This document shows positions 1 through 64,000 of a stretch of 64,000 nucleotides of DNA, one piece after another (positions within the stretch are counted from its first letter, which is position 1; the number at the start of each line of letters is the position of its first letter). Below the pieces are notes generated by a model. That model was not told the DNA's origin, searched no databases, and worked only from the letters and a program-made list of their open reading frames with translations. The stretch is from positions 124,001 through 188,000 of IMG/VR virus record IMGVR_UViG_3300024308_000188. One strand, given 5' to 3'. The translations under genes and the position numbers were made by a program.

Positions 1-1
1 T

Positions 2-127
2 GATCTGCTTACCGGAATTCCAGCTGGTGAAACTAAAATGGAATCCATTGAACATCTTGTAACAGCAGTTAAGATAGTCACAACTGGCGAAGCCCGTATA
101 GTTCTGTCTATCAAAGACAGTATATAA
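2..127 (+). CDS. 3' end of a gene entering from the left window edge
   Basis: Open frame from base 2 (DLLTGIPAGETKMESIEHLVTAVKIVTTGEARIVLSIKDSI) to TAA 125-127. Confidence 0.55.
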   Translation, partial: DLLTGIPAGETKMESIEHLVTAVKIVTTGEARIVLSIKDSI

Positions 128-129
128 AT

Positions 130-480
130 TTCCCTGACCTGCCAAACTTTGCATGTATTTGTTTGGCAACTAAACTCAGGAACTGGATTGTGTCTGCGCT
201 ACATCCTTTCCGATAGTTTGTGTAAGAATTTCTTACGGTCTTTTTTATTTCGGCACTCTAGCGTCCTCTAAGTGCTGTTTCTGGTCGCAAGACTGGTTTT
301 ACAAAACAAGCTTATTCGTTTGCATCGACATGCGAGATACGTGAGTAGCTGTCATGAGAAATTCTTTGTTTTGTATTAGCGCCACCGAATCTGATTGGCG
401 ATCTGATCACGTTTATCAAAGCATATAAGATAGATGGTTATAGTGTAATGCTTTCCACTAGAAGCTGTTTGTTGAAATTG
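130..480 (+). ncRNA. candidate structured non-coding RNA region A
   Basis: No ORF of 60 aa or more; consecutive stems TGCCAAAC/GTTTGGCA, GGAT/ATCC, CGGCACT/AGTGCTG, CTGGTC-GCAA-GACTGG, TTGCAT/ATGCGA, CGCCA/TGGCG. Confidence 0.45.
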
Positions 481-524
481 CTTTTCAGTGACTTTCCATG
501 TTTCAACAGGTAAACATGGTTAAT

Positions 525-599
<75 letters not shown>

Positions 600-618
600 T
601 TTTCAACAGGTAACAAAA

Positions 619-702
619 ATGCTTCCAGATTATTCAGAATTAAAACCCTATCTGCTTTCTCTTGTTTTAGTTTTTGTTATTTTGATTGCGCTTAGTTTTT
701 GA
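619..702 (+). CDS. 27 aa single-TM membrane peptide
   Basis: MLPDYSELKPYLLSLVLVFVILIALSF; AGGT upstream of ATG; below the ORF track cutoff. Confidence 0.45.
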   Translation: MLPDYSELKPYLLSLVLVFVILIALSF

Positions 703-832
703 TTCCAACACTAAACTTATTTCAGTTAGCTAAGTAACTTAAGATAGTCCTGCACTTAGCCGCGTAGGAGACTATGAAAAGTTTGTGGTTTAAGTGTATC
801 ACTGAACAGGAATCTTTATTTGGTAATCATTT

Positions 833-1165
833 ATGGAACCAGAGTTTTTAAATTGCCCTGAATTTTATTCTAAACATTTTCTTGAACTTAACAATAAAGA
901 AAAATTCTGCGCTTTTTATTGGAGTCAGATGCGAAGATTTACAACGCTTAAGCAAGCTTTAACTTCTTTACCTGCAAATAGAATACCTTACAGATGCGCT
1001 TTAATTGTTTTGCGCGAAAAGAAATGTCGTTGGCCTGAAGTAGAATTCTTGATAGCCCAAACTTCTTACTCAAAAGGTTTGTATTTGAATTACATGAAAA
1101 TTTTAGTTGAACGAAACCAATTGACTACAGAAGAATTTGAAGATATTTTGAATATGTTAAAGTAG
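833..1165 (+). CDS. hypothetical protein
   Basis: 110 aa ORF with phage-like composition. Confidence 0.6.
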   Translation: MEPEFLNCPEFYSKHFLELNNKEKFCAFYWSQMRRFTTLKQALTSLPANRIPYRCALIVLREKKCRWPEVEFLIAQTSYSKGLYLNYMKILVERNQLTTEEFEDILNMLK

Positions 1166-1174
1166 ATTCCACTT

Positions 1175-1640
1175 TAGATCTGCAAGCAGAGACATTTTTT
1201 GTCTTAGGTCAGAACAGCCGTTGCTTGTGCGCTGGTATGCAGTGCAAAGTTTATTATGTCAAGCTAGATCCCTTGACTAGACTTTATACGAAGTAGCCTA
1301 ACTTCGAGATTTTTAGTGGAATCTCCTTTAACATCTTTGTCTGTTCGATCTCCTTTTAGGTACGTGGGGTTCCAAGCAAGTTGTGTCGAACAGGCATTCT
1401 AATTTTTCGCGGCATTAGTTTAAGCAGTCCTTGAAAAAGTTTTGTGTGAGGCGGATTCTTCCTTGCCGCTGTGCTGATGAACTTATAGAGGAAAAACAAC
1501 GAGACAATACTTGCGTCCCTCCAAGTCGGTTAGTATTGTGAGTATCTCACGCACTCATTCGTTATTTCAAAACATGAACGTGCTGACGCGAACTCCCGCT
1601 GAGAGTACAAACCTTAATCTAGCATTAAGCAATGTTTAGA
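1175..1640 (+). ncRNA. candidate large structured non-coding RNA region B (~460 nt)
   Basis: No ORF; at least 12 stems tile the region, e.g. CTGTTCGA/TCGAACAG, ACAATACT/AGTATTGT, GTCAAG/CTTGAC, CGAAGT/ACTTCG, CTTAAT/ATTAAG; G-U pairs favour the + strand. Confidence 0.55.
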
Positions 1641-1973
1641 CTTTGAATTGTTGTAGGTTTTTGGACTTTTTTCCTTGCTCCAATTCTTGGGTCGTGTATT
1701 TGAAATGCCGCTATACAGGAATATTCATGGTAACTATATTCATCTTTTTTCTAACGATTTGTATTAACCGCGAAAACAATTTACGGCGGTCATCCGTAGA
1801 AAGTTTTCGTATAACAACTAACATTCAACGCATAACAGATTACTTTGACCTTAAAGGTTGGTTAACTGTTCGCGTTGTACAAGTTGAGCATAAACCTGCT
1901 CACTATAAGCACTCGTTGATATGATGCTTGGCGATTTGTTATTTACATGACTCCTTATCTTGTTGAGAGGGTA

Positions 1974-2177
1974 AGAACAAATCTCGGTAGCCGTAATACC
2001 GATATTAAATAATCCAGCAGGTGGGTTTGTTGTTCGCATTTTGGACAAGGAAACCAAACCCACCGAATCAAATAGATTTTTGTTCTGACGGTAAGATTCA
2101 ACTTTCGCACTGGCTTTGTTCGAGCACCAGTACATATTACAGTCTGTTGCGTTTTGCCGTCAGAACAAAAATCTATT
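1974..2177 (+). ncRNA. structured element C with a 21 bp perfect inverted repeat
   Basis: AATAGATTTTTGTTCTGACGG (2071-2091) pairs with 2157-2177; GGTGGGTTTG (2020-2029) pairs with 2055-2064. Confidence 0.5.
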
Positions 2178-2183
2178 AAACAC

Positions 2184-2209
2184 AAGGCCACTTTGCTGTG
2201 GCCTTTTTT
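2184..2209 (+). terminator. intrinsic terminator
   Basis: AAGGCCAC-tttgct-GTGGCCTT followed by TTTT. Confidence 0.8.
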
Positions 2210-2231
2210 GATCTTAACTGGGGAAATAACT

Positions 2232-2867
2232 ATGCAAGGTAAATTTTTTGTACTTGAAGGATTGGATGGTGTTGGTAAAAGTGAACAAGCAAAAATATTG
2301 ACGGCAAATCTTACTAAAATATTTGGCCCGACTATTCAAGTACGCGAACCTGGAGGAACTCCGATTGCAGAACAGATACGTACTGTGGTAAAAGGTAATG
2401 CTAATAACTCTGATGAAAAGTTTACTGTAGAAGCAGAAACTCTTTTAATGTTTGCTGCCAGAGCGCAATTGGTTCCTTACGTAAGATCACAACTTGCCGC
2501 TGGCGTTAATGTTGTTGCAGATCGTTGGGATTTTTCAACAAGAGCTTTTCAGTGTGGAGGTAAAGGTTTTCCACTTGAGCACTTTTATAACCTGCGTAAA
2601 ATACTGAGTTTAGATACCTTGGTTCCTGATATGATTTTTTACGGAACTAACTCAGGCAAAGTAAAAGAGCCTGAAGATCGAATTGAGTTTGAGTATTTTG
2701 AGTTCAGAGAAAAGATTGGTGCCGAATATGACCGCATGTTTGCTCTTAGCAATATGGATCATACTGTTGCGAAAAGTTTAGTCACTTTCGACATAAATGG
2801 AGTTAGTATTGAAGATACTGCGGAAATGATTTTAATGTGTGCGCGTAAAGCTTTTGGTGATGTATGA
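2232..2867 (+). CDS. tmk: thymidylate kinase
   Basis: FVLEGLDGVGKS P-loop, REPGGT, LLMFAARAQ, DRWDFST motifs; start moved to MQGKF after a GGGA RBS. Confidence 0.93.
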   Translation: MQGKFFVLEGLDGVGKSEQAKILTANLTKIFGPTIQVREPGGTPIAEQIRTVVKGNANNSDEKFTVEAETLLMFAARAQLVPYVRSQLAAGVNVVADRWDFSTRAFQCGGKGFPLEHFYNLRKILSLDTLVPDMIFYGTNSGKVKEPEDRIEFEYFEFREKIGAEYDRMFALSNMDHTVAKSLVTFDINGVSIEDTAEMILMCARKAFGDV

Positions 2868-3307
2868 GAATATTATGCCACTTAAACAGCCCTAGACTCA
2901 CATTTTCTGGTGTGCGTTGGACAATGGCCGAAGCCTATCGAAAACTTTCTGATTTTGCAGAACTTAGTTCTGCGGATAAAAATCGAATAGTGGCCGAAGC
3001 AGGACAAGCTACCGTTCGCGTATTTTCAAGCGTATTCATTGATAAAGATCTTGTTACTGAGATTACTTTCCTACCTACCAATGAAATGACTTTGCAGCAA
3101 ATTGAAGAATACGAAATTCTATCTGTCGATCTTTCCGATGAAAAATTAAAACCTGCCGAACTCAGTGCTTTGATTGATCGCATATCAAATCCCGATAAAG
3201 GCAAGATAATGATTTTATCTGGAACCAAAGTTAAAGAAGCTCCGAGGCTTTCTCCTTCTTTAACACGCGCAATTAAAAAAGCACTGAAAATAAAACATCC
3301 AAGTTAG
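2864..3307 (+). CDS. hypothetical protein
   Basis: ATGA overlap with tmk stop; 147 aa. Confidence 0.7.
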   Translation: MRILCHLNSPRLTFSGVRWTMAEAYRKLSDFAELSSADKNRIVAEAGQATVRVFSSVFIDKDLVTEITFLPTNEMTLQQIEEYEILSVDLSDEKLKPAELSALIDRISNPDKGKIMILSGTKVKEAPRLSPSLTRAIKKALKIKHPS

Positions 3308-3310
3308 ATC

Positions 3311-3342
3311 AAAAAAGGGAACCTCTTTCGGGGTTCCCTTTT
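3311..3342. terminator. bidirectional intrinsic terminator
   Basis: AAAAAAGGGAACCTC-TTTC-GGGGTTCCCTTTT between convergent genes. Confidence 0.85.
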
Positions 3343-3346
3343 GCAT

Positions 3347-3550
3347 TTATTCTGACAGTTGTTTAAAGCGATCTAAAAATTGACCGTCCTTGGCTTTTTC
3401 TGGACTTGCCAATAGTAATGTTGCAAGTCTGTATATTCCACGTTGTTTGTTATCACTGCTATTACGCAATTCAAAATTTTCTGCAATTGACTTTTCAAGA
3501 TCCTCCAGAGTTTTAGTTCCTTCGATCACTTCTTGAATAACTTCTTTCAT
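3347..3550 (-). CDS. hypothetical protein (67 aa, isolated minus-strand gene)
   Basis: AAGGAG RBS 7 nt before ATG (MKEVIQEVIEG); converges on the bidirectional terminator. Confidence 0.75.
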   Translation of the reverse strand: MKEVIQEVIEGTKTLEDLEKSIAENFELRNSSDNKQRGIYRLATLLLASPEKAKDGQFLDRFKQLSE

Positions 3551-3629
3551 AATAATCTCCTTTAGTAGTACCCTTAAATTACTAACAAGTATGACCTTCA
3601 AATTTAACAAAAATCGTTGAAAGTTGCTG

Positions 3630-3687
3630 AACTGATCCAAGTGTGTCAAAAATAGCTATATACATGATCCTACATTTTTGCTATAAT
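3630..3687 (+). promoter_or_regulatory. conserved composite promoter, copy 1
   Basis: ACTGATCCAAGTGTGTCAAAAA, then 32 nt from TGTCAA to TATAAT (3682-3687). Confidence 0.8.
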
Positions 3688-3726
3688 AGGCACATTGAAA
3701 CAGCGAAGAATCTACGAGGTATTAAA

Positions 3727-4053
3727 ATGAAAGTGTCGGTATCAAATAAAAAGTTTGTTAGAAGCTGCGGTGTAGGTTTGACAGAAGTTAAACTGCTGGA
3801 TTTTATTAAATTAGATGCAGCTTTATTGGGAAAAGATCCTTTACTAGATTCTGAAACATTCTATCAGGTTATATCTATTCAGGAGTTAAATAAAAGTTAT
3901 ATTGAAAGTTTGGATGCTTTTTGTCCACAATCTTTCGTACTCGTTCTTTTAGATAACCATGTTCGCAGAACCGCAAAAGGCTCTTTTGAAAAACTGTGTT
4001 TTTCAGTAGAAATAACTGAAGATGAACTTTACAATGTAACAGTTAAGAAGTAA
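3727..4053 (+). CDS. hypothetical protein
   Basis: GAGG RBS before MKVSVSNKK. Confidence 0.7.
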   Translation: MKVSVSNKKFVRSCGVGLTEVKLLDFIKLDAALLGKDPLLDSETFYQVISIQELNKSYIESLDAFCPQSFVLVLLDNHVRRTAKGSFEKLCFSVEITEDELYNVTVKK

Positions 4054-4063
4054 GGAAAAGTTT

Positions 4064-4435
4064 ATGAATGATTTAATTAAAGTAGCACCGGTTGTTGAAG
4101 GTGAGTTGATAGTTGATCCTATTGAATACTCGATTACTATTGAACAAATACAATCTTTTTTAGTCAGGACGATGAATCAACCTGTATCTACACGCATCAG
4201 ATTTTACAATGATGTTATTTTTGAAAAATATTCTTACATTCATTTTGATGAAGAAAACGGATGGCAATTCTATCACGGTCATGATGAAAAGTTTATGCCT
4301 TGGTCTTGGGTAGATGACATTGAAGAAATCTATCGTGATTGTGATATTCAAGAAATACTTGATTACAACGATGGTTGGGTATTTTACGATCTTGACGGTG
4401 GCCGTAATAAACAACTTGTGTTGGGTGATGTATGA
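4064..4435 (+). CDS. hypothetical protein
   Basis: AAGGA RBS; 123 aa. Confidence 0.75.
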   Translation: MNDLIKVAPVVEGELIVDPIEYSITIEQIQSFLVRTMNQPVSTRIRFYNDVIFEKYSYIHFDEENGWQFYHGHDEKFMPWSWVDDIEEIYRDCDIQEILDYNDGWVFYDLDGGRNKQLVLGDV

Positions 4436-4827
4436 TCAAAAAGTTTGTTGATAACCTGCGAAATTACTTTCGGTGGAAAGACGGCAGACAAGGAACCGGA
4501 TATAAAAAGTTTGAGATTTTAATCAGCAAGCGCTTTAATCTGGATTTTCATATTCTGCGCTATGAAGCCGGAAGCAGCATTCCATACCACTTTGATCGTG
4601 TTGGTAAGGATTACGAACACCATAGAATCAACATTGTGATTTTTCCTGCAAAAGTTGGCGGTGAATTTCGTTATGATCAATTCAATAAGTTTGGTCATAA
4701 AAACAAGGTTACACACTTCGGCCCGTTAGTTTATTTTCGACCTGATTTAATTGGACACTCTGTTTCTTACATTGAGTCTGGCACTCGTTATGTATTATCA
4801 ATTGGTTTTCTGAAAAAGGTGAAATAA
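4432..4827 (+). CDS. 2OG-Fe(II) dioxygenase superfamily protein
   Basis: LRYEAGSSIPYHFD (HxD), GGEF, HSVSYIESGTRYVL (distal His and Arg). Confidence 0.82.
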   Translation: MIKKFVDNLRNYFRWKDGRQGTGYKKFEILISKRFNLDFHILRYEAGSSIPYHFDRVGKDYEHHRINIVIFPAKVGGEFRYDQFNKFGHKNKVTHFGPLVYFRPDLIGHSVSYIESGTRYVLSIGFLKKVK

Positions 4828-4828
4828 C

Positions 4829-5440
4829 ATGAAAGACTTAACAAACAAAATGGTTGAAGTTTCTCGTTGGTTAGCATTGCAAAGTACATTTTTATCAAGG
4901 GGTTTGCGTTCTTTGGCCGATGCTGAAAAGTTGTGGCAAGCTTTTGAAGGCAAGTATGCTGATTCAGAAGATTCCCGTGAAAAACGAATTGAGATCTTGG
5001 GTTACGATCCAATCGATTTAACAGCTGAAAAAATCTCTACTGGAAAGAAACCAACTGTAAGTACGGCAGATCGTTTATTACCAAAGACCTGCTATTTTGT
5101 CGGTGAGGATGGAGTTATTTTTTCTATTTACCCACGCGATTTTAAAACTAGCGAAGGACGTTACATTATTCGCACCAACTTTGCTGGCTACAACGGATTG
5201 ATTTACATTCAAGGAAATGAAGTAAACGCGATTGCACCTGCCGATGAAAACGGCCAAAGTTTGATCCTGAATAGTTATCAGCTGTGGACATCATTGCCAG
5301 AGTTGGCTGTTGAAATAGATTCTGACAAGACTAAATTGGATGCAAACTTTTTAGCCGAATTCGACAAAATGAAACATGCAATGTATGTTTCAATGGTTGG
5401 AAAAGAAATGGCCGATTCTATCTTTGATTTTGAGCAATAA
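4829..5440 (+). CDS. hypothetical protein
   Basis: 203 aa ORF abutting the previous gene. Confidence 0.75.
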   Translation: MKDLTNKMVEVSRWLALQSTFLSRGLRSLADAEKLWQAFEGKYADSEDSREKRIEILGYDPIDLTAEKISTGKKPTVSTADRLLPKTCYFVGEDGVIFSIYPRDFKTSEGRYIIRTNFAGYNGLIYIQGNEVNAIAPADENGQSLILNSYQLWTSLPELAVEIDSDKTKLDANFLAEFDKMKHAMYVSMVGKEMADSIFDFEQ

Positions 5441-5444
5441 CATC

Positions 5445-5529
5445 AACTAAACCAAGTGTGTCAAAAATAGGGGTGGCTTCGGCTGCCCTTTTTTGGTATA
5501 ATGTATTCAATGGTTAAGGCAAGAACCAT
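5445..5529 (+). promoter_or_regulatory. composite promoter copy 2 with embedded terminator and AGGCAA leader hairpin
   Basis: CCAAGTGTGTCAAAAA; GGGTGGC-TTCG-GCTGCCC-TTTTTT inside the spacer; TATAAT 5497-5502; ATGGTT-aaggcaag-AACCAT. Confidence 0.85.
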
Positions 5530-5562
5530 GTCAAATCTTGCCAAACATAAGAGAATCTAGTT

Positions 5563-5970
5563 ATGTCACAAGCACGAATCAATTTGAAAAGTTTAATGCG
5601 CGTTACACTGAAAGATCGTAAAGGCACTTTCACTATACTGTCTTTTCGTTTTTCATCGAATCCAACTAAAACCATGATCACTTGCATGGCGGATTCTGAC
5701 GACGAAATTTGTCATACCACGGAAGAAAATGTCGAAAAAGTTGTTTGCTACGATATTCGCAGCAATGGCTTGCAGGAAAGTACGGTCATGAACTATCTGA
5801 CTGACGATAAACATTTTGATGTTAATGATCCTGAAGCTGACATCTACGCTGCGGTTTCAGATGCGCTAAGTGCCAAAGGTGCTAACCGAATCAAAGACGA
5901 ATTCCAGCGCCAAATAAACACACTGGACTACGATTCGATCAAAGAAAAGTTGGTAGCTCTGGCTCAGTAA
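5563..5970 (+). CDS. hypothetical protein
   Basis: 135 aa ORF downstream of promoter copy 2. Confidence 0.75.
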   Translation: MSQARINLKSLMRVTLKDRKGTFTILSFRFSSNPTKTMITCMADSDDEICHTTEENVEKVVCYDIRSNGLQESTVMNYLTDDKHFDVNDPEADIYAAVSDALSAKGANRIKDEFQRQINTLDYDSIKEKLVALAQ

Positions 5971-6017
5971 AATCATTCGGTGGCTTTCGGGCCACCAACT
6001 TTTTGGGAGAAAAGTTT

Positions 6018-6707
6018 ATGCGTAAACTTACCACGGAAGTAGTTTTTCAAGTGCTTCATTTGCTGATGCAATCAACTAAGGCTATGCCTGAAGTTTCTTT
6101 GCAGGGAAGTCGCGTGTACATTTTCGGCAAACTTTTTGCACAATCAAATGAGGCTCGTGAAATTCTCAGACTGTGTGCAAAGCAATGTCACAGGCAAGAA
6201 CGAGCTGAACCAACTTTACCGACTGTCGCAAGTAAGTTTTTCATGGATCGTTATGAGAACGATTTTATCAAGACAGTCGTTCAAAATACAGCGACAGGTC
6301 GAATTACTGAATTTACTTTGATGGACATTACTATCGGTCTTGCGCCTGAAGCAAGTTATGATGTTTTCGATCAAACGATGGAAGCCAACGCTTTTTCTCA
6401 GTACCTGAAGTTTCATGTGACACAAGCTCATACAAAAGTTTGTTTCGCAAAGAATATCGATATGAGAATCAATCATGGTTTACCTATCGGCCTTAGCATT
6501 CACCAACTGGTCAACAAAAAAGTTGGTGTTTTTCTCAGTAACGATCTGGTCAATGTTGACGTTCTTTCTTACACAGATTTGAAAGATGTTGCTAAAACTC
6601 GTGATGGACGTAAGCAACCTTTTGCCCTCGACATACAAGTTTTGTGTGAAGGCAAAAAACTTTTCATCAAGTCAAATTTAATAAGCAGTTTAGTTGCTGA
6701 TAAATAA
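6018..6707 (+). CDS. hypothetical protein
   Basis: GGAG RBS before MRKLTTE. Confidence 0.75.
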   Translation: MRKLTTEVVFQVLHLLMQSTKAMPEVSLQGSRVYIFGKLFAQSNEAREILRLCAKQCHRQERAEPTLPTVASKFFMDRYENDFIKTVVQNTATGRITEFTLMDITIGLAPEASYDVFDQTMEANAFSQYLKFHVTQAHTKVCFAKNIDMRINHGLPIGLSIHQLVNKKVGVFLSNDLVNVDVLSYTDLKDVAKTRDGRKQPFALDIQVLCEGKKLFIKSNLISSLVADK

Positions 6708-6718
6708 CCGGAGAATCT

Positions 6719-7507
6719 ATGAAGTTATTCAAATTAGAATGTAACAAACCACAGAAAAACGGCTCAAGCTTACCTCTGCAAATTTTGTCGCTGGTGAAAC
6801 GCCTTACTCTTGGTGATGTTTATGATGTGGTAATGAACATAGAAAACATTACCAAAGACGTATCTGATTGTGAACCCGAAAACTATGTTTATCGGATCAC
6901 ACTGCTTTCAGCGCAAAACGAAATTTCTTATGTTGATGGAAATATCGACGAAGTATATTCTGCTTTAAAAGTGGTTGTTGCTGATCTTCGTAAGCTGGAA
7001 ATGAATTCCACAATTTTTGCAGACTGGATATTAAAAGGCATGGCCGCTGATATTTTATCGCACGATGCGCTTGACGATCTGGACTTGCCGGAAATTGCCA
7101 ATGAACTTTGTGAAGGTCTTGACCAGCTGGATCTGGATATTAACTTTGATGATATATCCAATCTTGTTAGTATCGAACTGGAAAAGTTTAAGGTATTTGC
7201 TTTAGCCGCGATGAAAACAAAATTCGTGTTTTTAGATGAAAACAAAATCGAAGAGTTTTCATCAGCTACCGAAATTGTTGACTTCTTTACCAAAAATAAA
7301 AATGTAGGAATGCCTGCATCCATTTACGTAACGAACGATCAATTGAATATTAAAAATTCAACAGCCGCTTTCCGTCAGATCAGTCAGATTCTTACTGATA
7401 ACTTCGGGCCGACTGCGGTAAAACGTCAGAAGAAAGTTGATAAAGCTTTTATTGTTGCATCTATTGAAGATGCGTTGGCTTCAGCCTTGAATTACGTGCG
7501 TTCTTAA
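6719..7507 (+). CDS. hypothetical protein
   Basis: GGAG RBS; 262 aa. Confidence 0.75.
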   Translation: MKLFKLECNKPQKNGSSLPLQILSLVKRLTLGDVYDVVMNIENITKDVSDCEPENYVYRITLLSAQNEISYVDGNIDEVYSALKVVVADLRKLEMNSTIFADWILKGMAADILSHDALDDLDLPEIANELCEGLDQLDLDINFDDISNLVSIELEKFKVFALAAMKTKFVFLDENKIEEFSSATEIVDFFTKNKNVGMPASIYVTNDQLNIKNSTAAFRQISQILTDNFGPTAVKRQKKVDKAFIVASIEDALASALNYVRS

Positions 7508-7558
7508 AACTAAACTGAGGGGAACAGAAGTTCCCCTACCGCTTGAAAGGAAAATCAA

Positions 7559-8314
7559 ATGCGACAATTATATACCGTACCAAACAAACCTGCTACTGCG
7601 GATTTATCAAGCTTAATAAAGATCATGTATGATCAACAAGCGCGGATTAGTATCTCAGGCAGTTATCTTGGTGAGTGTCTTTATGAACCTGACAGTTTAG
7701 CAACTTTAATAGTTCGTGGCACTATAAAGATTAGTGTTGAAAAAGTTTATCAGTTGTTCAACGTGACTTCACGAAAAATGTTCGTTGAAGAAAACAAGGT
7801 TATCATTATTAATAACTCTTGTCACTTACACGTTGAGCTTATTTGGGATGGTTCGTTTCCGACTATTGACGAAGAACGCATCTACAAAATAAAATGTTTG
7901 TTGAACTGTAGTAATTACAGTCCAGACCCAAGTATATCAGTATCGCCACGAGCGGCACTTGATGTACTGAAAGATGATTTAGAAAATTACATAGATCATC
8001 TGAATGAAGTTTTAGAGTTTGAAGGCAAATCTTATTCTGCACACACTCTGAAAAACTTTAACTATGATATGCGGTTTGGTCTTAATCTTTTTAGCATTCA
8101 AAAAGGATCGCGCATAACATATCTTGACCGTGGCAAGTTGAAATCTGCTACGGTTGTAAATTTCAATCCGGTAAACTTTGCACTGATTAAACAGGAAGGT
8201 ATGCCGACACGAGATCTTCATTTGATCAACATTGAGTTTAAAGAAGGCGGTTATATGTCTTACAAAACTCTTTACTTAAATCAGATTGTCGCAATAGGAG
8301 GCAATAATGAATAG
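7559..8314 (+). CDS. hypothetical protein
   Basis: AAGGA RBS; 251 aa. Confidence 0.75.
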   Translation: MRQLYTVPNKPATADLSSLIKIMYDQQARISISGSYLGECLYEPDSLATLIVRGTIKISVEKVYQLFNVTSRKMFVEENKVIIINNSCHLHVELIWDGSFPTIDEERIYKIKCLLNCSNYSPDPSISVSPRAALDVLKDDLENYIDHLNEVLEFEGKSYSAHTLKNFNYDMRFGLNLFSIQKGSRITYLDRGKLKSATVVNFNPVNFALIKQEGMPTRDLHLINIEFKEGGYMSYKTLYLNQIVAIGGNNE

Positions 8315-8987
8315 CAAACAAAAAATTATTGCGGATAATCTGGTTATGGTTAAACGCATTGCCAACAGTTTAATTGGCAAACTTTCCGCGAGTATACAGC
8401 TGGATGATTTAATCCAAGCTGGTATGCTTGGAATACTGGAGTCGATTGATCGTTATGATTCAAACTCTGGCACTTCTTTTCAAACTTTTGCTGGAATTCG
8501 AGTTTACGGTTCAATGTTAGACGAGGCCAGAAAACTAGGTTGGATTCCTAAAAATGTTTGTGCAGAAGCTCGTAAACTAAATGAAGTGCGTTCTGCATTA
8601 GAGCAGAAGTTTTTGCGCGTTCCAACAAATATTGAAGTTGCTCATGAACTGAATATTTCTATCGAAGAGTTTAATAAACTCGAACGTGAAACACACAGCA
8701 TTCATGTGTTACTTGACAGTGAACTCAATGAAAGCAACTTTGACGGTTTTTGCACTGAAGTGGATTTTGTGGATCGTCAGTGCGAGGTCACAAAGTTAGG
8801 ATCTGCTTTAAAAGTATTCGTATCAAAACTGCCAAAGCAGGAATCTATTGTAGTTAATCTTTACTATATGCGCGATCTTAACATGGAAGAGATTGGAAAT
8901 CGTATGGAACTTTGTGTGCCTCGCATAAGTAATCTTCATAAACAAGCATTGAAAAGAATGCAATTAAACATGCGTTCTTGGGTATAA
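8307..8987 (+). CDS. fliA: RNA polymerase sigma factor, FliA/WhiG (sigma28) family
   Basis: Region 2 LDDLIQAGMLGILESIDRYD..GTSFQTFAGIRVYGSMLDEARKLGWIPK, region 3 PTNIEVAHEL, region 4 LNMEEIGNRMELCVPRISNLHKQALKRM; GGAGG RBS. Confidence 0.9.
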   Translation: MNSKQKIIADNLVMVKRIANSLIGKLSASIQLDDLIQAGMLGILESIDRYDSNSGTSFQTFAGIRVYGSMLDEARKLGWIPKNVCAEARKLNEVRSALEQKFLRVPTNIEVAHELNISIEEFNKLERETHSIHVLLDSELNESNFDGFCTEVDFVDRQCEVTKLGSALKVFVSKLPKQESIVVNLYYMRDLNMEEIGNRMELCVPRISNLHKQALKRMQLNMRSWV

Positions 8988-8997
8988 GGAAAGTACA

Positions 8998-9588
8998 ATG
9001 AAATTTTATCATAACTTAAAGTTTAAAATTCTTGTGTTCTTTAACAACTTAAGCTTCAAACTCAACTTCATTATACACATGAACAGTTTAAGGTTAAGTC
9101 TGAACGACGATCTTGTCAATAAATCTGAAGAACAGGATTTGATAGTCGTGTATTCACGCATAGACAGATTCTTGCAAAACAATTTGTTTATAGAAAAACA
9201 TATAGCAGGTATGGTTGCCACTGATAAACAAGGTCATAAAATGTCTTATCAAGATCGCACCATGCGTTGGCTTCCCATGATTTTCGTATTGATTATGCAC
9301 TACATGGTTCAAAGCGAAAGTCCTTTCGATAAGACTACTGTAAATCAGATAATGAAACTTATAAACAAAGACGTAAATCAAACTTACGTTGTGGACGTTT
9401 CAACTATTGGGTTGCAATCTTTTAACGACCAAATGCTTTGGCATCAGTTTGTTTTGCACTCAAGGATCTTTTATGCACTTGGCTTATTGATGCAGCAATG
9501 CGACTTAGTTGACTCTAAATTTCTTGCTGGAACCAGATCTAAATCTATTGTCTGTTCAGAAGAGAATCAGCCAGAACCTGCGGAGTAG
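8998..9588 (+). CDS. hypothetical protein
   Basis: AAGGA RBS; 196 aa. Confidence 0.7.
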   Translation: MKFYHNLKFKILVFFNNLSFKLNFIIHMNSLRLSLNDDLVNKSEEQDLIVVYSRIDRFLQNNLFIEKHIAGMVATDKQGHKMSYQDRTMRWLPMIFVLIMHYMVQSESPFDKTTVNQIMKLINKDVNQTYVVDVSTIGLQSFNDQMLWHQFVLHSRIFYALGLLMQQCDLVDSKFLAGTRSKSIVCSEENQPEPAE

Positions 9589-9591
9589 TTT

Positions 9592-9873
9592 ATGAACTCT
9601 GATAAGTTTAATGCGTACATAGTTTCTGTTACCGAATTCGATCACGGTATGTCTCGTCCAGATGGACACATTGTTTGCTTTGATGTTGAAGAAGGTAAAA
9701 AGTTTGCTATTGCAAAACAAGGCTACGTTTACAAAGATGCTGATGTTCGCAGTGAAATATCTGGACAGTTTAAGCGCTGCTTACTTAGTCCTATTGGCAT
9801 CGAAACCGTTCAAAAATTTAATGGCTTGGTTTGGTCTAACGATATAATCAAGCACGTAATGATCATCGAATAA
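9592..9873 (+). CDS. hypothetical protein
   Basis: GGAG RBS; 93 aa. Confidence 0.7.
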   Translation: MNSDKFNAYIVSVTEFDHGMSRPDGHIVCFDVEEGKKFAIAKQGYVYKDADVRSEISGQFKRCLLSPIGIETVQKFNGLVWSNDIIKHVMIIE

Positions 9874-9886
9874 TTGAGGAATTTTT

Positions 9887-10468
9887 ATGAGTACGAATGA
9901 TGTATTAACCTATTTAATGGCTATGCGTTCTTTTCCAACCGACAATAAACTTCGCACAAATATAGTTAAACACTGCGCCACTGTATTAGGTGAATTAACT
10001 TTACCTACTGACGGTGAATCAATAAGAATCAACGATTCTTTTGAAAGCAAAGTTCGCAAAGAAGTATTTGCGGAATTAAAGAAGATGCGTTCTGCTCATT
10101 TGGTGACTGCGGTTGTGATGCGTAATTTTTTGCAGTTTGTCGAACTTGTGTCCTTTGATACAGACAAAGTATTGCTGCAAACTTTATTACGCACAGTTTA
10201 TCTTGATAATACTTTGCCTGATGATAAAATGACAGGTGTGTTTTATCAAATGGTTTTGGCTGATGTCCGAAACAGTTTGAACAAACGCGATGCTACTGCT
10301 GGTGCAGTAACAGCTTCTGCGTTACGCTCAATTGTTTTTACTTATCTGTCTTTGGTTGCCGATGATTCTATGGTAGACAGTTTTGAGATTTATCTGAAGT
10401 TCTCTGACGCTTTCTCTATAGAACAAAAACGTGCTGGTGAAGCCAGCATTTATTGGAGTCCAAAATGA
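9887..10468 (+). CDS. hypothetical protein
   Basis: GAGG RBS; 193 aa. Confidence 0.75.
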   Translation: MSTNDVLTYLMAMRSFPTDNKLRTNIVKHCATVLGELTLPTDGESIRINDSFESKVRKEVFAELKKMRSAHLVTAVVMRNFLQFVELVSFDTDKVLLQTLLRTVYLDNTLPDDKMTGVFYQMVLADVRNSLNKRDATAGAVTASALRSIVFTYLSLVADDSMVDSFEIYLKFSDAFSIEQKRAGEASIYWSPK

Positions 10469-10923
10469 GTCAACTTGATTTTCCGTTAATTCATCCGGTT
10501 CATTTTACAGCCGAAACATTAGAGACAACTTGCCAGCTATTTGCTGAAAGTTTAATCGAAGGCTTTAACGTAGAGCTGGTTGTTGAAGGCCGTGTTTTTC
10601 GTAGCTACTTTTTCGATAAGAAATTTTGGCCGCTTTCTGAAATGGAAGTACGTGTTGCTGCAATGCAAACTTTTGTAAGTAACCTCGGCGTGAATATTTT
10701 AGCTGGCATACATTTAACGAAGCGCAAAGAATTCGATCTTATTGAATTCAATTTGCATTTGGAGTACGCCCAGTTCAATTTGGAAAATGATCAACGGCCT
10801 TATATGTATAATCCAGAAGTGTTAATTTTTGTTTGGATTGTTTACAGACGTATGCCGACAATAACCGCTTCTGAATTTATGAAGTTAATGCAAATTGCGA
10901 TTGCCAATCTGGTAAGGAAATAA
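10465..10923 (+). CDS. hypothetical protein
   Basis: GGAG RBS before MSQLD; ATGA-type overlap. Confidence 0.72.
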   Translation: MSQLDFPLIHPVHFTAETLETTCQLFAESLIEGFNVELVVEGRVFRSYFFDKKFWPLSEMEVRVAAMQTFVSNLGVNILAGIHLTKRKEFDLIEFNLHLEYAQFNLENDQRPYMYNPEVLIFVWIVYRRMPTITASEFMKLMQIAIANLVRK

Positions 10924-10925
10924 AA

Positions 10926-11669
10926 ATGAACTATCAAATGCTTTCTCTTTTAATCGAAGATTTCCACAAAGAACTGGATCATCAAATTCAATATCTGGTT
11001 TCCGGTGAAACAACCGTGGATCAGTATGATTCTGTTGTTAGCGCTGTCTTTGAAATGTTTGAAGATGAAACCAAAATAACTCAGTATGGTTTCTCTAGTT
11101 TGTCCAAAGGCGGTCGTATTCTCAAGTACCTCAACACCAGACTTTATGCGTCTGACAGCTTGGCAATGCAACAGTATTATCCTGTTATATCCTGCTACAA
11201 ATCAAGCTGCCGGATTATCATGGAAGAAAATATGGCGAACAAAAATGCTTTCATGTCTCGCATCCTTTACTTTATTAATAGCGAACATGAAACGCATTCA
11301 GCTACTGCTGTAGCCAGTTGTTTTGCTGATGCTCCAAATGCAGCTTGGCTTTTTACCTCAAGGTTAGAAGGCGGTTATTTTTCTGTACGTAACTCTACAG
11401 AACTTTGCGTGAAATATTTAAAGAACGAGCTTTATATAAATCCTCGTTTTGGCTTAACTGAGATAATGACTGAGCTTATGGCTTTAAGTGAATTCAGTTT
11501 TTTCTTCCAGAACAATCTTAAGATACTGGAAAATAAATGGTACTTTATGTACGTGGTATGTTCTTTCCTTGAAGAATTTATGCCACACATTTATTTACCG
11601 AATCGCGCTGTATTAAACTACGAAGATAACTTAGTTGACGCATTGCGTAAGTTTAGTGATGGAGAGTAG
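10926..11669 (+). CDS. hypothetical protein
   Basis: 247 aa ORF in the co-oriented run. Confidence 0.72.
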   Translation: MNYQMLSLLIEDFHKELDHQIQYLVSGETTVDQYDSVVSAVFEMFEDETKITQYGFSSLSKGGRILKYLNTRLYASDSLAMQQYYPVISCYKSSCRIIMEENMANKNAFMSRILYFINSEHETHSATAVASCFADAPNAAWLFTSRLEGGYFSVRNSTELCVKYLKNELYINPRFGLTEIMTELMALSEFSFFFQNNLKILENKWYFMYVVCSFLEEFMPHIYLPNRAVLNYEDNLVDALRKFSDGE

Positions 11670-11676
11670 AAACTTT

Positions 11677-12120
11677 ATGCAGTTGAATAATCTAAGTAAG
11701 TTCACTAGACGCGATCAAATTCAGTGGCTTGAGTCTGAAATTCGTAGACTATCTACGCAAAGAACGCCAGTCAAACTTAAGAAAGAGGCCATGTTAAATG
11801 ATCTGATCTCTTTAGTTCGCGCCCAAGCTGAACCAGCTTTGCCTTCGATTATTTATTGCGCTCGAATAGTCGAACAGTCTGAAGGTGAAAAAGATCTTCA
11901 TGGCTGGTTAGTTGCTGTAACACCTGAAAAGTTTGAAGAAGCAGTTTTTCATTTGTTACGTAAAGGAAATGGTAAGCGTTATTATCGACTTGAAAACGAG
12001 GAAGCTTTTCAGTTTAAGCCTAAGCTTGAATTGTTTCATCTTAATCCTCGTATTCTTGCCGGAGGTTGGGCCAGAATAAATCAGGAAAATATAGACGCTT
12101 ATGTTTATGAAAAGTTGTGA
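11677..12120 (+). CDS. hypothetical protein
   Basis: GGAG RBS before MQLNNL. Confidence 0.7.
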   Translation: MQLNNLSKFTRRDQIQWLESEIRRLSTQRTPVKLKKEAMLNDLISLVRAQAEPALPSIIYCARIVEQSEGEKDLHGWLVAVTPEKFEEAVFHLLRKGNGKRYYRLENEEAFQFKPKLELFHLNPRILAGGWARINQENIDAYVYEKL

Positions 12121-12752
12121 GGTATTGGATGGAGTTTATTATCGAGTATCAATTTTTCTTGTATGCTACTTTAGCAGGTTTCATTAGTGCGTTTTTCAGA
12201 TCCATACAAAGTAAAAACGTACAGGCTAATCTAAAATTCTCGGCCTTTGGTGTAGGCTGGTTTATGGGATTAGCTGATGCAGCTTCGATTGCTATTGTAG
12301 CGAATAATGGATTTGTGTTTGGTGTATTCACAGGTCTAGGTATCGGTTTAGGTTACGTTGCTGGCATGGTAACTCATGATCGGCTAATGCGTAAGAGACG
12401 TTTGCTGCGTAAGAAAGAAAAACGAGCAAAACTTTATTCTCGAATCAGAAAAGTTGTAAAGCAACTTGATGAAAAAGAAACTAAAGTCGAAACCGTTTAT
12501 ATGGATGACGATCAAATAATTCAAGATATTTTAGCTGACACGAATGAAGAAGATGTCAAAGGTTGGCAAAGTATCTCATTTGATAATCTTGTTAAGTTTC
12601 ACCACACAACAGGACGCGACATTCGCAATCAGTACAAAATGTGGGATTCGAAAAACCCATATAATCAGGATCGATCATCTGCACGTCGATCTATGGATAT
12701 AATTAAACGTATCTGGAAAATTCATAATCCAGATAAAACTGAACACGACTGA
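12117..12752 (+). CDS. membrane protein with a C-terminal soluble domain (DUF6794-like)
   Basis: N-terminal hydrophobic helices, basic stretch, FHHTTGRDIRNQYKMWD motif; family call tentative. Confidence 0.55.
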   Translation: MRYWMEFIIEYQFFLYATLAGFISAFFRSIQSKNVQANLKFSAFGVGWFMGLADAASIAIVANNGFVFGVFTGLGIGLGYVAGMVTHDRLMRKRRLLRKKEKRAKLYSRIRKVVKQLDEKETKVETVYMDDDQIIQDILADTNEEDVKGWQSISFDNLVKFHHTTGRDIRNQYKMWDSKNPYNQDRSSARRSMDIIKRIWKIHNPDKTEHD

Positions 12753-12784
12753 GTAATGTTTTGCTCAGTCATTAAGAGGTAGAT

Positions 12785-12877
12785 ATGAGCAAAGAACTTT
12801 TGGAAAAACAAAAGCGTTTGGTCTGGCAGAATAAAGCGAATATGATTCGTGTTCTGCGTCAAATTAAACGTGTGTAA
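12785..12877 (+). CDS. 30 aa basic peptide
   Basis: AGAGG RBS; MSKELLEKQKRLVWQNKANMIRVLRQIKRV. Confidence 0.55.
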   Translation: MSKELLEKQKRLVWQNKANMIRVLRQIKRV

Positions 12878-12879
12878 TC

Positions 12880-12937
12880 AACTGATCTGAGTGCGTCAAA
12901 AATAGACATAGACGCACTTGGTCATTTTTGGTATAAT
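12880..12937 (+). promoter_or_regulatory. composite promoter copy 3
   Basis: ACTGATCTGAGTGCGTCAAAAA, 32 nt spacing, TATAAT 12932-12937. Confidence 0.78.
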
Positions 12938-13004
12938 GGCATCATACAAACAAGGGAAGTGCTGTACTTTCACATGCACAAAAGTTTGTTAGGAGAAGAA
13001 GTAA

Positions 13005-13229
13005 ATGCAAACTCAGCGTTGGCAACGTCGATTATTCGGTGCTGTAATTAGTGCCACTTTATTACTTTTATCGTGCGCTCTTTTTGATGTGTACTCGACT
13101 AAAGCTGCCGCGTATTTTGTTTATGGTTGTTTAGTAGTATTTTTTACTTTAACAACTTTTGGATTTGTAGTATCAACTGTTTACCACAAAATCAATCGGA
13201 CTAAAGCTCCAAAGAAATTGTGGAAATAA
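13005..13229 (+). CDS. small two-TM membrane protein
   Basis: AGGAG RBS; two hydrophobic segments. Confidence 0.7.
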   Translation: MQTQRWQRRLFGAVISATLLLLSCALFDVYSTKAAAYFVYGCLVVFFTLTTFGFVVSTVYHKINRTKAPKKLWK

Positions 13230-13255
13230 AAAGTTTATCATTTGAGGATCAATAA

Positions 13256-14875
13256 ATGAGCAAAGTCACTTCATCATTAAGTTTCGTTTTATCTGCAATG
13301 GCGTTAGAAATTTGCGCTACTCCAGAAGCTTTTCGCACACAAGCAAAAGCTTCAAAAGTTCCACTGAATTTAATTAACGATGTTTGTGTTCAAGCACAAA
13401 TTCTCGTTGAGAATTTAACTGAGAAATCTTCACTGGCCAATTCTGAACAAAAAAGTTTGTCAGATACTCTGTCTGGCTTTCGTGCCTTTCATGTTCGTCA
13501 CTGCCAAGGTAAAGCAGAAATCCGCGAACCTCTTCGCAATTTTTGTGAATCGGCTGTTATTAAACAGACCAATACTGTTCGTAGTTCTAACAACAGCCTT
13601 GTTCTTCGCATGGTCGATCTTATTGATCAGTACGGCTTGGTAGGAAAGTTTATTACCACTCAGGAAATGGATAAACTTATGTTTCTTGATAAGATTCCAA
13701 TGGTGTGTCAGGCATTTGCGGTACATGGTAAAGAAACTCTGATGTATCAAATAAATCGTCTGGATGTTACTTCAGAAATTTCCGACGAATTTGTTGAGGC
13801 AGCCATTTGGTTAAATCAGACTTATTACAAGTCTGTGGACATCGGTGAATTAACTGATGCTTCACACATTCATCAGAAAGTTTCTACTATGATCGACTTC
13901 ATGGCAAACTATGCCAGAAGTAAATCTAAGTTCTATTCTTATATCCTGAACTTTAAATATCGCTATATTAATTCGTATATGGAACATCCAGACGCGAATG
14001 AAGCCAAAAAGTACAGAGAGTTATCAGCATTTATTTTAAACAACTTTGCAAAAGCCGAGGCCGCTATGAATGAAGAACAAAAAGCTCCAAGCAGTTCAAG
14101 TAAAAAACTTGAATTGGCATCTTTGTTGCGTGAGCCGACTGAAGATAAAAAAGTCTCAGAGCAAAAACAACTTCCACTGGAATCAGATTCCATTCCAGTT
14201 GATGAACTTGTTGAAGTTCCAGCAGAAAGTGCTTCTGAAAAAGTTCGGCCTGTTAAAAAGCCAAAAAGAATTAAACTAAATCCAAAGTTCAAAAAAGAAG
14301 AAAAGCCTGTTGTAATTCGCGGTGTCGGCCCTGCTTTAATGTCAATGGTTTCCAGCTTTAACGCCACGCATTTAGATACGCCAAGGCTTATGCTTATTGA
14401 TCTGGATGAAGATACCCAGTCTGATATTATTTCAGTCTTGGGTCAAACTTCACTTTACGGCTTCGTTCTGGATATTCCAGATACTGAATTTTTTGAAGAG
14501 CAGAGCTATACTTTTGCAGAATCTTTGGACGGCAAAGTTTATATGTTCGGCATTCATTATGTTTCATCTAAAGGCCGTGTTGGTCTGACAATACAAAACT
14601 TTATACAACAAGTTGAAACAGCGGCAGATGCTATCAGAGTTTTCTACAACTATCTGGTTGAAAGTCAGACGCGAATCTCTGGAGAACCTTTGGTTGTAGA
14701 AGTTAGCAAACGCACAAAAGTTGGTACTGAAAAACCCGTGTACGAAAATTGTGATGAATACTCAGAAAACTTCATTTTGGAATTTGCTCATTTGGGGCTG
14801 ATTACTTATGAAGAAGAAGTTGTGAAAACAACTCGTGCTGTTTTCAAAGTACCGGCAACTGTTTCTGTAGAATAA
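13256..14875 (+). CDS. hypothetical protein, 539 aa, with a charged disordered linker
   Basis: GAGGA RBS; long ORF. Confidence 0.8.
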   Translation: MSKVTSSLSFVLSAMALEICATPEAFRTQAKASKVPLNLINDVCVQAQILVENLTEKSSLANSEQKSLSDTLSGFRAFHVRHCQGKAEIREPLRNFCESAVIKQTNTVRSSNNSLVLRMVDLIDQYGLVGKFITTQEMDKLMFLDKIPMVCQAFAVHGKETLMYQINRLDVTSEISDEFVEAAIWLNQTYYKSVDIGELTDASHIHQKVSTMIDFMANYARSKSKFYSYILNFKYRYINSYMEHPDANEAKKYRELSAFILNNFAKAEAAMNEEQKAPSSSSKKLELASLLREPTEDKKVSEQKQLPLESDSIPVDELVEVPAESASEKVRPVKKPKRIKLNPKFKKEEKPVVIRGVGPALMSMVSSFNATHLDTPRLMLIDLDEDTQSDIISVLGQTSLYGFVLDIPDTEFFEEQSYTFAESLDGKVYMFGIHYVSSKGRVGLTIQNFIQQVETAADAIRVFYNYLVESQTRISGEPLVVEVSKRTKVGTEKPVYENCDEYSENFILEFAHLGLITYEEEVVKTTRAVFKVPATVSVE

Positions 14876-14929
14876 ACAAACGTGGCCTCTTAATTGGGGC
14901 CGCAAACTTTTGCGTATGGGAATTGTGAT

Positions 14930-15430
14930 ATGCAAACTAGATTAGAGATTTTAAAAGACCTTAGACGTTATGGTTGTCGTATAGAAACAACTCATTTGAG
15001 CTATGGTCGAACAGAAGATAAAATCTTCTTCCCTTATCCAAAATTAAATCCTGTACACGTTTCAAAATACAATCGCTTTGATCCTAATCCGATTTTGTAT
15101 ACCTATAAGGCGAATGATCAAGAACAGAAAAGTTTGAAGTGTGTTATTACAGGAAGTTCTTGGAACGCATCAAACTCTGAAGCTTTTGTTCGCTACTATG
15201 CACATCAAATGAAAATGTGCATCAGCGATCCATTAGTCCTTAAAGATTTGCATTACAAAAACAGAAACTCACTTAGAGATCTGGATTTGTTTTGTTTTCG
15301 TAAAGGTTTCTTTTGTATATCAGTCAATAAAGATAAAAGTATTGTAAGGGTAATTCATCATGATCCGGTCAAGCTCGATTATTACAAGTGGAAAAACTTT
15401 TCATTTGATCGCCGCACTAACGGCCATTAG
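14930..15430 (+). CDS. hypothetical protein
   Basis: GGGA RBS before MQTRLE. Confidence 0.7.
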   Translation: MQTRLEILKDLRRYGCRIETTHLSYGRTEDKIFFPYPKLNPVHVSKYNRFDPNPILYTYKANDQEQKSLKCVITGSSWNASNSEAFVRYYAHQMKMCISDPLVLKDLHYKNRNSLRDLDLFCFRKGFFCISVNKDKSIVRVIHHDPVKLDYYKWKNFSFDRRTNGH

Positions 15431-15638
15431 TTTATTTTCTTTTTGCCTCGATAAATACTTTAGACAAGTTGGAATTTTATCAGCGGCCCCTATAATTATT
15501 TCAACTTTATTTTCAATCGTTAGCCTTTATTTGCTGATAAAAGATTCAGAAGCTAATCCTGATCGCACTGGAATATCCGCGTACAAAAATGATTTGATTT
15601 TTGCTCCGCAACTTTTAATACTTCTTTTACTGGTGTAA
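15360..15638 (+). CDS. small membrane protein (start uncertain)
   Basis: Hydrophobic segments; fills the gap before uvsE. Confidence 0.55.
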   Translation: MIRSSSIITSGKTFHLIAALTAISLFSFCLDKYFRQVGILSAAPIIISTLFSIVSLYLLIKDSEANPDRTGISAYKNDLIFAPQLLILLLLV

Positions 15639-15639
15639 T

Positions 15640-16662
15640 ATGAAAATTGGCTTCGCTTGTAAATACATGCACCCTGACAGATCACTAAAAGCAAGTGAAC
15701 TTAAAAAGTTGGAAGAACCTTACAATATGAGAACCACAACTGTCAAGTGGTGCAAAGACAATCCTGACCTTTGGCAAGAACGTCTTTGGGAAATAATGGA
15801 ATTTAATATCAAAGCTATCTACAACATGATCGGCTATGTTAGATCGTTGCCTAAGATTGCACAAATGGTTCGTCTTAGTAGTGATGCTTTTCCTCTTTTT
15901 ACGCATCCTGATTTTTCTCATTTTTACAAACGTAAAGACGTAGAGCGTTACCTAGAAAAACATTTGGCCAATGTGCGAACTTTTGCTGGTGACGTTAGAC
16001 TTAGTTTTCATCCAGCGCAATTTTGTGTGCTTGCCAGTGAGAATCCAAATGTTGTTGAAAAGAGTATTGAAGAATTTGAGTATCATGCTTATATCGCAGA
16101 ACTTATGGGCTATGGTAGAAAGTTTCAAGATTTTAAATGCAACATTCATTTGAATGGTAAAGGTGGTGAATCTGTTTTCAGAAAAACCTACAAAAGATTA
16201 AGTGCGGCTGCCCGTAACATAATCACTGTGGAAAATGATGAATACAGTTCTGGCTTGGATGACGTTTTAGCTATAGCCGACTTGGTTCCTATTGTTCTGG
16301 ATATTCACCATCATTGGATTCATAGCGGCGGTTACATTAAACCTGATTCTAAACGTGCGTTACAAGTTATAGAAAGTTGGAGAGGCGTCAGGCCAGTTAT
16401 TCACTATGCGTATTCGCGTGAGGAATATCTGGTCAATGAAAAGTTTTCACGTAGACCTACTTTGGCAAAAATGGAGACTGATAGTAGAAAGTTGCGTGAG
16501 CACAGTGACCAATATCCAAACTGGCACTCGAATGCTTGGGCGCTAAGTTTTCTACCAAGCTTCGATATTATGTGTGAGGCGAAACATAAAAACATTGCTT
16601 CACAGCAATTAATTGATCAATACCTGAAATCTATTTCTGGAGGAAGGAATGTCAATTTATGA
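15640..16662 (+). CDS. uvsE: UV DNA damage endonuclease
   Basis: KIGFACKY, VRLSSD, RLSFHPAQFCVLAS, TVENDE, VLDIHHHW, HSD, DIMCEAKHK motifs of the UvdE/UvsE family. Confidence 0.95.
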   Translation: MKIGFACKYMHPDRSLKASELKKLEEPYNMRTTTVKWCKDNPDLWQERLWEIMEFNIKAIYNMIGYVRSLPKIAQMVRLSSDAFPLFTHPDFSHFYKRKDVERYLEKHLANVRTFAGDVRLSFHPAQFCVLASENPNVVEKSIEEFEYHAYIAELMGYGRKFQDFKCNIHLNGKGGESVFRKTYKRLSAAARNIITVENDEYSSGLDDVLAIADLVPIVLDIHHHWIHSGGYIKPDSKRALQVIESWRGVRPVIHYAYSREEYLVNEKFSRRPTLAKMETDSRKLREHSDQYPNWHSNAWALSFLPSFDIMCEAKHKNIASQQLIDQYLKSISGGRNVNL

Positions 16663-16981
16663 TGGAAGTGGCCGACCTAGAAAACCACACAAACTTGAAA
16701 AAAGTTTGGTTCCCAAAAAGCTAATTAGCACCAAAGAAATATGTGACGCTGTATTTGGTGTTGAATCTAAATTTATAAATGTCGATACGGAGAAATGCCA
16801 CTACAAAAGAATTCAAAAAAGTGCAAAAACCTTAGAAGAATGTTTGGATAAACTTAACGAGGTTGTCCAACAGAAATTGGATGTGAACAAATACAAGATC
16901 TATGTATTACCTTGTTTACTTGCTTTTCATCCTGATTATGTTCGTGTTGAAATCCCATTTTATTATCAAAGGAAGTCGTAA
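16649..16981 (+). CDS. hypothetical protein
   Basis: GGAGG RBS; overlaps uvsE end. Confidence 0.7.
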   Translation: MSIYDGSGRPRKPHKLEKSLVPKKLISTKEICDAVFGVESKFINVDTEKCHYKRIQKSAKTLEECLDKLNEVVQQKLDVNKYKIYVLPCLLAFHPDYVRVEIPFYYQRKS

Positions 16982-17451
16982 TGAAAAAAGCTGGCAATAG
17001 AATTCAAATAACAGCAGAAGTTCAATCGGTAGTTCGTAGTGTTGACTCTCAATTATCTAAGGCAGTTGACAAAGGATTTATAACAGGACAACAAAAAACA
17101 TTGGCCGTTAATCTGATAGGTCGCTCTGCAAATAAAAGGACTAAGAAGAATCTTGGTATTTTACGGCCATTCAAACATGATACAACGAATAAAGAAATGA
17201 TGGGAGAACGTGATTCTGGAAAAATTGCTTTAAGCTTTCCTTTTGCCTTTGTTGATTGTTACGGAACTTTCTGGCTATGCTGTGATTCAGATACTGGTCT
17301 TTATTTAGAATGCAAGATCGATTCTAAATTTGATACTGTTTACACGCAACGCTTTTATTTAAAGGGCAATACAAAAAGTTGTATAAAGAAACTGTGCCGA
17401 TTCTTAGAATCATCGAACAACTTGGAAACTTCTCTTCGTAATCTGAACTAA
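16981..17451 (+). CDS. hypothetical protein
   Basis: TAATG coupling; 156 aa. Confidence 0.72.
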   Translation: MKKAGNRIQITAEVQSVVRSVDSQLSKAVDKGFITGQQKTLAVNLIGRSANKRTKKNLGILRPFKHDTTNKEMMGERDSGKIALSFPFAFVDCYGTFWLCCDSDTGLYLECKIDSKFDTVYTQRFYLKGNTKSCIKKLCRFLESSNNLETSLRNLN

Positions 17452-17535
17452 ACCAAGTGTGTCAAAAACAGCGGTTGTTATGAATGGCCGCTTTTGGTAT
17501 AATGTCGTCATTGGTAAGGCAAGAGTGTCTACCAA
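17446..17535 (+). promoter_or_regulatory. composite promoter copy 4 with AGGCAA leader hairpin
   Basis: CCAAGTGTGTCAAAAA; -35 TTGTTA, 17 nt, TATAAT 17498-17503; TTGGTA-aggcaagagtgtc-TACCAA. Confidence 0.85.
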
Positions 17536-17560
17536 ATAACCCACATTTGAGGATCAAGAA

Positions 17561-18052
17561 ATGTATCAAGTAACATTAGTATATGAAAGCAACGTAACTG
17601 TAACTTCGCGTAAACCAATAGAACCAAAAAATGGTTTTGTTAAGATCGAAAATCTTTTGGTTCCTGCTCAAAAAGTTGATTGTGTTTTCATGGAAGAATC
17701 TGACTACTTAATAACATATCCTATTATTAAAACAGAAGTTCTTTTTGTTGACGCTGTTTCGTTTAACGAAAAAGGTGAATTGCAGGTTGATTCGTTTTGC
17801 GCGAACGCTGTTGCAGGTTTCAAACTTTTAGGCCACACGATTTTAGAGGCCAGCCGCCAAACATTATATGAAGGCGAGTTCACTATGCACTCAGATGGCT
17901 ATCGTGAAATTTCTGAAGAAGCGTACAACAGACTTAATATTATGCGCTGCCTTTATTATGTGGAAGGCTCAAACATTTCAGGATATGCCGATGCCAATAA
18001 AGTTGTAGTGCTTTATGCGGATCGTTTAGAACCTCGTTACTTTAAAGTTTAG
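17561..18052 (+). CDS. hypothetical protein
   Basis: GAGGA RBS; 163 aa. Confidence 0.75.
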   Translation: MYQVTLVYESNVTVTSRKPIEPKNGFVKIENLLVPAQKVDCVFMEESDYLITYPIIKTEVLFVDAVSFNEKGELQVDSFCANAVAGFKLLGHTILEASRQTLYEGEFTMHSDGYREISEEAYNRLNIMRCLYYVEGSNISGYADANKVVVLYADRLEPRYFKV

Positions 18053-18063
18053 CGGAGAACTTT

Positions 18064-18708
18064 ATGAAGAAAATAACACGACAAAAAACAACTAAAAGTA
18101 AAGCAAAGAAAGAAAAGCCTACTTTAGTTACTCCATTGTTTCCAGCTGCTTACTTTGGTTTTGATCTGGTATCAAAAGCCGCTGGCTATTCTTTTGAAGT
18201 AGATTGGGATAATTACGCTGTTGGTTTATCTGGACGGCAAAATCTTTCCGATCTGAAAGAACTGATTAGTCTGCTTGAGCATTTTATTCAAATTGAAAAG
18301 ACTAATAAGGTTTATCAATATTCAGAATTAGATATTTCCGATTTTGAACTTGAAACTTATGAACCTTTTGAATCTGGTATGTCTCAAACTGCCATAGTCA
18401 TTGATTGTTCGGTGTATAAAAACAGATACGCTTTATTCTGTACCGCAGACACGATCAACTTTTCCACGCTGAATATTGATTCCTGCGAAGATATTGAAGT
18501 TGTTCTGGTGCTGGAATGTAATCACAACCGAGCGCGTATCGTCAGACTTTCTAAGCTATTGCAATCAAAGGCTGTTATGACGCTTGCCGCCCAGTTTGAA
18601 TATGTTGCTTATGCACCAATTTCTGATAAACAAACTTTGATGGAAAAAGTCTTATACTCTGATACAGAAGAAGTATATTTGGAAAGACTTTCCCGTTTAG
18701 AAAAGTAA
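18064..18708 (+). CDS. hypothetical protein with a Lys-rich N-terminus
   Basis: GGAG RBS; MKKITRQKTTKSKAKKEKP. Confidence 0.75.
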   Translation: MKKITRQKTTKSKAKKEKPTLVTPLFPAAYFGFDLVSKAAGYSFEVDWDNYAVGLSGRQNLSDLKELISLLEHFIQIEKTNKVYQYSELDISDFELETYEPFESGMSQTAIVIDCSVYKNRYALFCTADTINFSTLNIDSCEDIEVVLVLECNHNRARIVRLSKLLQSKAVMTLAAQFEYVAYAPISDKQTLMEKVLYSDTEEVYLERLSRLEK

Positions 18709-18725
18709 TGTGTGTGATAAATCAA

Positions 18726-18766
18726 GGACTGGCTGTTATGACCGAATGGCAGCTAGTCCGTTTATT
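18726..18766 (+). terminator. probable terminator hairpin
   Basis: GGACTGGCTG/CAGCTAGTCC 10 bp stem followed by GTTTATT. Confidence 0.6.
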
Positions 18767-18861
18767 CAAAACTTTGTTCGGTATTGAACTAGATTTAATA
18801 ACAATACAAACTTTTCGCCATGACATTGAAGCAAAATTGTCGATGCGAATTAAGGATCAAA

Positions 18862-19035
18862 ATGTTTGTTGAATATTGCTTACGGGTAATCGCGCTGATT
18901 GCTGTTATTCTTTTAATTGTTTGCGTTTTGCCATTTCCTTTTGTTAAAGCGCATCCGATATTAACGCCGACTATTGGATCAATGTGTGTTATTTATTTAA
19001 TATACTTTGTATTCTATAGGCCACGGCACTTTTAA
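18862..19035 (+). CDS. small membrane protein
   Basis: AAGGA RBS; two hydrophobic segments. Confidence 0.65.
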   Translation: MFVEYCLRVIALIAVILLIVCVLPFPFVKAHPILTPTIGSMCVIYLIYFVFYRPRHF

Positions 19036-19059
19036 ACGTAACCACTTGAGGATCTAGAA

Positions 19060-19644
19060 ATGGTTAAGAATGTAATCAACTTTATTTTGCGCTACACAGT
19101 CGGATTAGTAATAGCTCTTTTTATCGAATTACTTTTCCGAATTGTCGTAGCTTGTTTACCCTTTTATTCAAAACTGGATAAAAAGTTTGCTGCCAAAGCG
19201 AAACACATCGATACAGTGGCTGCCGAACTTAAATCTACTCGTATTACTTTGTGGACAAAAAATAAAATGTGTCAGTCGGAAGAAATGCTCAGCCGATCTA
19301 TGTGTCGTCGTTTTAACGCGCTGTATCGCTTTATGTCTTTGGACTTTGTAGAAAGCTTGATGTTGAATGATGAAAAATCTACAACTTGGCTGCAACACAG
19401 AGAAAAAGCTTTGGATGAATTTTACACTCTTTTGCTTTTGGCTAGAAATGAGCAAAATGATCCTTCTTTTACTCGTGAAAAGTTTGAGATAGAATTACGT
19501 AGAACTGCCAGCTATTTTGATGCTTGGTCAACATTGATGAATTTGATGAATGAAATGTTTGGCCGTTTAGGTCTAATTGTTTTGGCGGTCAAACTGGATT
19601 TAGTAACTGTAAATCTTAAGGTAAAGTGTAATGACAAAGAATGA
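19060..19644 (+). CDS. hypothetical protein with N-terminal TM
   Basis: GAGGA RBS; 194 aa. Confidence 0.72.
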   Translation: MVKNVINFILRYTVGLVIALFIELLFRIVVACLPFYSKLDKKFAAKAKHIDTVAAELKSTRITLWTKNKMCQSEEMLSRSMCRRFNALYRFMSLDFVESLMLNDEKSTTWLQHREKALDEFYTLLLLARNEQNDPSFTREKFEIELRRTASYFDAWSTLMNLMNEMFGRLGLIVLAVKLDLVTVNLKVKCNDKE

Positions 19645-19852
19645 AAAGCTTCTCAGGTCTTTGAAACGCAAATTGGCTTTGTTGGATCTTACTGATGCTG
19701 AATATGCTTTGTTGGGTTTGGAGCCGCCAAAAAGAAAGCCACCTAAGCGTTTGATCGAAAAGGCAGCTAAACTTGTTCGTGCCTTAAAACGCAAGGCCAA
19801 GAAAAAAGCTGATAAGAAAAGTTTAGATCCGGTAATCTGGCATACTAGCTAG
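19631..19852 (+). CDS. small, highly basic protein
   Basis: 73 aa, K/R-rich (KRKAKKKADKK). Confidence 0.68.
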   Translation: MTKNEKLLRSLKRKLALLDLTDAEYALLGLEPPKRKPPKRLIEKAAKLVRALKRKAKKKADKKSLDPVIWHTS

Positions 19853-19862
19853 GAGAATAAAA

Positions 19863-20435
19863 ATGCAGTTAGTGTCTTATATTTTTAATCACCGTTGGGA
19901 TTCGGAATGGAAATCTATTCCTGCAACAATGCGTGACGTAATTCGTCCGGCCCAAACTCGCAACGATAAGTTGGATGCTTTCAATAAAGCCAACGATGTT
20001 ATGTTGCGTAGTATTTTATTGAATAATGAAAATCCAATATTGGATTTTAGTTTGAATCGTGAAATCGTTGTTCCTGAGAAAAAGTCTGAGCAAAGCAGCG
20101 TGTGGTATTTACGTGCTTTACCTTTGAACCAAAGTCAGCCGATTGATGCGGATTATTTGCTGGATCTTCAGGAAACTATATCAGCGTACCGCAAAAAGAC
20201 TGTGGAAAACTCTGACTGCGCTTTTTGTTTACCTCAAAGCGAGAACAACGATTTACGTAATGTTGTTTGGTTTGATCTGGACTCCGGTACTTTTCTTACC
20301 TACAACAAAAATTTCTGCACTCGCATTCAAAGACACTTTCATGATTTGGCGAAACGCCATGTTATGGATTATATCTCAGATGCGGGTGAAGAACTCCAGA
20401 AGCTTTACTCTGCTTCTGTTTATAGCTCACGTTAA
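19863..20435 (+). CDS. hypothetical protein
   Basis: AGGAG RBS; 190 aa. Confidence 0.75.
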   Translation: MQLVSYIFNHRWDSEWKSIPATMRDVIRPAQTRNDKLDAFNKANDVMLRSILLNNENPILDFSLNREIVVPEKKSEQSSVWYLRALPLNQSQPIDADYLLDLQETISAYRKKTVENSDCAFCLPQSENNDLRNVVWFDLDSGTFLTYNKNFCTRIQRHFHDLAKRHVMDYISDAGEELQKLYSASVYSSR

Positions 20436-20437
20436 AT

Positions 20438-20596
20438 ATGTGTGCTTGTTTAGGTTGTGAATCAAAACGCAAGCTCAACAAACGTCTTAAGCAAAAGCTC
20501 GTAGAGCACAAACGCTTGATGAAATTGTATGAGCGCAAGTTAATGGCTTTGGGTGTAGATCCTAAAAGCCTTGAATCAAAGAGAGAATCTAAATGA
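20438..20596 (+). CDS. 52 aa basic protein
   Basis: Fills the gap exactly; TGA overlaps the next ATG; MCACLGCESKRKLNKRLKQKLVEHK... Confidence 0.6.
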   Translation: MCACLGCESKRKLNKRLKQKLVEHKRLMKLYERKLMALGVDPKSLESKRESK

Positions 20597-21222
20597 AAGA
20601 ACCTAAGAAACTTGCAAAGAAACCTTTGGCTAAAAAGCCTTCGCTTCCATTGAAGAAGTCTTTTATTAAGTCTCAGGCCGAGCAAAAATCTGTTCCTGCT
20701 AAAGCAGAGAAAAAAGAACCTGTCACTTTAACTTACAACAGCCAGATTGAAAAGTTGGAATGGTTATCAAACTTTCAACCTTGTCTGATCGTTGTGGTTA
20801 TTGATCGTACTACTGGCGAAACATTAAAGTTTAGCAGTGTAGAACAAGGCTTCCATTACTTCAAAACTCGCAGTCCTGAATTCCGCCAAAAGATTTACAA
20901 CTGCGTCAAAGCAAAAGACGCTCGTTATCATGGCAGTGAAAAATCTGGTTGCCCTATGCGACCTGACTGGAAAGAAATTCGCAAGAGCGTGATGAAAAAT
21001 CTTCTTCTTGCAAAATACGGCCAAAACTTGATTTTGAAAAAGTGGCTTCTTGCTACTGAAGATGCTAAGTTGGTTGAACTTGCACCTTGGGACAAAGAAA
21101 AGTTTTGGGGTGTTGACGAACAAGGGAACGGATCAAACAATTCTGGTTTACTTACAGAAGAAGTTCGTGAAATTCTGGCCGATAAATCAATCACAACTGT
21201 TTATATGGATCGTTACTTATGA
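20593..21222 (+). CDS. NADAR (YbiA-like) family protein with a K/P-rich N-terminal extension
   Basis: FSSVEQGFHYFK, DWKEIRKSVMKNLLLAKYGQN, LLATEDAKLVE, FWGVDEQGNGSNNSGLLTEEVRE. Confidence 0.88.
   Translation: MKEPKKLAKKPLAKKPSLPLKKSFIKSQAEQKSVPAKAEKKEPVTLTYNSQIEKLEWLSNFQPCLIVVVIDRTTGETLKFSSVEQGFHYFKTRSPEFRQKIYNCVKAKDARYHGSEKSGCPMRPDWKEIRKSVMKNLLLAKYGQNLILKKWLLATEDAKLVELAPWDKEKFWGVDEQGNGSNNSGLLTEEVREILADKSITTVYMDRYL
21159..21185 (+). promoter_or_regulatory. possible sigma28-type promoter
   Basis: AGAAGTTC-N11-GCCGATAA versus consensus TAAAGTTT-N11-GCCGATAA, 33 nt before the ATG at 21219. Confidence 0.4.
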
Positions 21223-22037
21223 CACAGTTAACTGATGCAAAACTCGATACAATGGTTTCTGCCGTCCAACAATTCGTTGCTCGTACAGTCGTTGACGATT
21301 TAGTTATTGCTTTGACGACCGAACAGCTTTTAAAATTGATCGCAGTTAATTCTGCTGATCTGAAAGCTGATCCTTCTGCGATTTTAAAGTTGCAGGAAAT
21401 GCTGATGTTAAGCGGTGTATGTTTGGTTAGCTTACCGACAGAACAGCGTGAATCAGCCACTGAAGGCAAGGCCAAAAAGTTGTATTACATTTTCCGTGAT
21501 ACAAATACTTTCCTGACAGATGCTGAAAAATATTCAATGGATGATTTTGATGATCTGTTAAATAGTAAACAAGTTTTGTTTGCAGATATTCAAAATCTGA
21601 AGCGTTTAAATTTACCGGAAGATAAAGTTGCTTCCGTTGTATGTGAAGCCGTTGGCCACAGTCGTTTGTCTATTCGACAGACAGGTAAATGCTCTCGCTG
21701 CGGATCTAAAATCCCTGCAACTTCTTTTACAGTCCTTATTACGGATAAAGGAAATGTTGGCATTGTGCCAACTAAGTTCCGTCCGATAGATCGCTTGGAT
21801 TGGAAAGATTTGATATTTGTTCCTGAGAAAACTTTGCAAATTTTGGCACGTAGTAAAAAGTTTAAGACTGTTGTTGATGTGAATAACAGTTACGATCTTG
21901 TTGTGCCGAAACAGGACAAATCTGAATTAATGTCCGACGACGATAAGCTTGAGATACATAAAATAGTCGCAAGCAAGTTGGAAGGTAAGGACAAAAAATC
22001 TCACGATAAGAAATCTCGTGAAAAAGATAAGAAGTAG
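21219..22037 (+). CDS. hypothetical protein with a CxxC motif and basic C-tail
   Basis: CSRCG; ends KDKKSHDKKSREKDKK. Confidence 0.75.
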   Translation: MTQLTDAKLDTMVSAVQQFVARTVVDDLVIALTTEQLLKLIAVNSADLKADPSAILKLQEMLMLSGVCLVSLPTEQRESATEGKAKKLYYIFRDTNTFLTDAEKYSMDDFDDLLNSKQVLFADIQNLKRLNLPEDKVASVVCEAVGHSRLSIRQTGKCSRCGSKIPATSFTVLITDKGNVGIVPTKFRPIDRLDWKDLIFVPEKTLQILARSKKFKTVVDVNNSYDLVVPKQDKSELMSDDDKLEIHKIVASKLEGKDKKSHDKKSREKDKK

Positions 22038-22105
22038 ATTTTACTTCGTTAAATAGTATTGCCAGATAAACTGGCCGAATCAAATATAACAACAGAGAAT
22101 TAATT

Positions 22106-22378
22106 ATGACACAGCAAAATACCGCGCAAGTTTGTGACTCAACTGAAGTTGTTGAATTTAGTACAAGCACCTCGGAAATAGTTGATGTTTTACACGATGC
22201 TGCCACGCGAACTTATTGGCAGCGTTACTTTGAAGCTGATTGTCAATATCCAGAACTTACTGACGAAAAACTTAAAGAGTATATCGAAAATCTTAGTTTC
22301 TATAAAAATGAAGATGACGAATATTCTTTTGAATTGTTCGGTGAAGGTTTTGTCGTTAAATTAAATTTCTTAGATTAA
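22106..22378 (+). CDS. hypothetical acidic protein
   Basis: 90 aa ORF. Confidence 0.7.
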   Translation: MTQQNTAQVCDSTEVVEFSTSTSEIVDVLHDAATRTYWQRYFEADCQYPELTDEKLKEYIENLSFYKNEDDEYSFELFGEGFVVKLNFLD

Positions 22379-22393
22379 TGTAAAGGAAACTTT

Positions 22394-24103
22394 ATGAAAA
22401 GTATCACAGTTCGTATTACTCACCTTATTGCTGTTGGTGAACTTTTTCAATCTCAAACAAACAAAGCTATGGCCGCTATCATCCCAAAAGATGATGCTTT
22501 GCCAACTTACAAAATTGAAACCGATGATTACAGACTGATTGAACAACTTTCTGGCGCTGTACTTTTGGTTCCTAAAAATCCGATTGATGCTGATTGCTCA
22601 AGTACAATTCAGCTGACCGAAATGGAAGTTGGTTATGGTGACTCTATCTATCCGGTTTATTCTGCGGTTACGCATGACAAAAAATCTGGAAAAACTCGTC
22701 CAATCTTTTTTATTGCGGGTATGGTTCAAACAATTTATGGTAGTTCTTTGTTCTTGCCGACTTTGACCGTACCGGCTGATGAAGTTGATATTGCGGCTTT
22801 GGTAAAAGATCCTGAAGAATCTGCAACAGGATTTGAAAAGCCACAGGCTTCATCTTTAGAGTTTATTCCAACAGACGAAGGCGCAAAAGTTGTTGCGCCT
22901 GAACCCGTTGTCGAAAACAGCGAGTCCAATGTAGAACCTGAAGAAGTTGAGTTTGATTTGATTCCAACAACTTCAGCTTTACTCGAAACTGATGCTACTC
23001 AATTGAATAAAGATGCTTTTGATGCCGCTGTTGAAAATTCAGGCTACGCGCATTTGTTTTCTTTGGATAGTTACAAAGTTTACGCGAATATTCAAAACGC
23101 TGAGTTTATCCAACAGTTAACAGAATCTTTAAGAGAAAGCGGTGATGTCAGCGCTTTCATTTATGAAGCTTTTGTTGGCCTTACAACAGACGATACAAGT
23201 TTAGTTTGGGATCAGGAATTTTGCGCCAACTATTTGGCCCCTGTTCTGTCACACTTGACCGCTTTGGCTGAAGGCCAGACGCGCGTTATTAAAGTTAGTA
23301 GTCAGTTTGATTGTACTTCGTTTGAAAGTTTTTGTGCTGCCTTACGAATCATAAAACATTTAAGTCTGCCGTTTGAATCGTCGCTTGATGCTCCAACAGT
23401 TGAAGCTTTCTTGCTTGATACAGCTTATGTAACAAACGAAGTTTTGGGCGCAATCCTAAACATTTATGTTGCGATCAATGAAGGTAAAACTACAACAGCT
23501 TGGTCTAAGCGCGGTAAAGCGTGTATTGTTTTAAGCTTGCTCGGCTTTATTGATGTGAATCCAGAAACACGATTCACAGAAGATGGTGCATTGTATGCTG
23601 TTGACCTGATCCGAACTTATTACACAACAGAAGATCAGTTTGAAGATAGCGGCTGCACTAATTTACTTCGCTATGTTCCTGAAGTTATTGACCAACTTTT
23701 CGAAGCTTTAAAAGTTCGCAAGCTGGTTGACAATCGCTGTTTATCCGAAACATCTATCGAGAAACGCGCTAAAATTGTTCGCGCTGTTTTGAATGATGTT
23801 ATTACAGTGAACGCTTTATCTTCGTGCGTACCAGACGTTTACGAAGCTTTATGTAAAGTTGAAAAACGTCTGTCTGATACTGGAGTTATTGTTGTCGGTG
23901 ATTCATGGTTAGCTCAACTCGAAGCCGCCTTACTTGCGGCTGATGATCTGGATATTGAATTCGCAGAGTATTCCACAAAGACTTTTCCGGTGGCACTGTC
24001 AGTTTGTTCAATCCTTCATCCTGAAATTGAAGTAACTTCTATTAATAGTGTTGATAGCAAAGAACAGCGCGTTAAAAATCTTATTGATGCACTGTTGACC
24101 TAA
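22394..24103 (+). CDS. hypothetical protein, 569 aa
   Basis: AAGGA RBS; long acidic ORF. Confidence 0.82.
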   Translation: MKSITVRITHLIAVGELFQSQTNKAMAAIIPKDDALPTYKIETDDYRLIEQLSGAVLLVPKNPIDADCSSTIQLTEMEVGYGDSIYPVYSAVTHDKKSGKTRPIFFIAGMVQTIYGSSLFLPTLTVPADEVDIAALVKDPEESATGFEKPQASSLEFIPTDEGAKVVAPEPVVENSESNVEPEEVEFDLIPTTSALLETDATQLNKDAFDAAVENSGYAHLFSLDSYKVYANIQNAEFIQQLTESLRESGDVSAFIYEAFVGLTTDDTSLVWDQEFCANYLAPVLSHLTALAEGQTRVIKVSSQFDCTSFESFCAALRIIKHLSLPFESSLDAPTVEAFLLDTAYVTNEVLGAILNIYVAINEGKTTTAWSKRGKACIVLSLLGFIDVNPETRFTEDGALYAVDLIRTYYTTEDQFEDSGCTNLLRYVPEVIDQLFEALKVRKLVDNRCLSETSIEKRAKIVRAVLNDVITVNALSSCVPDVYEALCKVEKRLSDTGVIVVGDSWLAQLEAALLAADDLDIEFAEYSTKTFPVALSVCSILHPEIEVTSINSVDSKEQRVKNLIDALLT

Positions 24104-24160
24104 ACTTTTCTAGGTGTGTCAAAAATGAGTGTTGCCTATTATAGTCTGTTTTGATATAAT
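24102..24160 (+). promoter_or_regulatory. composite promoter copy 5
   Basis: GGTGTGTCAAAAA; -35 TTGCCT, 17 nt, TATAAT 24155-24160. Confidence 0.8.
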
Positions 24161-24186
24161 AGGCACATTCAAACAAAGGAGAAAAC

Positions 24187-24441
24187 ATGCAAGCTAATAT
24201 ACTTAGCGTTAATAATGGGTTCCCATTCAATATGACTGTTGAGCAATTAAAGCCAAACGCAGTTGTAGAAATTCATATTAACGGACGCCAACAAAATTGT
24301 TTGATTATTTCCGTTGAAAAAGTTAAACAAGGTTTTAAAGGCGAAAGATTTTTTATGGCAATGACTCAACAAGGTGATCAATTTAGAGCAAGCCAGTTGA
24401 GCATTATTCGTTTAGTGAATCACAGCTTGACCTACGGGTGA
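24187..24441 (+). CDS. hypothetical protein
   Basis: AGGAG RBS; 84 aa. Confidence 0.72.
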   Translation: MQANILSVNNGFPFNMTVEQLKPNAVVEIHINGRQQNCLIISVEKVKQGFKGERFFMAMTQQGDQFRASQLSIIRLVNHSLTYG

Positions 24442-24444
24442 TAT

Positions 24445-24861
24445 ATGAAAAAAGAAATTGTTGGAATTCCGGCACTTCAAACATACGCCGAGAAGTTCTT
24501 TGCTAAAGTTCCTGATGCTGACTTTCAAACACTCAGGTTATATGCTGAAAAACGTCCGGCCTTTGCTGAGAACTTAATAACAGCTGGAAAAAGTTTGCGC
24601 TATTCATCAAAAGATTACGCAATCACTTTGACTCGCATCAGTGAAAAAGTTTATCAATTACTTTTGGATCGTATTGATTCCGAAGGTAACTCGCAAAAAG
24701 ATTTATACAGACTTACGCCATTCTATGCAATGCGTTTGTTTGCAAGTTTTGCTATGGCTTGTGTTCCACGCAAATCACGCGATCTTGAATTGGTTCTTGA
24801 TCGTCACCAAGCTAGACGAATTGATCCAAGCGTGTCAAAAACAGTGGTTGATCGACACTAA
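24445..24861 (+). CDS. hypothetical protein
   Basis: 138 aa; 3' end carries promoter copy 6. Confidence 0.7.
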   Translation: MKKEIVGIPALQTYAEKFFAKVPDADFQTLRLYAEKRPAFAENLITAGKSLRYSSKDYAITLTRISEKVYQLLLDRIDSEGNSQKDLYRLTPFYAMRLFASFAMACVPRKSRDLELVLDRHQARRIDPSVSKTVVDRH

Positions 24862-24908
24862 GCTTTTTGGTAAAATACAGTCATTGGTTAAGGCAATAAG
24901 GCCACCAG
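24819..24908 (+). promoter_or_regulatory. composite promoter copy 6 with AGGCAA leader hairpin
   Basis: TGATCCAAGCGTGTCAAAAA; -35 TTGATC, 17 nt, TAAAAT 24871-24876; TGGT-taaggcaataaggcc-ACCA. Confidence 0.75.
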
Positions 24909-24937
24909 TTAAACATATTATGATGGGAATCTAGATC

Positions 24938-25714
24938 ATGAAAAGTGTACAAGAGTTAAACAACGCTAGTATGTCAGACCTTTTAACTTTCGCGGAAGAA
25001 AAAGGTTTAACCATTCCTGAACAAATGCGTTCAACAAAATATCAAAAAGCTGTTGTTGAGTATTTGACCCGAAATGCAATCTACGCAAACAAAGCACCTG
25101 TTCAGGTTGTTATCGACACTACTCAGGAATGCAAACTTTTGGTTTCAAGCGAATGTGTTGATGCTTATGTAGAATTTTTAGCACAAACAGCTGCAAAAGG
25201 TCGTGCGCCTGACTTTATGAATTCAGGTTATGAAATTCGTGAAGATCTTGGTGTGGTTACTGATGCACGTTTGCTGTTTAACTACGGCATGGTAAAACGT
25301 GTTGAAAAGTTTATTCAGTTACCTAAACTTGGGCTGCATATTAATTCTTTGAAAGATAAGTTTTCCGTTTTTGTTGTTGACGTTCCGTACAGGGTTGAAT
25401 TTTCATTTGCCGACGAATTCAAAATTCAACCTATAACCCCAAATTCAATAATGGTTGACGGCCAACTTTTTACAAATTGCAGTTACAGCGTTCGTATTCT
25501 TCGTGAAGATGAAGAAGATATGGAAGAAGATGATGCTGATTTACCTGTAGAAAACTTTGTCGATTTTCAGGAAATGAGTTTGCCAGCTTTGCAGCGTTAC
25601 GCTCGTGAAAATCTGCCGGATAAAGGTGCAAGTATTGATCACGGTATTTTCACCAGCCAAAGTTTCCTGCAAGAATATTTGGATGCTGTTATAAACGGAA
25701 TTGATATAGAATAA
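24938..25714 (+). CDS. hypothetical protein with terminal Rho_N/HeH-like helical modules
   Basis: N-term ELNNASMSDLLTFAEEKGLTIP; C-term DFQEMSLPALQRYAREN. Confidence 0.7.
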   Translation: MKSVQELNNASMSDLLTFAEEKGLTIPEQMRSTKYQKAVVEYLTRNAIYANKAPVQVVIDTTQECKLLVSSECVDAYVEFLAQTAAKGRAPDFMNSGYEIREDLGVVTDARLLFNYGMVKRVEKFIQLPKLGLHINSLKDKFSVFVVDVPYRVEFSFADEFKIQPITPNSIMVDGQLFTNCSYSVRILREDEEDMEEDDADLPVENFVDFQEMSLPALQRYARENLPDKGASIDHGIFTSQSFLQEYLDAVINGIDIE

Positions 25715-25778
25715 AGTTTTGGCAAAGGTGATTTTATCAAGTCGCCTTTTACGCAAGCTTTAGCAAAAGGATATTTAT

Positions 25779-26030
25779 ATGAGAAAAGAATTAGTTGGTG
25801 CAATCGTCGCTTCTCAATTTAATCAGATTGCGATAGCCGAGGATATTAGTGAAGCCGAAGTTAAGCGTATTGTTAAAAGTTTAAAAGAAGATTACAGTGA
25901 GCCGCAGCAAGATTCTTGGCACGATGAAGGTATAGCTACTCGTTATCGTGCAACAAAAAAGTTGATTCCAAAAAGTTTACGTAGAGCAAAACGTGCTGTA
26001 CAAAAGAAGGCACGTAAAGCTCAACGATAA
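25779..26030 (+). CDS. hypothetical protein with a basic C-tail
   Basis: AAGGA RBS; 83 aa. Confidence 0.72.
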   Translation: MRKELVGAIVASQFNQIAIAEDISEAEVKRIVKSLKEDYSEPQQDSWHDEGIATRYRATKKLIPKSLRRAKRAVQKKARKAQR

Positions 26031-26032
26031 TC

Positions 26033-26090
26033 AACTGATCGAGGTGTGTCAAAAATAGTGGTTGTTATGAGCTACCACTTTTGATATAAT
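26033..26090 (+). promoter_or_regulatory. composite promoter copy 7
   Basis: ACTGATCGAGGTGTGTCAAAAA; TTGTTA, 17 nt, TATAAT 26085-26090; spacer hairpin AGTGGT/ACCACT. Confidence 0.85.
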
Positions 26091-26151
26091 TACACCATCG
26101 AAACAACAGAGAAAGTTTGTCTGAAGTTTCGTTCCCGATAAAAAGTTTGTT

Positions 26152-26241
26152 ACTAAACAAAGTGTGTCAAAAATAGTGGTTGTTATGAGCTGCCACTTTT
26201 AGTATAATGTATACATTGGTTAGGCAATAAAGCTCAGCCAA
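26152..26241 (+). promoter_or_regulatory. composite promoter copy 8 (tandem with copy 7) with AGGCAA leader hairpin
   Basis: ACTAAACAAAGTGTGTCAAAAA; TTGTTA, 17 nt, TATAAT 26203-26208; TTGGTT-aggcaataaagctc-AGCCAA. Confidence 0.85.
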
Positions 26242-26277
26242 AGTAAAAAGTTTATCAATCATTTGAGGATCTCGACC

Positions 26278-26883
26278 ATGATTAAAAAGTTTCCAAAGAA
26301 AGGTGAAAACAAAGCTCCAGTAAGTGTAAAACCTTCTGGTAAAGTTAAACCAAGTGCTAAATTTCCTGCAAAAGATACTCCGGTTAAAAAACCAAAAGCA
26401 AGTATTCCTGTTGCGGTAAGGTCAACTTTAAAAAGTGCTGGCATCGAAGTAAACAACATCGACAACTTAGATGCAAAATCATTAACTCGTGTTCTTTCTG
26501 CCGTAGATCAACTTTCAACTTTGATAAAAGAAAAGTTGGTTGATCTGAAAGGTTCTGGTACTGCCAAAACTGTAAATAAAACAGTGACTGGCAAAGCAAG
26601 TAAAAAGCAAGCGGTAGCGCAGTTCGTTGCTCCATCCACAGAGTTACGAAAGGTTTATCGTGAAGCAGGTTTGAGCGAAACTAAAGATTCGTTCAAGGCG
26701 AATTTAGCCAAAGCTAAAGAATTCGGCGTTGCATTATCAATGTTCAACAAGTCGATATTCGTAGATGATCAGGAACTTCTGGTTTACGGTGTTTCAGTGC
26801 GTGGTGGCGTTTGCCGCTTAATCTGTAAAAATGCCAAAGGCAAGGATGTTCGCGTTGAGTCAGATACTGTAATCAGTTTCTAA
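26278..26883 (+). CDS. basic protein with a K/P-rich N-terminus
   Basis: GAGGA RBS before MIKKFPKKGENKAP. Confidence 0.8.
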   Translation: MIKKFPKKGENKAPVSVKPSGKVKPSAKFPAKDTPVKKPKASIPVAVRSTLKSAGIEVNNIDNLDAKSLTRVLSAVDQLSTLIKEKLVDLKGSGTAKTVNKTVTGKASKKQAVAQFVAPSTELRKVYREAGLSETKDSFKANLAKAKEFGVALSMFNKSIFVDDQELLVYGVSVRGGVCRLICKNAKGKDVRVESDTVISF

Positions 26884-26931
26884 CAAAAAGTTTGTTTGAT
26901 TAATGTGTGGGGCAATCCTGCCCCGACCGTT

Positions 26932-26939
26932 CTGTAAAT
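26932..26939 (+). promoter_or_regulatory. CTGTAAAT candidate phage promoter
   Basis: Intergenic, just after the hairpin GGGGCA/TGCCCC; recurs at 31983, 32652, 50233 and 54376. Confidence 0.5.
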
Positions 26940-26971
26940 ATTTATTTGAATCCAATGTAAGGAAAGTTGAA

Positions 26972-28435
26972 ATGAAAGTAACTCCTAATGAAGCTTTAGT
27001 CGGTAAAAAAATTACTCTGTTAGATGGTTCGCGTGACACTATCACAGAGACAACTAAAACTGGTTACAAACTGCAAGGTCGTCGTAAAGGCGTTGCCGCA
27101 AATTGTGTTGTACGTGATGGTCAAAAGTTTGAAGAAATCGATCAGCCTGTTGACGGTGCAAAAGTTGGTTCTGGTTATGTGACTTTGCCAAAAGTTAAAA
27201 AAGCTCCGGCCAAAGCCGACAAAAAAGCTCCAGCAAAAGCTCCGGCCAAAGCCGACAAAAAACCAGCTGGCAAAAAAGTTGCTGAAACAAAACCTGCACG
27301 TAAGTCTGCCGCCAAAGTTGTGGAAGAACTGGAAGAAGTTGACGCCATTACTATCGAAAATGTTACTGAACAGTCAGGTGAAATTCGTTCAGCGGTTGAA
27401 GAAATTCTGCGCGAACATTTGCCAAAACGCTTTGACAATTTCGTTAGCGTAAACACTGGCGCACAGATCGAAGAAGAAGGTGGCGATCCGACCGTTATTC
27501 TTTGCATGTCAGATTTAACTTTTGACATTCCTGAAGAAGAGGAAGAGTTAGAAGAAGAACTAGAAGAACTGGAAGAAGAGGAAGAAGCTGTAGAATTTAA
27601 CTTCAGCGAAGAAACTTTATCTCTGGTTGAAGAAGGTCTGTGGGAAAGTCAGGTTGCCGCGAATTCAAAAGTTGCTCAACGTGTGTTTGCCGCACTGCAA
27701 CTGGACGAAGAAGAAATGGAAGAGTTTGTCATCGGTTCACGCTTAGTTGACGAAGATGGTAAAACTTACTACTTTGCTGGTATGCAACGTGATCCAGTTC
27801 GTTTGATTCTGGAAGATGAAAACGGTGAACCAAAAGATGTTGGTTCAAAAGACTTTGAAAGTTTAGACTTTGTTCCTTTCTCTGAAGAAGAGGAAACAGA
27901 AGTTGATGAACTGGAGGAAGAAGAAGTTGATGAACTGGACGAGCTGGACGAAGCCGAAGAAGAGGAAGAAGAATCTGAAGATGATTCAAATCTTTTAGAA
28001 GGCTGTGAATCTGCTGAAGAAGCCGCTGACGCACTGGCCGATTACTCTGAATCAGAAATCCGCACTTTCATCTTTGGTGCTGTTGATTTAGGTGAAGAAG
28101 GTAGCGAAGATTACGAAGCTACTGTTGATTACATCGAAGGTTTGGATAAAGAAGAACTGATCGAATACGTGGTCAGCCTGTTCTTTGAAGAAACTGACGA
28201 AGAGGAAGAGGAAGAAGAAGTTGAGGAAGGCATTACTGCCGAGGAAATCAACGAAATCCGCGACTTCGATTCTTTACTGGAAATTGCAAAACAATACAGC
28301 GATAAAGTTGGTAAAGTTTCGCAGAACATCCGTCACTTCCGTAAAATCAAAGCGTTGAAAGCTTTACTGATTGAAAAGTTGGTTGACGCTGAAGAAACTA
28401 CTGGCGAAGAGGACTTCGAGTTCGAGAGCGAGTAA
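26972..28435 (+). CDS. bipartite low-complexity protein: histone-like KKAPAK repeats plus a very acidic C-terminal two-thirds
   Basis: KKAPAKADKKAPAKAPAKADKK followed by multiple poly-Glu tracts; AAGGA RBS before MKVTPNE. Confidence 0.82.
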   Translation: MKVTPNEALVGKKITLLDGSRDTITETTKTGYKLQGRRKGVAANCVVRDGQKFEEIDQPVDGAKVGSGYVTLPKVKKAPAKADKKAPAKAPAKADKKPAGKKVAETKPARKSAAKVVEELEEVDAITIENVTEQSGEIRSAVEEILREHLPKRFDNFVSVNTGAQIEEEGGDPTVILCMSDLTFDIPEEEEELEEELEELEEEEEAVEFNFSEETLSLVEEGLWESQVAANSKVAQRVFAALQLDEEEMEEFVIGSRLVDEDGKTYYFAGMQRDPVRLILEDENGEPKDVGSKDFESLDFVPFSEEEETEVDELEEEEVDELDELDEAEEEEEESEDDSNLLEGCESAEEAADALADYSESEIRTFIFGAVDLGEEGSEDYEATVDYIEGLDKEELIEYVVSLFFEETDEEEEEEEVEEGITAEEINEIRDFDSLLEIAKQYSDKVGKVSQNIRHFRKIKALKALLIEKLVDAEETTGEEDFEFESE

Positions 28436-28527
28436 TTCTCTAGCTTAAGAGGAAGATGAAGAAGAGGAAGAATCTTTAACCAAGTAAATTGGCGGTAGGA
28501 ATTCCTACCGCCTAATCTGGAAAATTT

Positions 28528-29805
28528 ATGAATCAGCACACAAAGTTGATCTATTCAAGCATTTTGCATGAACAAGCGCCAAACGCTTTAACAAATTGTT
28601 TGATTACTACTGCTGTGCCTTTGTCTGGTGATCGTTGGGTAGCGCGAGGTAGCGCAAGCAGCGAACATCATTTCATGTTGCGTATATCACGTTCGCACCT
28701 TATTAATTTGTACAATCAAATTTGTCGTGGTAGTTATGTTGCTTGTGAAAAAGTTGCATTACTTTACGAATGCGGTTTAGCTTTGCCCCAAAGCAATATA
28801 AATAAAATGCTTTGGAATGAAGTCGCTGGTTATGATGCGGTTCAGTTGCCTGATTCCGTATTAACGAAAAAAGATCTAAGATCAGTTTTAAAAGAACACA
28901 TGCGCTCCGCTTTAGATTGCAGTGTGACTTATGTTCCTTCTGATCACTATTTAAAATTGATGAAGAGCATTTCTCAGTTCAAAATAGTAGATGGGCCAGC
29001 AAAATCTTGTTTAGGTAAAAGTTTTGTTCGTGTTCAAACTGACGCTTATGATATGTACTGCGTTTATAAAAAAGTTGCTGGTCAGACTAAGTTAGTTTCT
29101 GCTTTTCTGAATTACGTAGACTCCAAACAAAAAGAAAAGTTTGTTGATTTTACGTATCAAGCTTCAAACATTGTTCCACCGAATTTACCTGACGGTGCTT
29201 TTGGTAAAAGTGAGCAGTATTATGTTGTTTACGGCAAACTTGAGCGCAACGAATACGATCCTGAAATGGATTATGCTTCGGTGATTCATGAATGGATTAT
29301 TCACGATGTTGATCGTTTAGCTGAGATATATCGTGAACGTGCGGATCGAAAAAGTCCATATATTGGATTCTTAGATAAGTATCGTGAAAAGAAAGCAAAG
29401 GCAGTGCTTTATCTTTCAGAGTTCAATCAAATAAAACGGCCAACAAGACGCCAGATTAATTTGGCTGAAGCCGCTAAAAAGTTGATTGATGCTTTTGAAG
29501 AAAAGCGAGAAGCCAATCGTGAATTGCGTAAAAAAGCTCGTGAAGTTGCGAAAGCAAATGACCCAGTGAATTTATTTTGTTTTAAAGCATTAGATTTATT
29601 TCTTTGCTCAAATTCAAATGAGATCACATGCACTCCACCGAGCGTTAAACACCCTCAGATTATGAGCAAACTAAAAAGTTTGGGTTTTGTTTGTTGTGAT
29701 TCAAAAACAGCTCAGAGTTCCAGCCTCGAAAGCAGAAAGGGCAAAAATGGAACTCAGCCAGTTGTGAGAATTTCAAAACCTAAAATGTACTGGCAAAAAG
29801 CCTAG
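28528..29805 (+). CDS. hypothetical protein, 425 aa
   Basis: Long ORF after the hairpin GGCGGTAGG/CCTACCGCC. Confidence 0.8.
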   Translation: MNQHTKLIYSSILHEQAPNALTNCLITTAVPLSGDRWVARGSASSEHHFMLRISRSHLINLYNQICRGSYVACEKVALLYECGLALPQSNINKMLWNEVAGYDAVQLPDSVLTKKDLRSVLKEHMRSALDCSVTYVPSDHYLKLMKSISQFKIVDGPAKSCLGKSFVRVQTDAYDMYCVYKKVAGQTKLVSAFLNYVDSKQKEKFVDFTYQASNIVPPNLPDGAFGKSEQYYVVYGKLERNEYDPEMDYASVIHEWIIHDVDRLAEIYRERADRKSPYIGFLDKYREKKAKAVLYLSEFNQIKRPTRRQINLAEAAKKLIDAFEEKREANRELRKKAREVAKANDPVNLFCFKALDLFLCSNSNEITCTPPSVKHPQIMSKLKSLGFVCCDSKTAQSSSLESRKGKNGTQPVVRISKPKMYWQKA

Positions 29806-29813
29806 AGGACATT

Positions 29814-31964
29814 ATGCTAAAACCAAAACATAAGTTGTTGCCTAAAGTTAGTGCAGCTGCCGCTGCTTCTATGCAACAATCTAAAGTAGTGCCGAACTCA
29901 GCGCCTGTTGTGGCTGAACCAAAAACAAATGTTGGAGAAACCGCAATGTACGTTAACGAAGTTAAAATTCCTGCTCCAGAGAAAAAGCAATTCAATCCAT
30001 CTGTTGATTACACTAATCCGGTGAATCTTGAAGAGTTAAGTTTGAAAGGCCACAAAGATCTGTTGAACCATTTAGGTGGTAATGCGGAAGCTTTGTTGAA
30101 AGGTATTAAAAACGGTGCTGAATCTCGCAACAAACTTCGTGCCGAAATTGATCCGTTATTGGCCGCTTTATCTGGCGGAAATCCAGCAAACTCTACTTTT
30201 GATGAAGCTGATTTTGCCGAATTCGATCCGATGGTCGATTACTCAGACGCTTCAAAAGTTGAACAACTTTCTGATGACGGTCTGGCCGATCTGCTTATTC
30301 ACTTAGGCGGTTATGCCGATGAAGCTACAGAAAACGCTGAAACTTCAGACGAAGCTCGTCAAATGTTGATTGCAGCAATCAACAAAATTTATGCTGAAGA
30401 TTCAGATGAAAGCACAACTGTAGTTGTTGATGCTGTGCCGACTGCCAGCGATTTTGAAGCCGAAGAGTCGAGCGAATTTGATTTTGCAGAAAACGAAACT
30501 GTTTCAACAGCGCAGGTTATGCAGGAAATCACCGGAACTGAAAAAGTTGATGATTCAGATTTTGATGAACTTCTGGAACATGCTACCAACGGTGACGAAG
30601 ATAAATTTCTGGAAGTTTTGGACTCTATGGATCGCAAAGCCTTGCTTTCTCATTTTGAACAGCACATTAGCTTAACAGCTGATCAGCTTTCAGAAATTTC
30701 TGACTTAGGTACTTCAGAAATTCGTGAAGAATTACGCGGTCAGTATTCTGACGTTCTGGCCGTTGCTGAAAACAAAGCTTTGGCTGAAGTAGAAGCCGAA
30801 GATGATTCAGAAACTTCTGACGAAACTGACGACTTTGAAACTCATGAAGAAGAAGTCGAAGAAGTTGAACGCGACGATCCTGAAAACTATGTTTCTGATG
30901 AAGATGAAGAAGATGGTGTTCAGATTGAATTCACCGAAGAACAATTGGCTGAAATGGATGCCGAAATCGAAGCAGAAATGCAAGCTGAGGCTGAAGCTGA
31001 AGCTTTGAATGCCGAAGTGATTCGTCACTTAGAAGAAGTAGATTATTTAGGTTCAGAAGTTCCGCACTTTGAACTTACAACTTCTTCTCGCATTATTCTG
31101 GTTTTATCGGCTGGCACACAGCAAACTCGTGAAATCGATCAGGAAGAACTGGCCGCAATTTACATTGGCGAAAATGCAATGTGTGCCAATCATCCGTTAC
31201 GCCGTCGTGAAACCGATGACAAAAACATGGGCTGGTTTGTAGATCCAATGCAATCATTATCGCAAATGGTTGCAGAGTTTAACATGAAGCAGCGCGTTTA
31301 CTGCGGCCCAACAATTGCTGTTCATCAAACCGTTTATGGTATTTGTGAGAACCTGCAAAAAGTTGCAAAAGCTTTGGTCTACGGTTTAACCGATGACAAC
31401 GTATTACCAGAAGGTATCGATTTAAGCGACTTAGCTTCTATCAATGTTCAACCTTCAGTCGGTGATACTGAAAATGAAATCGTGTACAACTTTTTCGTAT
31501 CTCTGAACGTCCCAATGTTGGGCCGTAGCCGTGATTCAGAAAAGTTGCGCGGAAATCTGACGGCACTAAAAAAATCTGCTCAAGCAATTGCTGATGAAGC
31601 GACAGAAGAGTCGATTGAAATCATGGTTACTTTTGCAGCCGATTTAGATCTGCTGTTAAAATCTCGTGCTGTTGTTGATCTGTTTAACAAAACAGGCTAC
31701 TATAGCCGCGAACAGTTAGTTGAATATGTTCGTGAAAAAGCAGAACAGGCCGCTGAAATGCAGGACTCTGAATTTGAATTCGATGGTGAATTGGATGAAG
31801 AGTACGAAAGCGAAGAAGTTGAAGAAACAGAAGAAGAAATTGATTCAGAAGAAGAAACTGAGTCAGAAGTCGAAACCGACATTGTTCACACTCTGTTATC
31901 TGATTTTGATTCAATTTCTTACCTGTTGCCGTGGTCTGCAAACTCAATGATTGTCATTGAGTAA
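29814..31964 (+). CDS. large, highly acidic protein with repeated short helical modules
   Basis: 716 aa, D/E-rich linkers, basic N-terminus MLKPKHKLLPK; GAGGA RBS. Confidence 0.82.
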   Translation: MLKPKHKLLPKVSAAAAASMQQSKVVPNSAPVVAEPKTNVGETAMYVNEVKIPAPEKKQFNPSVDYTNPVNLEELSLKGHKDLLNHLGGNAEALLKGIKNGAESRNKLRAEIDPLLAALSGGNPANSTFDEADFAEFDPMVDYSDASKVEQLSDDGLADLLIHLGGYADEATENAETSDEARQMLIAAINKIYAEDSDESTTVVVDAVPTASDFEAEESSEFDFAENETVSTAQVMQEITGTEKVDDSDFDELLEHATNGDEDKFLEVLDSMDRKALLSHFEQHISLTADQLSEISDLGTSEIREELRGQYSDVLAVAENKALAEVEAEDDSETSDETDDFETHEEEVEEVERDDPENYVSDEDEEDGVQIEFTEEQLAEMDAEIEAEMQAEAEAEALNAEVIRHLEEVDYLGSEVPHFELTTSSRIILVLSAGTQQTREIDQEELAAIYIGENAMCANHPLRRRETDDKNMGWFVDPMQSLSQMVAEFNMKQRVYCGPTIAVHQTVYGICENLQKVAKALVYGLTDDNVLPEGIDLSDLASINVQPSVGDTENEIVYNFFVSLNVPMLGRSRDSEKLRGNLTALKKSAQAIADEATEESIEIMVTFAADLDLLLKSRAVVDLFNKTGYYSREQLVEYVREKAEQAAEMQDSEFEFDGELDEEYESEEVEETEEEIDSEEETESEVETDIVHTLLSDFDSISYLLPWSANSMIVIE

Positions 31965-31982
31965 GCTGCTGGTCTGCTAAAA

Positions 31983-31990
31983 CTGTAAAT
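31983..31990 (+). promoter_or_regulatory. CTGTAAAT candidate phage promoter
   Basis: Intergenic; followed by the long leader hairpin GGCAGGTC/GACCTGCC. Confidence 0.5.
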
Positions 31991-32087
31991 ACATAGGCAG
32001 GTCGGGAGGAATTTTAGAATTCTGACCTGCCGATGATAATGTAATAACTGTCGCTTTTGACTAAAATCGCAAAGGAAATTTATAGCT

Positions 32088-32609
32088 ATGTCAAACCAAA
32101 AGAAACTGCCTTTAACCAAAGGCAAAGCCCCTGTAAAAGCTGCCGGTAAAGTACCTGCCAAAGCTCCTGCTACAAAAGTTAAGAAAGCTGGCCAGCCTTC
32201 AATGCTTGATAAGTTTGAAAGCAAACTTTCCAAAATTTCTTTACGCAAGCACAACCCTAAAATGGAATTACGTGTTCGTATTGTTGCGAAACGCACTGCC
32301 CAACACCTGCAAGGTTATTTGCTGAAAATCGAAGGTGAATCTTTTGTTTTCTCACACACAAAACCTCGTTCTTCCAAGCAAACAGTTTCAATCTTTCCAG
32401 CGAAAGATGTAATCATGTACACTGGTGCTGTAGGTGAACGCGCTCAAATCACCGTGATGTCACAAGAAGTTGTTCGTGAAATCAAACGTGCCAATGTTGA
32501 AACTCGCGGTTCTGCCAATGTTATCACAAATCTGGACACTGGTGACGTTACTGTTTTTAATACGTCAAATACTGACGGCTTTGAAATGCAGACCGAACTG
32601 GCCGAGTAA
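32088..32609 (+). CDS. basic protein: K/A/P-rich N-tail plus a small beta domain
   Basis: KKLPLTKGKAPVKAAGKVPAKAPATKVKK; AAGGA RBS. Confidence 0.8.
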   Translation: MSNQKKLPLTKGKAPVKAAGKVPAKAPATKVKKAGQPSMLDKFESKLSKISLRKHNPKMELRVRIVAKRTAQHLQGYLLKIEGESFVFSHTKPRSSKQTVSIFPAKDVIMYTGAVGERAQITVMSQEVVREIKRANVETRGSANVITNLDTGDVTVFNTSNTDGFEMQTELAE

Positions 32610-32651
32610 TTCTTTTCAAGTATTCCCTTAGTTTAGTCTGCTTTGGGAATA

Positions 32652-32659
32652 CTGTAAAT
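32652..32659 (+). promoter_or_regulatory. CTGTAAAT candidate phage promoter
   Basis: Intergenic, abutting the hairpin AGTATTCCC/GGGAATACT. Confidence 0.5.
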
Positions 32660-32721
32660 TCTTTAGTATACCTAAATGGTATAAACAATTTTTTATAACA
32701 GTAGAACATTGGGAAAATATC

Positions 32722-33447
32722 ATGTCAAAGAAAAAGACCGCCGGAAAAACAGTTGCTTCTGCGTTACTGGAATTGCTGACAGTTTGTGTTGAAGAAGGTG
32801 TTATCGAAGCTGATGACGTTGTTGCCGCTGTAGGCGCTCCTGCCGGTAAATCCTCCAAAGGCAAAAAATCCAAAAAGGATGAAGAAGTCGAAGAGGAAGA
32901 AGAGGAAGAAGAGTCTGATGAACCAGACTTTGAAGAAATGAATCTGAAGCAGCTGAAAAAGTTTGCTAAAGACAACGAAATCGAGATCCCTAAAAAGATC
33001 AAAGATGAAGATGACCTGCGCGAGTTTTTAGCTGAGCAGTATTCCGAAGAGGAAGAGGAAGAAGAGGAAGAAGAGGAAGAAGAATCTGATTCTCCTGACT
33101 TCGAGGACATGGATCACAAAGCACTGAAAAAGTTTGTGAAAGAAAATGATCTGGAAGTTCCTGCCAAAGTTCTGAAAGACGAAGATGACCTGCGCGAGTG
33201 GTTGGAAGAAAACTATTCCTCTGACGAAGAAGAGGAAGAAGAGGAAGAAGAGTCTGAAGAACCAGACTTTGAAGAAATGGATTTAAAAGAAATGAAGGCT
33301 TTCGCAAAAGAAAACGATCTTGAGCCGCCTAAGAAGGCGCTGAAGAACGAAGATACTCTGCGTGAGTGGCTGGAAGAAAACTATTCCTCTGACGAAGAAG
33401 AGGAAGAGGAAGAAGAGGAAGAAGAGGAAGAGTGGGAAGAAGATTAA
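32722..33447 (+). CDS. extremely acidic protein with three tandem ~40 aa helical modules separated by poly-Glu
   Basis: 3x PDFE(E/D)M..K.LK.F.K.N.LE.P.K.LK.ED.LREWL.E.YS-E(n). Confidence 0.85.
   Translation: MSKKKTAGKTVASALLELLTVCVEEGVIEADDVVAAVGAPAGKSSKGKKSKKDEEVEEEEEEEESDEPDFEEMNLKQLKKFAKDNEIEIPKKIKDEDDLREFLAEQYSEEEEEEEEEEEEESDSPDFEDMDHKALKKFVKENDLEVPAKVLKDEDDLREWLEENYSSDEEEEEEEEESEEPDFEEMDLKEMKAFAKENDLEPPKKALKNEDTLREWLEENYSSDEEEEEEEEEEEEEWEED
32923..33440 (+). repeat. three ~170 bp direct repeats plus GAAGAGGAA tracts
   Basis: CCAGACTTTGAAGAAATG, GAAGATGACCTGCGCGAG and GAAGAAAACTATTCCTCTGACGAAGAAGAGGAAG recur. Confidence 0.85.
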
Positions 33448-33535
33448 TCCCTGACCTCTAACTAACCTTCTTTAAAATTTAAAGCGATGTGTATTGCATC
33501 GCTTTCCTTTAATTCGCAATAAGAGAAATTGAAAA

Positions 33536-34003
33536 ATGAGTAAACAAGCTATTTCCGCACTGAACAAAAGTGCAACTGCTTCTACAAAGCAAGCCGCTGC
33601 TTTACGCAAACAAGCAGAAGCTTTAGTTAAAGCCGCTGAACAAGCAGAAGCAGTTGCTGCCGCTACAAAACAGCAAGCCGAAGCTTTAGCAGGTAATCCA
33701 GCTCCTGCCGCAAAAGCTCCTGCCAAAGCTGACAAAAAAGCTCCGGTAGCCGATAAGAAAGCTCCGGCCAAAGCGGATAAGAAAGCTGACAAAAAAGCTG
33801 ACAAAAAAGCTCCGGCCAAAGCGGATAAGAAAGCTGATAAAAAGTCTGCTGACAAAAAAGCTCCGGCCAAGTCAGACAAGAAAGCTGACAAAAAGCCAGC
33901 TGATAAAAAGTCTGCTGACAAAAAAGCTCCGGCCAAGTCAGACAAGAAAGCTGACAAAAAGCCTTCTACAAAAAAGAAAAATAACGACTTCGATTTTGAA
34001 TAA
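33536..34003 (+). CDS. histone H1-like / AlgP-like Lys-Ala-Pro DNA-condensing protein
   Basis: N-terminal Ala-rich coiled coil followed by repeated KKAPAKADKK / KADKK units. Confidence 0.8.
   Translation: MSKQAISALNKSATASTKQAAALRKQAEALVKAAEQAEAVAAATKQQAEALAGNPAPAAKAPAKADKKAPVADKKAPAKADKKADKKADKKAPAKADKKADKKSADKKAPAKSDKKADKKPADKKSADKKAPAKSDKKADKKPSTKKKNNDFDFE
33712..33963 (+). repeat. tandem imperfect repeats encoding KKAPAK(A/S)DKK
   Basis: AAAGCTCCGGCCAA, GCTGACAAAAA and GATAAGAAAGC repeated. Confidence 0.85.
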
Positions 34004-34025
34004 TAAATTTTAGTCGTTATAAAAC

Positions 34026-34050
34026 AAAAGCCGCTTCTTGCGGCTTTTTT
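34026..34050 (+). terminator. intrinsic terminator
   Basis: AAAAGCCGC-ttctt-GCGGCTTTTTT. Confidence 0.85.
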
Positions 34051-34082
34051 CGTAAAAGTTCTCTAGCGAATGGAATTGAGAA

Positions 34083-34511
34083 ATGAACACGAGTTTGGCT
34101 CATGTAACCAATAATCTGCTTCACATAAAAGATCCTGTTGAGCTTTATGCTTACATGGTTTCTTACCGCACTTCGCTTCGCCTCAACTTACTTGAGCTAG
34201 AGCAACAAAAAACTGAACAAACAAACTTAGTTGCAAAGGGAAATAGAATCCTTACTAAAAACAAGGACAATCTAGATCCAGAAGATATTGCAATTTGGGA
34301 AGGTTCAGTATCTTGCGCCAAAGCCTCTTTGGAAATTCTAAAAGTTAGTCTGATGGAAACCTCTATGGTTCTTGATGCTGTTAATGCAAATATTTCCTTG
34401 CTAGGGAAACATTATAATCTCAGCGAAGAAAAGATTTTATCTACTCAGATTGATAGCATTAACGAATATTTCCGAAAATGTTTGGGGATAACTTTAAATG
34501 CCGAGCATTAA
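34083..34511 (+). CDS. hypothetical coiled-coil protein
   Basis: 142 aa ORF. Confidence 0.7.
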   Translation: MNTSLAHVTNNLLHIKDPVELYAYMVSYRTSLRLNLLELEQQKTEQTNLVAKGNRILTKNKDNLDPEDIAIWEGSVSCAKASLEILKVSLMETSMVLDAVNANISLLGKHYNLSEEKILSTQIDSINEYFRKCLGITLNAEH

Positions 34512-34875
34512 AAAGCGCTTGACTTCTTTGCAGAATCAAGGAACTTCGTGGTTTGAAAAGTTTGAGGCTAAGGTTGATGTTTTCCGGCAAGATGTTTTCC
34601 GAGCTTTTATTTTGGATGGTTATATTTTCCTGATAACAGCTACAGGTAACTCAATCACAGCACCTATTGAAATTGTCGCCACCGTTCTTGACGAAAATTT
34701 TTCTCAGATACCAGTCAAGTTGGATTCTTCTGATCTGAAATTGGTTAATGCTTATGTAAAAGTTCTTAACCTTATTTCTTCTGGAAGATTACCAGATGCT
34801 GATCCAGATCTGACTTCAAAAATAATTCAAGTGTTGGAGTCTCGTTATTTCAATACAAATAACAATACGCCTTAA
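34498..34875 (+). CDS. hypothetical protein
   Basis: Overlapping start; 125 aa. Confidence 0.7.
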   Translation: MPSIKKRLTSLQNQGTSWFEKFEAKVDVFRQDVFRAFILDGYIFLITATGNSITAPIEIVATVLDENFSQIPVKLDSSDLKLVNAYVKVLNLISSGRLPDADPDLTSKIIQVLESRYFNTNNNTP

Positions 34876-34887
34876 GGAAAGATCCCA

Positions 34888-36870
34888 ATGGCTAAAGCAA
34901 AAGCAAAATCTGCAAATACTTATGATGAAGATAGTATTCAGGTTCACAAAGGTTTAGCTGGTGTTAGATTAAACGCTGGCATGTACATGGGTGAGCTTGG
35001 CGATTCAATGATGTATCGCATGGGCAAAGAAGCTGTTGAAAACAGCCGCGATGAATACGAAGCTGGACGCAACAACGCAATCTATGTAGCCTTTAATAAC
35101 AAAACAAGTGAATACGTTTTTGCCGACTGCGCTCAAGGTATTCCTGTTGGAATGAAAACAGTTGAAGGTAAAAAAGTAAGCGCATTAACAGTAATTCTTA
35201 CTGAACTTCATGCTGGCGGAAAATTTGATGTAAAAGCTTATCAGACTTCAGGTGGTACGCACGGTGTTGGTATTTCTGCGGTCAATGCTTTATCAAAAGA
35301 ACTTGAGGTCTGGACTTGTCGTGAAGATCAGTGGTACTACCAAAGTTTTTCATGCGGAAAAGAAACCAGTCCTGTTAAAAAGGTTCCAGACACTTTCCTC
35401 AAGAAAAAGTTTGGTTATCTTTTGCCGCTCAAGAAAAAGTTTAAGCGACTTGGCACTATCATTCGCTTGGTTCCAGATCAAAGCGTGATAAGCGTTGATG
35501 CTAGTCGTACCTCAAAACTTAAAACATATACCCAAGCTGTTTTGGAAGAACAAAAGTTTGCTGATTATTTAAAGTTCATGAGTACCATGAATAGCAAGCT
35601 TTATATCGGTTTCCTAAACCTTGAAACAAACAAAGAACAGGTTTTCTACAATGATAAAGGTTTGGGTGCTGTAGTCAGTTCAATAATTTCTGATCATGAT
35701 TTAGAGCCTTTGGGTAAGCCATTCGAGTTCGATGGCTCAAGCCTGAAAGTTGCTATTCAATGGTCTAATCACTATGACAGTGATCTGTTCAGAAGTTATG
35801 TAAATAGTAGTCCAACAATAGATCATGGTACGCATGTAAATGGTTTCCGTGCGGCCATGTCAAAAGCTTTGAAAAACTATCTGCCCAAAAAAGCAGGTAA
35901 GTTTAAGCCAGAAGATCTTTATGTTGGCGCAGTTGCTATTATCAACTGGAAAATGAACAGCGCTCAATTTAGTGGTCAGGTAAAAGATAAACTGGTATCT
36001 AAAATCGATAACGAAGTTTGTGATTTACTGACTCAACCATTAACCGATTTTTTTGCAAAGAACAAAACATTAGCCAAGCAGATTATAAAACGCGCAAGTG
36101 ATGTTGCGGCTTCCCGTGAAGATCTTGCTAAAACAATGAAAGGCATGAGCGAAGTTAAAAAAGGTGGAAGTAAGCTGCCGATAAAACTTTATGAAGCTCC
36201 AGATTGTAAACCGCATGAGCGTGAGCTGTATTTTGTCGAAGGCGATTCGGCTGGCGGTACTGCCAAAAATGCTCGTGGCTTTAATCAGGAAGTTTTAAAA
36301 CTTGGCGGTAAAATTCCAAACGCATTGAATGTTAGTCTAAGTGCCTTACTTTCAAATGACCGCATTCAAGATATGCTGAACAGTTTGGGAGTTGACATAA
36401 AAAGTTTGGATGTTAAAGCTGATAATCCTACATTCAGTACAAAGAATCTGCGAGTTGCTGTTGCAATGTTGCTTGCTGATGCTGATGCTGATGGATCTCA
36501 CATTAACGTACTTATCACCGCATTTTTCTATAAACTTATGCCCGACTTTATTAAAGAAGGTCGTTTGTTTGTTGTTGACGCTCAATTGTACAACGCACTC
36601 GTTAATGGTGTGCATTACAGCGGAAACACAATGGAAGAGTGTTTAGCTAAGTTACCAAAAAATGCTCCGAAGGGAAGTGTGTTCCGTGCAAAAGGTTGGG
36701 GAGAGACAGATGCAGATTTACTTGAAGCCATAGCATTTGATATTAACAACAGAAAGTTGATTCAAATTGAATATGGCAAAGTTCAAGAAGATCTTGCGTT
36801 TTACAGATCAGTTGTAGGTGAAGATGCCTCTGCCAGACGGCAATTGTTGGGGTTAAGTTCCAACGATTAA
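34888..36870 (+). CDS. gyrB: type IIA topoisomerase, GyrB/ParE-like subunit
   Basis: GHKL ATPase (EAVENSRDE, D..QGIP, LHAGGKFD, SGGTHGVGISAVNALS), TOPRIM EGDSAGG and DADADGSHI, KGWGE. Confidence 0.95.
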   Translation: MAKAKAKSANTYDEDSIQVHKGLAGVRLNAGMYMGELGDSMMYRMGKEAVENSRDEYEAGRNNAIYVAFNNKTSEYVFADCAQGIPVGMKTVEGKKVSALTVILTELHAGGKFDVKAYQTSGGTHGVGISAVNALSKELEVWTCREDQWYYQSFSCGKETSPVKKVPDTFLKKKFGYLLPLKKKFKRLGTIIRLVPDQSVISVDASRTSKLKTYTQAVLEEQKFADYLKFMSTMNSKLYIGFLNLETNKEQVFYNDKGLGAVVSSIISDHDLEPLGKPFEFDGSSLKVAIQWSNHYDSDLFRSYVNSSPTIDHGTHVNGFRAAMSKALKNYLPKKAGKFKPEDLYVGAVAIINWKMNSAQFSGQVKDKLVSKIDNEVCDLLTQPLTDFFAKNKTLAKQIIKRASDVAASREDLAKTMKGMSEVKKGGSKLPIKLYEAPDCKPHERELYFVEGDSAGGTAKNARGFNQEVLKLGGKIPNALNVSLSALLSNDRIQDMLNSLGVDIKSLDVKADNPTFSTKNLRVAVAMLLADADADGSHINVLITAFFYKLMPDFIKEGRLFVVDAQLYNALVNGVHYSGNTMEECLAKLPKNAPKGSVFRAKGWGETDADLLEAIAFDINNRKLIQIEYGKVQEDLAFYRSVVGEDASARRQLLGLSSND

Positions 36871-36882
36871 GAGGATCGTGAA

Positions 36883-37272
36883 ATGGGACAACGCTACTAT
36901 GCTCTAATGGACTTAAGCTTTATTCCAATAAAGATGAATCCAGATCACATGCGAAATAATAGTTTGACTGTGTTTTGGGTTCGACTTTCATTTATCAACA
37001 CAAAGATTAAACGGGCCGCTTTGATTGTACTTAGTAATGATGGTACAATCGTAAAAAGTGTTTGGCCCACAAAATCGAAAACAATATCTTCAGTTATATT
37101 GAATGTGTTTGAGAGAACTTCTCTTGATGGTGACGATTGGAATTGGGACGAGCTTTTAAAAATAAGTCTGGCGCGAAAGCGTATGATTCAGTATTATGGA
37201 TCAAGAGAGTCTTATCGCAGACGTATTGCTTTGCTTCCAGTTACGCAAAATAGTTTGCATAATATTTGTTGA
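36883..37272 (+). CDS. hypothetical protein
   Basis: GAGGA RBS; 129 aa. Confidence 0.7.
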   Translation: MGQRYYALMDLSFIPIKMNPDHMRNNSLTVFWVRLSFINTKIKRAALIVLSNDGTIVKSVWPTKSKTISSVILNVFERTSLDGDDWNWDELLKISLARKRMIQYYGSRESYRRRIALLPVTQNSLHNIC

Positions 37273-37281
37273 GGAAATTGC

Positions 37282-37707
37282 ATGATTAAAAAACAAATTG
37301 TATTCATGTATATGGCTCAAGGTGTAGTCGAAGAAAGTTGTCGATGGATAAAAGCTGAACTTGAAGTCAACGACAATCCTAAAAAATTGTTGGAAACTCG
37401 ATTGCAGTGTATGGCCTTAGCTATTGTGGATGCGAACGGATTTTTCATAAAACGCCCTCCACAAAATATTATTGGTAGCGTTTCCCGTGTTTACACTACA
37501 GGTCTTTATTGGTTGGGTAAGAATAGTAAATTCCTGACAGACACGTTGCTTAATGAATTGAGTGAAAAGAAAACTCTTTCAACATTAGGACTGGACTCTG
37601 TGAGAGCATATGTTTCTTATTTGAGTTCAAATAATCCGTATGATCAAGTTCAATTCACTTCATTCCTGAAAGAAGTGTTACCTAAAGGAACACCATCTTT
37701 AGTATGA
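37282..37707 (+). CDS. hypothetical protein
   Basis: GAGGA RBS; 141 aa. Confidence 0.7.
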   Translation: MIKKQIVFMYMAQGVVEESCRWIKAELEVNDNPKKLLETRLQCMALAIVDANGFFIKRPPQNIIGSVSRVYTTGLYWLGKNSKFLTDTLLNELSEKKTLSTLGLDSVRAYVSYLSSNNPYDQVQFTSFLKEVLPKGTPSLV

Positions 37708-37765
37708 ACTGATCCAAGTGTGTCAAAAATCAGGGGTTTATTTCAATACCTTATTTTGGTATAAT
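37707..37765 (+). promoter_or_regulatory. composite promoter copy 9 (upstream of gyrA)
   Basis: AACTGATCCAAGTGTGTCAAAAA; 33 nt from TGTCAA to TATAAT 37760-37765. Confidence 0.78.
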
Positions 37766-37805
37766 CCGGCCTGTTCGCTTACACAAAAAGTTGGTAAACT
37801 AAACA

Positions 37806-39449
37806 ATGAAATCAAAAAAGCCGCCAGCAAAAACAAAGAAAGTTTCTAAGACTGAGTTGGGAGATATTAAACAACATAAAAAGTCGAAGAAAAATTTACC
37901 CGCAGTTGTTGAACCTAATCAATTCAAACTGCCTTCCACTGTACTGATGAAAACTATTGTCAAAGAAGATTTGGCAAACTTTGCAAAAAGAAATTTAACT
38001 CATTACGGTGAATACGTTGTACAAGATCGTGCTGTTCCAGAATTCCGTGATGGATTAAAGCCAGTTCACCGCCACATTATTTATGCAATGTCTCAGCTGA
38101 ATTTATTCGGTTCTGACTTTAAAAAGTGTGCGCGTATTGTTGGTGATACAATTGGTAAGTATCATCCTCACGGTGACTCTGCAACGTATGGTGCATTAGT
38201 TACGTTAGCCAATACAATTCCAAAACTTATTCAAGGTCGAGGAAATTTTGGCAGTCCACTCGATATGGCGGCAGCTCAGCGTTATACTGAAGCGCGTTTG
38301 AGTGATTACAGCAAACTTTTTCTTTTGGATAAAGGTTATCTTGAAGTTGTTCCGCGTATAAACAACTTTGATGACAGCGAAAAAATTCCGTTGTATTTGC
38401 CTTCGCTTCTTCCAACAATGCTGTTGATTGGAAATGCTGGTGGTATTGCCTACGGTGTTCGTGCTTGTAATCCTGCTTTTGAAATTGAAGGCGTTACAAA
38501 ACTTATTCAAATTGTATTGGAAAAAGGCGATTTGAAATCTTCTGATTGTGTAAAGCATTTAAAAATTCAAGCTCCTTTTGGATCTGATTGCGTTAGCACA
38601 CCAGAAGAACTTGCAAGCTTTATTGAAACAGGTAGAGCAAAGGCAATAAAATATTGTCCGAAAGTTCAAGTTGATTACAAAAATAAAATCGTTGAAATTG
38701 TTTCTTATTCTCCCGGTTTCGCATCTGAAGATGGCGTTGCTAAAAAACGTGATAAGATTTTAGAATTACCCGAAGTTAGTCGTTGGGTAAGTGACTGTGG
38801 TGATAAACGTCCGAACGCTGGCCCTTATGGTGCATATTATTATGTTGTACCAAAACGTGGAATGTCAGATGACGGCCTTTTTGATTTAGCTGAAAAAATT
38901 CGTAAGATGTTGACTGGCAGTGAGTTCTATAACTTAGGACTTACAATAAACAACGTCGATGGAACTGCTAAATTCCTTTACTGTAACTTTGCGACCTATA
39001 TTAAAAACTGGGTTCGCTATCGTGTGGAATTGGAAAAGCGTTATCTGGAAAACATTATTGCAAAACGCGAACGCGATTTGTGGGAATACAACGTATTGTC
39101 CTACGCTGTTATCAACAAGAATAAAATCTTGGAAGTAATGAAAAAAGCTTTGGACAAAGATGATCCAGATACTTACACTGCAAAAACATTGAAGATTCCT
39201 CAAGATGAAGCTACTTTCATTTTGGAATTGAAAATGCGTAGGCTGGCAAAACTTGAACTGAAAGCGCTACAGGACAAGATTAAAATTGCTACTGCCGACA
39301 TTAAAGGATGGAAACGCGATCACAAAGATCCTAATCCTCGTATCGCTTCTTCCTTGACCGAATCTGTAAATAAGTATGTACGGATGGTAAATGCTTCAAT
39401 CGCAGACACTAAAAAGTCTGAGAAGAAGCGCAAGAAAAAAGCAGACTGA
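37806..39449 (+). CDS. gyrA: type IIA topoisomerase, GyrA/ParC-like subunit lacking the C-terminal pinwheel
   Basis: [53 protein letters not shown] (catalytic Tyr); only 547 aa. Confidence 0.95.
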
Positions 39450-39550
39450 CGCTGCTTTAGGATAAAGGCAAGAGGATTATAATTTATAATCCTCAACACC
39501 TTTCGGGCCTAGCCCATTATAACAAACAGAAAATTAGGGAAATTAACACA

Positions 39551-40936
39551 ATGTCAGAAGTCCTTTACGCGACGGTACTTCAATCATTGATGTCGAGCAT
39601 TAGCTCAACAGACAATTTGATTAAAAAGGCTGCAACACCTAAAAAGTTTGCTAAAGCTAGTGAAACACTGGCTGACCTATCATCTACTATAGATGCTTTA
39701 GCTGACTTCGATTCTAGCTCAAAGCGGGATCGTAAATTTACCGCACAGCGAAAACCTGCTCGGTATTTAGCTAACACTATACGTTCTTTAAAGGATGCGT
39801 TGGAAAATCGTGAGATTAATCTCACTAGATTTTGTGAATTGATCAGAACAGAAATGTCTGACAGATTGCAAGATCTAAAAGATTCTTCGCAGACCCATAT
39901 AAAAAGGATCGAGCAAAATCCAGATCTTTTAATGGAAGTAAGTGACGACGAAGTTGGCCATGCCATTTTTGTTGAATCCTACAAAAAAGTTTCTGGTGCT
40001 TCAAAATCCAAGGCAGAACCTGTCGAGGAGTACGAAGAGATTGCCGATTTTTCTCAAGCTCAATATGAATTTGTGACAAACAGATTGGCTGTTCATAGTC
40101 AAGCTGTACACAAAGCATTAGTCAGCAAAATAAAATCTGATAAATTAAATTTCTCCAGAAGTGCTGTAATACCAACGCAGTGCCCTGTTACAGTTAACTT
40201 TGAAAATGTTGCTTTACGCAGCACAAAACTTTTACGTCACATATTTACTGGTGTCGATGCGCTTGGCTTTGCTGGCCCTGATAGCAGTGATGTTGCTTTA
40301 ATTTTACCTAATCAAATTCTTTTGCAGTTTAGCAAAAGTCAAAGCGAATTGTTGATTGCTACAAAACACGACGATTCAAAGTTTGCCGATGCCGTAACAA
40401 AAAACAAGTCTGCAATGAAAGCGGAAAAAAGTTTGTTACGTAAACTTCTGACCGAACGTGAAAAACTAAATAACAGAAAAGAAGGGGCAAAGCGTACTGG
40501 AACTCTGGACTCTGAATTACGTAAAAAACTTGAAGCCGAACTGAAATCGGTTCAAGTTAAAATAGATACTTCTGAAAAGATGATCTCTATTTTGAAACGT
40601 CATGGAGTAGAAGCTAAAAGTATCTATGATTCCAAGGCTCGATTCCTTGACAAGAAAACCTCAAATGTTTATTTTGAGCGCGTTAATCAATTTCTTGATG
40701 ACGCTAGATCTCGCGGCCATGAATATAGTTTAATGTCAAATGATTTTGCTACCAGTCCTACTAATAGCGATATTTCCTTGGCATGGATCGTACCAACAGC
40801 CGTCTATAAAAAGTTGTATGCTCAAACAAAAGGCAATATCAAAGTTTTGTCATGGGGACTTCCACTTTCAAATAAAAGTTTAGGAGTTTCAAATGGAAAA
40901 CAAACTGCCAGTGGTAAAAAGAGCCGACGGCTGTGA
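39551..40936 (+). CDS. hypothetical protein with a coiled coil
   Basis: 461 aa ORF. Confidence 0.8.
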   Translation: MSEVLYATVLQSLMSSISSTDNLIKKAATPKKFAKASETLADLSSTIDALADFDSSSKRDRKFTAQRKPARYLANTIRSLKDALENREINLTRFCELIRTEMSDRLQDLKDSSQTHIKRIEQNPDLLMEVSDDEVGHAIFVESYKKVSGASKSKAEPVEEYEEIADFSQAQYEFVTNRLAVHSQAVHKALVSKIKSDKLNFSRSAVIPTQCPVTVNFENVALRSTKLLRHIFTGVDALGFAGPDSSDVALILPNQILLQFSKSQSELLIATKHDDSKFADAVTKNKSAMKAEKSLLRKLLTEREKLNNRKEGAKRTGTLDSELRKKLEAELKSVQVKIDTSEKMISILKRHGVEAKSIYDSKARFLDKKTSNVYFERVNQFLDDARSRGHEYSLMSNDFATSPTNSDISLAWIVPTAVYKKLYAQTKGNIKVLSWGLPLSNKSLGVSNGKQTASGKKSRRL

Positions 40937-41444
40937 GTTATGTTGTATTTGTATGAATTGGTTTGCCAATATACATTGGCACCACACTATTCCAAGATCG
41001 TTAGGTGGTAGTGATAGTTTGCAAATTCCTATCGATGGAGCTTGCCATACAACACTTCATGCTCATGCAGATGCTATAGTTGCACGTATTGGTGCTAAAA
41101 ACCCAAAACCCTTAAGGAAATTTTGGGCTGACCCTGAGACAGAACTTAGAGCTAAAACTTGGTTAGAAATTTTGGTCAAGGCATTATTGAGTCCTCCAGT
41201 TTCTTCCAATGCTAAAATGACTTTACTTCCTATGGTACATGCCGATCCAGCAACTCGGCAAGGATTAGAGTTACTCAAAAAAGATCTTCCGGGGATAACC
41301 AATATGGAGCAGACGATCTTATATTGTATCAATCACACGTTGAGATCCAAAGGATTAAAAAATGACAACAAAAAGACAGACATCAGTAAACAAAGCGCAG
41401 ATAAAGATAAAAGTCATAACAGAAGAAAAACTAACTTGTGGTGA
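40893..41444 (+). CDS. HNH endonuclease-domain protein
   Basis: CCIC....IHWHHTIPRSLGGSD...IDGACHTTLH. Confidence 0.75.
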   Translation: MENKLPVVKRADGCELCCICMNWFANIHWHHTIPRSLGGSDSLQIPIDGACHTTLHAHADAIVARIGAKNPKPLRKFWADPETELRAKTWLEILVKALLSPPVSSNAKMTLLPMVHADPATRQGLELLKKDLPGITNMEQTILYCINHTLRSKGLKNDNKKTDISKQSADKDKSHNRRKTNLW

Positions 41445-42447
41445 GTGCATTGGACTCACACGAGAACGGTTGATTGCTGGTGACGATACGCCTTGCATTA
41501 AACAAGGTCGCTTTGAATACTCTTCGAGCTGTGAAAATTTTAAACCCAACAGTGTGGCTCTGGCCGAGAGCATCGAGAAAAATGGCAGTTCACTTTATGA
41601 GCTTGCCGATATTATGCGTGAATTTGATAATGGACAGCTAAGACTTTTTGGTGCAGCTATTTTAAACGAACATATTACTCGCAAACAAGGATATACATTC
41701 TTACAAAAAGTTTATGTTCGTTTCCGTGGAACTTTGGCTTCGGATTATTTATCAAATTTCATGACAGCACGTATTCTTTCAGCTGATAAAGATTATGTGC
41801 GTGTGTGCAGTGATGATGGAAAGATTGTACTGACTTTCCAAAATCTAGGAAAAGAGAAGAATATATTTACGGTTTCTCAGTTTTCTATTTTCCGCCGTCA
41901 GATGGAATTCAAAGGTCGAGTTGTAGATCCTAAGTTGGACAGACCGACCGCTAAAAATGTAAAAGCTCTTGAACTTCCATTTGAATTAAAATTGAATACC
42001 AATGGAGTCATGGGTTACATTGATGACATAGGATCTTTGGCTAAACGCAACAAAATTAAACGTGAAAGCTCTGATCAGCAAGTTTACAGCCTTGTTGATA
42101 TTGCTCGTGATATTGACCGTGGTTATGCAAAAGCTCATAAAGAAACGGATGAAGATCATTACGAACTGGATGAACTTGACTACAAGCGTGAAACCACGAT
42201 TGAAGATATTCAGGAAATGGAAGAAGCGCAACTTCTGAAGTTTGCCAAAAAGAACAAAATTCGTATACCTCGTGATATTAAAGAAAGCGATGACGTCGAT
42301 GACTTAAGACAACATTTGTCAACAGCTTATCTTGAAAAATTGGAACTGGAATTGGCAGAGGCTCAGGCCGAAACGAAAAACTCTGGTAAGAAACGAAGTC
42401 TTAAAGGCGGTAAGATCAAAACTGAACTTGGCGATATGGCAGACTAA
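41362..42447 (+). CDS. hypothetical protein: Cys-rich N-terminus, C-terminal copy of the acidic-cluster module
   Basis: CGECIGL..C..C; EDIQEMEEAQLLKFAKKNKIRIPRDIKESDDVDDLRQHL. Confidence 0.75.
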   Translation: MTTKRQTSVNKAQIKIKVITEEKLTCGECIGLTRERLIAGDDTPCIKQGRFEYSSSCENFKPNSVALAESIEKNGSSLYELADIMREFDNGQLRLFGAAILNEHITRKQGYTFLQKVYVRFRGTLASDYLSNFMTARILSADKDYVRVCSDDGKIVLTFQNLGKEKNIFTVSQFSIFRRQMEFKGRVVDPKLDRPTAKNVKALELPFELKLNTNGVMGYIDDIGSLAKRNKIKRESSDQQVYSLVDIARDIDRGYAKAHKETDEDHYELDELDYKRETTIEDIQEMEEAQLLKFAKKNKIRIPRDIKESDDVDDLRQHLSTAYLEKLELELAEAQAETKNSGKKRSLKGGKIKTELGDMAD

Positions 42448-42470
42448 CCTTCTTATTCAGGGATTTAAAA

Positions 42471-43601
42471 ATGCAAATAGAGTCCAGATCTATAGTAAGC
42501 GTTTTTCAAAAAGTTTTGGGTGTTGAATATGATACTCAGCAATGCAAAGATTTGTTTAATTATGTTGTTGAACACTTTTGTATGCAAACAAACATCGCGG
42601 ATTTCCATAAAAAGATTTCCTCTGTTGTAAATTTTAATGATACGGAACTTTCTGCCAGCCAGTTTAGATTACTGCTTTCTGAAACAGGTTATGTTGTTTT
42701 GAATTTGCGTTACTATGCAACATTCTTGTCTGGTTATCGTGGTTTGAACAGTATGGTGGCCGAAGAAAACTATGCGCGATTTGATTTATGCCGTTGTGAT
42801 GCTGTGCGAGTATTTCACGCAGTTAAAATACACAGAACGGCAATAAACAAATTTTTGGTTAAACGTAAGCAAACAAGCAAACTTTTTTGCCCAAGTGAAT
42901 TTGAGCAGGTTCGTAATGGCTTTGCTCAGTATGCCGAGCCGATTCAACGCTTTATACGTTATAAGACTAAAAGCAAACTGAAATTTGTTTATCAGTCTAA
43001 CAATATTGATAAGAAGGATTTTCACTCTGAACTTACTATAGCTGCTTTAAGAGCATACTATAAAAGACAGCCGTGCAATTTAAGTTATGACCACATGCTG
43101 AATTATTTAAGAGCCAGTGTTCGTAATACAACTTGCAATCTTATCGATAAGTACACAACTGAAAAACGTCAAACACTTATTGGTGATGGTGAAGGAGCAG
43201 ATCGTCGTTATCGGTTGAACGTAGAAGCTATGAGTCAAATAACTCCACGTTACAATGGTGACGGTGAAGAAATTTCAATCGAAGATCGTTTCGATGAATC
43301 TGCTCACACTAAATCTGGAAGTGATTTTGATTTCAGCGTAGATCGTATGCTTGATCGTTTACGCAACACCAAAAAAGGATTCATCCTTGCTGTTTATGTT
43401 GGACGGGAAGTAGCCAAGTTTACACAGTGGCTCCGTGAGAAAAGATACATTCGTACAGAAGATAAAAGTTGTCAAGATTTTTTAGCTGAGCGCGGTTTTG
43501 ATGAAACTGCAAGTGTTGTAGCTAAATTTATGGGATCTGATGTCGATTACGTTCATAAAAAACTACGGGAAGTTGCGTTAGAACTTGGCGTCATGAATTA
43601 G
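42471..43601 (+). CDS. putative sigma-factor-like transcription protein
   Basis: Region-2-like KKDFHSELTIAALRAYY...NYLRASVRNTTCNLIDKY; C-terminal HTH-like DETASVVAKFMGSDVDYVHKKL. Confidence 0.45.
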   Translation: MQIESRSIVSVFQKVLGVEYDTQQCKDLFNYVVEHFCMQTNIADFHKKISSVVNFNDTELSASQFRLLLSETGYVVLNLRYYATFLSGYRGLNSMVAEENYARFDLCRCDAVRVFHAVKIHRTAINKFLVKRKQTSKLFCPSEFEQVRNGFAQYAEPIQRFIRYKTKSKLKFVYQSNNIDKKDFHSELTIAALRAYYKRQPCNLSYDHMLNYLRASVRNTTCNLIDKYTTEKRQTLIGDGEGADRRYRLNVEAMSQITPRYNGDGEEISIEDRFDESAHTKSGSDFDFSVDRMLDRLRNTKKGFILAVYVGREVAKFTQWLREKRYIRTEDKSCQDFLAERGFDETASVVAKFMGSDVDYVHKKLREVALELGVMN

Positions 43602-43610
43602 GTAAGTAAA

Positions 43611-44057
43611 ATGACAACTACATCAAATTTGTTATTAAAAAGTAGTAAAGTGGACGGTGACTTATTGATAAAAAGGTCACTATTGTTTGGGTTGGTTTCT
43701 GAGGGCTTGTTCGAGGAAAAGAACAATCTGCTTTATGTTGTACTCAAAACGCTTAAGCGCTATCCGAGTATATCTAATAGCATGTTGTCCTACAATCTGT
43801 CTAAGCGTTTTCCATTTTCAGAAAAAGTTATTATGCAAATGGTAGATGCTTTAACAACGGATGCAGCTGGCACACCTCCTTTAGTGTGGAGTCGCAAGAA
43901 TACTCAGGATGCTAAACGCCCTGAAAAAGTTTTTTACTCTATCCAAAATGCAGAACTTGCTGACCAGTGGTTATCTGCTTTAGAGTTGGAAAATTCGGCT
44001 TTGAAATTGGTTAACGTAGTAATCGGTGCGCTTGAACAAAAAAGCAAAGGGAGTTAA
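43611..44057 (+). CDS. hypothetical protein
   Basis: 148 aa ORF directly before dnaB. Confidence 0.72.
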   Translation: MTTTSNLLLKSSKVDGDLLIKRSLLFGLVSEGLFEEKNNLLYVVLKTLKRYPSISNSMLSYNLSKRFPFSEKVIMQMVDALTTDAAGTPPLVWSRKNTQDAKRPEKVFYSIQNAELADQWLSALELENSALKLVNVVIGALEQKSKGS

Positions 44058-44060
44058 CCA

Positions 44061-45428
44061 GTGTCTAAGAAATTGTTTTCGCCACTAGCGGAAATGACTT
44101 TGTTAAAGACGATAACCGACACTGACGTTCCAGAAAAACAAAGAACAATGTTGCTTGCAAAAACTGATGCAAGTCTTTTTCATACACCTGCAACAAAGAA
44201 AGCTTTCTTGCGTGTGAAAAAATTGACTGAAGCAAAGCAACGTGTTCCTGTTTGGGATGATATAGTTGATGATCCTACGTTCGATGCAAAAGTCCGAGAA
44301 TTTTTAGCGGACTCAGATGCTAAGCCTGTAAAAAGTAAAATAAAGGCAAGGACTCTAATTGAGCGTTTAGATCGTTACCGCAAATTACGCGGTCTATTTG
44401 ATATGGGAAAGGATATTATTTCCTATTTCGATTTACAGGATTCTTTAGATCCTGAAGAACTTGCAGATAAGTTAGCGCTTCAACTAGCCAATAACCGTAA
44501 AGAGTTTGGAAAGCAACAAGAAATACACACGTTTGGTGTTGGTGGATCTATTCGTGCTTTGGTACGCAGAACTTTGCATAAACCAACAGAACGAATGTAC
44601 AAAACTGGTTACGCAGATTACGATAGGCGTAATGGTGGATTGCCGACAACTGGAGTTATGTTACTTGCTGGTACAACGAGCGGTGGTAAATCCGTTCTCG
44701 CATCAAACTTGGAACATAATCTAACTTCTTTAAATTCTGGACTTTCAGCTATCAAGATAACTCTTGAAATGACGGCAGAGCAAGAAACCAACAGGGTTCT
44801 TTCAATGCTTACTGGAATTCCATTATGGAAGTTCAAACAAAATAAGCTTACTAAACAGGAGAAGAAAAGAATAGAACGTGCTGCCTTAAAGCACGATAAG
44901 AAACTGAAAAAACTTGGCAGCAAATTTAGTTATTCGAGTCCTGATGGTTCAATGACGATAGATGATGTCATTAACATGGTCAAACCTTTTGGTTACAATG
45001 TTGTTATTCTCGACTACATTAGTTTGCTTGAAGGTGTTGACGATGATAACCAGTGGCGTATGCTAAGCGCTATTTGTCGTAAAGCAAAAGTTTATGCAAC
45101 AGAATTCAAAGTGTTGTTTATAATTCTTGCTCAGTTAGATAGCGATAGTAACAATCTGAGATATTCTCGTGGTATGAAAGAACACGCTGACATTGTGTGG
45201 ACTTGGAACTATAGTAAACCTGAAGTTCGTGCTACGAAGATATTACCAATCGATGTTGTTAAAGCGCGTGACGGTGAATTATTCCGTCTTGAGTTGCAAG
45301 AGACATTTGAAACAATGCGTGTTTCAAACTTACCCGGAGTTGCAGGTTCTCAATTTGGAGCAAGCGCTGCTGGCGGGTCTGACGTTGATGAAGATGATGA
45401 AGATGCTGGTCTTAATGCTTTATCGTAA
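44061..45428 (+). CDS. dnaB: DnaB-like replicative helicase
   Basis: LLAGTTSGGKS (Walker A), LEMT, VILDYISLL, ILAQL, LRYSRGMKEHAD, VVKARDGE. Confidence 0.92.
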   Translation: MSKKLFSPLAEMTLLKTITDTDVPEKQRTMLLAKTDASLFHTPATKKAFLRVKKLTEAKQRVPVWDDIVDDPTFDAKVREFLADSDAKPVKSKIKARTLIERLDRYRKLRGLFDMGKDIISYFDLQDSLDPEELADKLALQLANNRKEFGKQQEIHTFGVGGSIRALVRRTLHKPTERMYKTGYADYDRRNGGLPTTGVMLLAGTTSGGKSVLASNLEHNLTSLNSGLSAIKITLEMTAEQETNRVLSMLTGIPLWKFKQNKLTKQEKKRIERAALKHDKKLKKLGSKFSYSSPDGSMTIDDVINMVKPFGYNVVILDYISLLEGVDDDNQWRMLSAICRKAKVYATEFKVLFIILAQLDSDSNNLRYSRGMKEHADIVWTWNYSKPEVRATKILPIDVVKARDGELFRLELQETFETMRVSNLPGVAGSQFGASAAGGSDVDEDDEDAGLNALS

Positions 45429-45437
45429 ACTTAGATA

Positions 45438-45458
45438 AGAGGCACATTTTGTGCCTCT
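45438..45458 (+). terminator. hairpin or terminator after dnaB
   Basis: AGAGGCAC-atttt-GTGCCTCT. Confidence 0.6.
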
Positions 45459-45480
45459 ATTCTTTGGGGAAATAAAAAAT

Positions 45481-46290
45481 ATGTTTAGTTCACCAGAAAA
45501 TAGTCCTTATGGAGTGTTGCCAGAACATACAATACCTTTGGTTGAAATAGAAGAATCTTTGTGTGAACCTTATATTCATGGTCAAACAGTAAAAGTCAAA
45601 AAGCTTCCAAGGTTTCAACCAGTATGTCACATTATAATTCGCCCACCTGAAGCCAAACAAGTTGTTGTAGAAGAAAGTTTCGAGCAAGATTTTATTCAAC
45701 AAAAATACACAACTGTAGATCTCAGCAAACTTTCTCGCTACAAAAGAACAGCCGAACAAAAAGAAGTCATGCAGGAAGTTGACATCGAAGTTGATATTTC
45801 TCCACCTGACAATCTGATACGTTTAAAAACTGCCCATATAAAAAACTTTCCTAAAATACTTCAAACTAAATCAGGTTTGATAAAAGATGTTTTTATAAAA
45901 GAATATCTTCCTCAAATTTTAGGTATTGATGAAGCTTCTGCTTATGTAGAGGCATTCGCAAAAGACGGACTCGGCTTATCTGAATTTGAGATAAGCGTTG
46001 ATATGATTCCATATATTCATAACGCGATCAAGACTGATTTCGTTAGCCTTATCCTAAAACAATTGACTAACCTAAGTGAAGAAACCCGACAAGCTTATAT
46101 TATAGGTTATGTAACTGATGCTCTTGCATCTGCGCGTTATCTAGCTAAAAATAATCTTGCGGCTCAACAGCACAGACGTTACCAAGAAAGACTGGACAAT
46201 CCTGCCGGATATGTTGCTGGCGTTGGAATGAAAAAATCTAAGGTAATTCGTGATGGTAAAGCAGATAAAGAAAAAGAAGCCAATAGGTAA
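45481..46290 (+). CDS. hypothetical protein upstream of TerL (small terminase by position only)
   Basis: GGGGA RBS before MFSSPE; overlaps the TerL start. Confidence 0.6.
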   Translation: MFSSPENSPYGVLPEHTIPLVEIEESLCEPYIHGQTVKVKKLPRFQPVCHIIIRPPEAKQVVVEESFEQDFIQQKYTTVDLSKLSRYKRTAEQKEVMQEVDIEVDISPPDNLIRLKTAHIKNFPKILQTKSGLIKDVFIKEYLPQILGIDEASAYVEAFAKDGLGLSEFEISVDMIPYIHNAIKTDFVSLILKQLTNLSEETRQAYIIGYVTDALASARYLAKNNLAAQQHRRYQERLDNPAGYVAGVGMKKSKVIRDGKADKEKEANR

Positions 46291-49201
46291 AGCCAAAAAA
46301 CCTAGTGCAATTAAACCATTAGATGATTTATTCAATTTGTTGGGTGAAGATGACGATGAAAGCGTCACAATAGTACATGACGACGATGACGACGATGATG
46401 GCCATCATTTTAAGCATGATTTAGAAGATGGCCATGAAGTCTTAGATCTCGAACAACTTATATATGATGAACTGGATAATGCTAGGCCGATCTCTAAAGA
46501 TTTGCGTATAGACGACAGTTCTATGCCGATAGCAAAAAACTTCTTACAGTTTGCTAATGATGAAAGTTTTCTTAGTTCCACGCCTTATCTCGAACAGGCC
46601 ATAATAGGTATCAAACTTTTTGCTGAGTATTGTCCAAGACCTGAATGTTCTGATTTAAAATGGTTTTCTGATGATGGACATTCGGCAGATGAACCATTAG
46701 CAACACTTTCCAGAAAAGTGTCTCTTTTACATCATGGTGTTTGTCCAAAGTGTGGCGCACGTAAATCCGAACTTATTGCAAGTGGTGAACTAAATTTCTA
46801 TAACGAACTTGTAGTTGTTGCTGGACAGCGTTGTGTTACTGGCGATACTCATATTTTCACTGGAAAAGGTATTGAAAGAATTGGAGATCTTGTTCCGCGC
46901 AATGCTAAACAAGGTTACAATGATTTTAAATATCCTGTATTCAACGGTGAAAAGCTTGAGACAACAAAAGAATTTTATATAACGAAAGCCGAACACGTTT
47001 ACACACTACAGCTGGATAATGGATCTACTTTAAGTGGAACTCTTGACCATCCTGTTCGTGTTGAAAAGTTTGGTTATCGTGCTTTGCACCAAATAAAAGC
47101 TGGTGAGCAAGTTGTTGTACAAACCGGACAAAATTGTTGGGGAAATTTAAACTGCCCTTATACAGTTGATGAATTACGCTCTATAGGATCTGATATTACA
47201 AATCGACTAGACTTGTTGGTTGATACAGTAGCTGGTAAAGGCTTACATCCAGATCTTTTAAAATACAGTATGAAAAATTGTCGAGAATTTCTACGTGGAG
47301 TATTCGACAACAACACAACGCAATATCCTGTTGCTTACCACCAATTAGTAAAAGATGTTTATGCCTTGCTGCTAAACATTGGCATTCTGCCTACAATTCA
47401 AAATACCTCAGAAACAATCTCCATTTCTATCTCAAACGAAAACCGAAATATATTATTTGATGATCACAGATCCGTCAAAAGAAATCGGCATCTTTTATCC
47501 GTTGTTAGCTGCGGAGTTACAGATAGAACTGAAGTCATGTACGATGTTACAATGCCTATCACACAACATTTTATTACCAATGGCATTGATTCACATAACA
47601 GCGGCAAGTCTGCGGTTGTTACCATGATAAGTGCTTATATAGTGCATTTGTTTTTGATGTGTGGTAAGCCCACTGAACTTTTCAATATTCGTAATAACGA
47701 AATATTGCATGGAACTTTCCTTGCGCTTACACTTGGACAAGCAACACAAAACTTATGGGAACCTTTTCTCGGTTACATAAATAATAGTCCTTGGTTTAAA
47801 GCTTATCACTTAATGCTTCGTCGTTATGAAAAGAAATACGGAGAAGTTCTACTAAAGCTAAAAGATACCTTTATTGATTATCGTCATAGAAACCTTAAAC
47901 TTTATCCGGCAACTCCAGACAAACGTGTACTTCGTGGTCGTACTCGTATACTCGGAGCCCTGGATGAACTTGGGTGGTTTGATTCTAATCGTGATAGTAA
48001 AAAAGTTAAGGATAACGCGCACGAAGTTTATAAAGCAATGTCAAACAGTTTGGCTACTGCCAGACAAAGTGAAAAGCGTTTAGTCGAACAAGGCTTTGAT
48101 CAATTCATGTTAACCGGATATATGTTGAACGTAAGTTCTCCAAATAATATCCGTGACAAAATCATGGAACTTTATAAACAAAGTTTGGGCAGTCGTAAGA
48201 TGCTTGGCCTTCATCGTCCAACATGGAAAATGAATCCACATATTCCATTTGATGGTGAATTGATACGTGAAGAATATCGTAAAGATCCTATTGGAGCTGC
48301 ACGAGACTTTGGAGCCGAGCCAAGTTTATCAAGTAATCCGTTTATGAGTAATCACAGATTACTTGAAGAGACTGTTAGAACTAGCGGTAAAAATTGGGTT
48401 AAATATGCGCTCAAAACTATTCGTATCAGTCGAGACGAAAAGCACAGAACCGTTGAGTTACTTAACGTCAAACAAAATGGCTCTAGGAGTGTTATGGCTA
48501 TTGATGCTGGATTCTCTAACAACTGTTTTGCCATAGTCTGTGGATCTTTGCATGATGGTATTCCTCACATGGATTGCCTTTTAGAAATAAATGCTCTTCC
48601 TGGTATTCCAATAAGTTTCACTTCTGTTTTTGCAGATGCTGTACTTCCACTTATTGAACAGCGCAATTGCAGTATTCTTTTGGCAGACCGTTGGAATAGT
48701 ATCAAGTTATTGCAAGATGCTCAAGCCACCTATGATAGTTTAAAAGTGTCAGGTCAATATAGCTTACGCTACAACGATATGTACGAAGTTAAAACAGCTA
48801 TTGAAATGGGTCAATTCAAAATACCAAACATTGAAGATCCTAGCATTAAAAATATCCTTGCTAGTAACCTCGATGATTATCCAGCGTGTTTTGAAGGTAG
48901 ACCTGTACATCATTTGCTGCTGCAACTTGCAACCGTTGTTGATGTTGGTAAGAAATCTGTTGAAAAAGGAAATGGATTCACCGATGATCTTTGGAGAGCA
49001 GCCGCGCTTTGTTATTTTGGTTTAACTAATCCAGATTATCAAGAGCATTTGGTTGGTGAGGTTGAAAGTAAAAAAGTTCAACCACCGTTAGCCCTGTTGA
49101 AGAAACTCACGGGCGGAATGAATGCGCTTACTGTTACAACCGGAAACAAAACGTATTCGGGTTCGACAAAATTCATCGGTGTAAAACGAACAGGAAAATA
49201 A
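46250..49201 (+). CDS. terL: terminase large subunit, intein-containing
   Basis: Walker A VAGQR/SGKS split by the intein; LRGRT, Walker B GALDELGWF, motif III NVSSP; nuclease AIDAG...FTDDLWRA. Confidence 0.9.
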   Translation: MMVKQIKKKKPIGKAKKPSAIKPLDDLFNLLGEDDDESVTIVHDDDDDDDGHHFKHDLEDGHEVLDLEQLIYDELDNARPISKDLRIDDSSMPIAKNFLQFANDESFLSSTPYLEQAIIGIKLFAEYCPRPECSDLKWFSDDGHSADEPLATLSRKVSLLHHGVCPKCGARKSELIASGELNFYNELVVVAGQRCVTGDTHIFTGKGIERIGDLVPRNAKQGYNDFKYPVFNGEKLETTKEFYITKAEHVYTLQLDNGSTLSGTLDHPVRVEKFGYRALHQIKAGEQVVVQTGQNCWGNLNCPYTVDELRSIGSDITNRLDLLVDTVAGKGLHPDLLKYSMKNCREFLRGVFDNNTTQYPVAYHQLVKDVYALLLNIGILPTIQNTSETISISISNENRNILFDDHRSVKRNRHLLSVVSCGVTDRTEVMYDVTMPITQHFITNGIDSHNSGKSAVVTMISAYIVHLFLMCGKPTELFNIRNNEILHGTFLALTLGQATQNLWEPFLGYINNSPWFKAYHLMLRRYEKKYGEVLLKLKDTFIDYRHRNLKLYPATPDKRVLRGRTRILGALDELGWFDSNRDSKKVKDNAHEVYKAMSNSLATARQSEKRLVEQGFDQFMLTGYMLNVSSPNNIRDKIMELYKQSLGSRKMLGLHRPTWKMNPHIPFDGELIREEYRKDPIGAARDFGAEPSLSSNPFMSNHRLLEETVRTSGKNWVKYALKTIRISRDEKHRTVELLNVKQNGSRSVMAIDAGFSNNCFAIVCGSLHDGIPHMDCLLEINALPGIPISFTSVFADAVLPLIEQRNCSILLADRWNSIKLLQDAQATYDSLKVSGQYSLRYNDMYEVKTAIEMGQFKIPNIEDPSIKNILASNLDDYPACFEGRPVHHLLLQLATVVDVGKKSVEKGNGFTDDLWRAAALCYFGLTNPDYQEHLVGEVESKKVQPPLALLKKLTGGMNALTVTTGNKTYSGSTKFIGVKRTGK
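46832..47599 (+). mobile_element. intein (256 aa) in the TerL Walker A motif, with a degenerate LAGLIDADG remnant
   Basis: Starts CVTGDTHIFT; block B GTLDHPV; block E-like EFLRGVFD; ends YDVTM..HFITNGIDSHN, +1 Ser. Confidence 0.92.
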
Positions 49202-49243
49202 ATTGATTAGGGGATAAACTTTATCCCCTATCAGGAGAAACCT

Positions 49244-49927
49244 ATGTCAAATCAATATGTCTATAGTGCTAAGCAGCACTCAGACTTTCTGCAAAAACAT
49301 AATGTACTTAAAGCCGCAAATTTTCTTGAGTTTGTCTCTGCCCCTCAGTTTTTAGGGCAATCTGTTATTTGGGAAAAGATGTCTACTGCAAGTGTAATGG
49401 ACTACGCACACAAAATTACATTTTTTCAAAATAGTGTAATGGGTGATGTTAACTATTATGAAGCATTATTTTTATATGCGATACATACTCAAATAACAAC
49501 ACTCAATTTTCACGAACACAACGCACAACCTAAACACCTTTATTTGTGTCGTACTGAACGTGCATATATGTTCAATCGATTCAAAGATATTTTCCGAGAT
49601 AGTCCTTGGTTCTCAAATTTACTTAAATCATTGGCTGAATACAATAGCAATTCTTTTAAAGCCCTAACAATTAAAGACTGTGACATGGAATTCTCTTTGT
49701 GTGGGAATTTAGTTATTCGATTTGTTGGAGCTATTAACACAGATAATGATCTAAGATTGATGCGCGGTAAATTCATTGTAGGTATTCTGAACTTCCAAAG
49801 TTCGCTATTTCCTAGTGTGAAATTGCCTTATGAAAAACCTCGCCTTATCTATGATAAGTTTTTGTCCGAAAATGTAGATCCTGCTGATTTGCCGTATTTG
49901 CCATACATAAACGCTTGTTTAGAATAA
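49244..49927 (+). CDS. degenerate paralogue of the TerL ATPase domain
   Basis: ANFLEFVSAPQFL, FRDSPWFSNLL and DLRLMRGKFIVGIL align with TerL KNFLQFANDESFL, INNSPWFKAYH and DKRVLRGRTRILGAL; no Walker A. Confidence 0.6.
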   Translation: MSNQYVYSAKQHSDFLQKHNVLKAANFLEFVSAPQFLGQSVIWEKMSTASVMDYAHKITFFQNSVMGDVNYYEALFLYAIHTQITTLNFHEHNAQPKHLYLCRTERAYMFNRFKDIFRDSPWFSNLLKSLAEYNSNSFKALTIKDCDMEFSLCGNLVIRFVGAINTDNDLRLMRGKFIVGILNFQSSLFPSVKLPYEKPRLIYDKFLSENVDPADLPYLPYINACLE

Positions 49928-49950
49928 GTAGGGTACATGCTCTAATTCGA

Positions 49951-49963
49951 TAATTTAAGGGTA
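49951..49963 (+). promoter_or_regulatory. TAATTTAAGGGTA motif (second copy on the minus strand at 3569-3581)
   Basis: Identical 13-mer just before the RBS of two unrelated small genes. Confidence 0.45.
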
Positions 49964-49983
49964 TAAACACAAGGAAACTGATC

Positions 49984-50220
49984 ATGAACCAAACTCAAAG
50001 AAAAAAGCCTTTAGATCCATTCGCACTTGTTAAACAGCAAAAGCTTTCAAGTGAAAGTAGTGCGATTAAGAGTGAAAGTAGTGTAGATAACACTCGTGCT
50101 GGTGTGTGTCCAAAGTGTGGTGTTCCTATGGATATAGTTAAAGCTAACACACATAGCATGAGCACAGTGGATGCTTATATGTGCGCTCCATGTTGCGTGG
50201 TTACACCTATTCCTGCGTAA
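49984..50220 (+). CDS. small zinc-ribbon protein
   Basis: GVCPKCG...YMCAPCC; AAGGA RBS. Confidence 0.75.
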   Translation: MNQTQRKKPLDPFALVKQQKLSSESSAIKSESSVDNTRAGVCPKCGVPMDIVKANTHSMSTVDAYMCAPCCVVTPIPA

Positions 50221-50232
50221 CATCCACTAAAT

Positions 50233-50240
50233 CTGTAAAT
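50233..50240 (+). promoter_or_regulatory. CTGTAAAT candidate promoter upstream of the portal
   Basis: Intergenic, within the palindrome ATCTGTAA/TTACAGAT. Confidence 0.5.
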
Positions 50241-50266
50241 ACAATTACAGATATGGAGAATACATA

Positions 50267-52201
50267 ATGTTCAGTTTTAAGAAAACAATTCCTTCCACTT
50301 CTCGAAGTCGAGATCAAGAAGGGTTAGGTACGTCATCTAAAGATCGTGTTAGTGTTCGCAAAGCTGCTGAGGCAGAACAAAAGAAAACACGATCCGAACA
50401 ACAAGGCTTCAGATCTGAAAGTAACGCTTCAGCTGGCGCACGTATGAGTAGTTTAGACGTAAACTTAGATACCTCTTTATTGTTAGAAGGTATGGACAGT
50501 GATTTAAAAGATCAGCAACTGTTCAGAGTTTATCGTGATATGTACTGGCACGATCCTGTTTGTGGATCTTGTGCAGATTTATACTCAACACTTCCTTTTT
50601 CTGAATTTAGTTTGGCCGGAGCTTCGGACAAATATTTAGATCAATACAGAGAAGTAGTTGAACTCTTGAATCTGCGTACAGCAATGCCTCGTATTAGTAT
50701 TGACCATCAAGTTACTGGCGCATTCACTGCAACTATTTTGTACAACAGCCAGAAAAAGCAATTCATTGATTTGATGTGTCACAAATATGAAAACCTTACC
50801 GTACACTCTTTGCCATTATTTGGTCAAGATCCAATAATGTACTTGCAGCTTGATGCTGATATGAAACGTACTTTGGGTTTGCCTTCAAAACGCATAGAGC
50901 AAATACGTCAAAGTCTTGGTATAGAATTTTTTAACAAACTACTCAACGATCAAATTGAATTAGATCCAGTAGGTACTTTGTATGTTCCACGTAAAACTTT
51001 CTCTTATGGTGAAGGTGTTAGTTACTTTAAACGAGTGCTTCCACTTTGGTTGATTGAGAAAAATTTATATCGCGGAACACTGATTGAAAGTGGACGTAGA
51101 CAACGAGCCATACTTCACTTAATGTTAGGTGAAGAAGGTTGGGAACCTACACCACAAGATTACGAACAAGCAACTGATTTATTTCTTGATGCTGATGCTG
51201 ATCCTATAGGTGCTGTTGTCGCAACACGTTTAGGTATTAGCGTTAGCGAGTTAAGACCAGGTGGTGACTTTTGGAAAGTTACTGACATTTGGGATCAAAC
51301 AACTCCAGCAAAAATGAGAGCGCTTGGAATAAGTGAAGCTTTCTTGAGTGGTGACGCAAGTTATCAAACAATGGAAGGCTCAATGACTGTTTTCACTGAA
51401 ACAATGAGAGCATATCGTGATATGCAAACTCGTTGCATTTTCTACGATAAAGTATTTCCGTTAGTTTCTATGATGCACGGTAATACAATTCGTAAAGGTA
51501 AGATTGTTAAACGTGAAGGCTTGATGTCTGGAACTACAGAAGAACGCTTACGTTTAATGCAAGATGGTTCAAAACTTTTAATTCCAAATGTACATTGGGC
51601 AAAAAGTTTAAAGCCTGAGCAAGATCAATCTTATATGGAAATTCTTGATCGTATGACTGCTGCTGGAATTCCAGTTCCAATACGAATGATGGCTGCTGCT
51701 GGTGGATTTAACTTGGATCAGCTGTTATTAAATCAAGATGAAGATTTTGCTATTCAACGTCAACTTCTTGATTACAAAAAACGTGTTGCCGATATGACCG
51801 CTAAATATGCTGCTGCCGAAGGCGGTGGCGCTGAAGGCGGTGGCGGAGGAATGGGATCTTTCAGTTCTTCAAGTTCTGATCGTTATTTCAATCCAGATCG
51901 TTATCTCGATAAAGTAACTGCACAGCCACGGGGATTCAGTAATATTCTTGGAGGTGCTTCGCAAAATCTTTTACGTCACGATTTTGGTGAAGGAAGCGAG
52001 TTATATACTCACGATCATAGCGGTAAGAAAAAGCATGTATTTAATCAGACTGCGAAAAACAAGATGATCAATGCCAAAATTACAAAAGCCTTAGTTGCTA
52101 TGAGTAAGAGTGGTAATGCACCATTGTTAACGCACGAAACAACGACAAATTTAAAGCCAACGCAAAGAGAAATGCAACGGCTTCTTGGAGTAGTTAAATG
52201 A
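50267..52201 (+). CDS. probable portal protein
   Basis: 644 aa near TerL; RDMYWHDPVCGSCADLYSTLPFSEF resembles the portal wing helix; Gly/Ser-rich C-terminal tail. Confidence 0.62.
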   Translation: MFSFKKTIPSTSRSRDQEGLGTSSKDRVSVRKAAEAEQKKTRSEQQGFRSESNASAGARMSSLDVNLDTSLLLEGMDSDLKDQQLFRVYRDMYWHDPVCGSCADLYSTLPFSEFSLAGASDKYLDQYREVVELLNLRTAMPRISIDHQVTGAFTATILYNSQKKQFIDLMCHKYENLTVHSLPLFGQDPIMYLQLDADMKRTLGLPSKRIEQIRQSLGIEFFNKLLNDQIELDPVGTLYVPRKTFSYGEGVSYFKRVLPLWLIEKNLYRGTLIESGRRQRAILHLMLGEEGWEPTPQDYEQATDLFLDADADPIGAVVATRLGISVSELRPGGDFWKVTDIWDQTTPAKMRALGISEAFLSGDASYQTMEGSMTVFTETMRAYRDMQTRCIFYDKVFPLVSMMHGNTIRKGKIVKREGLMSGTTEERLRLMQDGSKLLIPNVHWAKSLKPEQDQSYMEILDRMTAAGIPVPIRMMAAAGGFNLDQLLLNQDEDFAIQRQLLDYKKRVADMTAKYAAAEGGGAEGGGGGMGSFSSSSSDRYFNPDRYLDKVTAQPRGFSNILGGASQNLLRHDFGEGSELYTHDHSGKKKHVFNQTAKNKMINAKITKALVAMSKSGNAPLLTHETTTNLKPTQREMQRLLGVVK

Positions 52202-52983
52202 AGTTAGTCCGTGACCTTTTTTATAAAGGAACTGCGGCAATATCTGACTGGCTTGTATTCCACCGATTCATTCGTCAGCCATTATCTTTCTTTGAGGATA
52301 ATCTGAGGAAAGGAATTTTGTCTGAAGTAAAAGCAATTGAAGATATTCTCTTTGCTTTTACTTCAGAACATTCCGCTTGGTTTACAGACAGACACTTCAA
52401 TCAATACGGTGCATTTATGTGCCGTGATTTGATAAACAAAGAACTTTTCGATATAAATGATTATGTAGCTACGGATCTATATGATGCTGTGGCGCGGTCA
52501 TCCATCAAAAGTAATTTTTCAGTTGAAGTGCAAAAGATGGTTGCTGAGCTTTCTAAGAAATTTTCAGAAGATCCTCGTTTCCAAAACACAACAACTGAAA
52601 CTTATTTGAATTTATTTCACAGAACGCTACCTTTATTGTTTTTGAGATTTTTTGCACCAAAAGATTTGGTGAATTTCTCTAACAATTTCTTATATGCTAT
52701 CGCAGCATTAGTAGCGTTTGATCGTAAAGGCTACTCAGAGTTTACCTCACCTGAAGCCATAAAAACAAAAACCTTTCTTGAGGATTTTTTGTTTGAAGTT
52801 GTCAACGATAGCTTTCACATATACAGCTACAATTTTTATATGGTTGTGCGTCGTATGTTTCCTGAAAGAATGTCTAACAGAATGGCAACCGTGCAATTCA
52901 AATTCAAATCCCTTCAAAGTGATAATTACATATATGCGCCAAAACGCATGGTTAGTGATGTTGCCCTGTTCAGGAGAAAATGA
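52198..52983 (+). CDS. hypothetical protein
   Basis: ATGA overlap; 261 aa. Confidence 0.75.
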   Translation: MKLVRDLFYKGTAAISDWLVFHRFIRQPLSFFEDNLRKGILSEVKAIEDILFAFTSEHSAWFTDRHFNQYGAFMCRDLINKELFDINDYVATDLYDAVARSSIKSNFSVEVQKMVAELSKKFSEDPRFQNTTTETYLNLFHRTLPLLFLRFFAPKDLVNFSNNFLYAIAALVAFDRKGYSEFTSPEAIKTKTFLEDFLFEVVNDSFHIYSYNFYMVVRRMFPERMSNRMATVQFKFKSLQSDNYIYAPKRMVSDVALFRRK

Positions 52984-53363
52984 TGGAACTTTCTTGGTCA
53001 GAATTTCTGAAGAAATTTGAGGAAAAAGAATCTGGATCGAACATACGCTTGCTTATTCAAGATGTGAATTTACCTGCGTTTTGTGTTGGGATTATTTTTA
53101 GAAGCAATCAAGGAGTGCTAGAACCTATTGTTAGATTCTTCACTACAAAAGACGCGACTGATGCACTACAAGCAAATGCCGAGAATCTCGTTTCTTTAAA
53201 TTCGTGCTATGTAATTCCACACGTTCTTTACTATCCGGCTGGTTTGCTGGTTAATCGTGTAATGGCTTGGATGTCAGGATCTACAACTCTTGCTGGTGTT
53301 CCGTTTAATTCAATGCAATACAAAACAACATTGACATACAGGGATCATAAACAAGATGAATAA
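52980..53363 (+). CDS. hypothetical protein
   Basis: AGGAG RBS; overlap. Confidence 0.72.
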   Translation: MMELSWSEFLKKFEEKESGSNIRLLIQDVNLPAFCVGIIFRSNQGVLEPIVRFFTTKDATDALQANAENLVSLNSCYVIPHVLYYPAGLLVNRVMAWMSGSTTLAGVPFNSMQYKTTLTYRDHKQDE

Positions 53364-53625
53364 TGAAGAGTTAAATGCCGCTTGGTCAGAACTTACAAAA
53401 CAGCCTGTTAAAGCTTGGGCAGAAGATCAGGTTAAACTTGATTTAAGCTTTATAACCGATCTTGAGTTGCAAGTTAAGATTGCAACAAGCTTTAGCGGAT
53501 CTGTTTCTGAACAATTTTATAAGTTGCCTTCTAGTCAACAAGATGCTTACTTGTTTTATTTTATGATGGCAACCATACCGAACAAACTGCTTATGCAAGC
53601 AGTTTTATCTCAACTTAAAAAGTAA
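53356..53625 (+). CDS. hypothetical protein
   Basis: Overlap; 89 aa. Confidence 0.7.
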   Translation: MNNEELNAAWSELTKQPVKAWAEDQVKLDLSFITDLELQVKIATSFSGSVSEQFYKLPSSQQDAYLFYFMMATIPNKLLMQAVLSQLKK

Positions 53626-53633
53626 AGGAAGTA

Positions 53634-54011
53634 ATGATGGAAACTTTGTTTGATTTTTCTCAGGTTGATTTGAGTTCTGCCCCTGCACTGGTTATATTAC
53701 CTGTTGGAAATTTCAATGGGGAAGATCTGGAAACCTTAAAACGCTTTGAACAAGAGTACGATAAATACGTAAATCTTGGTGAGATCGTTAACTACGAAAC
53801 AGCTGAAATTTTAGTGGATGCTTTTGGTGAATTTCAGGAAGAAAACGAATTGTATGTTGGTGACGAATCTTCAGCTGAAGAAGATGGTGTTGAAAACATT
53901 GCAATGATTTCAGGCGTTACGTTATTAGCGCTTGGTACTCGTCAAACCATTTTGATTACAATCATACCGTCCTTTGAAGATGCTGAATCTGAAGAAGATG
54001 ACTTTGAATAA
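53634..54011 (+). CDS. hypothetical acidic protein
   Basis: AAGGA RBS; 125 aa. Confidence 0.75.
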   Translation: MMETLFDFSQVDLSSAPALVILPVGNFNGEDLETLKRFEQEYDKYVNLGEIVNYETAEILVDAFGEFQEENELYVGDESSAEEDGVENIAMISGVTLLALGTRQTILITIIPSFEDAESEEDDFE

Positions 54012-54025
54012 CAGTTAACCCAAGG

Positions 54026-54052
54026 AAGGGCGGCCCAGTGTCGCCCTTTTTT
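54026..54052 (+). terminator. intrinsic terminator
   Basis: AAGGGCGGC-ccagt-GTCGCCCTT-TTTT. Confidence 0.8.
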
Positions 54053-54067
54053 ATTAGGAATTTCATT

Positions 54068-54370
54068 ATGAATATTCAACTTGTACATTCCTCAGTTTTA
54101 ACCGTTAATCATTTTGTACGCAATCAAATGGCAGGAGAACTTACTGTTGTTTTATGTGATACAAGCGATACACTAGAAGCCCAGCGCTATATGGAAACCT
54201 TCAAAAAGAAAGTCCAACAGGTAATGCCGCTTATGGTTCCAGATAAGTTAAGTTGCTACTGCTATACAAATGGCCGCCTTAATTGCAGAAAGCTACACAG
54301 GAATCTTTCTACCTTTATTCAAAATCATCCAGACCAGAAATTAATTAATCAACGAGCCGAGTGGCATTAG
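54068..54370 (+). CDS. hypothetical protein
   Basis: AGGA RBS before MNIQLV. Confidence 0.65.
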   Translation: MNIQLVHSSVLTVNHFVRNQMAGELTVVLCDTSDTLEAQRYMETFKKKVQQVMPLMVPDKLSCYCYTNGRLNCRKLHRNLSTFIQNHPDQKLINQRAEWH

Positions 54371-54375
54371 TAAAA

Positions 54376-54383
54376 CTGTAAAT
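54376..54383 (+). promoter_or_regulatory. CTGTAAAT candidate phage promoter
   Basis: Intergenic, 25 nt before the next ATG. Confidence 0.5.
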
Positions 54384-54408
54384 CTTTCTTTAGTAACAGG
54401 AGAGATTT

Positions 54409-55110
54409 ATGATATGCACTTTATATTCGTGTGGTTGCAGTAACACAGCTAAAAAGCAAGGGCCAGATTTCTGTGACATACATGGAAGGCAGTATATAAT
54501 CAGAGGCAGCTGGCCGAATCCTTTAAAGAAAAGAAAGTTTGTGCGCGATAAGTATTCTGTTTATTTATGTGCTAATCCAGAAGATGTGCCGTTCAAACCT
54601 GTGATAACAGATCTTGTTGTCATAAACAATATGTATGACTTAACAGTCGAAAACATAAAGCATTTCTTTGGTGGAAATAAAGTTCTTTGTTTGCTCTTAG
54701 AAAACATGAAAGCAGAATCTGACATAAGATCTTTTATTTTTGCTGGCGTCCCTATGAACATGGGTACTGTAGGAAAAAGTTTCCAGTTTGTGGACATACA
54801 TACAGTAGAAAATGGATCTATTATTTCAGAATACAAAACGCTTTCTGGAATACTCGCTCCGAAAAAGCTTGAAGAATTTGCTGAGTGTCATCGCAGCGTT
54901 GGTTGCTTTTTTGAAAAGTGGCTTATTACACAAGTTAAGCCAAAACGAGTTGTTCACGTAAATGCTAAATCTTTACGTTGGTTAAAAGCAGCTAAAGAAA
55001 CTGAAACTCCTTACACAGCGCAAACTGTAAATCCATTAGTATACAATCTAATGGTCGATTCGGATAAATTGGAAAGAATTCAATTATCCGAACATGGGAT
55101 AATCAAATGA
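54409..55110 (+). CDS. possible degenerate N4/N6 DNA methyltransferase-fold protein
   Basis: DLVVINNMY at the expected DPPY position; C-terminal WLITQVKPKRVVHVNAKS..WLKAAK....YTAQTVNPLVY resembles the beta-class SAM module without FxGxG. Confidence 0.4.
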   Translation: MICTLYSCGCSNTAKKQGPDFCDIHGRQYIIRGSWPNPLKKRKFVRDKYSVYLCANPEDVPFKPVITDLVVINNMYDLTVENIKHFFGGNKVLCLLLENMKAESDIRSFIFAGVPMNMGTVGKSFQFVDIHTVENGSIISEYKTLSGILAPKKLEEFAECHRSVGCFFEKWLITQVKPKRVVHVNAKSLRWLKAAKETETPYTAQTVNPLVYNLMVDSDKLERIQLSEHGIIK

Positions 55111-56075
55111 ATAAAATCAAACCTAATCCGGTTATAGATATTATTGACGGCCACAACTGGCTTAATCGAGCATATTACTCCAGTTTAAAGAACAAGGGAA
55201 TGACGTTAAAGGACGGAACACCTACCGGAGCAGCTAAAACTTTTTGCGTTATGCTAAATGCTCTTATTCGCAGAAGATTAGCGTCACGAGGTCAAGTTAT
55301 TTTAGCTGTTGTATTTGACCACAAAAAAGGTTCGGACAAGCGCAAGAAAATAATGCGCGATTTCATGGAAAAGCGTTTACGCGGAGAAGATGCTGCTAAA
55401 TTTCCAGAAAAATATTTAAGTGGTTATAAAGGTAATCGTTTTTCTGACGGTGACGATGCTAAAAGTATTGCACTTCGCCCACAATTAAAAATGATTATTG
55501 ATATTTTGACTGCGCGTGGAATTCACCCTATAACTTCTGTTCACGGTGAGGCCGACGATATTATAGGAAGCTTGTGTTTCCAACTAAAATGTCGTAAATA
55601 TATTTGGAGTCGTGACGGTGATTTCGCTCAGTTATTAAAACCTGATACAAGGTTACGTTTACCAAAACAAGACAACAGTGAAGAACAAGATATTACATAT
55701 CAAAGTTGTCTTGAAAAGTATGGCGTTATTCCTCCAATGTTTGTGGATCTTTTGGCACTGACAGGAGATCAGAGCGATAACATTCCAGGCATTCCAGGCG
55801 TCGGAGATAAAACAGCTATCGAATTGTTGATGCAGTATGAAGATCTTGATTCTATATTCCAAGCAGAACATAAAGGCGCTTTGGGAAAAAAACTCAAAGA
55901 TCCATTTTATCAAGATCTTTGTTTTATGTGCAGAGATTTAGTTGAGATCAAGAAAGACTTAAAGGTAGATACACGATTATCGACCTATCTGTTGGAACCT
56001 TGGTCTAAAAAAGTCGAACGAAAAGTTCGTTCTGTAGAAAAACAGTTTGAGTTCAAAGAAACATTCAACTGTTAG
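55107..56075 (+). CDS. 5'-3' exonuclease / flap endonuclease (PolA N-terminal / T4 RNase H family)
   Basis: IIDGHNWLNRAYY, VVFD, YKGNR, EADDIIGSL, SRDGDFAQL, LTGDQSDNIPGIPGVGDKTA. Confidence 0.95.
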   Translation: MNKIKPNPVIDIIDGHNWLNRAYYSSLKNKGMTLKDGTPTGAAKTFCVMLNALIRRRLASRGQVILAVVFDHKKGSDKRKKIMRDFMEKRLRGEDAAKFPEKYLSGYKGNRFSDGDDAKSIALRPQLKMIIDILTARGIHPITSVHGEADDIIGSLCFQLKCRKYIWSRDGDFAQLLKPDTRLRLPKQDNSEEQDITYQSCLEKYGVIPPMFVDLLALTGDQSDNIPGIPGVGDKTAIELLMQYEDLDSIFQAEHKGALGKKLKDPFYQDLCFMCRDLVEIKKDLKVDTRLSTYLLEPWSKKVERKVRSVEKQFEFKETFNC

Positions 56076-56089
56076 CGAGGGGAAATATT

Positions 56090-56764
56090 ATGACAACATT
56101 AGAACAAAGACTTCAACAGCTGGTTAAAGGTGGCTTGGGCTGCAAAACAAATTCAGTTAACTATATGATAACCGATCATTTCTTGGACGCTATAGTACAC
56201 AGCGTAAGAAATAATTTTTCTGATTTGGTTGTTGCCTCAAATACGTCCCATGTTCCTAAAGGTCTTGTGGGTTCTTTGCATAAGTTTATACCTGAACTTA
56301 TTAAAGCAGAAGCTGCTTGCAAATTCACCGGACGTACTGCACTAGGAAAGCATTTTAAATATTCTTGCTATCCGGCTTCAGAGTTACCTAACATAGTTGA
56401 CCAGAGAAATGCCGGACGCAAACTCGATATTACTACAATATTCGTGCAAAATACTTTTGGACACAAAGTTCCAGATAATAAAGTTCACCACGTTGATCTG
56501 GATTCTGTAGAATCTGGCTTTAATCAATTGTTGGAAGATTTTGATAAACCGACCAACATCGGACTTTATTTTTTCGGTAACGATTCTTCTTATGGTACAC
56601 CTTGGGAAGAAATAGAAGATGCTTTAAATCGGTCTTTTGATGGTACTCGCCACAACTTAACAGTTTTCCTTCCTGCATCTGTTGTTCGAGATCATAATTT
56701 TTTCAAAAGACTGAGTTTGACTTCAGTTCCTAAGTATTACAGCAAAGTCAAAAACAAAAACTAA
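56090..56764 (+). CDS. divergent macrodomain-like protein (T4 Tk.4 / Poa1p type)
   Basis: VVASNTSHVPKGLVGSLHKFIPEL...LGK, TIFVQNTFG, DLDSVESGFNQL and GTPWEEIEDAL follow the Tk.4-like motif order; Gly loops degenerate. Confidence 0.5.
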   Translation: MTTLEQRLQQLVKGGLGCKTNSVNYMITDHFLDAIVHSVRNNFSDLVVASNTSHVPKGLVGSLHKFIPELIKAEAACKFTGRTALGKHFKYSCYPASELPNIVDQRNAGRKLDITTIFVQNTFGHKVPDNKVHHVDLDSVESGFNQLLEDFDKPTNIGLYFFGNDSSYGTPWEEIEDALNRSFDGTRHNLTVFLPASVVRDHNFFKRLSLTSVPKYYSKVKNKN

Positions 56765-56816
56765 AAAGTTTGGGGGCTTAGGCTCCCAACCTGTTAGTTC
56801 TGATAACAGGTGAATC

Positions 56817-57650
56817 ATGATCACTCAATTTTCAGCTAATGAAGCTGTTCGTTGTTTTATAAGTCAAGAGTCCTCAGACTTGTCTTTGTTAGAAGATAAT
56901 TCGGAGGCTTTAGAGAGACTCACAACAAAATACAATCGTACTTATATCTTCAAGGTAACTAAAGATCGTATTGATTGCTTTAGTACAAGCATGACACGAG
57001 TTATGAATGCCGTGCTTTATCATGGATATGATATTCCTTGCTATTTGGTTCCTGCTTCCTCAAATTCTTTAACTGACAGGCTGGCTAGACTTATCGAGCA
57101 TAGTGAATTAATAAATACATTGAGAAGCAATTTTACAGAAAGCTTTGTTACCGTTACAAAAATAGAAGATACTTGGTATTTCAAATATGGCCATAAAGAT
57201 TCTATTTCTGATAAAGCGTTAACATCTTTTGGATTTCCAATTTGTTCAAAGTTAAATCGCTTAATTGATTCTCAGCTTGATGTGTCGGGCATAGGTAAAA
57301 TTTTTCTGATAAAAGATCAGACTCTTATGTTGAACGTACAGTCTTTGCTTGAAATGAAATATTCATTTGATTTAATTGAAAGCAGAGCCGAAAACAAATC
57401 CACCTCTGACGAAATGGATATTTGGCGTTTGACATCTTGGATGAATGAATATGCTCTTTTCATATACAGAACTTACGACCTTGATATTTGCACTAGCTTG
57501 AGCGGTAAATATTTTGGATTAAATCACGACAGAGTTTGCATTAAGTCTATTGACGGGCATTTACGCATTGTAAGTAATTCAAGCCCAAGACATCACGACT
57601 TGCATTATCTTCATATTTTAAATCAAGTAGAAGCCATAATGGAGGCTTAG
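56817..57650 (+). CDS. hypothetical protein
   Basis: AGGT RBS; 277 aa. Confidence 0.75.
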   Translation: MITQFSANEAVRCFISQESSDLSLLEDNSEALERLTTKYNRTYIFKVTKDRIDCFSTSMTRVMNAVLYHGYDIPCYLVPASSNSLTDRLARLIEHSELINTLRSNFTESFVTVTKIEDTWYFKYGHKDSISDKALTSFGFPICSKLNRLIDSQLDVSGIGKIFLIKDQTLMLNVQSLLEMKYSFDLIESRAENKSTSDEMDIWRLTSWMNEYALFIYRTYDLDICTSLSGKYFGLNHDRVCIKSIDGHLRIVSNSSPRHHDLHYLHILNQVEAIMEA

Positions 57651-57652
57651 TT

Positions 57653-58108
57653 TTGCAGATACAACCTTATTCAAGTACAACTTGGTGGCGTGATATTTTA
57701 AATCAATCGCTGCCTTCCCATCTTTTGCTTGTCGATGTTCAGTTGACAGAGTTTCCTGTAAGTACATCCAAGCATTGGGGTAAGCTTGAGTTGATTCAAG
57801 ATCCTGAAGATCAAGAGTCGCAGAGTTACAATGAGTATCTTCAATCTTTTATAGATGAAGGAAATATTTTTAATTATGGTGCAGAACGTCTTGAAGATTG
57901 CACTTTGTTTATGACAGTAGCTACTGTGATAATGGAAAAACAAGACGGCGAATTATTTGCTCAAATTGAAATTCCTCTTGTTATTGATCAGACTACAGTA
58001 AGTCCTGATGTAGTTGGTATAAGAAAAACTGTTCTTACCACTGTCAAAACGCAGTTAGATGAATTGTTATCTGATATTCCAGAATTTATTCCTCACAGGC
58101 TAAACTAA
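57653..58108 (+). CDS. hypothetical protein
   Basis: GGAGG RBS before TTG. Confidence 0.68.
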   Translation: MQIQPYSSTTWWRDILNQSLPSHLLLVDVQLTEFPVSTSKHWGKLELIQDPEDQESQSYNEYLQSFIDEGNIFNYGAERLEDCTLFMTVATVIMEKQDGELFAQIEIPLVIDQTTVSPDVVGIRKTVLTTVKTQLDELLSDIPEFIPHRLN

Positions 58109-58109
58109 G

Positions 58110-58790
58110 ATGAAAGCAAAACAACTATTAGCTGAGTACGGAAAGTGTTACAGCATTGTTCACCGCACAGCAAACTCAAAATTCAATACAACGATGGGTG
58201 TTGTTTGTGAGTGCGAAAAACGACTTGAATCTATTACAAATGAATTGATTAAGTTACCTGAAAAATCTCAGTACGCAAGTCCTTATGTTCGTATTCGTTA
58301 TGGAAATCGGTTATGCACTATTGATGAACTTGCTTCTGCTTTTGATTGTTCACCAGTTTATATAGCTGCATATTATGGAATTTATGGTGCTGATATTAAA
58401 GGTATGTTACGCGATCTTGGTCGTGACTACATTGAATACCACGGCCACCACTATGATCTTTTAGAGATAGGGAATAGAATAAATGTTCCTTGGTCGCTAA
58501 TGAAAGACATTGAAGATCCAGAAGTTTTGTACAAGCTGCATGATCACTATCTGAGAATTTTATTCATAGATAAAAATGTTTCTCACGGCAAACCAAATAA
58601 AGAACCTTCTGAGAAAATTAAAAAGGAATACGATATTATACTGAAGAAAATTCTTCAGGCATTTAATACACTTCCTAAGCTTGAAAGTTACTTGGCGGAT
58701 AAAGCAAAATGTAATTCTGCCGCGCAAGCACGTAGCGTTAAACGTAGGGCAAAACCTGCCGATATTTTTGATAACATTGATAGAGGATAA
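58110..58790 (+). CDS. hypothetical, possible DNA-binding protein with two small HTH-like repeats
   Basis: IRYGNRLCTIDELASAFDCSP and IEYHGHHYDLLEIGNRINVP. Confidence 0.55.
   Translation: MKAKQLLAEYGKCYSIVHRTANSKFNTTMGVVCECEKRLESITNELIKLPEKSQYASPYVRIRYGNRLCTIDELASAFDCSPVYIAAYYGIYGADIKGMLRDLGRDYIEYHGHHYDLLEIGNRINVPWSLMKDIEDPEVLYKLHDHYLRILFIDKNVSHGKPNKEPSEKIKKEYDIILKKILQAFNTLPKLESYLADKAKCNSAAQARSVKRRAKPADIFDNIDRG
58739..58765 (+). promoter_or_regulatory. sigma28-type promoter upstream of the peptidase
   Basis: TAAA-N15-GCCGATAT (consensus TAAA-N15-GCCGATAA), 28 nt before the ATG at 58794. Confidence 0.55.
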
Positions 58791-58793
58791 TTC

Positions 58794-59600
58794 ATGTTTT
58801 TCACAAACTCAAATCCGTATATGACCGCTACTGAAGCCAAAGTGAACTTGAATCCAAAGGGATTTATTTTGGTTGAACAGCAGGTAAGTGCCGAAGAAGT
58901 ACATCAAACTCTTTTAGATCGTTACCGTGATAAAGATGGTGATGGTTACTTAGATATTAATCCTGACGAACTTTTAAGCGACAACTTTAAATATAAAGAG
59001 TTGATTCGTAGTGATAACGCCACTAAGTATGGCCTTGAAAATCGTGTACCTGCCAACATGATTCACATTGTTGAAAATGCACGTTACACAGCTAAAACTT
59101 GTTTGGAAGTTATTCGTAATAAGTTTGGCGGCTTCACACCTAACAGTTGGTATCGCGGCCCTGAAGTTGAGTACATGGCTACCTATAAAGACGGCTTTAG
59201 TAAATACGTTACAAAGTCTTATCGTCGCAGCAACAACAGTGAGCCTACAGCCGCTGAATTAGTTACCATAATTAATTCAACTATGTATCATCGTGATTTA
59301 GTTCGGAATGCACTGAATTCAAAAACTCACACGTATGCGATTATTTTAGAACTTTGGGATCGCTATTACGCTGGCAAGCAGCATCCGTTAGGTGAAGCTG
59401 TTGATCTTGAAGTTACTAAGAGTGGAAGTAATGGCTCATTGTTTAACTGGATCAAAAACGACAGTAAGATTCAGTACGATCAGTTGATTCTGGAATTTCA
59501 CAAACCAAATATGGGTGCATTTACTGGTTGGGTTCATATTAGCACAACGGAAACCGCACGTACTGGTAAAAAGAATCGGTTGAGCGCATTCAGCATTTAA
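58794..59600 (+). CDS. peptidase M15A family zinc peptidase (endolysin-like)
   Basis: LSDNFKYKELIRS, NSWYRG, QHPLGEAVDL, YDQLILEF, GWVHIS. Confidence 0.88.
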   Translation: MFFTNSNPYMTATEAKVNLNPKGFILVEQQVSAEEVHQTLLDRYRDKDGDGYLDINPDELLSDNFKYKELIRSDNATKYGLENRVPANMIHIVENARYTAKTCLEVIRNKFGGFTPNSWYRGPEVEYMATYKDGFSKYVTKSYRRSNNSEPTAAELVTIINSTMYHRDLVRNALNSKTHTYAIILELWDRYYAGKQHPLGEAVDLEVTKSGSNGSLFNWIKNDSKIQYDQLILEFHKPNMGAFTGWVHISTTETARTGKKNRLSAFSI

Positions 59601-59603
59601 TAT

Positions 59604-59623
59604 ACGAGGCCGCAGCCTCGTTT
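59604..59623 (+). terminator. probable terminator
   Basis: ACGAGGC-cgca-GCCTCGT-TT. Confidence 0.6.
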
Positions 59624-59639
59624 CCTATTGGAGATTCTT

Positions 59640-59858
59640 ATGTTTGAGTATCAAACTCCTCAATTGTTTCAAGCCGATGATATTCGGGACTCTGAAACGC
59701 AAACACAAATTACTCGTCAGGGTGCAAGTTGTTGGACTGCTTCTCGTCCATTATCGCTTCCAAGTTTACGTACTCGTTTAAGTTTAGCTTGGAAAGTATT
59801 TACTGGACAAGCTGATGCTTTAGTGTGGCGTGGAGATCAGGGAAAACAAACAAAATGA
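59640..59858 (+). CDS. hypothetical phage protein
   Basis: GGAG RBS; RLSLAWKVFTGQADALVW. Confidence 0.7.
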   Translation: MFEYQTPQLFQADDIRDSETQTQITRQGASCWTASRPLSLPSLRTRLSLAWKVFTGQADALVWRGDQGKQTK

Positions 59859-59983
59859 TGTATATGAAAAAGATGAATCCTTTTATTCGTGCTGTACTTA
59901 TTTACATTGCAAGTACAATTGTAGTATCTACTTTACTCGTGGCAAGCAACGCACTCAGTTATGTAGCAAAAGAACTAGATTAA
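59855..59983 (+). CDS. 42 aa membrane peptide
   Basis: ATGA overlap; MMYMKKMNPFIRAVLIYIASTIVVSTLLVASNALSYVAKELD. Confidence 0.5.
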   Translation: MMYMKKMNPFIRAVLIYIASTIVVSTLLVASNALSYVAKELD

Positions 59984-59998
59984 AGGTTACGGCACTCT

Positions 59999-60514
59999 AT
60001 GACTTCAGATCAATTTTGGACAATTTACAACATGATCAAGGCCAAGCCTGTAATAAGTAAAAGTGTACATGCTGTGCATGACGTCTTGTGTGGTAGCCTG
60101 TCTGTTAGTGAATCCGCTGCTAAATATGGTGTGAGTATTCCAGTTGTTTTTGATGGTGTAAAGCGCTACACTAAATATCACGCTGATTTATGTATAGCCT
60201 ATGGTTATTCGGATCGTGAGATAATTCAGTTACGTATTGCTTCATCTTCGCGTGATTGGATTTTAATGCAACGTCCGTTTGCTGCACGTAATTATAAATT
60301 TGTTGCTGAGCTTGCGTTAAAATCTGATCCAAACGCGAAAACGGCAATGATAGACAACTTTATTGCAAGCGTGATTAAACTTGTTAAACAAAACAAGTGC
60401 ATTCAACCTGATGTGAAGTTAAGGGCTTTAGTTTACAGTTGGCACAGCATTCCAGCAATGGATGCGTTAAACTCTTTGGAATTGAAACCTCAACCGCAGC
60501 AATTAGTCTGTTAA
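59999..60514 (+). CDS. putative HTH protein (TrfB/KorA-like N-terminus)
   Basis: AVHDVLCGSLSVSESAAKYGVSIPVVFDGVKR. Confidence 0.5.
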   Translation: MTSDQFWTIYNMIKAKPVISKSVHAVHDVLCGSLSVSESAAKYGVSIPVVFDGVKRYTKYHADLCIAYGYSDREIIQLRIASSSRDWILMQRPFAARNYKFVAELALKSDPNAKTAMIDNFIASVIKLVKQNKCIQPDVKLRALVYSWHSIPAMDALNSLELKPQPQQLVC

Positions 60515-60527
60515 AGGAATTAATTTA

Positions 60528-60734
60528 ATGTCAACAAGCTCTAATGTTCCACCGCATCCAGAAATTAAATATTTCCCCACTGGAAATTCACGATTGCGCC
60601 CTCACACTTTAGAAGATGGCACTGTTTTGCTTGTATATCAAATTGAGTTGGCTTCAAATATGAATCAAGTTAAAATATATCGTGACGCCACTGTGCAAGA
60701 TTTATCTCTTAATATTCCTCTTGTAAAAAACTAG
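60528..60734 (+). CDS. hypothetical protein
   Basis: AAGGA RBS; 68 aa. Confidence 0.68.
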   Translation: MSTSSNVPPHPEIKYFPTGNSRLRPHTLEDGTVLLVYQIELASNMNQVKIYRDATVQDLSLNIPLVKN

Positions 60735-60749
60735 AAAAGGAAATCAATT

Positions 60750-61271
60750 ATGAAAATTTTGGTATCTTTAAATAAAAATAAACCTAAGTCTTTTCCTCAG
60801 AAAAGTGCTCAAGTAATTTGCGGCTTTCCTGGAATTGGTAAAACTCATTTCTTCAATCGCCAGCAAGAGTTGGGATTTACTGTTATGGACAGCGATAGTT
60901 CAAAATTCCCTAAAGATGATTTTCCGGCAAATTACATTAAACACATTGAAGAAGCTCGTTACCAGTGCGATTATTTACTCGTTAGTTCGCATGATGCTGT
61001 ACGCCAAGCTTTGGTAGATGCTGGAATTGAATTCACTTTGATTTATCCAGAAAAGAATTTAAAAGTAGAGTACATGCAGCGTTATGCTAAGCGTGGATCT
61101 CCAAAAGAATTCTTAACCATGATGAACAAGAACTGGGCAAATTTTTTAACCAGTTGTGTTGATCAACAAGGTTGCACTCATGTTGTGTTAAAAGCAAAAC
61201 AATTTATGTCGGATGTGATTGGCACACAGGAGAAAGTTGATGAATTTACAACAGATGAAAGTCAGGGTTAG
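60750..61271 (+). CDS. small P-loop NTPase / kinase-like protein
   Basis: VICGFPGIGKT, DSDSS. Confidence 0.78.
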   Translation: MKILVSLNKNKPKSFPQKSAQVICGFPGIGKTHFFNRQQELGFTVMDSDSSKFPKDDFPANYIKHIEEARYQCDYLLVSSHDAVRQALVDAGIEFTLIYPEKNLKVEYMQRYAKRGSPKEFLTMMNKNWANFLTSCVDQQGCTHVVLKAKQFMSDVIGTQEKVDEFTTDESQG

Positions 61272-62112
61272 AAACTGGCTTACTAATTGTTTTGGTGTTG
61301 AACACACAAATGACAAAAGTGAACGCAGTTTTCGTTTTGCAGAAGAATGTGTAGAATTGTGTCAGGCTATAGGTTTATCGCGTGACCAAATGAATAGTAT
61401 TTTAGATCACGTTTATAGCCGACCAAAAGGTGAAGTAGATCAGGAAGCAGCAGGTACACTGATCACATTATTATCAGTGTGTGATTTGCATAGCGTTTCA
61501 CTTGAATCAATTTTTAAAAGTGAAATGAATCGCGCTGAAAATAATATTGAGGCTATTCGTGCTAAGCATAATACAAAACCTGCACATTTGGCCAAACATA
61601 TTTCTTATTCACAAAATCAAGAAATTTTAAATCGATCAAAGATAAAGCACGTTACTAAGAAATTGTGTGATTTCTTTAACGCACCTATTTCCTTTGCTTT
61701 TCACATGGGAACCGCATCTTCGGAATATTTCGCAATAAGTGTTAAATCTATTTCAGCAGTTATTCAGGCAGATCCTACATTGCTGGACATAAGGGTATAT
61801 AAAGAGTGGCGCGAAAAACAACCAAAACTGTTTTTCTTGGATTCTTATACCACTATAGAAAGAATCACCGGCATCTTTGAAGGCATTAAACTTGATAAGA
61901 AACAGACTAAATTTTGGGTAACTCGCATTGCACCAAACTCAAAAGATTTGAATAATATAGTAGAGCTTACGGAAGCTCTGGACTTGGACTCAATTGGTTT
62001 TTGCTTACAAGGAATTGCATTTCCAAAGGTTGTTCAGTGTGAGTTCGGTAGCCCTGTTCCATCAGACAATGAATACTTATTTATATTCAATAAACAAATA
62101 TTGAATGACTGA
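61243..62112 (+). CDS. MazG-like NTP pyrophosphohydrolase domain fused to an unknown C-terminal domain
   Basis: ERSFRFAEECVELCQAIG...DHVYSRPKGEVDQEAAGTLITL; AGGAG RBS before MNLQQ. Confidence 0.65.
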   Translation, partial: NLQQMKVRVRNWLTNCFGVEHTNDKSERSFRFAEECVELCQAIGLSRDQMNSILDHVYSRPKGEVDQEAAGTLITLLSVCDLHSVSLESIFKSEMNRAENNIEAIRAKHNTKPAHLAKHISYSQNQEILNRSKIKHVTKKLCDFFNAPISFAFHMGTASSEYFAISVKSISAVIQADPTLLDIRVYKEWREKQPKLFFLDSYTTIERITGIFEGIKLDKKQTKFWVTRIAPNSKDLNNIVELTEALDLDSIGFCLQGIAFPKVVQCEFGSPVPSDNEYLFIFNKQILND

Positions 62113-62121
62113 GGGTAAATT

Positions 62122-62955
62122 ATGCAATCTTTTTTCCAATTTTGTACAAAATACCATGATGGAATGTGGCCTGATTTAATTTTGATCGGAAGTCAGATAT
62201 TCGGTCAAGTTAAGCCTGATGAATTCTTAAAAAGAGACGGTATAAACATTCCGAAACCTTGCACTTATTTAGATGTTGGTAACTTGCAGTTAGATGCTAG
62301 TTACTACAGGGAACAGGCTTTGACATCTAGCCTTCTTATAGGTCAAAGATCCGGTAAATCTTATTTGTTAAGAGCTTTAGTGAGCTATATATCTAGCTTC
62401 TCAGAAGAATTTAATTTAGGTCAGAATTCTACACAGTCAAAAGATTATTTTCATATTGATGTGCCGAATGCAAATGTTGAAGATCATGTAAGAAGTATAT
62501 GTGAAACTTTAACAGCCTTTAAAGCAGCCTTTACTGTGGAAATGTTTGAATCAGGAAATCAGACAGCTGCACGAATTCTAATGAATTCTGGATTCACCGT
62601 GGTTTTGTGTGATGGTATTCCAAATTCAGGAAACGCTGATTATTTTGAACTTGGAAGATGTATTGGTTATATATCTGAAGAGTTAGCTTGGAGATATAAA
62701 GCAGTAAAAAATAAATCAATGAATCCAATTGACCGACTTAATTCTTTAAAGATGTCGAGCATTGCACATAATGCACCTCTCTTTATTTCGATAAGTTCGG
62801 TTTTCGATGATGATACCTTTTTAAAATGTCGCGTTAATTTATTCATACGTCGCGCTACTTGGGAAGTCAACCCAAATATAAAAGGATCTTTACTTGGAGA
62901 GTTATTCATCGCAGATCCTACAGGAGCCATGCGTGATTTTGGATCACGAGTTTAA
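62122..62955 (+). CDS. truncated terminase-ATPase paralogue (no intein, no nuclease domain)
   Basis: IGQRSGKSYL Walker A; RRATWEVNPNIKGSLLGELFIADPTGAMRDFGS matches TerL RPTWKMNPHIPFDGELIREEYRKDPIGAARDFGA. Confidence 0.72.
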   Translation: MQSFFQFCTKYHDGMWPDLILIGSQIFGQVKPDEFLKRDGINIPKPCTYLDVGNLQLDASYYREQALTSSLLIGQRSGKSYLLRALVSYISSFSEEFNLGQNSTQSKDYFHIDVPNANVEDHVRSICETLTAFKAAFTVEMFESGNQTAARILMNSGFTVVLCDGIPNSGNADYFELGRCIGYISEELAWRYKAVKNKSMNPIDRLNSLKMSSIAHNAPLFISISSVFDDDTFLKCRVNLFIRRATWEVNPNIKGSLLGELFIADPTGAMRDFGSRV

Positions 62956-62974
62956 ATTTACTTGTTGAAAAAAG

Positions 62975-63001
62975 AAAAGGGAACCGTAATGGCTCCCCTT
63001 T
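62975..63001 (-). terminator. terminator between convergent operons
   Basis: Minus strand GGGAGCC-attac-GGTTCCC-TTTT. Confidence 0.72.
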
Positions 63002-63002
63002 C

Positions 63003-63467
63003 TCATATTGCTACGACTAATGCAAGTGCAGTAATTATTTTCAGTGTTATGCTTTCAATACTATTCCGCAATTGTTCTTCCCTTCTGCTTTCCCTTTCAT
63101 CATTCAAAACAACTTCCATTTTCAATGCTCTGTATTCTTCCAGCTCAGCAAGTTCACGTATTAAGTTTGCGCGTTGGACAGTTAATTCTAAAATTAAATT
63201 GGCCTGTTCCACAAGTGCTGCATTAGATTCAGCACTGATATAAGCTTGCTCTACTTTTACTAAGTCGTCAGGATCTACAAGTGCCCATGTTTTTCCATTT
63301 GCATCTTTATAACTTCCTACATCATGCGTGAAGGCTTCTGGAATACTCACAGGAGTTACTTCTTTGTGTACGAATTCTGCAATCTTTTTGGTCTGTATTT
63401 CTCTCGGCTCTGGCGCACTAGCACATCCAAAAAGAAACATTGATAAAACAATTAGAGCGTATTTCAT
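63003..63467 (-). CDS. lipoprotein with a coiled coil and hydrophobic C-terminus (spanin-like)
   Basis: MKYALIVLSMFLFG/C lipobox; heptad-rich helix; ends LKIITALALVVAI. Confidence 0.65.
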   Translation of the reverse strand: MKYALIVLSMFLFGCASAPEPREIQTKKIAEFVHKEVTPVSIPEAFTHDVGSYKDANGKTWALVDPDDLVKVEQAYISAESNAALVEQANLILELTVQRANLIRELAELEEYRALKMEVVLNDERESRREEQLRNSIESITLKIITALALVVAI

Positions 63468-63973
63468 TTCATTCCCCTGTTTTCTTCCCAAGCACGAAAT
63501 CCAACTAAACGAAGTGCATTGTACATTGCCCAAGATTTTCTGTCGGTTACGCCTTCAACAATTAAACCTATTTTAAAAATTAAGTCCGCATCTTTCTGCG
63601 TGTAAAATTGCCCTGATGGAGAAGGAATATCATTTCTATAAAGTAGATCATGAATAACCGATGCCTTTAGTCCACTACCAAATGGAGGAAACAGCGACCA
63701 TAGAAATCGAGGACTACTAATAAGATCAGATTCAAAACCTTCTCTTGCTGTTAGCGTTACGATCTTAAACTTACGCAACTTATTAGCTGTTGGAAGTATA
63801 GGGCAATTATTTTCTATGTCCCAACAAAAATCCATACTAAAATCTTCAAGTAAATTAAACTTGTAGCCGCCATCATGTGCTTGAATTTTCAAACTATCGT
63901 GAAATTTCGCAGAGAAGGCATTGGCTACAGAAATTTGCTCTGAATGTTTTACCAAGTAATTTTCTGTAGCCAT
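63464..63973 (-). CDS. DUF1353 family protein
   Basis: GFESDLISSPRFLWSLFPP, ASVIHDLLY, ADLIF, AMYNALRLVG; GGAG RBS. Confidence 0.8.
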   Translation of the reverse strand: MATENYLVKHSEQISVANAFSAKFHDSLKIQAHDGGYKFNLLEDFSMDFCWDIENNCPILPTANKLRKFKIVTLTAREGFESDLISSPRFLWSLFPPFGSGLKASVIHDLLYRNDIPSPSGQFYTQKDADLIFKIGLIVEGVTDRKSWAMYNALRLVGFRAWEENRGMK

Positions 63974-64000
63974 TAACTATCTCCGTTTTTTCATGCTTTC

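What the first reader, a model, noticed from the sequence alone, without database searches (positions are those of the whole stretch)
1175..1640. Candidate novel large ornate RNA (~460 nt), region B
No ORF, yet almost every base lies in a stem: GCGCTG/CAGTGC (1229-1245); AAAGTTTA+GTCAAG/CTTGAC+TAGACTTT (1246-1285); CGAAGT/ACTTCG; GAGATT/AATCTC; a 10 bp GTCTGTTCGA/TCGAACAGGC helix closing a multibranch domain (1339-1395); CTAAT/ATTAG; GCGG/CCGC; ACAATACT/AGTATTGT (1504-1539); AAACAT/ATGTTT closing ACTC/GAGT and CTTAAT/ATTAAG (1570-1637). I found no tmRNA, RNase P, SRP or group I/II intron signature, so it may be an undescribed phage RNA class.
Basis: partly seen in the sequence, partly recalled or inferred. 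Interest (0 to 1): 0.8.

Follow-up and report, generated by a model that had tools for sequence, protein, structure and literature searches.

The report
Conserved structured RNA region, jumbo phage
A stretch of about 1 kb without genes in an uncultured jumbo phage, next to a tRNA gene, is kept far more constant than neutral DNA and changes in ways that preserve RNA stems.

Summary
It is real, but it is not the 460-nt unit described.

**Conservation.** Against the relative L005, 4-fold sites of flanking genes are only 54% identical. Non-coding 1166-2231 is 84% identical, and 1497-1605 is invariant.

**Structure.** A fold predicted from the window alone keeps its pairs in L005: 14 double compensatory changes against about 4 in permutations (P<0.0005), and 28 broken pairs against about 54.
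- 1160-1400: supported.
- 1401-1640: no support.
- 1641-2231, outside the finding: strongest support.

Three are supported and four are contradicted. Segment 1560-1577 pairs with 1692-1710, not with 1632-1637.

**Second clade.** A second phage clade (L008) keeps three modules, with altered helices, in the same order upstream of tmk.

**Known families.** Nothing in Rfam matches at E<10.

**Limits.** An intrinsic terminator at 2184-2212 ends the unit. The function is unknown.

**Best reading.** This is a new family of large structured phage RNA in a tRNA island, comparable in kind to GOLLD and ROOL but not a member of either.

The parts
1164..1325 (+). 5' domain. A long closing helix (1164-1181 with 1307-1325) encloses a multi-way junction of hairpins at 1182-1228 (with inner 1189-1205), 1229-1245, 1246-1285 and 1289-1306. 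It starts at the stop codon of ORF 833-1165.
   Evidence: z -6.9 on the + strand against -4.2 on the - strand. There are 2 double compensatory and 7 one-sided pair-preserving changes against L005, and 2 breaks. For 1160-1400, P(doubles)=0.006. No counterpart was detected in L008.
1338..1396 (+). Long hairpin capped by a G-rich loop (GGGG then UUCC).
   Evidence: z -3.8. Changes 1345:1389 UA>CG, 1346:1388 CG>UA and 1340:1394 UG>UA in L005. Model R1 aligns L008 14141-14259 over its full length, with the stem replaced by a different paired sequence; E 0.007 in a 1-kb search. nhmmer E 0.018.
1408..1423 (+). Conserved 16-nt island CGCRGCATTAGTTTAA, shared with the L008 clade.
   Evidence: Identical apart from one R position in window, L005 and L008, at the same spacing from GGGGTTCC.
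1424..1445 (+). Small hairpin.
   Evidence: RNAalifold pairs 1425:1444 CG>UA (double change) and 1424:1445 GU>AU in L005.
1497..1605 (+). Invariant 109-nt block, weakly structured. It contains a pyrimidine-rich loop motif GCGUCCCUCCAAGU.
   Evidence: 0 changes in L001 and L005 while neutral sites are 46% diverged. z 0.05. No covariation information.
1556..1714 (+). Domain closed by the long-range helix 1560-1577 / 1692-1710, with internal hairpins 1580-1608, 1618-1640 and 1641-1690. It straddles the finding's right edge.
   Evidence: The helix is predicted independently in window and L008. The duplex is kept with changed sequence (AUUUCAAA/UUUGAAAU against AUUUCACA/UGUGAAAU, with different extensions). 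Model R2, built from the window clade only, finds L008 14359-14518 at 20.1 bits, E 3e-5.
1770..1810 (+). 15-bp hairpin, the best covarying helix.
   Evidence: 3 double and 5 one-sided pair-preserving changes and 0 broken against L005. z -3.5.
1826..1941 (+). Group of hairpins: 1826-1877, 1842-1862, 1882-1904 and 1906-1930.
   Evidence: Double changes at 1834:1870 and 1883:1903. z -3.7 for 1820-1945.
1948..2070 (+). Hairpins 1954-1975, 1980-2006 and 2020-2064.
   Evidence: Double changes at 1985:2001, 2021:2063, 2022:2062 and 2029:2055. z -3.2 on the + strand against -0.8 on the - strand.
2071..2177 (+). 31-bp hairpin whose apical part carries GUUCGAG...CAUAUUACAG. It is a candidate double-strand-specific processing site or 3' protective structure.
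   Evidence: dG -44 kcal/mol. z -7.0. 2088:2160 AU>GC in L005. The homologous shorter hairpin in L008 at 14579-14650 has a U-A to G-C change and the same apical motifs.
2184..2212 (+). Intrinsic terminator: an 8-bp G+C-rich stem followed by a T6 run. It ends the non-coding unit 20 nt before the tmk start codon.
   Evidence: It is conserved in L005. Equivalent terminators lie just before tmk in L009 (read by eye in the sequence, not scanned) and L022.
128..832 (+). Context: the upstream conserved non-coding stretch ('region A') with tRNA-Gly(UCC) at 525-599, part of the same island.
   Evidence: tRNA. 128-524 is 89% identical to L005 against 54% at neutral sites. Covariation is weak: 3 doubles against 0.6 in slid controls.
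833..1165 (+). Context: a real 110-aa protein gene embedded in the island.
   Evidence: It evolves as coding sequence: runs of synonymous changes, aa identity 73%, 4-fold identity 48%. Homologues sit in unrelated phage contexts.
2232..2867 (+). Context: thymidylate kinase gene, the conserved downstream neighbour of the non-coding island in related phages.
   Evidence: Pfam PF02223 at 1.4e-22. Synteny in L005, L008, L009 and L022/23.

Best explanation
Window positions about 1164-2212 (+ strand) are a non-coding, structured RNA segment of about 1.05 kb. It lies in a 2.1-kb tRNA-associated RNA island (128-2231) of an uncultured jumbo phage.

Shown:
- It does not code for protein.
- It is under strong purifying selection.
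- It folds into a chain of separately closed domains whose pairing is maintained by compensatory substitutions: a 5' multi-way junction at 1164-1325; a G-loop hairpin at 1338-1396; a domain closed by 1560-1577/1692-1710; an array of hairpins at 1770-2064; and a 31-bp hairpin at 2071-2177.
- It ends at an intrinsic terminator just before tmk.
- Three of its modules recur, in the same order and with altered helices, in a second phage clade.

Inferred:
- It is made as one primary transcript running rightward, read through from the tRNA/ORF110 unit.
- The 31-bp hairpin and the terminator define or protect its 3' end and separate it from tmk mRNA.
- It acts in trans as a stable RNA that binds a host or phage partner. 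The invariant, weakly structured 109-nt block (1497-1605) is the likely contact surface.

It belongs to no described RNA family. In kind it resembles the large phage RNAs found beside tRNA genes (GOLLD, ROOL).
For: Not coding:
- Stops occur in all frames.
- Indels against L005 are not multiples of 3.

Selection:
- 4-fold sites of six flanking genes are 54% identical between window and L005.
- 1166-2231 is 84% identical, 1491-1610 is 97%, 2061-2231 is 94% and 1166-1335 is 90%.
- Variable and invariant blocks alternate at a scale of 50-100 nt.

Structure:
- The window-only MFE has 349 pairs. In L005, 275 are unchanged, 25 kept with a one-sided change, 14 double compensatory and 28 broken.
- Slid controls give a mean of 2.0 doubles (maximum 4) and 54 broken.
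- Block-wise permutations give about 4 doubles and 52-57 broken, P<0.0005.
- A coding control shows no signal: 8 doubles against 6.3.
- Domain z-scores reach -7, and the + strand is more negative than the - strand in every domain except the 3' hairpin 2066-2182 (-7.0 against -7.8) and the invariant block 1497-1610 (about 0 on both strands).
- In helices that also carry double changes, all 8 one-sided changes involve G.U on the + strand and none is an A.C.

Second clade:
- L008 (RecA 86%, tmk 46% aa) has matches to models built only from the window clade: R2 at 20.1 bits, E 3e-5, and R1 at E 0.007, both in 1-kb searches with roughly calibrated E-values.
- L008 also has the 3' hairpin homologue.

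Unit boundaries:
- The terminator lies at 2184-2212.
- Terminators sit before tmk in L009 (by eye) and L022.
- The gap opens with the phage group's recurrent promoter-like motif aaaaCTGTAAATA in L008, L009 and L010.

No known family.
Against:
- Only two clades (four distinct sequences) carry it. The covariation rests mainly on one pairwise comparison.
- The middle third of the finding (1401-1640) has no structural support.
- A strand test on G.U against A.C mismatches is clear in the window (22:4) but not in L005 (17:19) or L008 (9:16).
- No promoter was found in the window clade.
- No helix links distant domains, so a single large RNA is not demonstrated.
- The proposed function has no direct evidence.
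Confidence: 0.6

Rival explanations
1. The stretch is not one large RNA. It is a cluster of several small stable RNAs and processing hairpins, cut out of a polycistronic precursor together with the tRNA, as in the tRNA region of phage T4 with its extra small stable RNAs (from general knowledge).
For: - All supported helices are local or span 160 nt or less, and no long-range pairing ties the domains together.
- The domains have separate strong z-scores, with unstructured spacers between them.
- L008 keeps only some modules, and the spacing between them differs by hundreds of nt.
- A 31-bp duplex suitable for a double-strand-specific nuclease is present.
Against: - No internal terminator or promoter is conserved. 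The U-run after 1289-1306 is interrupted in L005.
- The module order is conserved between clades.
- The spacers, including 1497-1605, are themselves invariant.
Confidence: 0.25
2. It is a cis-acting untranslated region: either a long structured 3' UTR of ORF110 mRNA or a leader controlling read-through into tmk and the downstream genes.
For: - The 5' domain begins exactly at the ORF110 stop codon.
- The terminator sits 20 nt before the tmk start codon with no room for a promoter after it, so tmk needs read-through.
- A long non-coding stretch lies directly upstream of tmk in four lineages.
- Weak sub-threshold resemblance to leader architectures: Phe_leader at 27 bits against a cut-off of 55.
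Against: - About 1 kb with roughly 20 conserved helices is far beyond known leaders.
- L008 has the RNA without ORF110 and without the terminator.
- No alternative anti-terminator pairing is evident.
- No riboswitch family matches.
Confidence: 0.1
3. It is a DNA-level element, such as a replication origin or recombination site with hairpin-forming repeats, rather than an RNA.
For: - It lies among replication and recombination genes: RecA, primase, nuclease, tmk and topoisomerase.
- Watson-Crick compensatory changes are strand-symmetric: 16 doubles when the - strand is folded.
- The G.U strand test is ambiguous in L005 and L008.
Against: - There are no iterons or other significant direct repeats.
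- There is no AT-rich dip or skew inflection.
- One-sided changes in the best helices all pass through G.U on the + strand.
- + strand z-scores are consistently stronger than - strand ones.
- Promoter-like and terminator signals bracket the unit in relatives.
Confidence: 0.04
4. There is no function. The stems are chance, and the high identity reflects recent recombination between the phages.
For: - Whole-region z is only -1.47.
- tmk next door is also more similar than other genes, with 4-fold identity 67%.
- L001 is identical over 975-1621.
Against: - Conserved and variable blocks interleave at 50-100 nt.
- Compensatory changes far exceed the nulls.
- Sequence islands and helices are retained in a clade whose tmk is only 46% identical.
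Confidence: 0.02

Closest known systems
[quoted passage not shown]
   Same: - Large (over 800 nt) multi-domain non-coding RNA.
- Encoded by phages and prophages, often at tRNA islands; tRNAs sometimes lie inside its linker.
- A conserved 3' part and a less conserved 5' part (bioRxiv 10.1101/2024.12.08.627333).

Here, a tRNA-Gly lies in the same island. The 3' modules (1338-2177) are shared with the L008 clade, while the 5' domain is not.
   Different: - No match to the Rfam model, even at E<10 with permissive filters.
- No shared sequence motifs are known.
- A protein gene is embedded in the island.
- Multimeric cage formation has not been tested.
ROOL RNA (Rumen-Originating, Ornate, Large; Rfam RF03087, accession from memory)
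   Same: - Large ornate RNA of phages and prophages near tRNA islands.
- Unknown function and no known protein partner.
   Different: - No covariance-model match.
- ROOL is about 580 nt with several pseudoknots. No pseudoknot has been shown here, and the structured stretch is about 1 kb.
Small stable RNAs co-transcribed with phage tRNA clusters (phage T4 tRNA region; from general knowledge)
   Same: - Non-coding RNAs in the same transcription unit as phage tRNAs.
- Released by processing.
- Function long unknown.
   Different: The T4 RNAs are about 120-140 nt each. Here the conserved structured sequence is about ten times longer and has domain-closing long-range helices.

Membership tests
GOLLD RNA | Match to the family covariance model (Rfam) | tested here: not met
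   cmscan found no hit at gathering score, nor at E<=10 on 2.2 kb and on 0.85 kb.
GOLLD RNA | Phage-encoded and located at or next to tRNA genes | tested here: met
   Jumbo-phage terminase and portal genes are present. tRNA-Gly at 525-599 lies in the same non-coding island.
GOLLD RNA | Over 800 nt, with a conserved 3' part and a variable 5' part | tested here: inconclusive
   The pattern is analogous: modules in 1338-2177 recur in L008, while the 5' domain 1164-1325 does not. The transcript length is unknown.
GOLLD / ROOL RNA | Self-assembly into a homo-oligomeric cage | not testable with these tools
   This needs in-vitro transcription and cryo-EM or native gels.
ROOL RNA | Match to the family covariance model (Rfam) | tested here: not met
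   No hit.
tRNA / tRNA-like element | Cloverleaf recognised by ARAGORN or Rfam RF00005 | tested here: not met
   Only the tRNA-Gly at 525-599 is found. Nothing is found in 1166-2231, even at E<=10.
Group I / group II intron | Ribozyme core matching the family models, and an interrupted host gene | tested here: not met
   There is no model hit. tmk starts intact with its P-loop at 2232, and the upstream ORF ends normally.
tmRNA, RNase P RNA, SRP RNA, 6S RNA | Match to the family models | tested here: not met
Riboswitch or transcription-attenuation leader | Match to a known aptamer or leader model, and a mutually exclusive terminator/anti-terminator pairing | tested here: not met
   The best match is Phe_leader at 27.2 bits against a cut-off of 55. 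No alternative pairing with the terminator stem 2184-2205 was seen in the folds.
Intrinsic (rho-independent) terminator | G+C-rich hairpin directly followed by a U-run | tested here: met
   2184-2205 has 8 bp, 5 of them G-C, followed by TTTTTT. It is conserved in L005.
Double-strand-specific (RNase III-type) processing hairpin | About 20 bp or more of nearly continuous duplex | tested here: met
   2071-2102 pairs with 2146-2177 over 31 bp at -44 kcal/mol. Cleavage itself cannot be tested here.

The most novel reading that the evidence does not exclude
The whole 2.1-kb island would be one giant phage RNA of a new class: region A, the embedded tRNA-Gly, and the 1.05-kb region B. It would be functionally analogous to GOLLD, a large multi-domain RNA carrying a tRNA in its linker and possibly assembling into a higher-order particle. 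Its invariant 109-nt block would be the binding surface for a host target. On this reading, the equally long but unrelated non-coding cassettes that sit between a phage promoter motif and a terminator upstream of tmk in other lineages of this jumbo-phage group would be fast-evolving counterparts of the same functional locus.
Probability: 0.2. Interest if true: 0.8.

Novelty: new member of a known kind. Interest (0 to 1): 0.58.

Why it matters
Large, elaborately folded non-coding RNAs without known function are rare, and several of the known ones (GOLLD, ROOL) are phage RNAs beside tRNA genes.

This would be a further, unrelated family in jumbo phages. It has about 20 conserved helices and an ultra-conserved block that looks unstructured. 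That would give a new object for structural work and for asking what such RNAs do during infection.

It would also flag a recurrent locus upstream of tmk in this phage group, bounded by a promoter-like motif and a terminator, that holds long non-coding cassettes of lineage-specific sequence.

Tried and rejected
Searches for more homologues, all without result:
- megablast and blastn against 50,697 phage records: only the tRNA matched.
- Exact or degenerate DNA motif scans of IMG/VR, JGI metagenomes and GTDB genomes: only the window's own contig and L001, or chance hits that nhmmer rejected.
- Protein-anchored retrieval through tmk, ORF110, ORF140 and RecA: this yielded L005, L013 (region A only) and the L008 clade, of which L014-L019 are 99.8-100% identical copies. 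It also yielded the more distant L009, L010, L022/23 and phage NCTB, whose gaps show no homology by blastn, nhmmer or models R1-R3.

Other points:
- The R3 hit in L009 (20 bits) is only a generic long hairpin aligned through a local end, and it scores on both strands. I rejected it as homology.
- Hidden coding sequence or a pseudogene was rejected.
- Paralogy between region A and region B was rejected, apart from one short loop motif.
- Complementarity of the invariant block to other parts of the window gave nothing significant.
- A kissing interaction between the GGGG loop and the CCC-containing loop, and pairing between the region A loop and 1486-1492, were considered. They were dropped as too short or not conserved in L005.
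- ORF110 gave no functional lead.
- The count of structure pairs was not used, because it would have needed a dot-bracket string of about 1,100 characters to be typed. Equivalent counts with slid and permutation controls were computed in scripts.

Full report
**What the window is**

The window is part of IMG/VR contig 3300024308_000188, the same as metagenome contig Ga0247725_1000036, 214.5 kb. Its 983-aa terminase, portal protein and split topoisomerase II place it among jumbo phages. The nearest cultured relatives are the Erwinia Y3 / Dickeya JA group, at only about 40% terminase identity. All genes near the finding are on the + strand.

Between a 140-aa ORF that ends at 127 and thymidylate kinase (tmk, 2232-2867; Pfam 1.4e-22) lie 2.1 kb with only two recognisable genes:
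- tRNA-Gly(UCC) at 525-599
- a 110-aa ORF at 833-1165

The finding (1175-1640) is the first part of the non-coding stretch 1166-2231.

**Checking the observation**

No frame is open: stops occur in all six frames.

The claim that almost every base is paired does not hold for the region as a whole. The minimum-free-energy fold of 1175-1640 is only marginally better than dinucleotide shuffles (z -1.47; - strand -0.37). Broken down by domain, the picture is uneven:

| Segment | z (+ strand) |
|---|---|
| 1160-1330 | -6.9 |
| 1336-1398 | -3.8 |
| 1399-1555 | -1.1 |
| 1497-1610 | 0.05 |
| 1556-1714 | -1.5 |
| 1765-1815 | -3.5 |
| 1820-1945 | -3.7 |
| 1948-2070 | -3.2 |
| 2066-2182 | -7.0 |
| three coding controls | about 0 |

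The segments from 1765 onward lie beyond the finding. The + strand is more negative than the - strand in every domain except the 3' hairpin 2066-2182 (-7.0 against -7.8) and the invariant block 1497-1610 (about 0 on both strands).

**Relatives**

Protein-anchored searches gave these relatives:
- L001: 97% nucleotide identity, with no difference at all between 975 and 1621.
- L005: a 329-kb ENA contig with the same gene order and tmk 90% aa identity.
- L013: covers region A only.
- The L008 clade: RecA 86% but tmk only 46% aa identical to the window clade. It has a 953-nt gap upstream of tmk, without the tRNA and without ORF110. It was seen in eight further sequencing runs, six of them holding the gap at 99.8-100% identity.
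- More distant relatives (L009, L010, L022/L023, phage NCTB): these also have 0.9-1.4 kb without genes near tmk or tRNAs. No homology to the window's RNA was detectable in them by blastn, nhmmer or covariance models.

**Selection**

Between window and L005, 4-fold degenerate sites of six flanking genes are only 54% identical (127 of 234). ORF110 behaves as a protein gene (aa 73%, 4-fold 48%). By contrast, the non-coding stretch 1166-2231 is 84% identical. Nearly invariant and variable blocks alternate along it:

| Segment | Identity to L005 |
|---|---|
| 1166-1335 | 90% |
| 1336-1490 | 72% |
| 1491-1610 | 97% (1497-1605 invariant) |
| 1611-1680 | 70% |
| 1681-1760 | 85% |
| 1761-1840 | 68% |
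| 1841-1960 | 87% |
| 1961-2060 | 77% |
| 2061-2231 | 94% |

Indels are 1, 2 and 4 nt long. The constraint therefore acts on the nucleotide sequence, not on a reading frame.

**Conserved pairing**

To avoid circularity, I folded the window sequence alone (1151-2231, maximum span 200) and asked what L005 does to each of the 349 predicted pairs:

| | Unchanged | One-sided, kept | Double compensatory | Broken |
|---|---|---|---|---|
| Observed | 275 | 25 | 14 | 28 |
| 3' partner slid by 1-8 nt | | | mean 2.0 (max 4) | mean 54 |
| Permutation within 50-nt or 100-nt blocks (2000 trials) | | | about 4 | 52-57 |

In the permutations, no trial reached either observed value (P<0.0005). The same procedure on the coding stretch tmk+ORF147 shows no signal: 8 doubles against 6.3, and 85 broken against 79.

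By segment:

| Segment | Doubles, observed / null | Broken, observed / null | P |
|---|---|---|---|
| 1160-1400 | 4 / 0.8 | 6 / 11.4 | 0.006 (doubles), 0.012 (broken) |
| 1401-1640 | 0 / 0.6 | 9 / 11.4 | no support |
| 1641-2231 | 10 / 2.3 | 12 / 27 | <0.0005 |

Helices with double compensatory changes are:
- 1189-1205
- 1338-1396
- 1424-1445 (from the alignment fold)
- 1770-1810 (3 doubles, 5 singles, none broken)
- 1826-1877
- 1882-1904
- 1980-2006
- 2020-2064 (3 doubles)
- the 31-bp hairpin 2071-2177

- Supported: 1229-1245, 1246-1285 and 1339-1395.
- Invariant, so untested: 1289-1306, CTAAT/ATTAG, GCGG/CCGC and 1504-1539.
- Contradicted by L005: GAGATT/AATCTC, ACTC/GAGT and AAACAT/ATGTTT. 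CTTAAT/ATTAAG has one pair kept and one broken.

Two long-range pairings replace the contradicted ones:
- 1164-1181 pairs with 1307-1325 and closes a multi-way junction that begins at the ORF110 stop codon. The T1311C change turns a G.U into G-C there.
- 1560-1577 pairs with 1692-1710. This domain therefore runs past the finding's right edge.

**The second clade**

L008 shares only short sequence islands with the window:
- GGGGTTCC followed 34-38 nt later by CGCRGCATTAGTTTAA.
- AUUUCAMA, and 125-129 nt later UKUGAAAUGCYGC.
- GUUCGAG...CAUAUUACAG inside a terminal long hairpin.

These islands occur in the same order.

The L008 sequence folded on its own predicts the equivalent long-range helix, 14370-14385 with 14492-14508, and a long hairpin capped by GGGG. 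The duplexes are maintained with changed sequence.

Covariance models built from the window clade alone find L008 when every position is scored:
- R2 (1552-1716) gives 20.1 bits, E 3e-5, full length.
- R1 (1334-1442) gives 11.7 bits, E 0.007. Its 12-bp stem is aligned to a different, mostly paired sequence.

These E-values are for 1-kb searches and the models were roughly calibrated. nhmmer supports the R1 module independently (E 0.018). The 5' domain (model R3) has no counterpart in L008.

**Strand and unit boundaries**

The + strand is favoured by:
- gene and tRNA orientation;
- lower folding energy (-325 against -283 kcal/mol);
- more negative z-scores in most domains;
- the one-sided changes in well-supported helices, all 8 of which pass through G.U on the + strand.

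A cruder count of G.U against A.C mismatches is clear in the window (22:4) but not in L005 or L008. The strand is therefore probable, not proven.

A canonical intrinsic terminator at 2184-2205 plus a T6 run closes the stretch 20 nt before the tmk start codon. It is conserved in L005. L022 has an equivalent terminator before tmk, and the L009 sequence shows one by eye. L008 has none.

In L008, L009 and L010 the gap opens with aaaaCTGTAAATA. This motif recurs 30-45 nt upstream of start codons throughout this phage group, and five times on the + strand of the window, so it is probably the group's own promoter signal. The window clade has no such motif at the island, and no conserved sigma-70-like promoter precedes region B. 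Its transcription start is unknown.

**Known families**

Rfam 15 gives only the tRNA at gathering score. At E<=10, on 2.2 kb and on 0.85 kb, it gives only meaningless sub-threshold matches. The relatives' loci likewise show only tRNAs. That result excludes, as far as covariance models can:
- tmRNA, RNase P, SRP and 6S RNA;
- group I and II introns and small ribozymes;
- riboswitches;
- GOLLD, ROOL, OLE, HEARO and raiA (their presence in Rfam is from my own knowledge).

The closest known things in kind are GOLLD and ROOL. These are large, ornate RNAs of unknown function, encoded by phages and prophages, often at tRNA islands. GOLLD has a conserved 3' part and a variable 5' part, and sometimes a tRNA in its linker (bioRxiv 10.1101/2024.12.08.627333). 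The present RNA shares those descriptive traits but fails the membership test.

**How it most likely works**

Shown:
- A non-coding sequence under strong constraint.
- About 20 helices, many of them with compensatory support.
- Modular conservation in a second clade.
- A terminator at the 3' end.

Inferred:
- Rightward transcription as one precursor together with the tRNA and ORF110.
- The 31-bp hairpin, conserved in both clades and the only element separating the RNA from tmk in L008, serves as a processing or protective 3' structure.
- The mature RNA, or RNAs, act in trans.
- The 109-nt invariant block, which has no predicted stability and no variation, is the best candidate for a surface that contacts a partner (protein, RNA or another copy of itself).

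I put about 0.85 on 'functional structured RNA sequence', about 0.4 on 'one RNA of at least 0.85 kb', and low confidence on any specific function.

**Limits**

- Only four distinct sequences in two clades carry the element.
- Scans of IMG/VR, JGI metagenomes and GTDB genomes found no more.

Noticed in passing
window 501-513 and 601-613 (also 470-477): An exact 13-nt direct repeat, TTTCAACAGGTAA, flanks tRNA-Gly. In L005 both copies carry the same C-to-T change. The repeat is complementary to 470-477 (TGTTGAAA), and the change turns G-C into G.U. This could be a precursor-processing stem around the tRNA, or a footprint of the tRNA's insertion.
   Followed up: partly
window 128-524 and 600-832: The upstream non-coding 'region A' is also strongly conserved (89% against 54% at neutral sites). 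Its covariation is only weak: 3 doubles against 0.6. Its hairpin loop at 259-273 (GCGUCCUCUAAGU) resembles the loop motif at 1511-1526 in the invariant block of region B.
   Followed up: partly
window 26570, 26932, 31983, 39364, 50233 (+ strand); L005, L008, L009, L010, L022: The motif (aaaa)CTGTAAATA recurs, mostly in intergenic DNA and in several cases 30-45 nt upstream of a start codon, for example before the portal gene. It is probably the promoter of this jumbo-phage group. It opens the non-coding gap in L008, L009 and L010.
   Followed up: partly
window 833-1165: The 110-aa ORF embedded in the RNA island is a real gene of unknown function (helical, no family). Its homologues (32-50% identity) sit in unrelated phage contexts, one directly followed by its own terminator (L011). 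It is absent from L008, so it looks like an inserted passenger gene. L005 has a 29-nt insertion just upstream of its start codon.
   Followed up: partly
L009 15051-15937; L010 13017-14013; L022 5370-6778; L023 5233-6646; L043 15031-15914: Related jumbo phages carry equally long (0.9-1.4 kb) gene-free stretches at the corresponding place, mostly just upstream of tmk and often ending in a long hairpin plus terminator. They have no detectable sequence similarity to the window's RNA. This may be a fast-evolving RNA locus.
   Followed up: partly
L010 13465-13495 and 13750-13778: Two tRNA-like 3' halves (T-arm plus acceptor strand, GGTTCGAATCC / GGTTCGATTCC) lie upstream of tRNA-Lys. ARAGORN and Rfam did not call them. 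They may be aberrant or decayed tRNAs.
   Followed up: no
relatives: P0122 (the 319.5-kb JGI contig that also holds L001), L009 10001-12538, L014 821-3742, L022 270-2801: The RecA/UvsX-like recombinase carries an intein in several relatives, with a LAGLIDADG domain in L014. It has none in L005, L008 or L023.
   Followed up: no
window 2232-2867 against L008 14670-15278: tmk is only 46% identical between clades whose RecA is 86% identical. The island and its neighbour therefore evolve, or are exchanged, much faster than the replication core.
   Followed up: no

What the first reader, a model, noticed from the sequence alone, without database searches (positions are those of the whole stretch)
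1974..2209. 21 bp perfect inverted repeat with a competing alternative helix before the tmk terminator
2071-2091 pairs perfectly with 2157-2177, extends by wobble pairs and encloses ACTGG/CCAGT, giving a ~107 nt rod. The same left arm (AGATTTTTGTTCT) can instead pair with AGAACAAATCT (1974-1984) to close a junction holding TCGGTA/TACCGA and GGTGGGTTTG/CAAACCCACC. Mutually exclusive folds just upstream of an intrinsic terminator and the dTMP kinase gene suggest a switch or attenuator; an RNase III substrate, decoy dsRNA or DNA cruciform are alternatives.
Basis: partly seen in the sequence, partly recalled or inferred. Interest (0 to 1): 0.65.

Follow-up and report, generated by a model that had tools for sequence, protein, structure and literature searches.

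The report
Hairpin end of large phage RNA
The long inverted repeat is real and far beyond chance, but it is a fixed hairpin, not a switch, and it forms the 3' end of a conserved, highly folded ~1 kb non-coding RNA, matching no known RNA family, that lies beside the only tRNA gene of an uncultivated jumbo phage.

Summary
2071-2091 pairs perfectly with 2157-2177. This is the longest inverted repeat in the 214.5-kb phage record, and about 5e-5 such repeats are expected by chance. It extends to a 31-pair, 107-nt rod, and a canonical terminator (2184-2211) follows, 20 nt before tmk.

The switch reading does not hold:
- The alternative helix has an equilibrium probability of 1e-9 to 1e-12.
- It costs 19.5 kcal/mol.
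- It never touches the terminator stem.
- It loses three adjacent pairs in the only diverged relatives. All three hairpins there keep their pairing through compensatory changes.

The segment is the 3' domain of a gene-free stretch, 1164-2211. No ORF in it is conserved, and single-base indels are scattered through it. It is as conserved as the flanking genes, or more so. It folds into about 40 helices:
- The consensus energy z-score against column shuffles is -12.9.
- 21 pairs are compensatory, against 5.7 +/- 2.2 in shuffles.
- The plus strand is favoured by 53 kcal/mol.

It lies 565 nt downstream of the phage's only tRNA gene, and Rfam has no match for it.

My best reading is a new large structured phage RNA, like GOLLD and ROOL in size and setting but not a member of either. 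The rod and terminator would form its constitutive 3' end, and the rod may be an RNase III site. Only two clades (five sequences) are known, and expression is not shown.

The parts
525..599 (+). tRNA-Gly (UCC). It is the only tRNA gene of the phage and lies 565 nt upstream of the structured RNA.
   Evidence: ARAGORN and Rfam at 59.6 bits. It is also the only tRNA in the complete 319.5-kb relative G001.
833..1165 (+). Small ORF of 110 aa with unknown function. Its stop codon abuts the first helix of the RNA.
   Evidence: ORF list. It is conserved as a 110-aa ORF at 73% identity in clade B. Pfam and PHROGs give no match.
1164..2211 (+). Whole conserved, gene-free, structured region, proposed to be a ~1.05-kb non-coding RNA.
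   Evidence: No conserved ORF, and 1-, 2- and 4-nt indels are scattered through it. RNAalifold gives 322 pairs in about 40 helices, 21 of them compensatory. The energy z-score against column shuffles is -12.9. The plus strand folds at -306.6 and the minus strand at -253.6 kcal/mol. Rfam has no family for it.
1164..1324 (+). 5' domain: a multi-branch fold closed by a 15-pair helix, 1164-1181 / 1307-1324.
   Evidence: Three compensatory pairs lie in its inner hairpins.
1409..1711 (+). Central domain, closed by helix 1409-1416 / 1704-1711. It holds a 105-nt core (1503-1607) that is identical in all five versions.
   Evidence: A 258-nt contig covering 1403-1660 has word depth ~300 in an RNA-labelled wastewater run, against 2-16 beside it.
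1974..1984 (+). It is not conserved.
   Evidence: Three adjacent pairs are broken in clade B. It forms only in nascent RNA of clade A.
1984..2002 (+). Hairpin Pa: 6 pairs and a 7-nt loop.
   Evidence: Pair 1985/2001 changes from C-G to U-A in clade B.
2020..2064 (+). Hairpin Pb: a 10-pair stem with an inner 3-pair stem.
   Evidence: Three two-sided changes at 2021/2063, 2022/2062 and 2029/2055, and none broken.
2071..2177 (+). Rod hairpin Pc. It has 21 perfect pairs plus 10 more (three G.U pairs, one mismatch) and a conserved irregular tip.
   Evidence: Pair 2088/2160 changes from A-U to G-C in clade B, and pair 2100/2148 from A-U to G.U in L011 and L012. Only 6-8 of its 107 nt differ between clades, against about 16% for the region as a whole.
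2184..2211 (+). Intrinsic terminator: an 8-pair GC-rich stem, a 6-nt loop and six U.
   Evidence: It is identical in all versions except one loop base.
2232..2867 (+). tmk (dTMP kinase), with GGGGAA at 2219-2224 as its ribosome-binding site. There is no room for a promoter after the terminator.
   Evidence: Pfam PF02223 at E 1.4e-22. No sigma-70-like site lies on the plus strand between 1740 and 2575.

Best explanation
Positions 1974-2209 are the 3'-terminal domain of a ~1.05-kb non-coding RNA (about 1164-2211, plus strand). The RNA is conserved and heavily base-paired. It is encoded by an uncultivated jumbo phage of about 320 kb, between a small ORF and tmk, 565 nt downstream of the phage's only tRNA gene.

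The domain consists of two small hairpins, a 107-nt rod with 31 pairs, and an intrinsic terminator. All four are constitutive, so there is no switch.

Shown here:
- The fold is dominant.
- It is kept by compensatory changes.
- It is specific to the plus strand.
- The region is non-coding.

Inferred:
- Transcription enters from upstream, together with the ORF and perhaps the tRNA.
- The RNA ends at the terminator.
- The rod keeps the terminator free of competing pairings and protects the 3' end.
- Because the rod is more than 20 bp of uninterrupted dsRNA, host RNase III probably cuts it. That would separate the RNA from the transcripts that read through into tmk, which has no promoter of its own.

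The role of the whole RNA is unknown. By size, ornate fold and position next to a tRNA gene it works most like the large phage RNAs GOLLD and ROOL.
For: - The inverted repeat is real and exceptional.
- There is one dominant fold, and the terminator is independent of the proposed competition.
- Five two-sided changes fall in the three hairpins. For the 3' domain alone, z = -11.1 and 2 pairs are broken, against 8.3 in shuffles.
- For the whole region, RNAalifold gives 322 pairs, 21 compensatory against 5.7 +/- 2.2 (maximum 14 in 80 shuffles), 19 broken against 33 +/- 5.6, and z = -12.9.
- The strand is plus. Consensus energy is -306.6 against -253.6 kcal/mol. Transitions at Watson-Crick pairs give G.U rather than A.C 15:9 and 23:7 on the plus strand, and the reverse on the minus strand.
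- No ORF is conserved, and frame-breaking indels are scattered through the region.
- The region is as conserved as the flanking genes or more so. It holds a 105-nt invariant core, while the end of the upstream ORF diverges.
- It is single-copy and lies next to the only tRNA in the complete relative.
- An RNA-labelled wastewater run holds a 258-nt piece of the central domain at about 20-100 times the depth of its neighbours.
- GOLLD and ROOL are large phage RNAs often found near tRNA genes (10.1101/2024.12.08.627333 and PMC5737381, read).
Against: - Only two clades are known (five distinct sequences, about 84% identity). Each compensatory pair is therefore a single evolutionary event, and no R-scape-grade statistic is possible.
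- Expression is not shown. The runs labelled RNA are a guess and are contigs, and none covers 2002-2165.
- No promoter and no 5' end are defined.
- The rod is conserved in sequence more than structure alone requires. This hints at a partner or function that I have not identified.
- RNase III cleavage and read-through into tmk are inferences.
- The region could be a long structured spacer of a polycistronic mRNA rather than an RNA with a role of its own.
Confidence: 0.6

Rival explanations
1. Cis-acting switch or attenuator for tmk. Pairing of 1974-1984 with the left arm of the rod competes with the rod and sets the level of read-through at the terminator, perhaps in response to a nucleotide or a protein.
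For: The complementarity exists in this sequence. It is predicted to form in the nascent transcript before the right arm is made, with probability 0.7-0.98. tmk has no visible promoter of its own and lies 20 nt after a terminator. There is a weak Rfam hit to Phe_leader, at 27 bits against a cut-off of 55.
Against: Equilibrium probability is 1e-9 to 1e-12, and the alternative fold is 19.5 kcal/mol worse. The terminator stem takes part in neither fold. Three adjacent pairs are lost in clade B, where the helix has probability 0.00 even in nascent RNA, yet rod, terminator and tmk start are kept. No Rfam riboswitch or leader reaches its threshold. The only candidate leader ORF (2021-2179) is frameshifted in clade B.
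Confidence: 0.07
2. Structured intercistronic spacer of a polycistronic phage mRNA. The hairpins, above all the rod, are RNase III processing and stability sites like those of T7 early mRNA. The 1-kb region has no function apart from controlling the stability and relative amounts of the flanking messages.
For: The rod has 21 uninterrupted Watson-Crick pairs, 31 with wobbles, which is enough for RNase III by established knowledge. It lies between two genes on the same strand with a terminator. The uneven depth of pieces in the RNA-labelled run fits processing.
Against: A processing site needs tens of nucleotides, not 1,050 nt with about 40 conserved helices and a 105-nt invariant core. The genome is otherwise tightly packed, and this is one of its three longest gene-free gaps. 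The record holds no phage RNase III or dsRNA-binding domain, so host enzyme would be needed.
Confidence: 0.22
3. DNA-level element: a cruciform at a replication origin or packaging site, or a miniature inverted-repeat transposable element.
For: It is a long terminal-inverted-repeat-like pair around a 65-bp centre, in an AT-rich, gene-free region.
Against: The extension of the stem depends on G.U pairs, and one change is A-U to G.U. On DNA or on the minus strand these would be mismatches. It is single-copy in this record and in the complete relative. No target-site duplication flanks 2071 and 2177. The cumulative GC-skew turning point is about 12 kb away, at 112-114 kb of the record. The repeat sits at the same place in both clades with a compensatory change.
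Confidence: 0.05

Closest known systems
GOLLD and ROOL RNAs (large ornate RNAs of phages and prophages)
   Same: Size class: about 1,050 nt here, against more than 800 nt for GOLLD and about 580 nt for ROOL. All are multi-domain folds with many helices, are encoded by phages, lie close to tRNA genes, and have no known protein partner or function (10.1101/2024.12.08.627333; PMC5737381).
   Different: There is no match to either Rfam model, even at E up to 10. The sequence and domain layout are different. Only two clades of one jumbo-phage lineage are known. Multimer formation is untested. The long near-perfect 31-pair rod followed by a terminator is not, to my knowledge, a described feature of either.
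RNase III processing hairpins of phage mRNAs (T7 R1.1 and relatives; lambda sib)
   Same: A long double-stranded hairpin between phage genes on one strand. It is long enough (more than 20 bp) for RNase III. Cleavage would leave a hairpin-protected 3' end. This rests on established knowledge, not on a test here.
   Different: T7 sites are shorter and interrupted by an internal loop, and they are not followed directly by a terminator. Here the hairpin is the end of a 1-kb structured RNA. Cleavage was not tested.
Transcription attenuators and riboswitch expression platforms (for example the Phe leader and pyr leaders)
   Same: Hairpins followed by an intrinsic terminator directly upstream of a nucleotide-metabolism gene that has no promoter of its own.
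   Different: The terminator stem has no competitor. The proposed alternative helix is neither stable nor conserved. There is no leader peptide and no aptamer family match.
Type III toxin-antitoxin and similar 'RNA - terminator - gene' units
   Same: The order is the same: a structured RNA, then a terminator, then a protein gene that depends on read-through.
   Different: There are no tandem repeats in the RNA, and the downstream gene is an ordinary dTMP kinase.

Membership tests
GOLLD RNA / ROOL RNA (Rfam families) | Match to the family covariance model at or above the gathering score | tested here: not met
   cmscan of the whole window at gathering score found only the tRNA. Scans of 100-2400 and 1380-1730 at E up to 10 listed no GOLLD, ROOL, OLE, HEARO or raiA match.
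GOLLD RNA / ROOL RNA (Rfam families) | Phage or prophage location, often near tRNA genes | tested here: met
   The host genome is a jumbo phage: TerL, portal and DnaB-like helicase are present, and TerL is 40% identical to that of Erwinia phage Y3. The only tRNA gene lies 565 nt upstream.
GOLLD RNA / ROOL RNA (Rfam families) | Large multi-domain conserved secondary structure supported by covariation | tested here: inconclusive
   There are 322 pairs, 21 of them compensatory, with z = -12.9. This rests on only two clades.
GOLLD RNA / ROOL RNA (Rfam families) | Assembly into RNA-only multimers (nanocages) | not testable with these tools
   This needs native gels, mass photometry or cryo-EM.
Intrinsic (Rho-independent) terminator | GC-rich stem-loop followed directly by a U-tract on the transcribed strand | tested here: met
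   An 8-pair stem with 5 G-C pairs, a 6-nt loop and six T at 2206-2211. The stem energy is -13.6 kcal/mol. It is conserved in all five versions.
Riboswitch / transcription attenuator | An alternative structure that competes with the terminator stem | tested here: not met
   The terminator pairs only with itself, at probability 0.77-1.0. The alternative helix involves 1974-1984 and 2074-2086 only.
Riboswitch / transcription attenuator | Both alternative structures conserved among relatives | tested here: not met
   The alternative helix loses 3 of its 11 pairs in clade B and is not predicted there, whereas the hairpins covary.
Riboswitch / transcription attenuator | Ligand- or signal-dependent read-through | not testable with these tools
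   This needs in-line probing and in vitro transcription.
RNase III substrate | About two turns (20 bp or more) of regular double-stranded RNA | tested here: met
   There are 21 uninterrupted Watson-Crick pairs, and 31 pairs counting G.U.
RNase III substrate | Cleavage by the enzyme | not testable with these tools
   The record holds no phage-encoded RNase III or dsRNA-binding domain. A host enzyme is assumed.
MITE / repetitive palindromic element | Several copies, with terminal inverted repeats flanked by target-site duplications | tested here: not met
   It is single-copy in the own record and in the complete relative. It is absent from 50,697 phage records at blastn sensitivity. No flanking direct repeat is present.

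The most novel reading that the evidence does not exclude
The 1164-2211 region is a previously undescribed class of giant ornate phage RNA. It would be a functional analogue of GOLLD and ROOL in jumbo phages of Gram-negative or environmental hosts: made in large amounts, processed into a stable central domain (about 1403-1711), and with the 107-nt rod serving as a maturation site or an assembly arm.
Probability: 0.35. Interest if true: 0.7.

Novelty: new variant of a known kind. Interest (0 to 1): 0.55.

Why it matters
Very few bacterial or phage RNAs longer than 500 nt have a conserved ornate fold. Among them, GOLLD and ROOL still have no known function, although their cage-like structures have been solved. 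Another unrelated RNA of that size, again beside a tRNA gene but in a jumbo phage, would suggest that such RNAs are a recurrent phage invention. It would also give a fresh, sequence-independent case for asking what they do. For genome annotation, it shows that a striking pair of 'mutually exclusive helices' can be an accident of one lineage. Comparison with a relative at 84% identity was enough to separate the constitutive hairpins from the chance helix.

Tried and rejected
- **Known RNA family.** Rfam at gathering score over the whole window, and at E up to 10 over 100-2400 and 1380-1730, gave only the tRNA and sub-threshold noise: Phe_leader at 27 bits against 55, and Arrc14 at 27 against 99.
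- **Hidden gene.** No ORF is shared by the two clades, and 1-, 2- and 4-nt indels are scattered through the region, so no genetic code would rescue a frame.
- **More distant relatives, needed for real covariation statistics.** None of these searches found any:
  - Six IMG/VR pattern or protein scans found only the 319.5-kb near-twin.
  - One metagenome scan and one genome scan with the invariant 17-mer gave about 140 chance hits and nothing homologous.
  - blastn of 1-3400 against 50,697 phage records matched only the tRNA.
  - Protein searches with tmk, the 147-aa neighbour and the 110-aa upstream ORF found only the same two clades.
  - Remote homologues of the 110-aa ORF (32-50% identity) are not followed by the RNA where their contigs reach far enough to tell.
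- **Function of the upstream ORF.** Pfam, PHROGs and the ESM Atlas gave nothing usable. It is not a paralogue of the 140-aa gene before the tRNA.
- **Replication origin.** The GC-skew turning point is 12 kb away.
- **Paralogous RNA in the other 1.09-kb gap of the genome (107-108 kb).** There is no similarity.
- **Pseudoknot partner for the invariant CCUCC loop.** There is none inside the RNA.
- **Sigma-70 promoter for tmk or for the RNA.** The scan gives no more sites than shuffles do, and the nearest candidates are not conserved.
- **Phage-encoded RNase III or dsRNA-binding domain.** None is present in the record.

Full report
**Setting**

The window is bases 124,001-188,000 of a 214,526-bp IMG/VR virus record that CheckV rates 85% complete.
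- It is a jumbo phage. It has a large terminase, a portal protein, a DnaB-like helicase and a split topoisomerase II.
- Its terminase is only 40% identical to the nearest cultured phages, Erwinia phage Y3 and Dickeya phage JA11.
- A near-twin, G001, is a complete 319,518-bp genome with direct terminal repeats.
- Almost all genes in the window lie on the plus strand.

**Observation**

- The 21-bp perfect repeat 2071-2091 / 2157-2177 extends to 2102 / 2146 through three G.U pairs, seven more Watson-Crick pairs and one mismatch.
- The apical part holds ACTGG / CCAGT (2109-2113 / 2127-2131).
- It is the longest inverted repeat in the record, and the next is 16 bp.
- Thirty simulated genomes reached 12-15 bp, and about 5e-5 such repeats are expected.
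- A canonical terminator follows: an 8-pair stem at 2184-2205 (-13.6 kcal/mol) and six U.
- After it come a ribosome-binding site and the ATG of tmk at 2232.

**Is it a switch?**

In the window's own sequence the rod dominates.
- Its pairs have probability 0.8-1.0, and the alternative helix (1974-1984 with 2074-2086) 1e-12 to 7e-9.
- Forcing the alternative helix costs 19.5 kcal/mol.
- Part of the alternative helix does form in a nascent transcript that lacks the right arm, with probability 0.7-0.98.
- The terminator stem belongs to neither fold and is formed in both. The competition therefore has no route to termination.

Relatives settle the matter. Contigs carrying the same tmk fall into two clades:
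- Clade A is the window plus L016 and its twins, at 99-100% identity.
- Clade B is L005 (a 329-kb ENA contig), L011 and L012, at about 84% identity in the gene-free region.

In clade B, GAACAA of the alternative helix has become TCTTAG.
- Three adjacent pairs are lost.
- The helix has probability 0.00 even in nascent RNA.

The three hairpins, by contrast, keep their pairing:
- Pa changes at 1985/2001, from C-G to U-A.
- Pb changes at 2021/2063, 2022/2062 and 2029/2055.
- The rod changes at 2088/2160, from A-U to G-C.
- 2100/2148 goes from A-U to G.U in two sequences, and 2113/2127 from G-C to G.U.
- A new C-G pair appears at 2114/2126.

For the 3' domain alone:

| Measure | Observed | Column shuffles |
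|---|---|---|
| Consensus energy | -93.3 kcal/mol | -46.1 +/- 4.3 (z = -11.1) |
| Compensatory pairs | 5 | 1.1 (maximum 4 in 100) |
| Broken pairs | 2 | 8.3 |

**What the segment belongs to**

From the stop codon of the 110-aa ORF (1165) to the tmk start (2232) there is no credible gene. It is one of the three longest gene-free gaps in a tightly packed genome.
- No ORF is shared by the clades.
- Indels of 1, 2 and 4 nt are scattered along the region, so it is non-coding under any code.
- It is nevertheless conserved as well as the flanking genes or better.
- The boundary is sharp. The last 60 nt of the upstream ORF diverge strongly, and identity rises at the stop codon.
- Positions 1503-1607 are identical in all five versions.

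RNAalifold folds 1160-2215 into 322 pairs in about 40 helices:
- a 5' domain at 1164-1324;
- a long-range helix, 1325-1333 / 1961-1970;
- a central domain at 1409-1711;
- further hairpins;
- the 3' domain that is the finding.

Against 80 column shuffles that keep each column's conservation pattern:

| Measure | Observed | Shuffles |
|---|---|---|
| Consensus energy | -306.6 kcal/mol | -201.0 +/- 8.2 (z = -12.9) |
| Compensatory pairs | 21 | 5.7 +/- 2.2 (maximum 14) |
| Broken pairs | 19 | 33.4 +/- 5.6 |

The strand is plus.
- The minus strand reaches only -253.6 kcal/mol, with 13 compensatory and 31 broken pairs.
- I also used structures predicted from one sequence alone. On the plus strand, transitions at Watson-Crick pairs give G.U rather than A.C by 15:9 and 23:7. 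On the minus strand the ratio is reversed.
- The terminator's U-tract is also on the plus strand.

**Known families**

Rfam 15 has nothing for this region at gathering score. At E up to 10 there is only sub-threshold noise.

The region is single-copy in the window's record and in the complete relative. The only tRNA gene of both genomes, tRNA-Gly(UCC), lies 565 nt upstream.

GOLLD and ROOL are large, ornate phage and prophage RNAs that often lie near tRNA genes and have no known function (10.1101/2024.12.08.627333; PMC5737381). The present RNA resembles them in size, complexity and setting, but it fails the model-match test. I therefore call it like them, not one of them.

**Expression**

There is only a hint. 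DNA runs from subsurface, drinking-water, wastewater and air samples hold the stretch or parts of it.

One wastewater run is labelled RNA-Seq; the label is a guess, and the data are contigs. In it:
- a 258-nt contig covering 1403-1660 has word depth about 300;
- pieces at 1770-2000 have depth 14-16;
- the flanking genes have depth 2-10;
- nothing covers 2002-2165.

This pattern fits an abundant, processed central domain, but it does not show transcription.

**Mechanism, with its status**

Shown:
- The rod, Pa, Pb and the terminator are constitutive, conserved plus-strand RNA structures.
- They lie at the end of a long structured non-coding region.

Inferred:
- The RNA is transcribed from upstream, since no conserved promoter is seen.
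- It ends at the terminator.
- tmk, which has no room for a promoter after the terminator, depends on read-through.
- The rod keeps the terminator free of competing pairings and protects the 3' end.
- Because the rod is 21-31 bp of regular dsRNA, host RNase III probably cuts it. The record encodes no RNase III or dsRNA-binding domain.

The rod's sequence is conserved more strongly than pairing alone requires: 6-8 changes in 107 nt, against about 16% for the region. This is unexplained and suggests a specific partner.

**Limits**

- Two clades give one evolutionary comparison.
- I could not find more distant homologues by DNA patterns, by three neighbouring proteins, or by remote homologues of the upstream ORF.
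- The host is unknown.

**Verdict**

- The switch is not supported.

Noticed in passing
window 128-832: A 705-nt gene-free stretch around the phage's only tRNA gene (Gly-UCC, 525-599). It is 83-95% identical to clade B, but its consensus fold is only weakly better than shuffles (z = -3.1). A possible 25-codon ORF with a GGAG ribosome-binding site starts at 774.
   Followed up: partly
window 1503-1607: A 105-nt stretch identical in all five versions. Its main hairpin has a 14-nt invariant loop (1515-1528) containing CCUCC, the core of the anti-Shine-Dalgarno sequence. No complementary partner exists inside the RNA.
   Followed up: partly
window 1403-1660: In a wastewater run labelled RNA-Seq, a 258-nt contig of exactly this part has word depth ~300, against 2-16 for neighbouring pieces. 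Three further runs of the same study hold a similar share of the stretch. Its five differences from the window suggest a third, intermediate lineage.
   Followed up: partly
window 3313-3342: A 13-pair, GC-rich, bidirectional terminator-like hairpin between convergent genes: the tmk-orf147 operon and a 67-aa minus-strand gene. It is identical in clade B, although the flanks there are only 57-85% identical.
   Followed up: no
window 52321-52367: A 16-bp perfect inverted repeat with a 15-nt loop. It is the second longest in the genome, and it lies at the junction of the portal gene (50267-52201) and the next ORF.
   Followed up: no
outside the window: record 107018-108108 (window -16982 to -15892): The longest gene-free gap of the record (1,091 nt), among minus-strand genes. 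It holds homopolymer runs (T22, G7, C8). It has no sequence similarity to the RNA described here, and it is close to the cumulative GC-skew minimum at 112-114 kb.
   Followed up: partly
window 34888-36870 and 37806-39449: Topoisomerase II is encoded as two separate genes, with two small ORFs between them. The terminase large subunit (46250-49201) is unusually long at 983 aa.
   Followed up: no
window 2864-3307: A 147-aa ORF overlaps the tmk stop codon (ATGA). It has no family match and diverges fast: 56% identity to clade B, against 90% for tmk. In some clade A contigs the gene call is shortened to 127 aa.
   Followed up: no

What the first reader, a model, noticed from the sequence alone, without database searches (positions are those of the whole stretch)
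3630..37765. Nine copies of a fixed-geometry composite promoter element
Copies at 3630, 5445, 12880, 17446, 24102, 24819, 26033, 26152 and 37707 share A(A)CT(G/A)A(T/A)CCAAGTG(T/C)GTCAAAAA. TGTCAA lies exactly 32 nt (33 in one copy) before TATAAT. The -35 at 17 nt spacing is variable (TTGTTA x3, TTGATC, TTGCCT, TAGACG, TATACA), while the upstream ~20 bp box is the most conserved part. The spacer is bracketed by CAAAAA...TTTTG(G/A) and often folds (GGGTGGC-TTCG-GCTGCCC-T6; AGTGGT/ACCACT), so one element may end the upstream operon and start the next. This implies a dedicated activator site, or hairpin/cruciform-assisted sigma70 promoters.
Basis: partly seen in the sequence, partly recalled or inferred. 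Interest (0 to 1): 0.76.

Follow-up and report, generated by a model that had tools for sequence, protein, structure and literature searches.

The report
Early promoter cassettes of jumbo phage
The nine repeats are real: they are near-identical host-type (sigma-70, extended -10) promoter cassettes of an uncultured ~320-kb phage, each with a 23-bp upstream box at a fixed distance. They are most likely the phage's early promoters, a new variant of a known kind of phage regulatory cassette, and what reads the box is unknown.

Summary
Nine + strand copies of AACTGATC-N4-TGTGTCAAAAA sit 29 nt (30 in one) before TATAAT, against 0.16 box matches expected by chance. The window is part of a 214-kb fragment of a jumbo myovirus. 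A 319.5-kb complete close relative has 13 copies, and these account for 10 of its 13 TGnTATAAT sites.

Each copy is a full sigma-70-type promoter:
- box at -64..-42, ending in an A5 tract at -46..-42;
- a T(T)G -35-like hexamer at 17 bp;
- a T-tract followed by TG at -15/-14;
- TATAAT;
- invariant C(-1) and A(+1).

Pfam profile searches for multisubunit (beta, beta') and T7-type RNA polymerase found nothing; the T7-type control was silent. Two phage sigma genes exist, one inside a box-driven operon. Other promoter-like motifs (AACTGTAAAT, ATAATTTA) precede the portal and other genes. So these are probably the early, host-RNAP promoters.

The same box is kept in a relative whose core proteins are only 64-73% identical. 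Phage NCTB has a different box (AACTTTTTTATCnnGGTACAAAA) with the same geometry.

The spacer hairpin is optional: 4 of 9 copies here, 1 of 11 and 0 of 7 in relatives. Where present it forms an embedded terminator, not a cruciform requirement.

The closest known things are T4 early promoters and PeSL promoter-terminator cassettes. No start site was mapped.

The parts
3630..3694 (+). Promoter cassette 1. Box 3630-3652, -35-like TATACA 3659-3664, TGC+TATAAT 3679-3687, predicted +1 at 3694 (CA). 33-nt leader to ATG 3727.
   Evidence: no spacer hairpin
5445..5509 (+). Promoter cassette 2. Box 5445-5467 (AACTAAAC variant), TGG+TATAAT, -10 at 5497-5502, +1 at 5509. Heads a 12-gene operon that includes the phage sigma gene 8307-8987.
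5469..5494 (+). Embedded intrinsic terminator inside cassette 2: GGGGTGGC-TTCG-GCTGCCC plus T6.
   Evidence: -14.2 kcal/mol, z -3.2
12880..12944 (+). Promoter cassette 3. Box 12880-12902, -35-like TAGACG, -10 at 12932-12937, +1 at 12944. 61-nt leader to ATG 13005.
   Evidence: weak fold
17446..17510 (+). Promoter cassette 4. Box 17446-17468; the stop codon of the upstream gene lies inside the box. -35 TTGTTA, -10 at 17498-17503, +1 at 17510. Embedded terminator hairpin at 17470-17495.
   Evidence: (-10.4 kcal/mol)
24103..24167 (+). Promoter cassette 5. Box 24103-24125 (AACTTTTC variant), -35 TTGCCT, TGA+TATAAT, -10 at 24155-24160, +1 at 24167. 20-nt leader to ATG 24187.
24819..24883 (+). Promoter cassette 6. 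Box 24819-24841 overlaps the 3' end of ORF 24445-24861. -35 TTGATC, -10 TAAAAT at 24871-24876, +1 at 24883.
26033..26097 (+). Promoter cassette 7, the upstream member of a tandem pair. Box 26033-26055, -35 TTGTTA, -10 at 26085-26090, +1 at 26097. Embedded hairpin at 26057-26082. No ORF follows.
26097..26200 (+). Predicted ~105-nt non-coding transcript from cassette 7, ended by the terminator hairpin embedded in cassette 8.
   Evidence: fold -27 kcal/mol over 104 nt; tandem arrangement conserved in G003; inferred, not observed as RNA
26151..26215 (+). Promoter cassette 8. Box 26151-26173, -35 TTGTTA, TAG+TATAAT, -10 at 26203-26208, +1 at 26215. Embedded hairpin at 26175-26200. 63-nt leader to ATG 26278. 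Heads the operon 26278-37707, which includes the topoisomerase II large subunit.
   Evidence: In four 'RNA-Seq' runs contig depth rises about 3- to over 10-fold from ~26258 onward, though in run X6 the deep contig already begins at 25764.
37707..37772 (+). Promoter cassette 9. Box 37707-37729; its first base is the last base of the upstream stop codon. 30-nt gap, -10 at 37760-37765, predicted +1 at 37772 (T). Precedes the second topoisomerase II (gyrA-like) gene at 37806.
8307..8987 (+). Phage sigma factor gene (226 aa; regions 2, 3 and 4), transcribed from cassette 2. Places the cassettes upstream of the phage's own sigma in the cascade.

Best explanation
The nine elements are the early-class promoters of an RNAP-less jumbo myovirus, read by the host's primary-sigma RNA polymerase. 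There are 13 in the complete genome of a close relative.

Shown from sequence. Every copy carries these parts in one rigid register:
- a bipartite box AACTGATC-N4-TGTGTC at -64..-47;
- an A5 tract at -46..-42;
- a T(T)G -35-like hexamer at 17-bp spacing;
- a T-tract followed by TG at -15/-14;
- TATAAT;
- C(-1)A(+1).

Inferred mechanism. Sigma-70 regions 2, 3 and 4 read the -10, TG and -35 elements. The A5 tract acts as the proximal alpha-CTD (UP) subsite. The G/C-containing, invariant part of the box is read base-specifically by a protein not yet identified, held on one face of the helix. That protein would be present at, or very soon after, DNA entry: either a phage-lineage-specific factor or a host factor. 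It boosts or co-ordinately regulates all early operons.

In about half of the copies a GC-rich hairpin has been placed between the A5 and T-tracts. The same 65 bp then also terminates the upstream transcript a few bases before the next -10 element.

Because the cassettes are near-identical, they also serve as homologous recombination points, as PeSL cassettes do.
For: The motif is genuine. 9 copies are seen against 0.16 expected, all on the coding strand and all directly after upstream stop codons.

They dominate the sigma-70-like sites. In the complete 319.5-kb relative (97-99.5% identical), 10 of 13 TGnTATAAT sites carry the box. Nearly all intergenic sites with at least 10 of 13 promoter matches are box promoters. 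A generic -35/-10 scan of the region is not enriched over shuffles (40 found, 40.8 expected).

Position-specific conservation. C(-1) is 13/13, A(+1) 12/13 and T(-35) 13/13.

The phage appears to lack its own RNAP. No beta or beta' RNAP domain was found in two complete genomes, with controls positive. No T7-type RNAP hit was found either.

Place in the cascade.
- Two phage sigma genes exist, and the 226-aa one lies in the operon of cassette 2.
- A different motif, AACTGTAAAT, precedes the portal gene, the 339-aa sigma gene and others, 20-40 nt before the start codons.
- Box-driven genes are mostly ORFans, plus topoisomerase II, an endonuclease, a NADAR protein and the sigma factor.

Selection on the box.
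- Relative G003 has core proteins 64-73% identical and early ORFans 27-41% identical. It keeps AACTGATC and TGTGTCAAAAA in 11 copies, while the middle 3-4 nt, the spacer and the leaders differ.
- Phage NCTB and contig G004 (NCTB core proteins 47-55% identical) have GGTACAAAA-N26-TGCTATAAT with identical spacing.

Literature. T4 early promoters are described as UP/-35/TGn/-10 promoters with extra consensus regions (PMC2988021). The UP subsites lie at -45..-37 and -58..-45 (PMC2613000).

RNA-library depth. In four wastewater 'RNA-Seq' runs, contig depth is about 3- to over 10-fold higher downstream of cassettes 7 and 8 than over 24.5-25.7 kb.

Recombination.
- One strain joins the -10 of cassette 7 (26090) to the leader of cassette 8 (26223).
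- G002 and G001 lose homology at +14 of a box promoter.
Against: - No transcription start site, strand or timing was measured. The RNA-library evidence comes from unstranded contigs that break at the repeats. In run X6 the deep contig starts about 330 nt upstream of the predicted start.
- The host is unknown, so 'host sigma-70' rests on the consensus alone.
- No box-binding protein was found. The one structure-based test of alpha-CTD binding was not run by the tool.
- The -35 hexamers are weak (3-4 of 6 matches).
- 'Early' is inferred from promoter type and gene content only.
- The recombination role rests on two events.
Confidence: 0.6

Rival explanations
1. Purely RNAP-intrinsic promoters. 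The whole box is an unusual UP-type element contacted only by the alpha-CTDs of the (unknown) host's polymerase, with no extra factor.
For: The box occupies exactly the UP position (-64..-42). The A5 tract at -46..-42 matches the proximal subsite (PMC2613000). In NCTB and G004 the distal half is A/T-rich (T6AT and similar), like a canonical UP element. No binding-protein candidate was found.
Against: UP recognition works through the minor groove of A/T tracts. Here G and C positions (GATC, GTGTGTC) are invariant across 13 + 11 copies and across genomes with 64-73% protein identity. That fits base-specific reading better.
Confidence: 0.25
2. Middle-class promoters. The box is the site of an activator made from earlier phage genes, functionally like T4 MotA/AsiA promoters.
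For: There is a strong -10 with TG, a weak -35 and a highly conserved phage-specific box. Downstream genes include replication-type functions such as topoisomerase II and an endonuclease.
Against: No other sigma-70-like promoter class exists in the genome that could express such an activator first. The box is centred near -53 and a -35-like hexamer is retained, whereas the MotA box is centred at -30 and replaces the -35 (PMC2988021). The phage sigma gene itself depends on a box promoter.
Confidence: 0.12
3. The box is an operator for co-ordinated shut-off. A phage protein made early binds -64..-42 and blocks alpha-CTD contacts, turning off all early operons together.
For: One identical site sits at all 13 early promoters. 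It overlaps the A5/UP position, on which strong early promoters depend. T4 likewise turns down early promoters after a few minutes (PMC2988021).
Against: Most repressors overlap the core promoter. The fixed helical phase relative to the -10 is more typical of activation through protein-protein contact. No candidate protein was found.
Confidence: 0.15
4. The similarity only reflects recent duplication or gene conversion of a promoter cassette (PeSL-like mobile cassette). The box sequence itself has no function.
For: Cassettes fall into sub-families that share leaders (AUUGGUUAAGGCAA or AUUGAAACAA) and upstream flanks. There is evidence of recombination between cassettes.
Against: Within cassettes the spacer, -35 and leader have diverged freely while the box has not. 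The same box persists in G003 at 64-73% protein identity, and the geometry persists in NCTB with another box.
Confidence: 0.08
5. The 23-bp asymmetric box is a promoter for a phage-encoded RNA polymerase (T7- or N4-like). The sigma-70 promoter next to it is separate.
For: The length and asymmetry resemble single-subunit RNAP promoters.
Against: No RNAP gene of any kind was detected in two complete genomes (the T7-type control was silent, so that search is weaker). The box is locked at 29 nt from TATAAT and never occurs alone.
Confidence: 0.03

Closest known systems
Bacteriophage T4 early promoters ('UP/-35/TGn/-10' promoters; PMC2988021)
   Same: Strong host-sigma-70 phage promoters that combine the -35, TGn and -10 elements with an upstream alpha-CTD region. 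They show extra consensus positions beyond the canonical elements, occur many times per genome, and head operons of small early genes.
   Different: The T4 upstream consensus is A/T-rich. Here the upstream part is a bipartite, G/C-containing box (AACTGATC-N4-TGTGTC) with invariant positions. The phage is not T4-like: its terminase is 40% identical to those of Erwinia phage Y3 and Dickeya phage JA11. Nothing was measured.
PeSL (promoter-early stem-loop) cassettes of T4-like myoviruses (PMC2839356, PMC4122927)
   Same: Repeated, well-conserved composite terminator/early-promoter cassettes between small ORFan genes. Tandem copies can recombine and delete the DNA between them. Here one strain has lost the segment between cassettes 7 and 8, and one homology break lies at +14 of a cassette.
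   Different: In PeSLs the stem-loop lies just upstream of the promoter, after an A/T-rich region. Here it lies inside the promoter, between the A5 tract (-46..-42) and the T-tract (-20..-16), covers the -35 hexamer, and is present in only 4 of 9 copies. The constant part here is the box, not the stem-loop.
UP element of rrnB P1-type promoters (alpha-CTD sites; PMC2613000)
   Same: Position (-40 to -60) and an A-tract at the proximal subsite. NCTB-type boxes are A/T-rich in the distal half.
   Different: The distal half in this phage is not A/T-rich and is conserved base by base.
Class I activator-dependent promoters (own knowledge: CRP at -61.5; the P2 Ogr site TGT-N12-ACA near -55; the asymmetric marbox of monomeric MarA/SoxS)
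   Same: A site upstream of the -35 at a fixed helical phase. The two conserved blocks are about one helical turn apart, as with two-HTH monomers.
   Different: There is no dyad symmetry and no match to the CRP, IHF, Fis or marbox RE1 consensus on inspection. No AraC-type or OmpR-type protein is encoded by the phage.
T4 middle promoters (MotA box with AsiA, sigma appropriation; PMC2988021)
   Same: A host -10 (often with TGn) combined with a phage-specific box.
   Different: The MotA box is centred at -30 and replaces the -35. Here the box is centred near -53 and a -35-like hexamer remains.

Membership tests
Sigma-70-type extended -10 promoter | -10 hexamer close to TATAAT | tested here: met
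   TATAAT in 8 of 9 copies, TAAAAT in one
Sigma-70-type extended -10 promoter | TG at -15/-14 | tested here: met
   8 of 9 window copies (26158 has TAG). 10 of the 13 TGnTATAAT sites of the 319-kb genome are box promoters.
Sigma-70-type extended -10 promoter | -35-like hexamer at 16-18 bp | tested here: met
   Met only in weak form, with 3-4 of 6 matches per copy. T at -35 in 13/13, G at -33 in 11/13, 17-bp spacing; TTTAC in G003, TATAC in NCTB.
Sigma-70-type extended -10 promoter | Transcription starts about 7 nt after the hexamer and depends on the primary-sigma holoenzyme | not testable with these tools
   Only indirect support: C(-1)A(+1) is conserved at that place, and depth rises downstream of cassettes 7 and 8 in unstranded contigs.
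UP element | A/T-rich sequence at -40..-60 with proximal and distal subsites | tested here: inconclusive
   The A5 tract at -46..-42 fits the proximal subsite. The distal part (AACTGATCCAAGTGTGTC) is not A/T-rich. The NCTB/G004 distal halves are A/T-rich (PMC2613000).
UP element | Bound by the alpha-CTD | not testable with these tools
   The complex-prediction job was not folded.
PeSL cassette | Conserved sigma-70-like early promoter repeated between small variable genes | tested here: met
PeSL cassette | Stem-loop terminator just upstream of the promoter in the cassette | tested here: not met
   The hairpin lies inside the promoter and only in 4 of 9 copies (6/13, 1/11 and 0/7 in relatives).
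PeSL cassette | Cassettes coincide with indels or replacements between close relatives | tested here: inconclusive
   Two events: the 26090-to-26223 joint in run X6 and the G002/G001 break at +14 of one promoter. About ten other breakpoints in that comparison are not at box promoters.
PeSL cassette | Occurs in T4-like myoviruses | tested here: not met
   The nearest terminases (40% identity) are from the Erwinia Y3 / Dickeya JA11 group. No T4-type late or middle apparatus was looked for.
T4 middle (MotA-dependent) promoter | Activator box centred at -30 that replaces the -35 | tested here: not met
   The box spans -64..-42 and a -35-like hexamer is present.
Class I activator site | Site upstream of the -35 at a fixed helical phase | tested here: met
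   29 nt from the A5 tract to the -10 in 12/13 (G001), 10/11 (G003) and 7/7 (NCTB) copies.
Class I activator site | A cognate DNA-binding protein exists | tested here: inconclusive
   No AraC-type (PF12833) or OmpR-type (PF00486) domains in G001, G003 or NCTB. The box is not enriched in 185,579 prokaryote genomes: 17 scattered single hits, about the number my own estimate expects by chance. Other folds were not searched.
Intrinsic terminator | GC-rich hairpin followed by a T-run | tested here: met
   Met for copies 5452, 17453, 26040 and 26158 only.
Single-subunit phage RNAP promoter | The phage encodes the polymerase | tested here: not met
   No PF00940 match, though the control was silent. 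No beta or beta' domains, with controls positive.

The most novel reading that the evidence does not exclude
The invariant, non-A/T box is the operator of an unknown factor, either lineage-specific and phage-delivered or made immediately on entry. The factor docks on the host polymerase (alpha-CTD) at all early promoters. It has co-evolved with the box: the AACTGATC..TGTGTCAAAAA clade against the GGTACAAAA clade. This would be a new early-promoter recognition system in RNAP-less jumbo phages, combined with terminators built into the promoter spacer.
Probability: 0.3. Interest if true: 0.65.

Novelty: new variant of a known kind. Interest (0 to 1): 0.45.

Why it matters
It yields a clean, testable promoter regulon for an uncultured lineage of ~260-320-kb phages that lack detectable polymerase genes. 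There are 13 sites, a precise predicted +1 for each, and a three-motif cascade involving two phage sigma factors.

The box is a ready bait for finding the factor that marks early promoters, by DNA pull-down or by covariation across relatives.

The terminator-inside-a-promoter layout is a compact insulator design. It may interest those who study transcription interference and those who build synthetic operons.

It also extends the PeSL idea, that regulatory cassettes serve as recombination points, beyond T4-like phages. That extension rests on only two events here.

Tried and rejected
- Megablast of 8 kb against GenBank phages gave no match. tblastn of the 716-aa protein gave no match.
- The search for related loci with a single protein returned only the near-identical relative.
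- Erwinia phage Y3 and Dickeya phage JA11 have no TTTGnTATAAT sites. The four sites in Yersinia phage fHe-Yen9-02 have no common upstream box.
- My pattern was mis-specified and found nothing useful.
It was useful only for finding G003 and G004.
Single-sequence folds were used instead.
- Complex prediction (E. coli alpha-CTD with the box DNA) was not folded. It is no evidence either way.
- A divergent promoter using the inverted TTGACA inside the box was rejected. No conserved -10 lies 17 bp away and no minus-strand genes follow (inspection).
- CRP, IHF, Fis, Pho-box and marbox readings of the box were checked by eye and do not fit. This rests on consensus sequences recalled from memory.
- Rfam found only a tRNA.
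- AAAGTTTG in leaders is enriched about 6-fold near the cassettes, but it is also very common genome-wide. It was not pursued.

Full report
OBSERVATION

The 16-mer core CCAAGTGYGTCAAAAA, with up to 2 mismatches, occurs nine times in the window. Dinucleotide shuffles give 0.16 expected matches and none of 100 reaches nine.

Printing the copies shows the full composite:
- a 23-bp box, AACTGATCCAAGTGTGTCAAAAA, with AACTAAAC and AACTTTTC variants;
- then 29 nt (30 in copy 37707);
- then TATAAT (TAAAAT in copy 24819).

Numbering TATAAT as -12..-7 gives this layout:
- the box spans -64..-42 and its A5 tract is -46..-42;
- a hexamer at 17-bp spacing starts with T in every copy, and with TTG in most;
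- a T-tract runs into TG at -15/-14 in 8 of 9 copies;
- C(-1)A(+1) lies exactly 7 nt after the hexamer in 8 of 9 copies.

WHAT GENOME THIS IS

The window is bases 124001-188000 of a 214.5-kb IMG/VR viral contig, G000, estimated 85% complete. No further true copy exists in it.

It encodes a 983-aa large terminase, a portal protein, a tail sheath, topoisomerase II subunits, an NAD-dependent ligase, a DNA polymerase and a UvsX-like recombinase.

The nearest cultured relatives are distant. The terminase is 40% identical to those of Erwinia phage Y3, Dickeya phages JA11/JA13/JA29 and Erwinia phage Yoloswag. The topoisomerase is 50% identical to that of 'Phage NCTB'.

An exact-word scan of IMG/VR found a complete 319.5-kb genome, G001, which is 97-99.5% identical to G000. 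It also found an 80.8-kb fragment, G002.

G001 has 13 copies, all on one strand. Nine are the window's copies. The other four lie in the ~105 kb that G000 lacks.

THEY ARE THE GENOME'S SIGMA-70-TYPE PROMOTERS

In the 319.5-kb genome TGnTATAAT occurs 13 times, and 10 of these carry the box at the fixed distance. Among intergenic sites with at least 10 of 13 matches to TTGACA-N16-18-(TG)-TATAAT, almost all are box promoters. A generic -35/-10 scan of 20 kb of the window finds no more sites than shuffles do (40 found, 40.8 expected). The cassettes are among its best hits.

Profile searches find no beta or beta' RNA polymerase domains in the complete genomes G001 and G003, with positive controls. 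There is no T7-type polymerase hit either, but the control for that search was silent.

Two sigma-factor genes are present.
- One is a 226-aa protein with regions 2, 3 and 4, at window 8307-8987. It lies inside the operon headed by the cassette at 5445.
- The other is a 339-aa protein outside the window, matching phrog_17569 at 1e-111.

K-mer enrichment in upstream regions reveals two other promoter-like motifs.
- (A)AACTGTAAAT(C/A) lies 20-40 nt before start codons on both strands. It precedes the portal gene and the 339-aa sigma gene, among others.
- ATAATTTA lies mostly before minus-strand genes.

Genes behind box promoters are mostly small ORFans. The exceptions are the sigma factor, topoisomerase II, an endonuclease, a NADAR-domain protein and a 2OG oxygenase.

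The simplest reading is a cascade. Host sigma-70 RNAP uses the box promoters first. Phage sigma factors then redirect it to the other motifs. This ordering is an inference; no timing data exist. A review states that RNAP-lacking jumbo phages commonly encode sigma homologues for phage-specific promoters (PMC13282480). PaBG-group phages are reported to encode such sigmas (PMC7412058).

RNA EVIDENCE (WEAK)

Four wastewater 'RNA-Seq' runs hold 35-39% of the words of window 23800-27800. Their contigs were laid on 23500-29400.

In all four, depth is about 3- to over 10-fold higher from ~26258 onward than over 24485-25666. For example it is 17.7 against 0 in X5, and about 116 against 0-5 in X6. That is hard to explain by phage DNA alone. 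It fits strong transcription from the tandem cassettes at 26033 and 26151, whose predicted starts are 26097 and 26215.

The limits are serious. The contigs are unstranded and break at the repeated box. In X6, a 93-97% identical strain, the deep contig begins at 25764. This is consistency, not a mapped start.

THE BOX IS UNDER SELECTION AND IS LINEAGE-SPECIFIC

A 286.6-kb relative, G003 (GC 34.6%), has core proteins 64-73% identical to those of this phage and early ORFans only 27-41% identical. It nevertheless carries 11 cassettes with AACTGATC and TGTGTCAAAAA intact. The 3-4 nt between the two blocks, the spacer, the -35 (TTTAC there) and the leaders all differ.

So the box is bipartite, with its blocks centred about 12 bp apart. 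It is conserved by selection, not by recent copying.

Phage NCTB (47-55% protein identity, GC 42%) has 7-8 promoters of the form AACTTTTTTATCnnGGTACAAAA-N26-TGCTATAAT. The 232-kb contig G004 keeps GGTACAAAA with a variable A/T-rich distal half. The box length and the distance to the -10 are the same as here.

The shared skeleton is therefore GKKWC-A4-5 at about -51..-42, plus N26, plus TGnTATAAT, with a lineage-specific distal half.

The exact bipartite box gives 17 single, taxonomically scattered hits in one genome each of 185,579 prokaryote species. That is about the number I estimate by chance. None has the promoter downstream. It is therefore not a repeated cellular motif.

WHAT THE BOX DOES (INFERENCE)

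The box lies where alpha-CTDs contact UP elements, proximal at -45..-37 and distal at -58..-45 (PMC2613000). The A5 tract fits the proximal subsite.

UP recognition is A/T-tract and minor-groove based, whereas here G and C positions are invariant. The strict 29-nt register holds in 12/13, 10/11 and 7/7 copies in three genomes. That argues for a contact with polymerase on one face of the helix.

I therefore favour a sequence-specific reader in addition to the alpha-CTD.

No other sigma-70-like promoters exist that could express a phage activator first.

I could not identify it. AraC-type and OmpR-type domains are absent from the three genomes. The alpha-CTD/DNA complex job was not folded by the tool.

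THE HAIRPIN

Folding A5 plus spacer gives stable hairpins in only four window copies: 5452, 17453, 26040 and 26158. Their energies are -7.9 to -14.2 kcal/mol, with z of -2.2 to -3.2. The other five fold at 0 to -5.1 kcal/mol; four are like shuffles (z >= -1.7) and copy 12887 is borderline (z -1.95).

Across genomes the counts are 6/13 in G001, 1/11 in G003 and 0/7 in NCTB. The hairpin is thus an optional insert between two constant promoter features, the A5 tract and the T-tract. Where present, it makes a canonical terminator: a GC stem followed by a T-run that ends at about -15. It also includes the -35 hexamer.

It rejects a cruciform requirement.

Upstream genes stop immediately before or inside the box. 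One cassette, at 24819, overlaps the end of an ORF.

COMPARISON WITH KNOWN SYSTEMS

The closest functional analogues are T4 early promoters. They are described as UP/-35/TGn/-10 promoters with additional consensus regions (PMC2988021).

The closest structural analogues are the PeSL 'promoter-early stem-loop' cassettes of T4-like phages. These are composite terminator/promoter repeats between ORFans that recombine with one another (PMC4122927, PMC2839356).

PeSL-like behaviour is seen here twice.
- The strain in run X6 joins the -10 of cassette 7 (26090) to the leader of cassette 8 (26223), removing the 132 nt between them.
- G002 and G001 lose homology at +14 of one box promoter, with an unrelated ~0.7-0.8-kb segment following.

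Most other indels in that comparison are not at box promoters.

The differences from PeSLs are:
- the stem-loop lies inside the promoter, not upstream of it;
- the stem-loop is facultative;
- the constant part is a non-A/T box;
- the phage is not T4-like.

Hence the rating: a new variant of a known kind.

VERDICT

The elements are promoters with high confidence, about 0.9 on sequence grounds. They are probably the early, host-RNAP class, about 0.65.

Noticed in passing
window 31982, 32651, 54375, 55024 and others; 52 CTGTAAAT sites in G001, of which about 25 are intergenic: A second promoter-like motif, (A)AACTGTAAAT(C/A), lies 20-40 nt upstream of start codons on both strands. It precedes the portal gene and the 339-aa sigma gene. 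It resembles a T4-late-type -10-only element (TATAAATA) and is probably read by a phage sigma factor. NCTB has AACTGTAAA before its gyrA-like gene.
   Followed up: partly
window 49950 (+), 62123 (-), 39479 (+); 15 intergenic sites in G001: A third upstream motif, ATAATTTA, lies mainly before minus-strand genes. It may mark a third promoter class.
   Followed up: partly
window 26033-26215: Two cassettes sit in tandem, 118 nt apart, with no ORF between them. They predict a ~105-nt structured RNA ended by the terminator embedded in the second cassette. The tandem arrangement is conserved in G003 (170 nt apart, different sequence) and absent from the strain in run X6.
   Followed up: partly
window 5509-5535, 17510-17538, 24883-24910, 26215-26242: Four leaders begin at +1/+2 with a stem-loop, AUUGGUUA-AGGCAA-..., at -5 to -11.5 kcal/mol. 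The 3' arm differs between copies and orthologues while pairing is kept. NCTB and G004 leaders also start with hairpins. This may be 5'-end protection against decay, or a protein site.
   Followed up: partly
window 39438-39515: After the second topoisomerase gene there are two hairpins, one a perfect palindrome (GAGGATTATAATTTATAATCCTC). There is also a box-less TGTTATAAT on the minus strand, pointing back into the gene. This may be a bidirectional terminator or an antisense promoter.
   Followed up: no
G000:118674-121556 (outside the window; L062:10674-13556): A 960-aa UvsX-like recombinase matches its family profile over residues 43-940, with an endonuclease-like insert at about residues 461-655. 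It looks like an intein or homing-endonuclease insertion.
   Followed up: no
window 20593-21222 and 4432-4827: A NADAR-domain protein (5e-19) and a 2OG-Fe(II) oxygenase-like protein are encoded in box-driven operons. They are candidate counter-defence or DNA-modification genes.
   Followed up: no
whole genomes G001, G003, NCTB: The distal half of the box contains GATC. GATC is not avoided in G001 or G003 (1593 and 1566 sites against about 1100 and 920 expected). It is under-represented two-fold in NCTB, whose box has no GATC.
   Followed up: partly
window 32900-33410: Repeated short hairpin-forming segments (TTCCTCTTCTTCGTCAGAGGAA twice, AGTCTGGTTCWTCAGACT twice) lie inside ORF 32722-33447. 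This indicates an internal duplication in an acidic 241-aa protein.
   Followed up: no
window 525-596: A tRNA gene (Rfam RF00005, 59.6 bits).
   Followed up: no
G001rc 106-190 kb compared with G002: About eleven single-ORF-sized indels or replacements (0.5-0.8 kb) separate two ~93-99% identical genomes. This is a hyperplastic ORFan region. One insertion boundary abuts a CTGTAAAT motif (133768 against 133774).
   Followed up: partly
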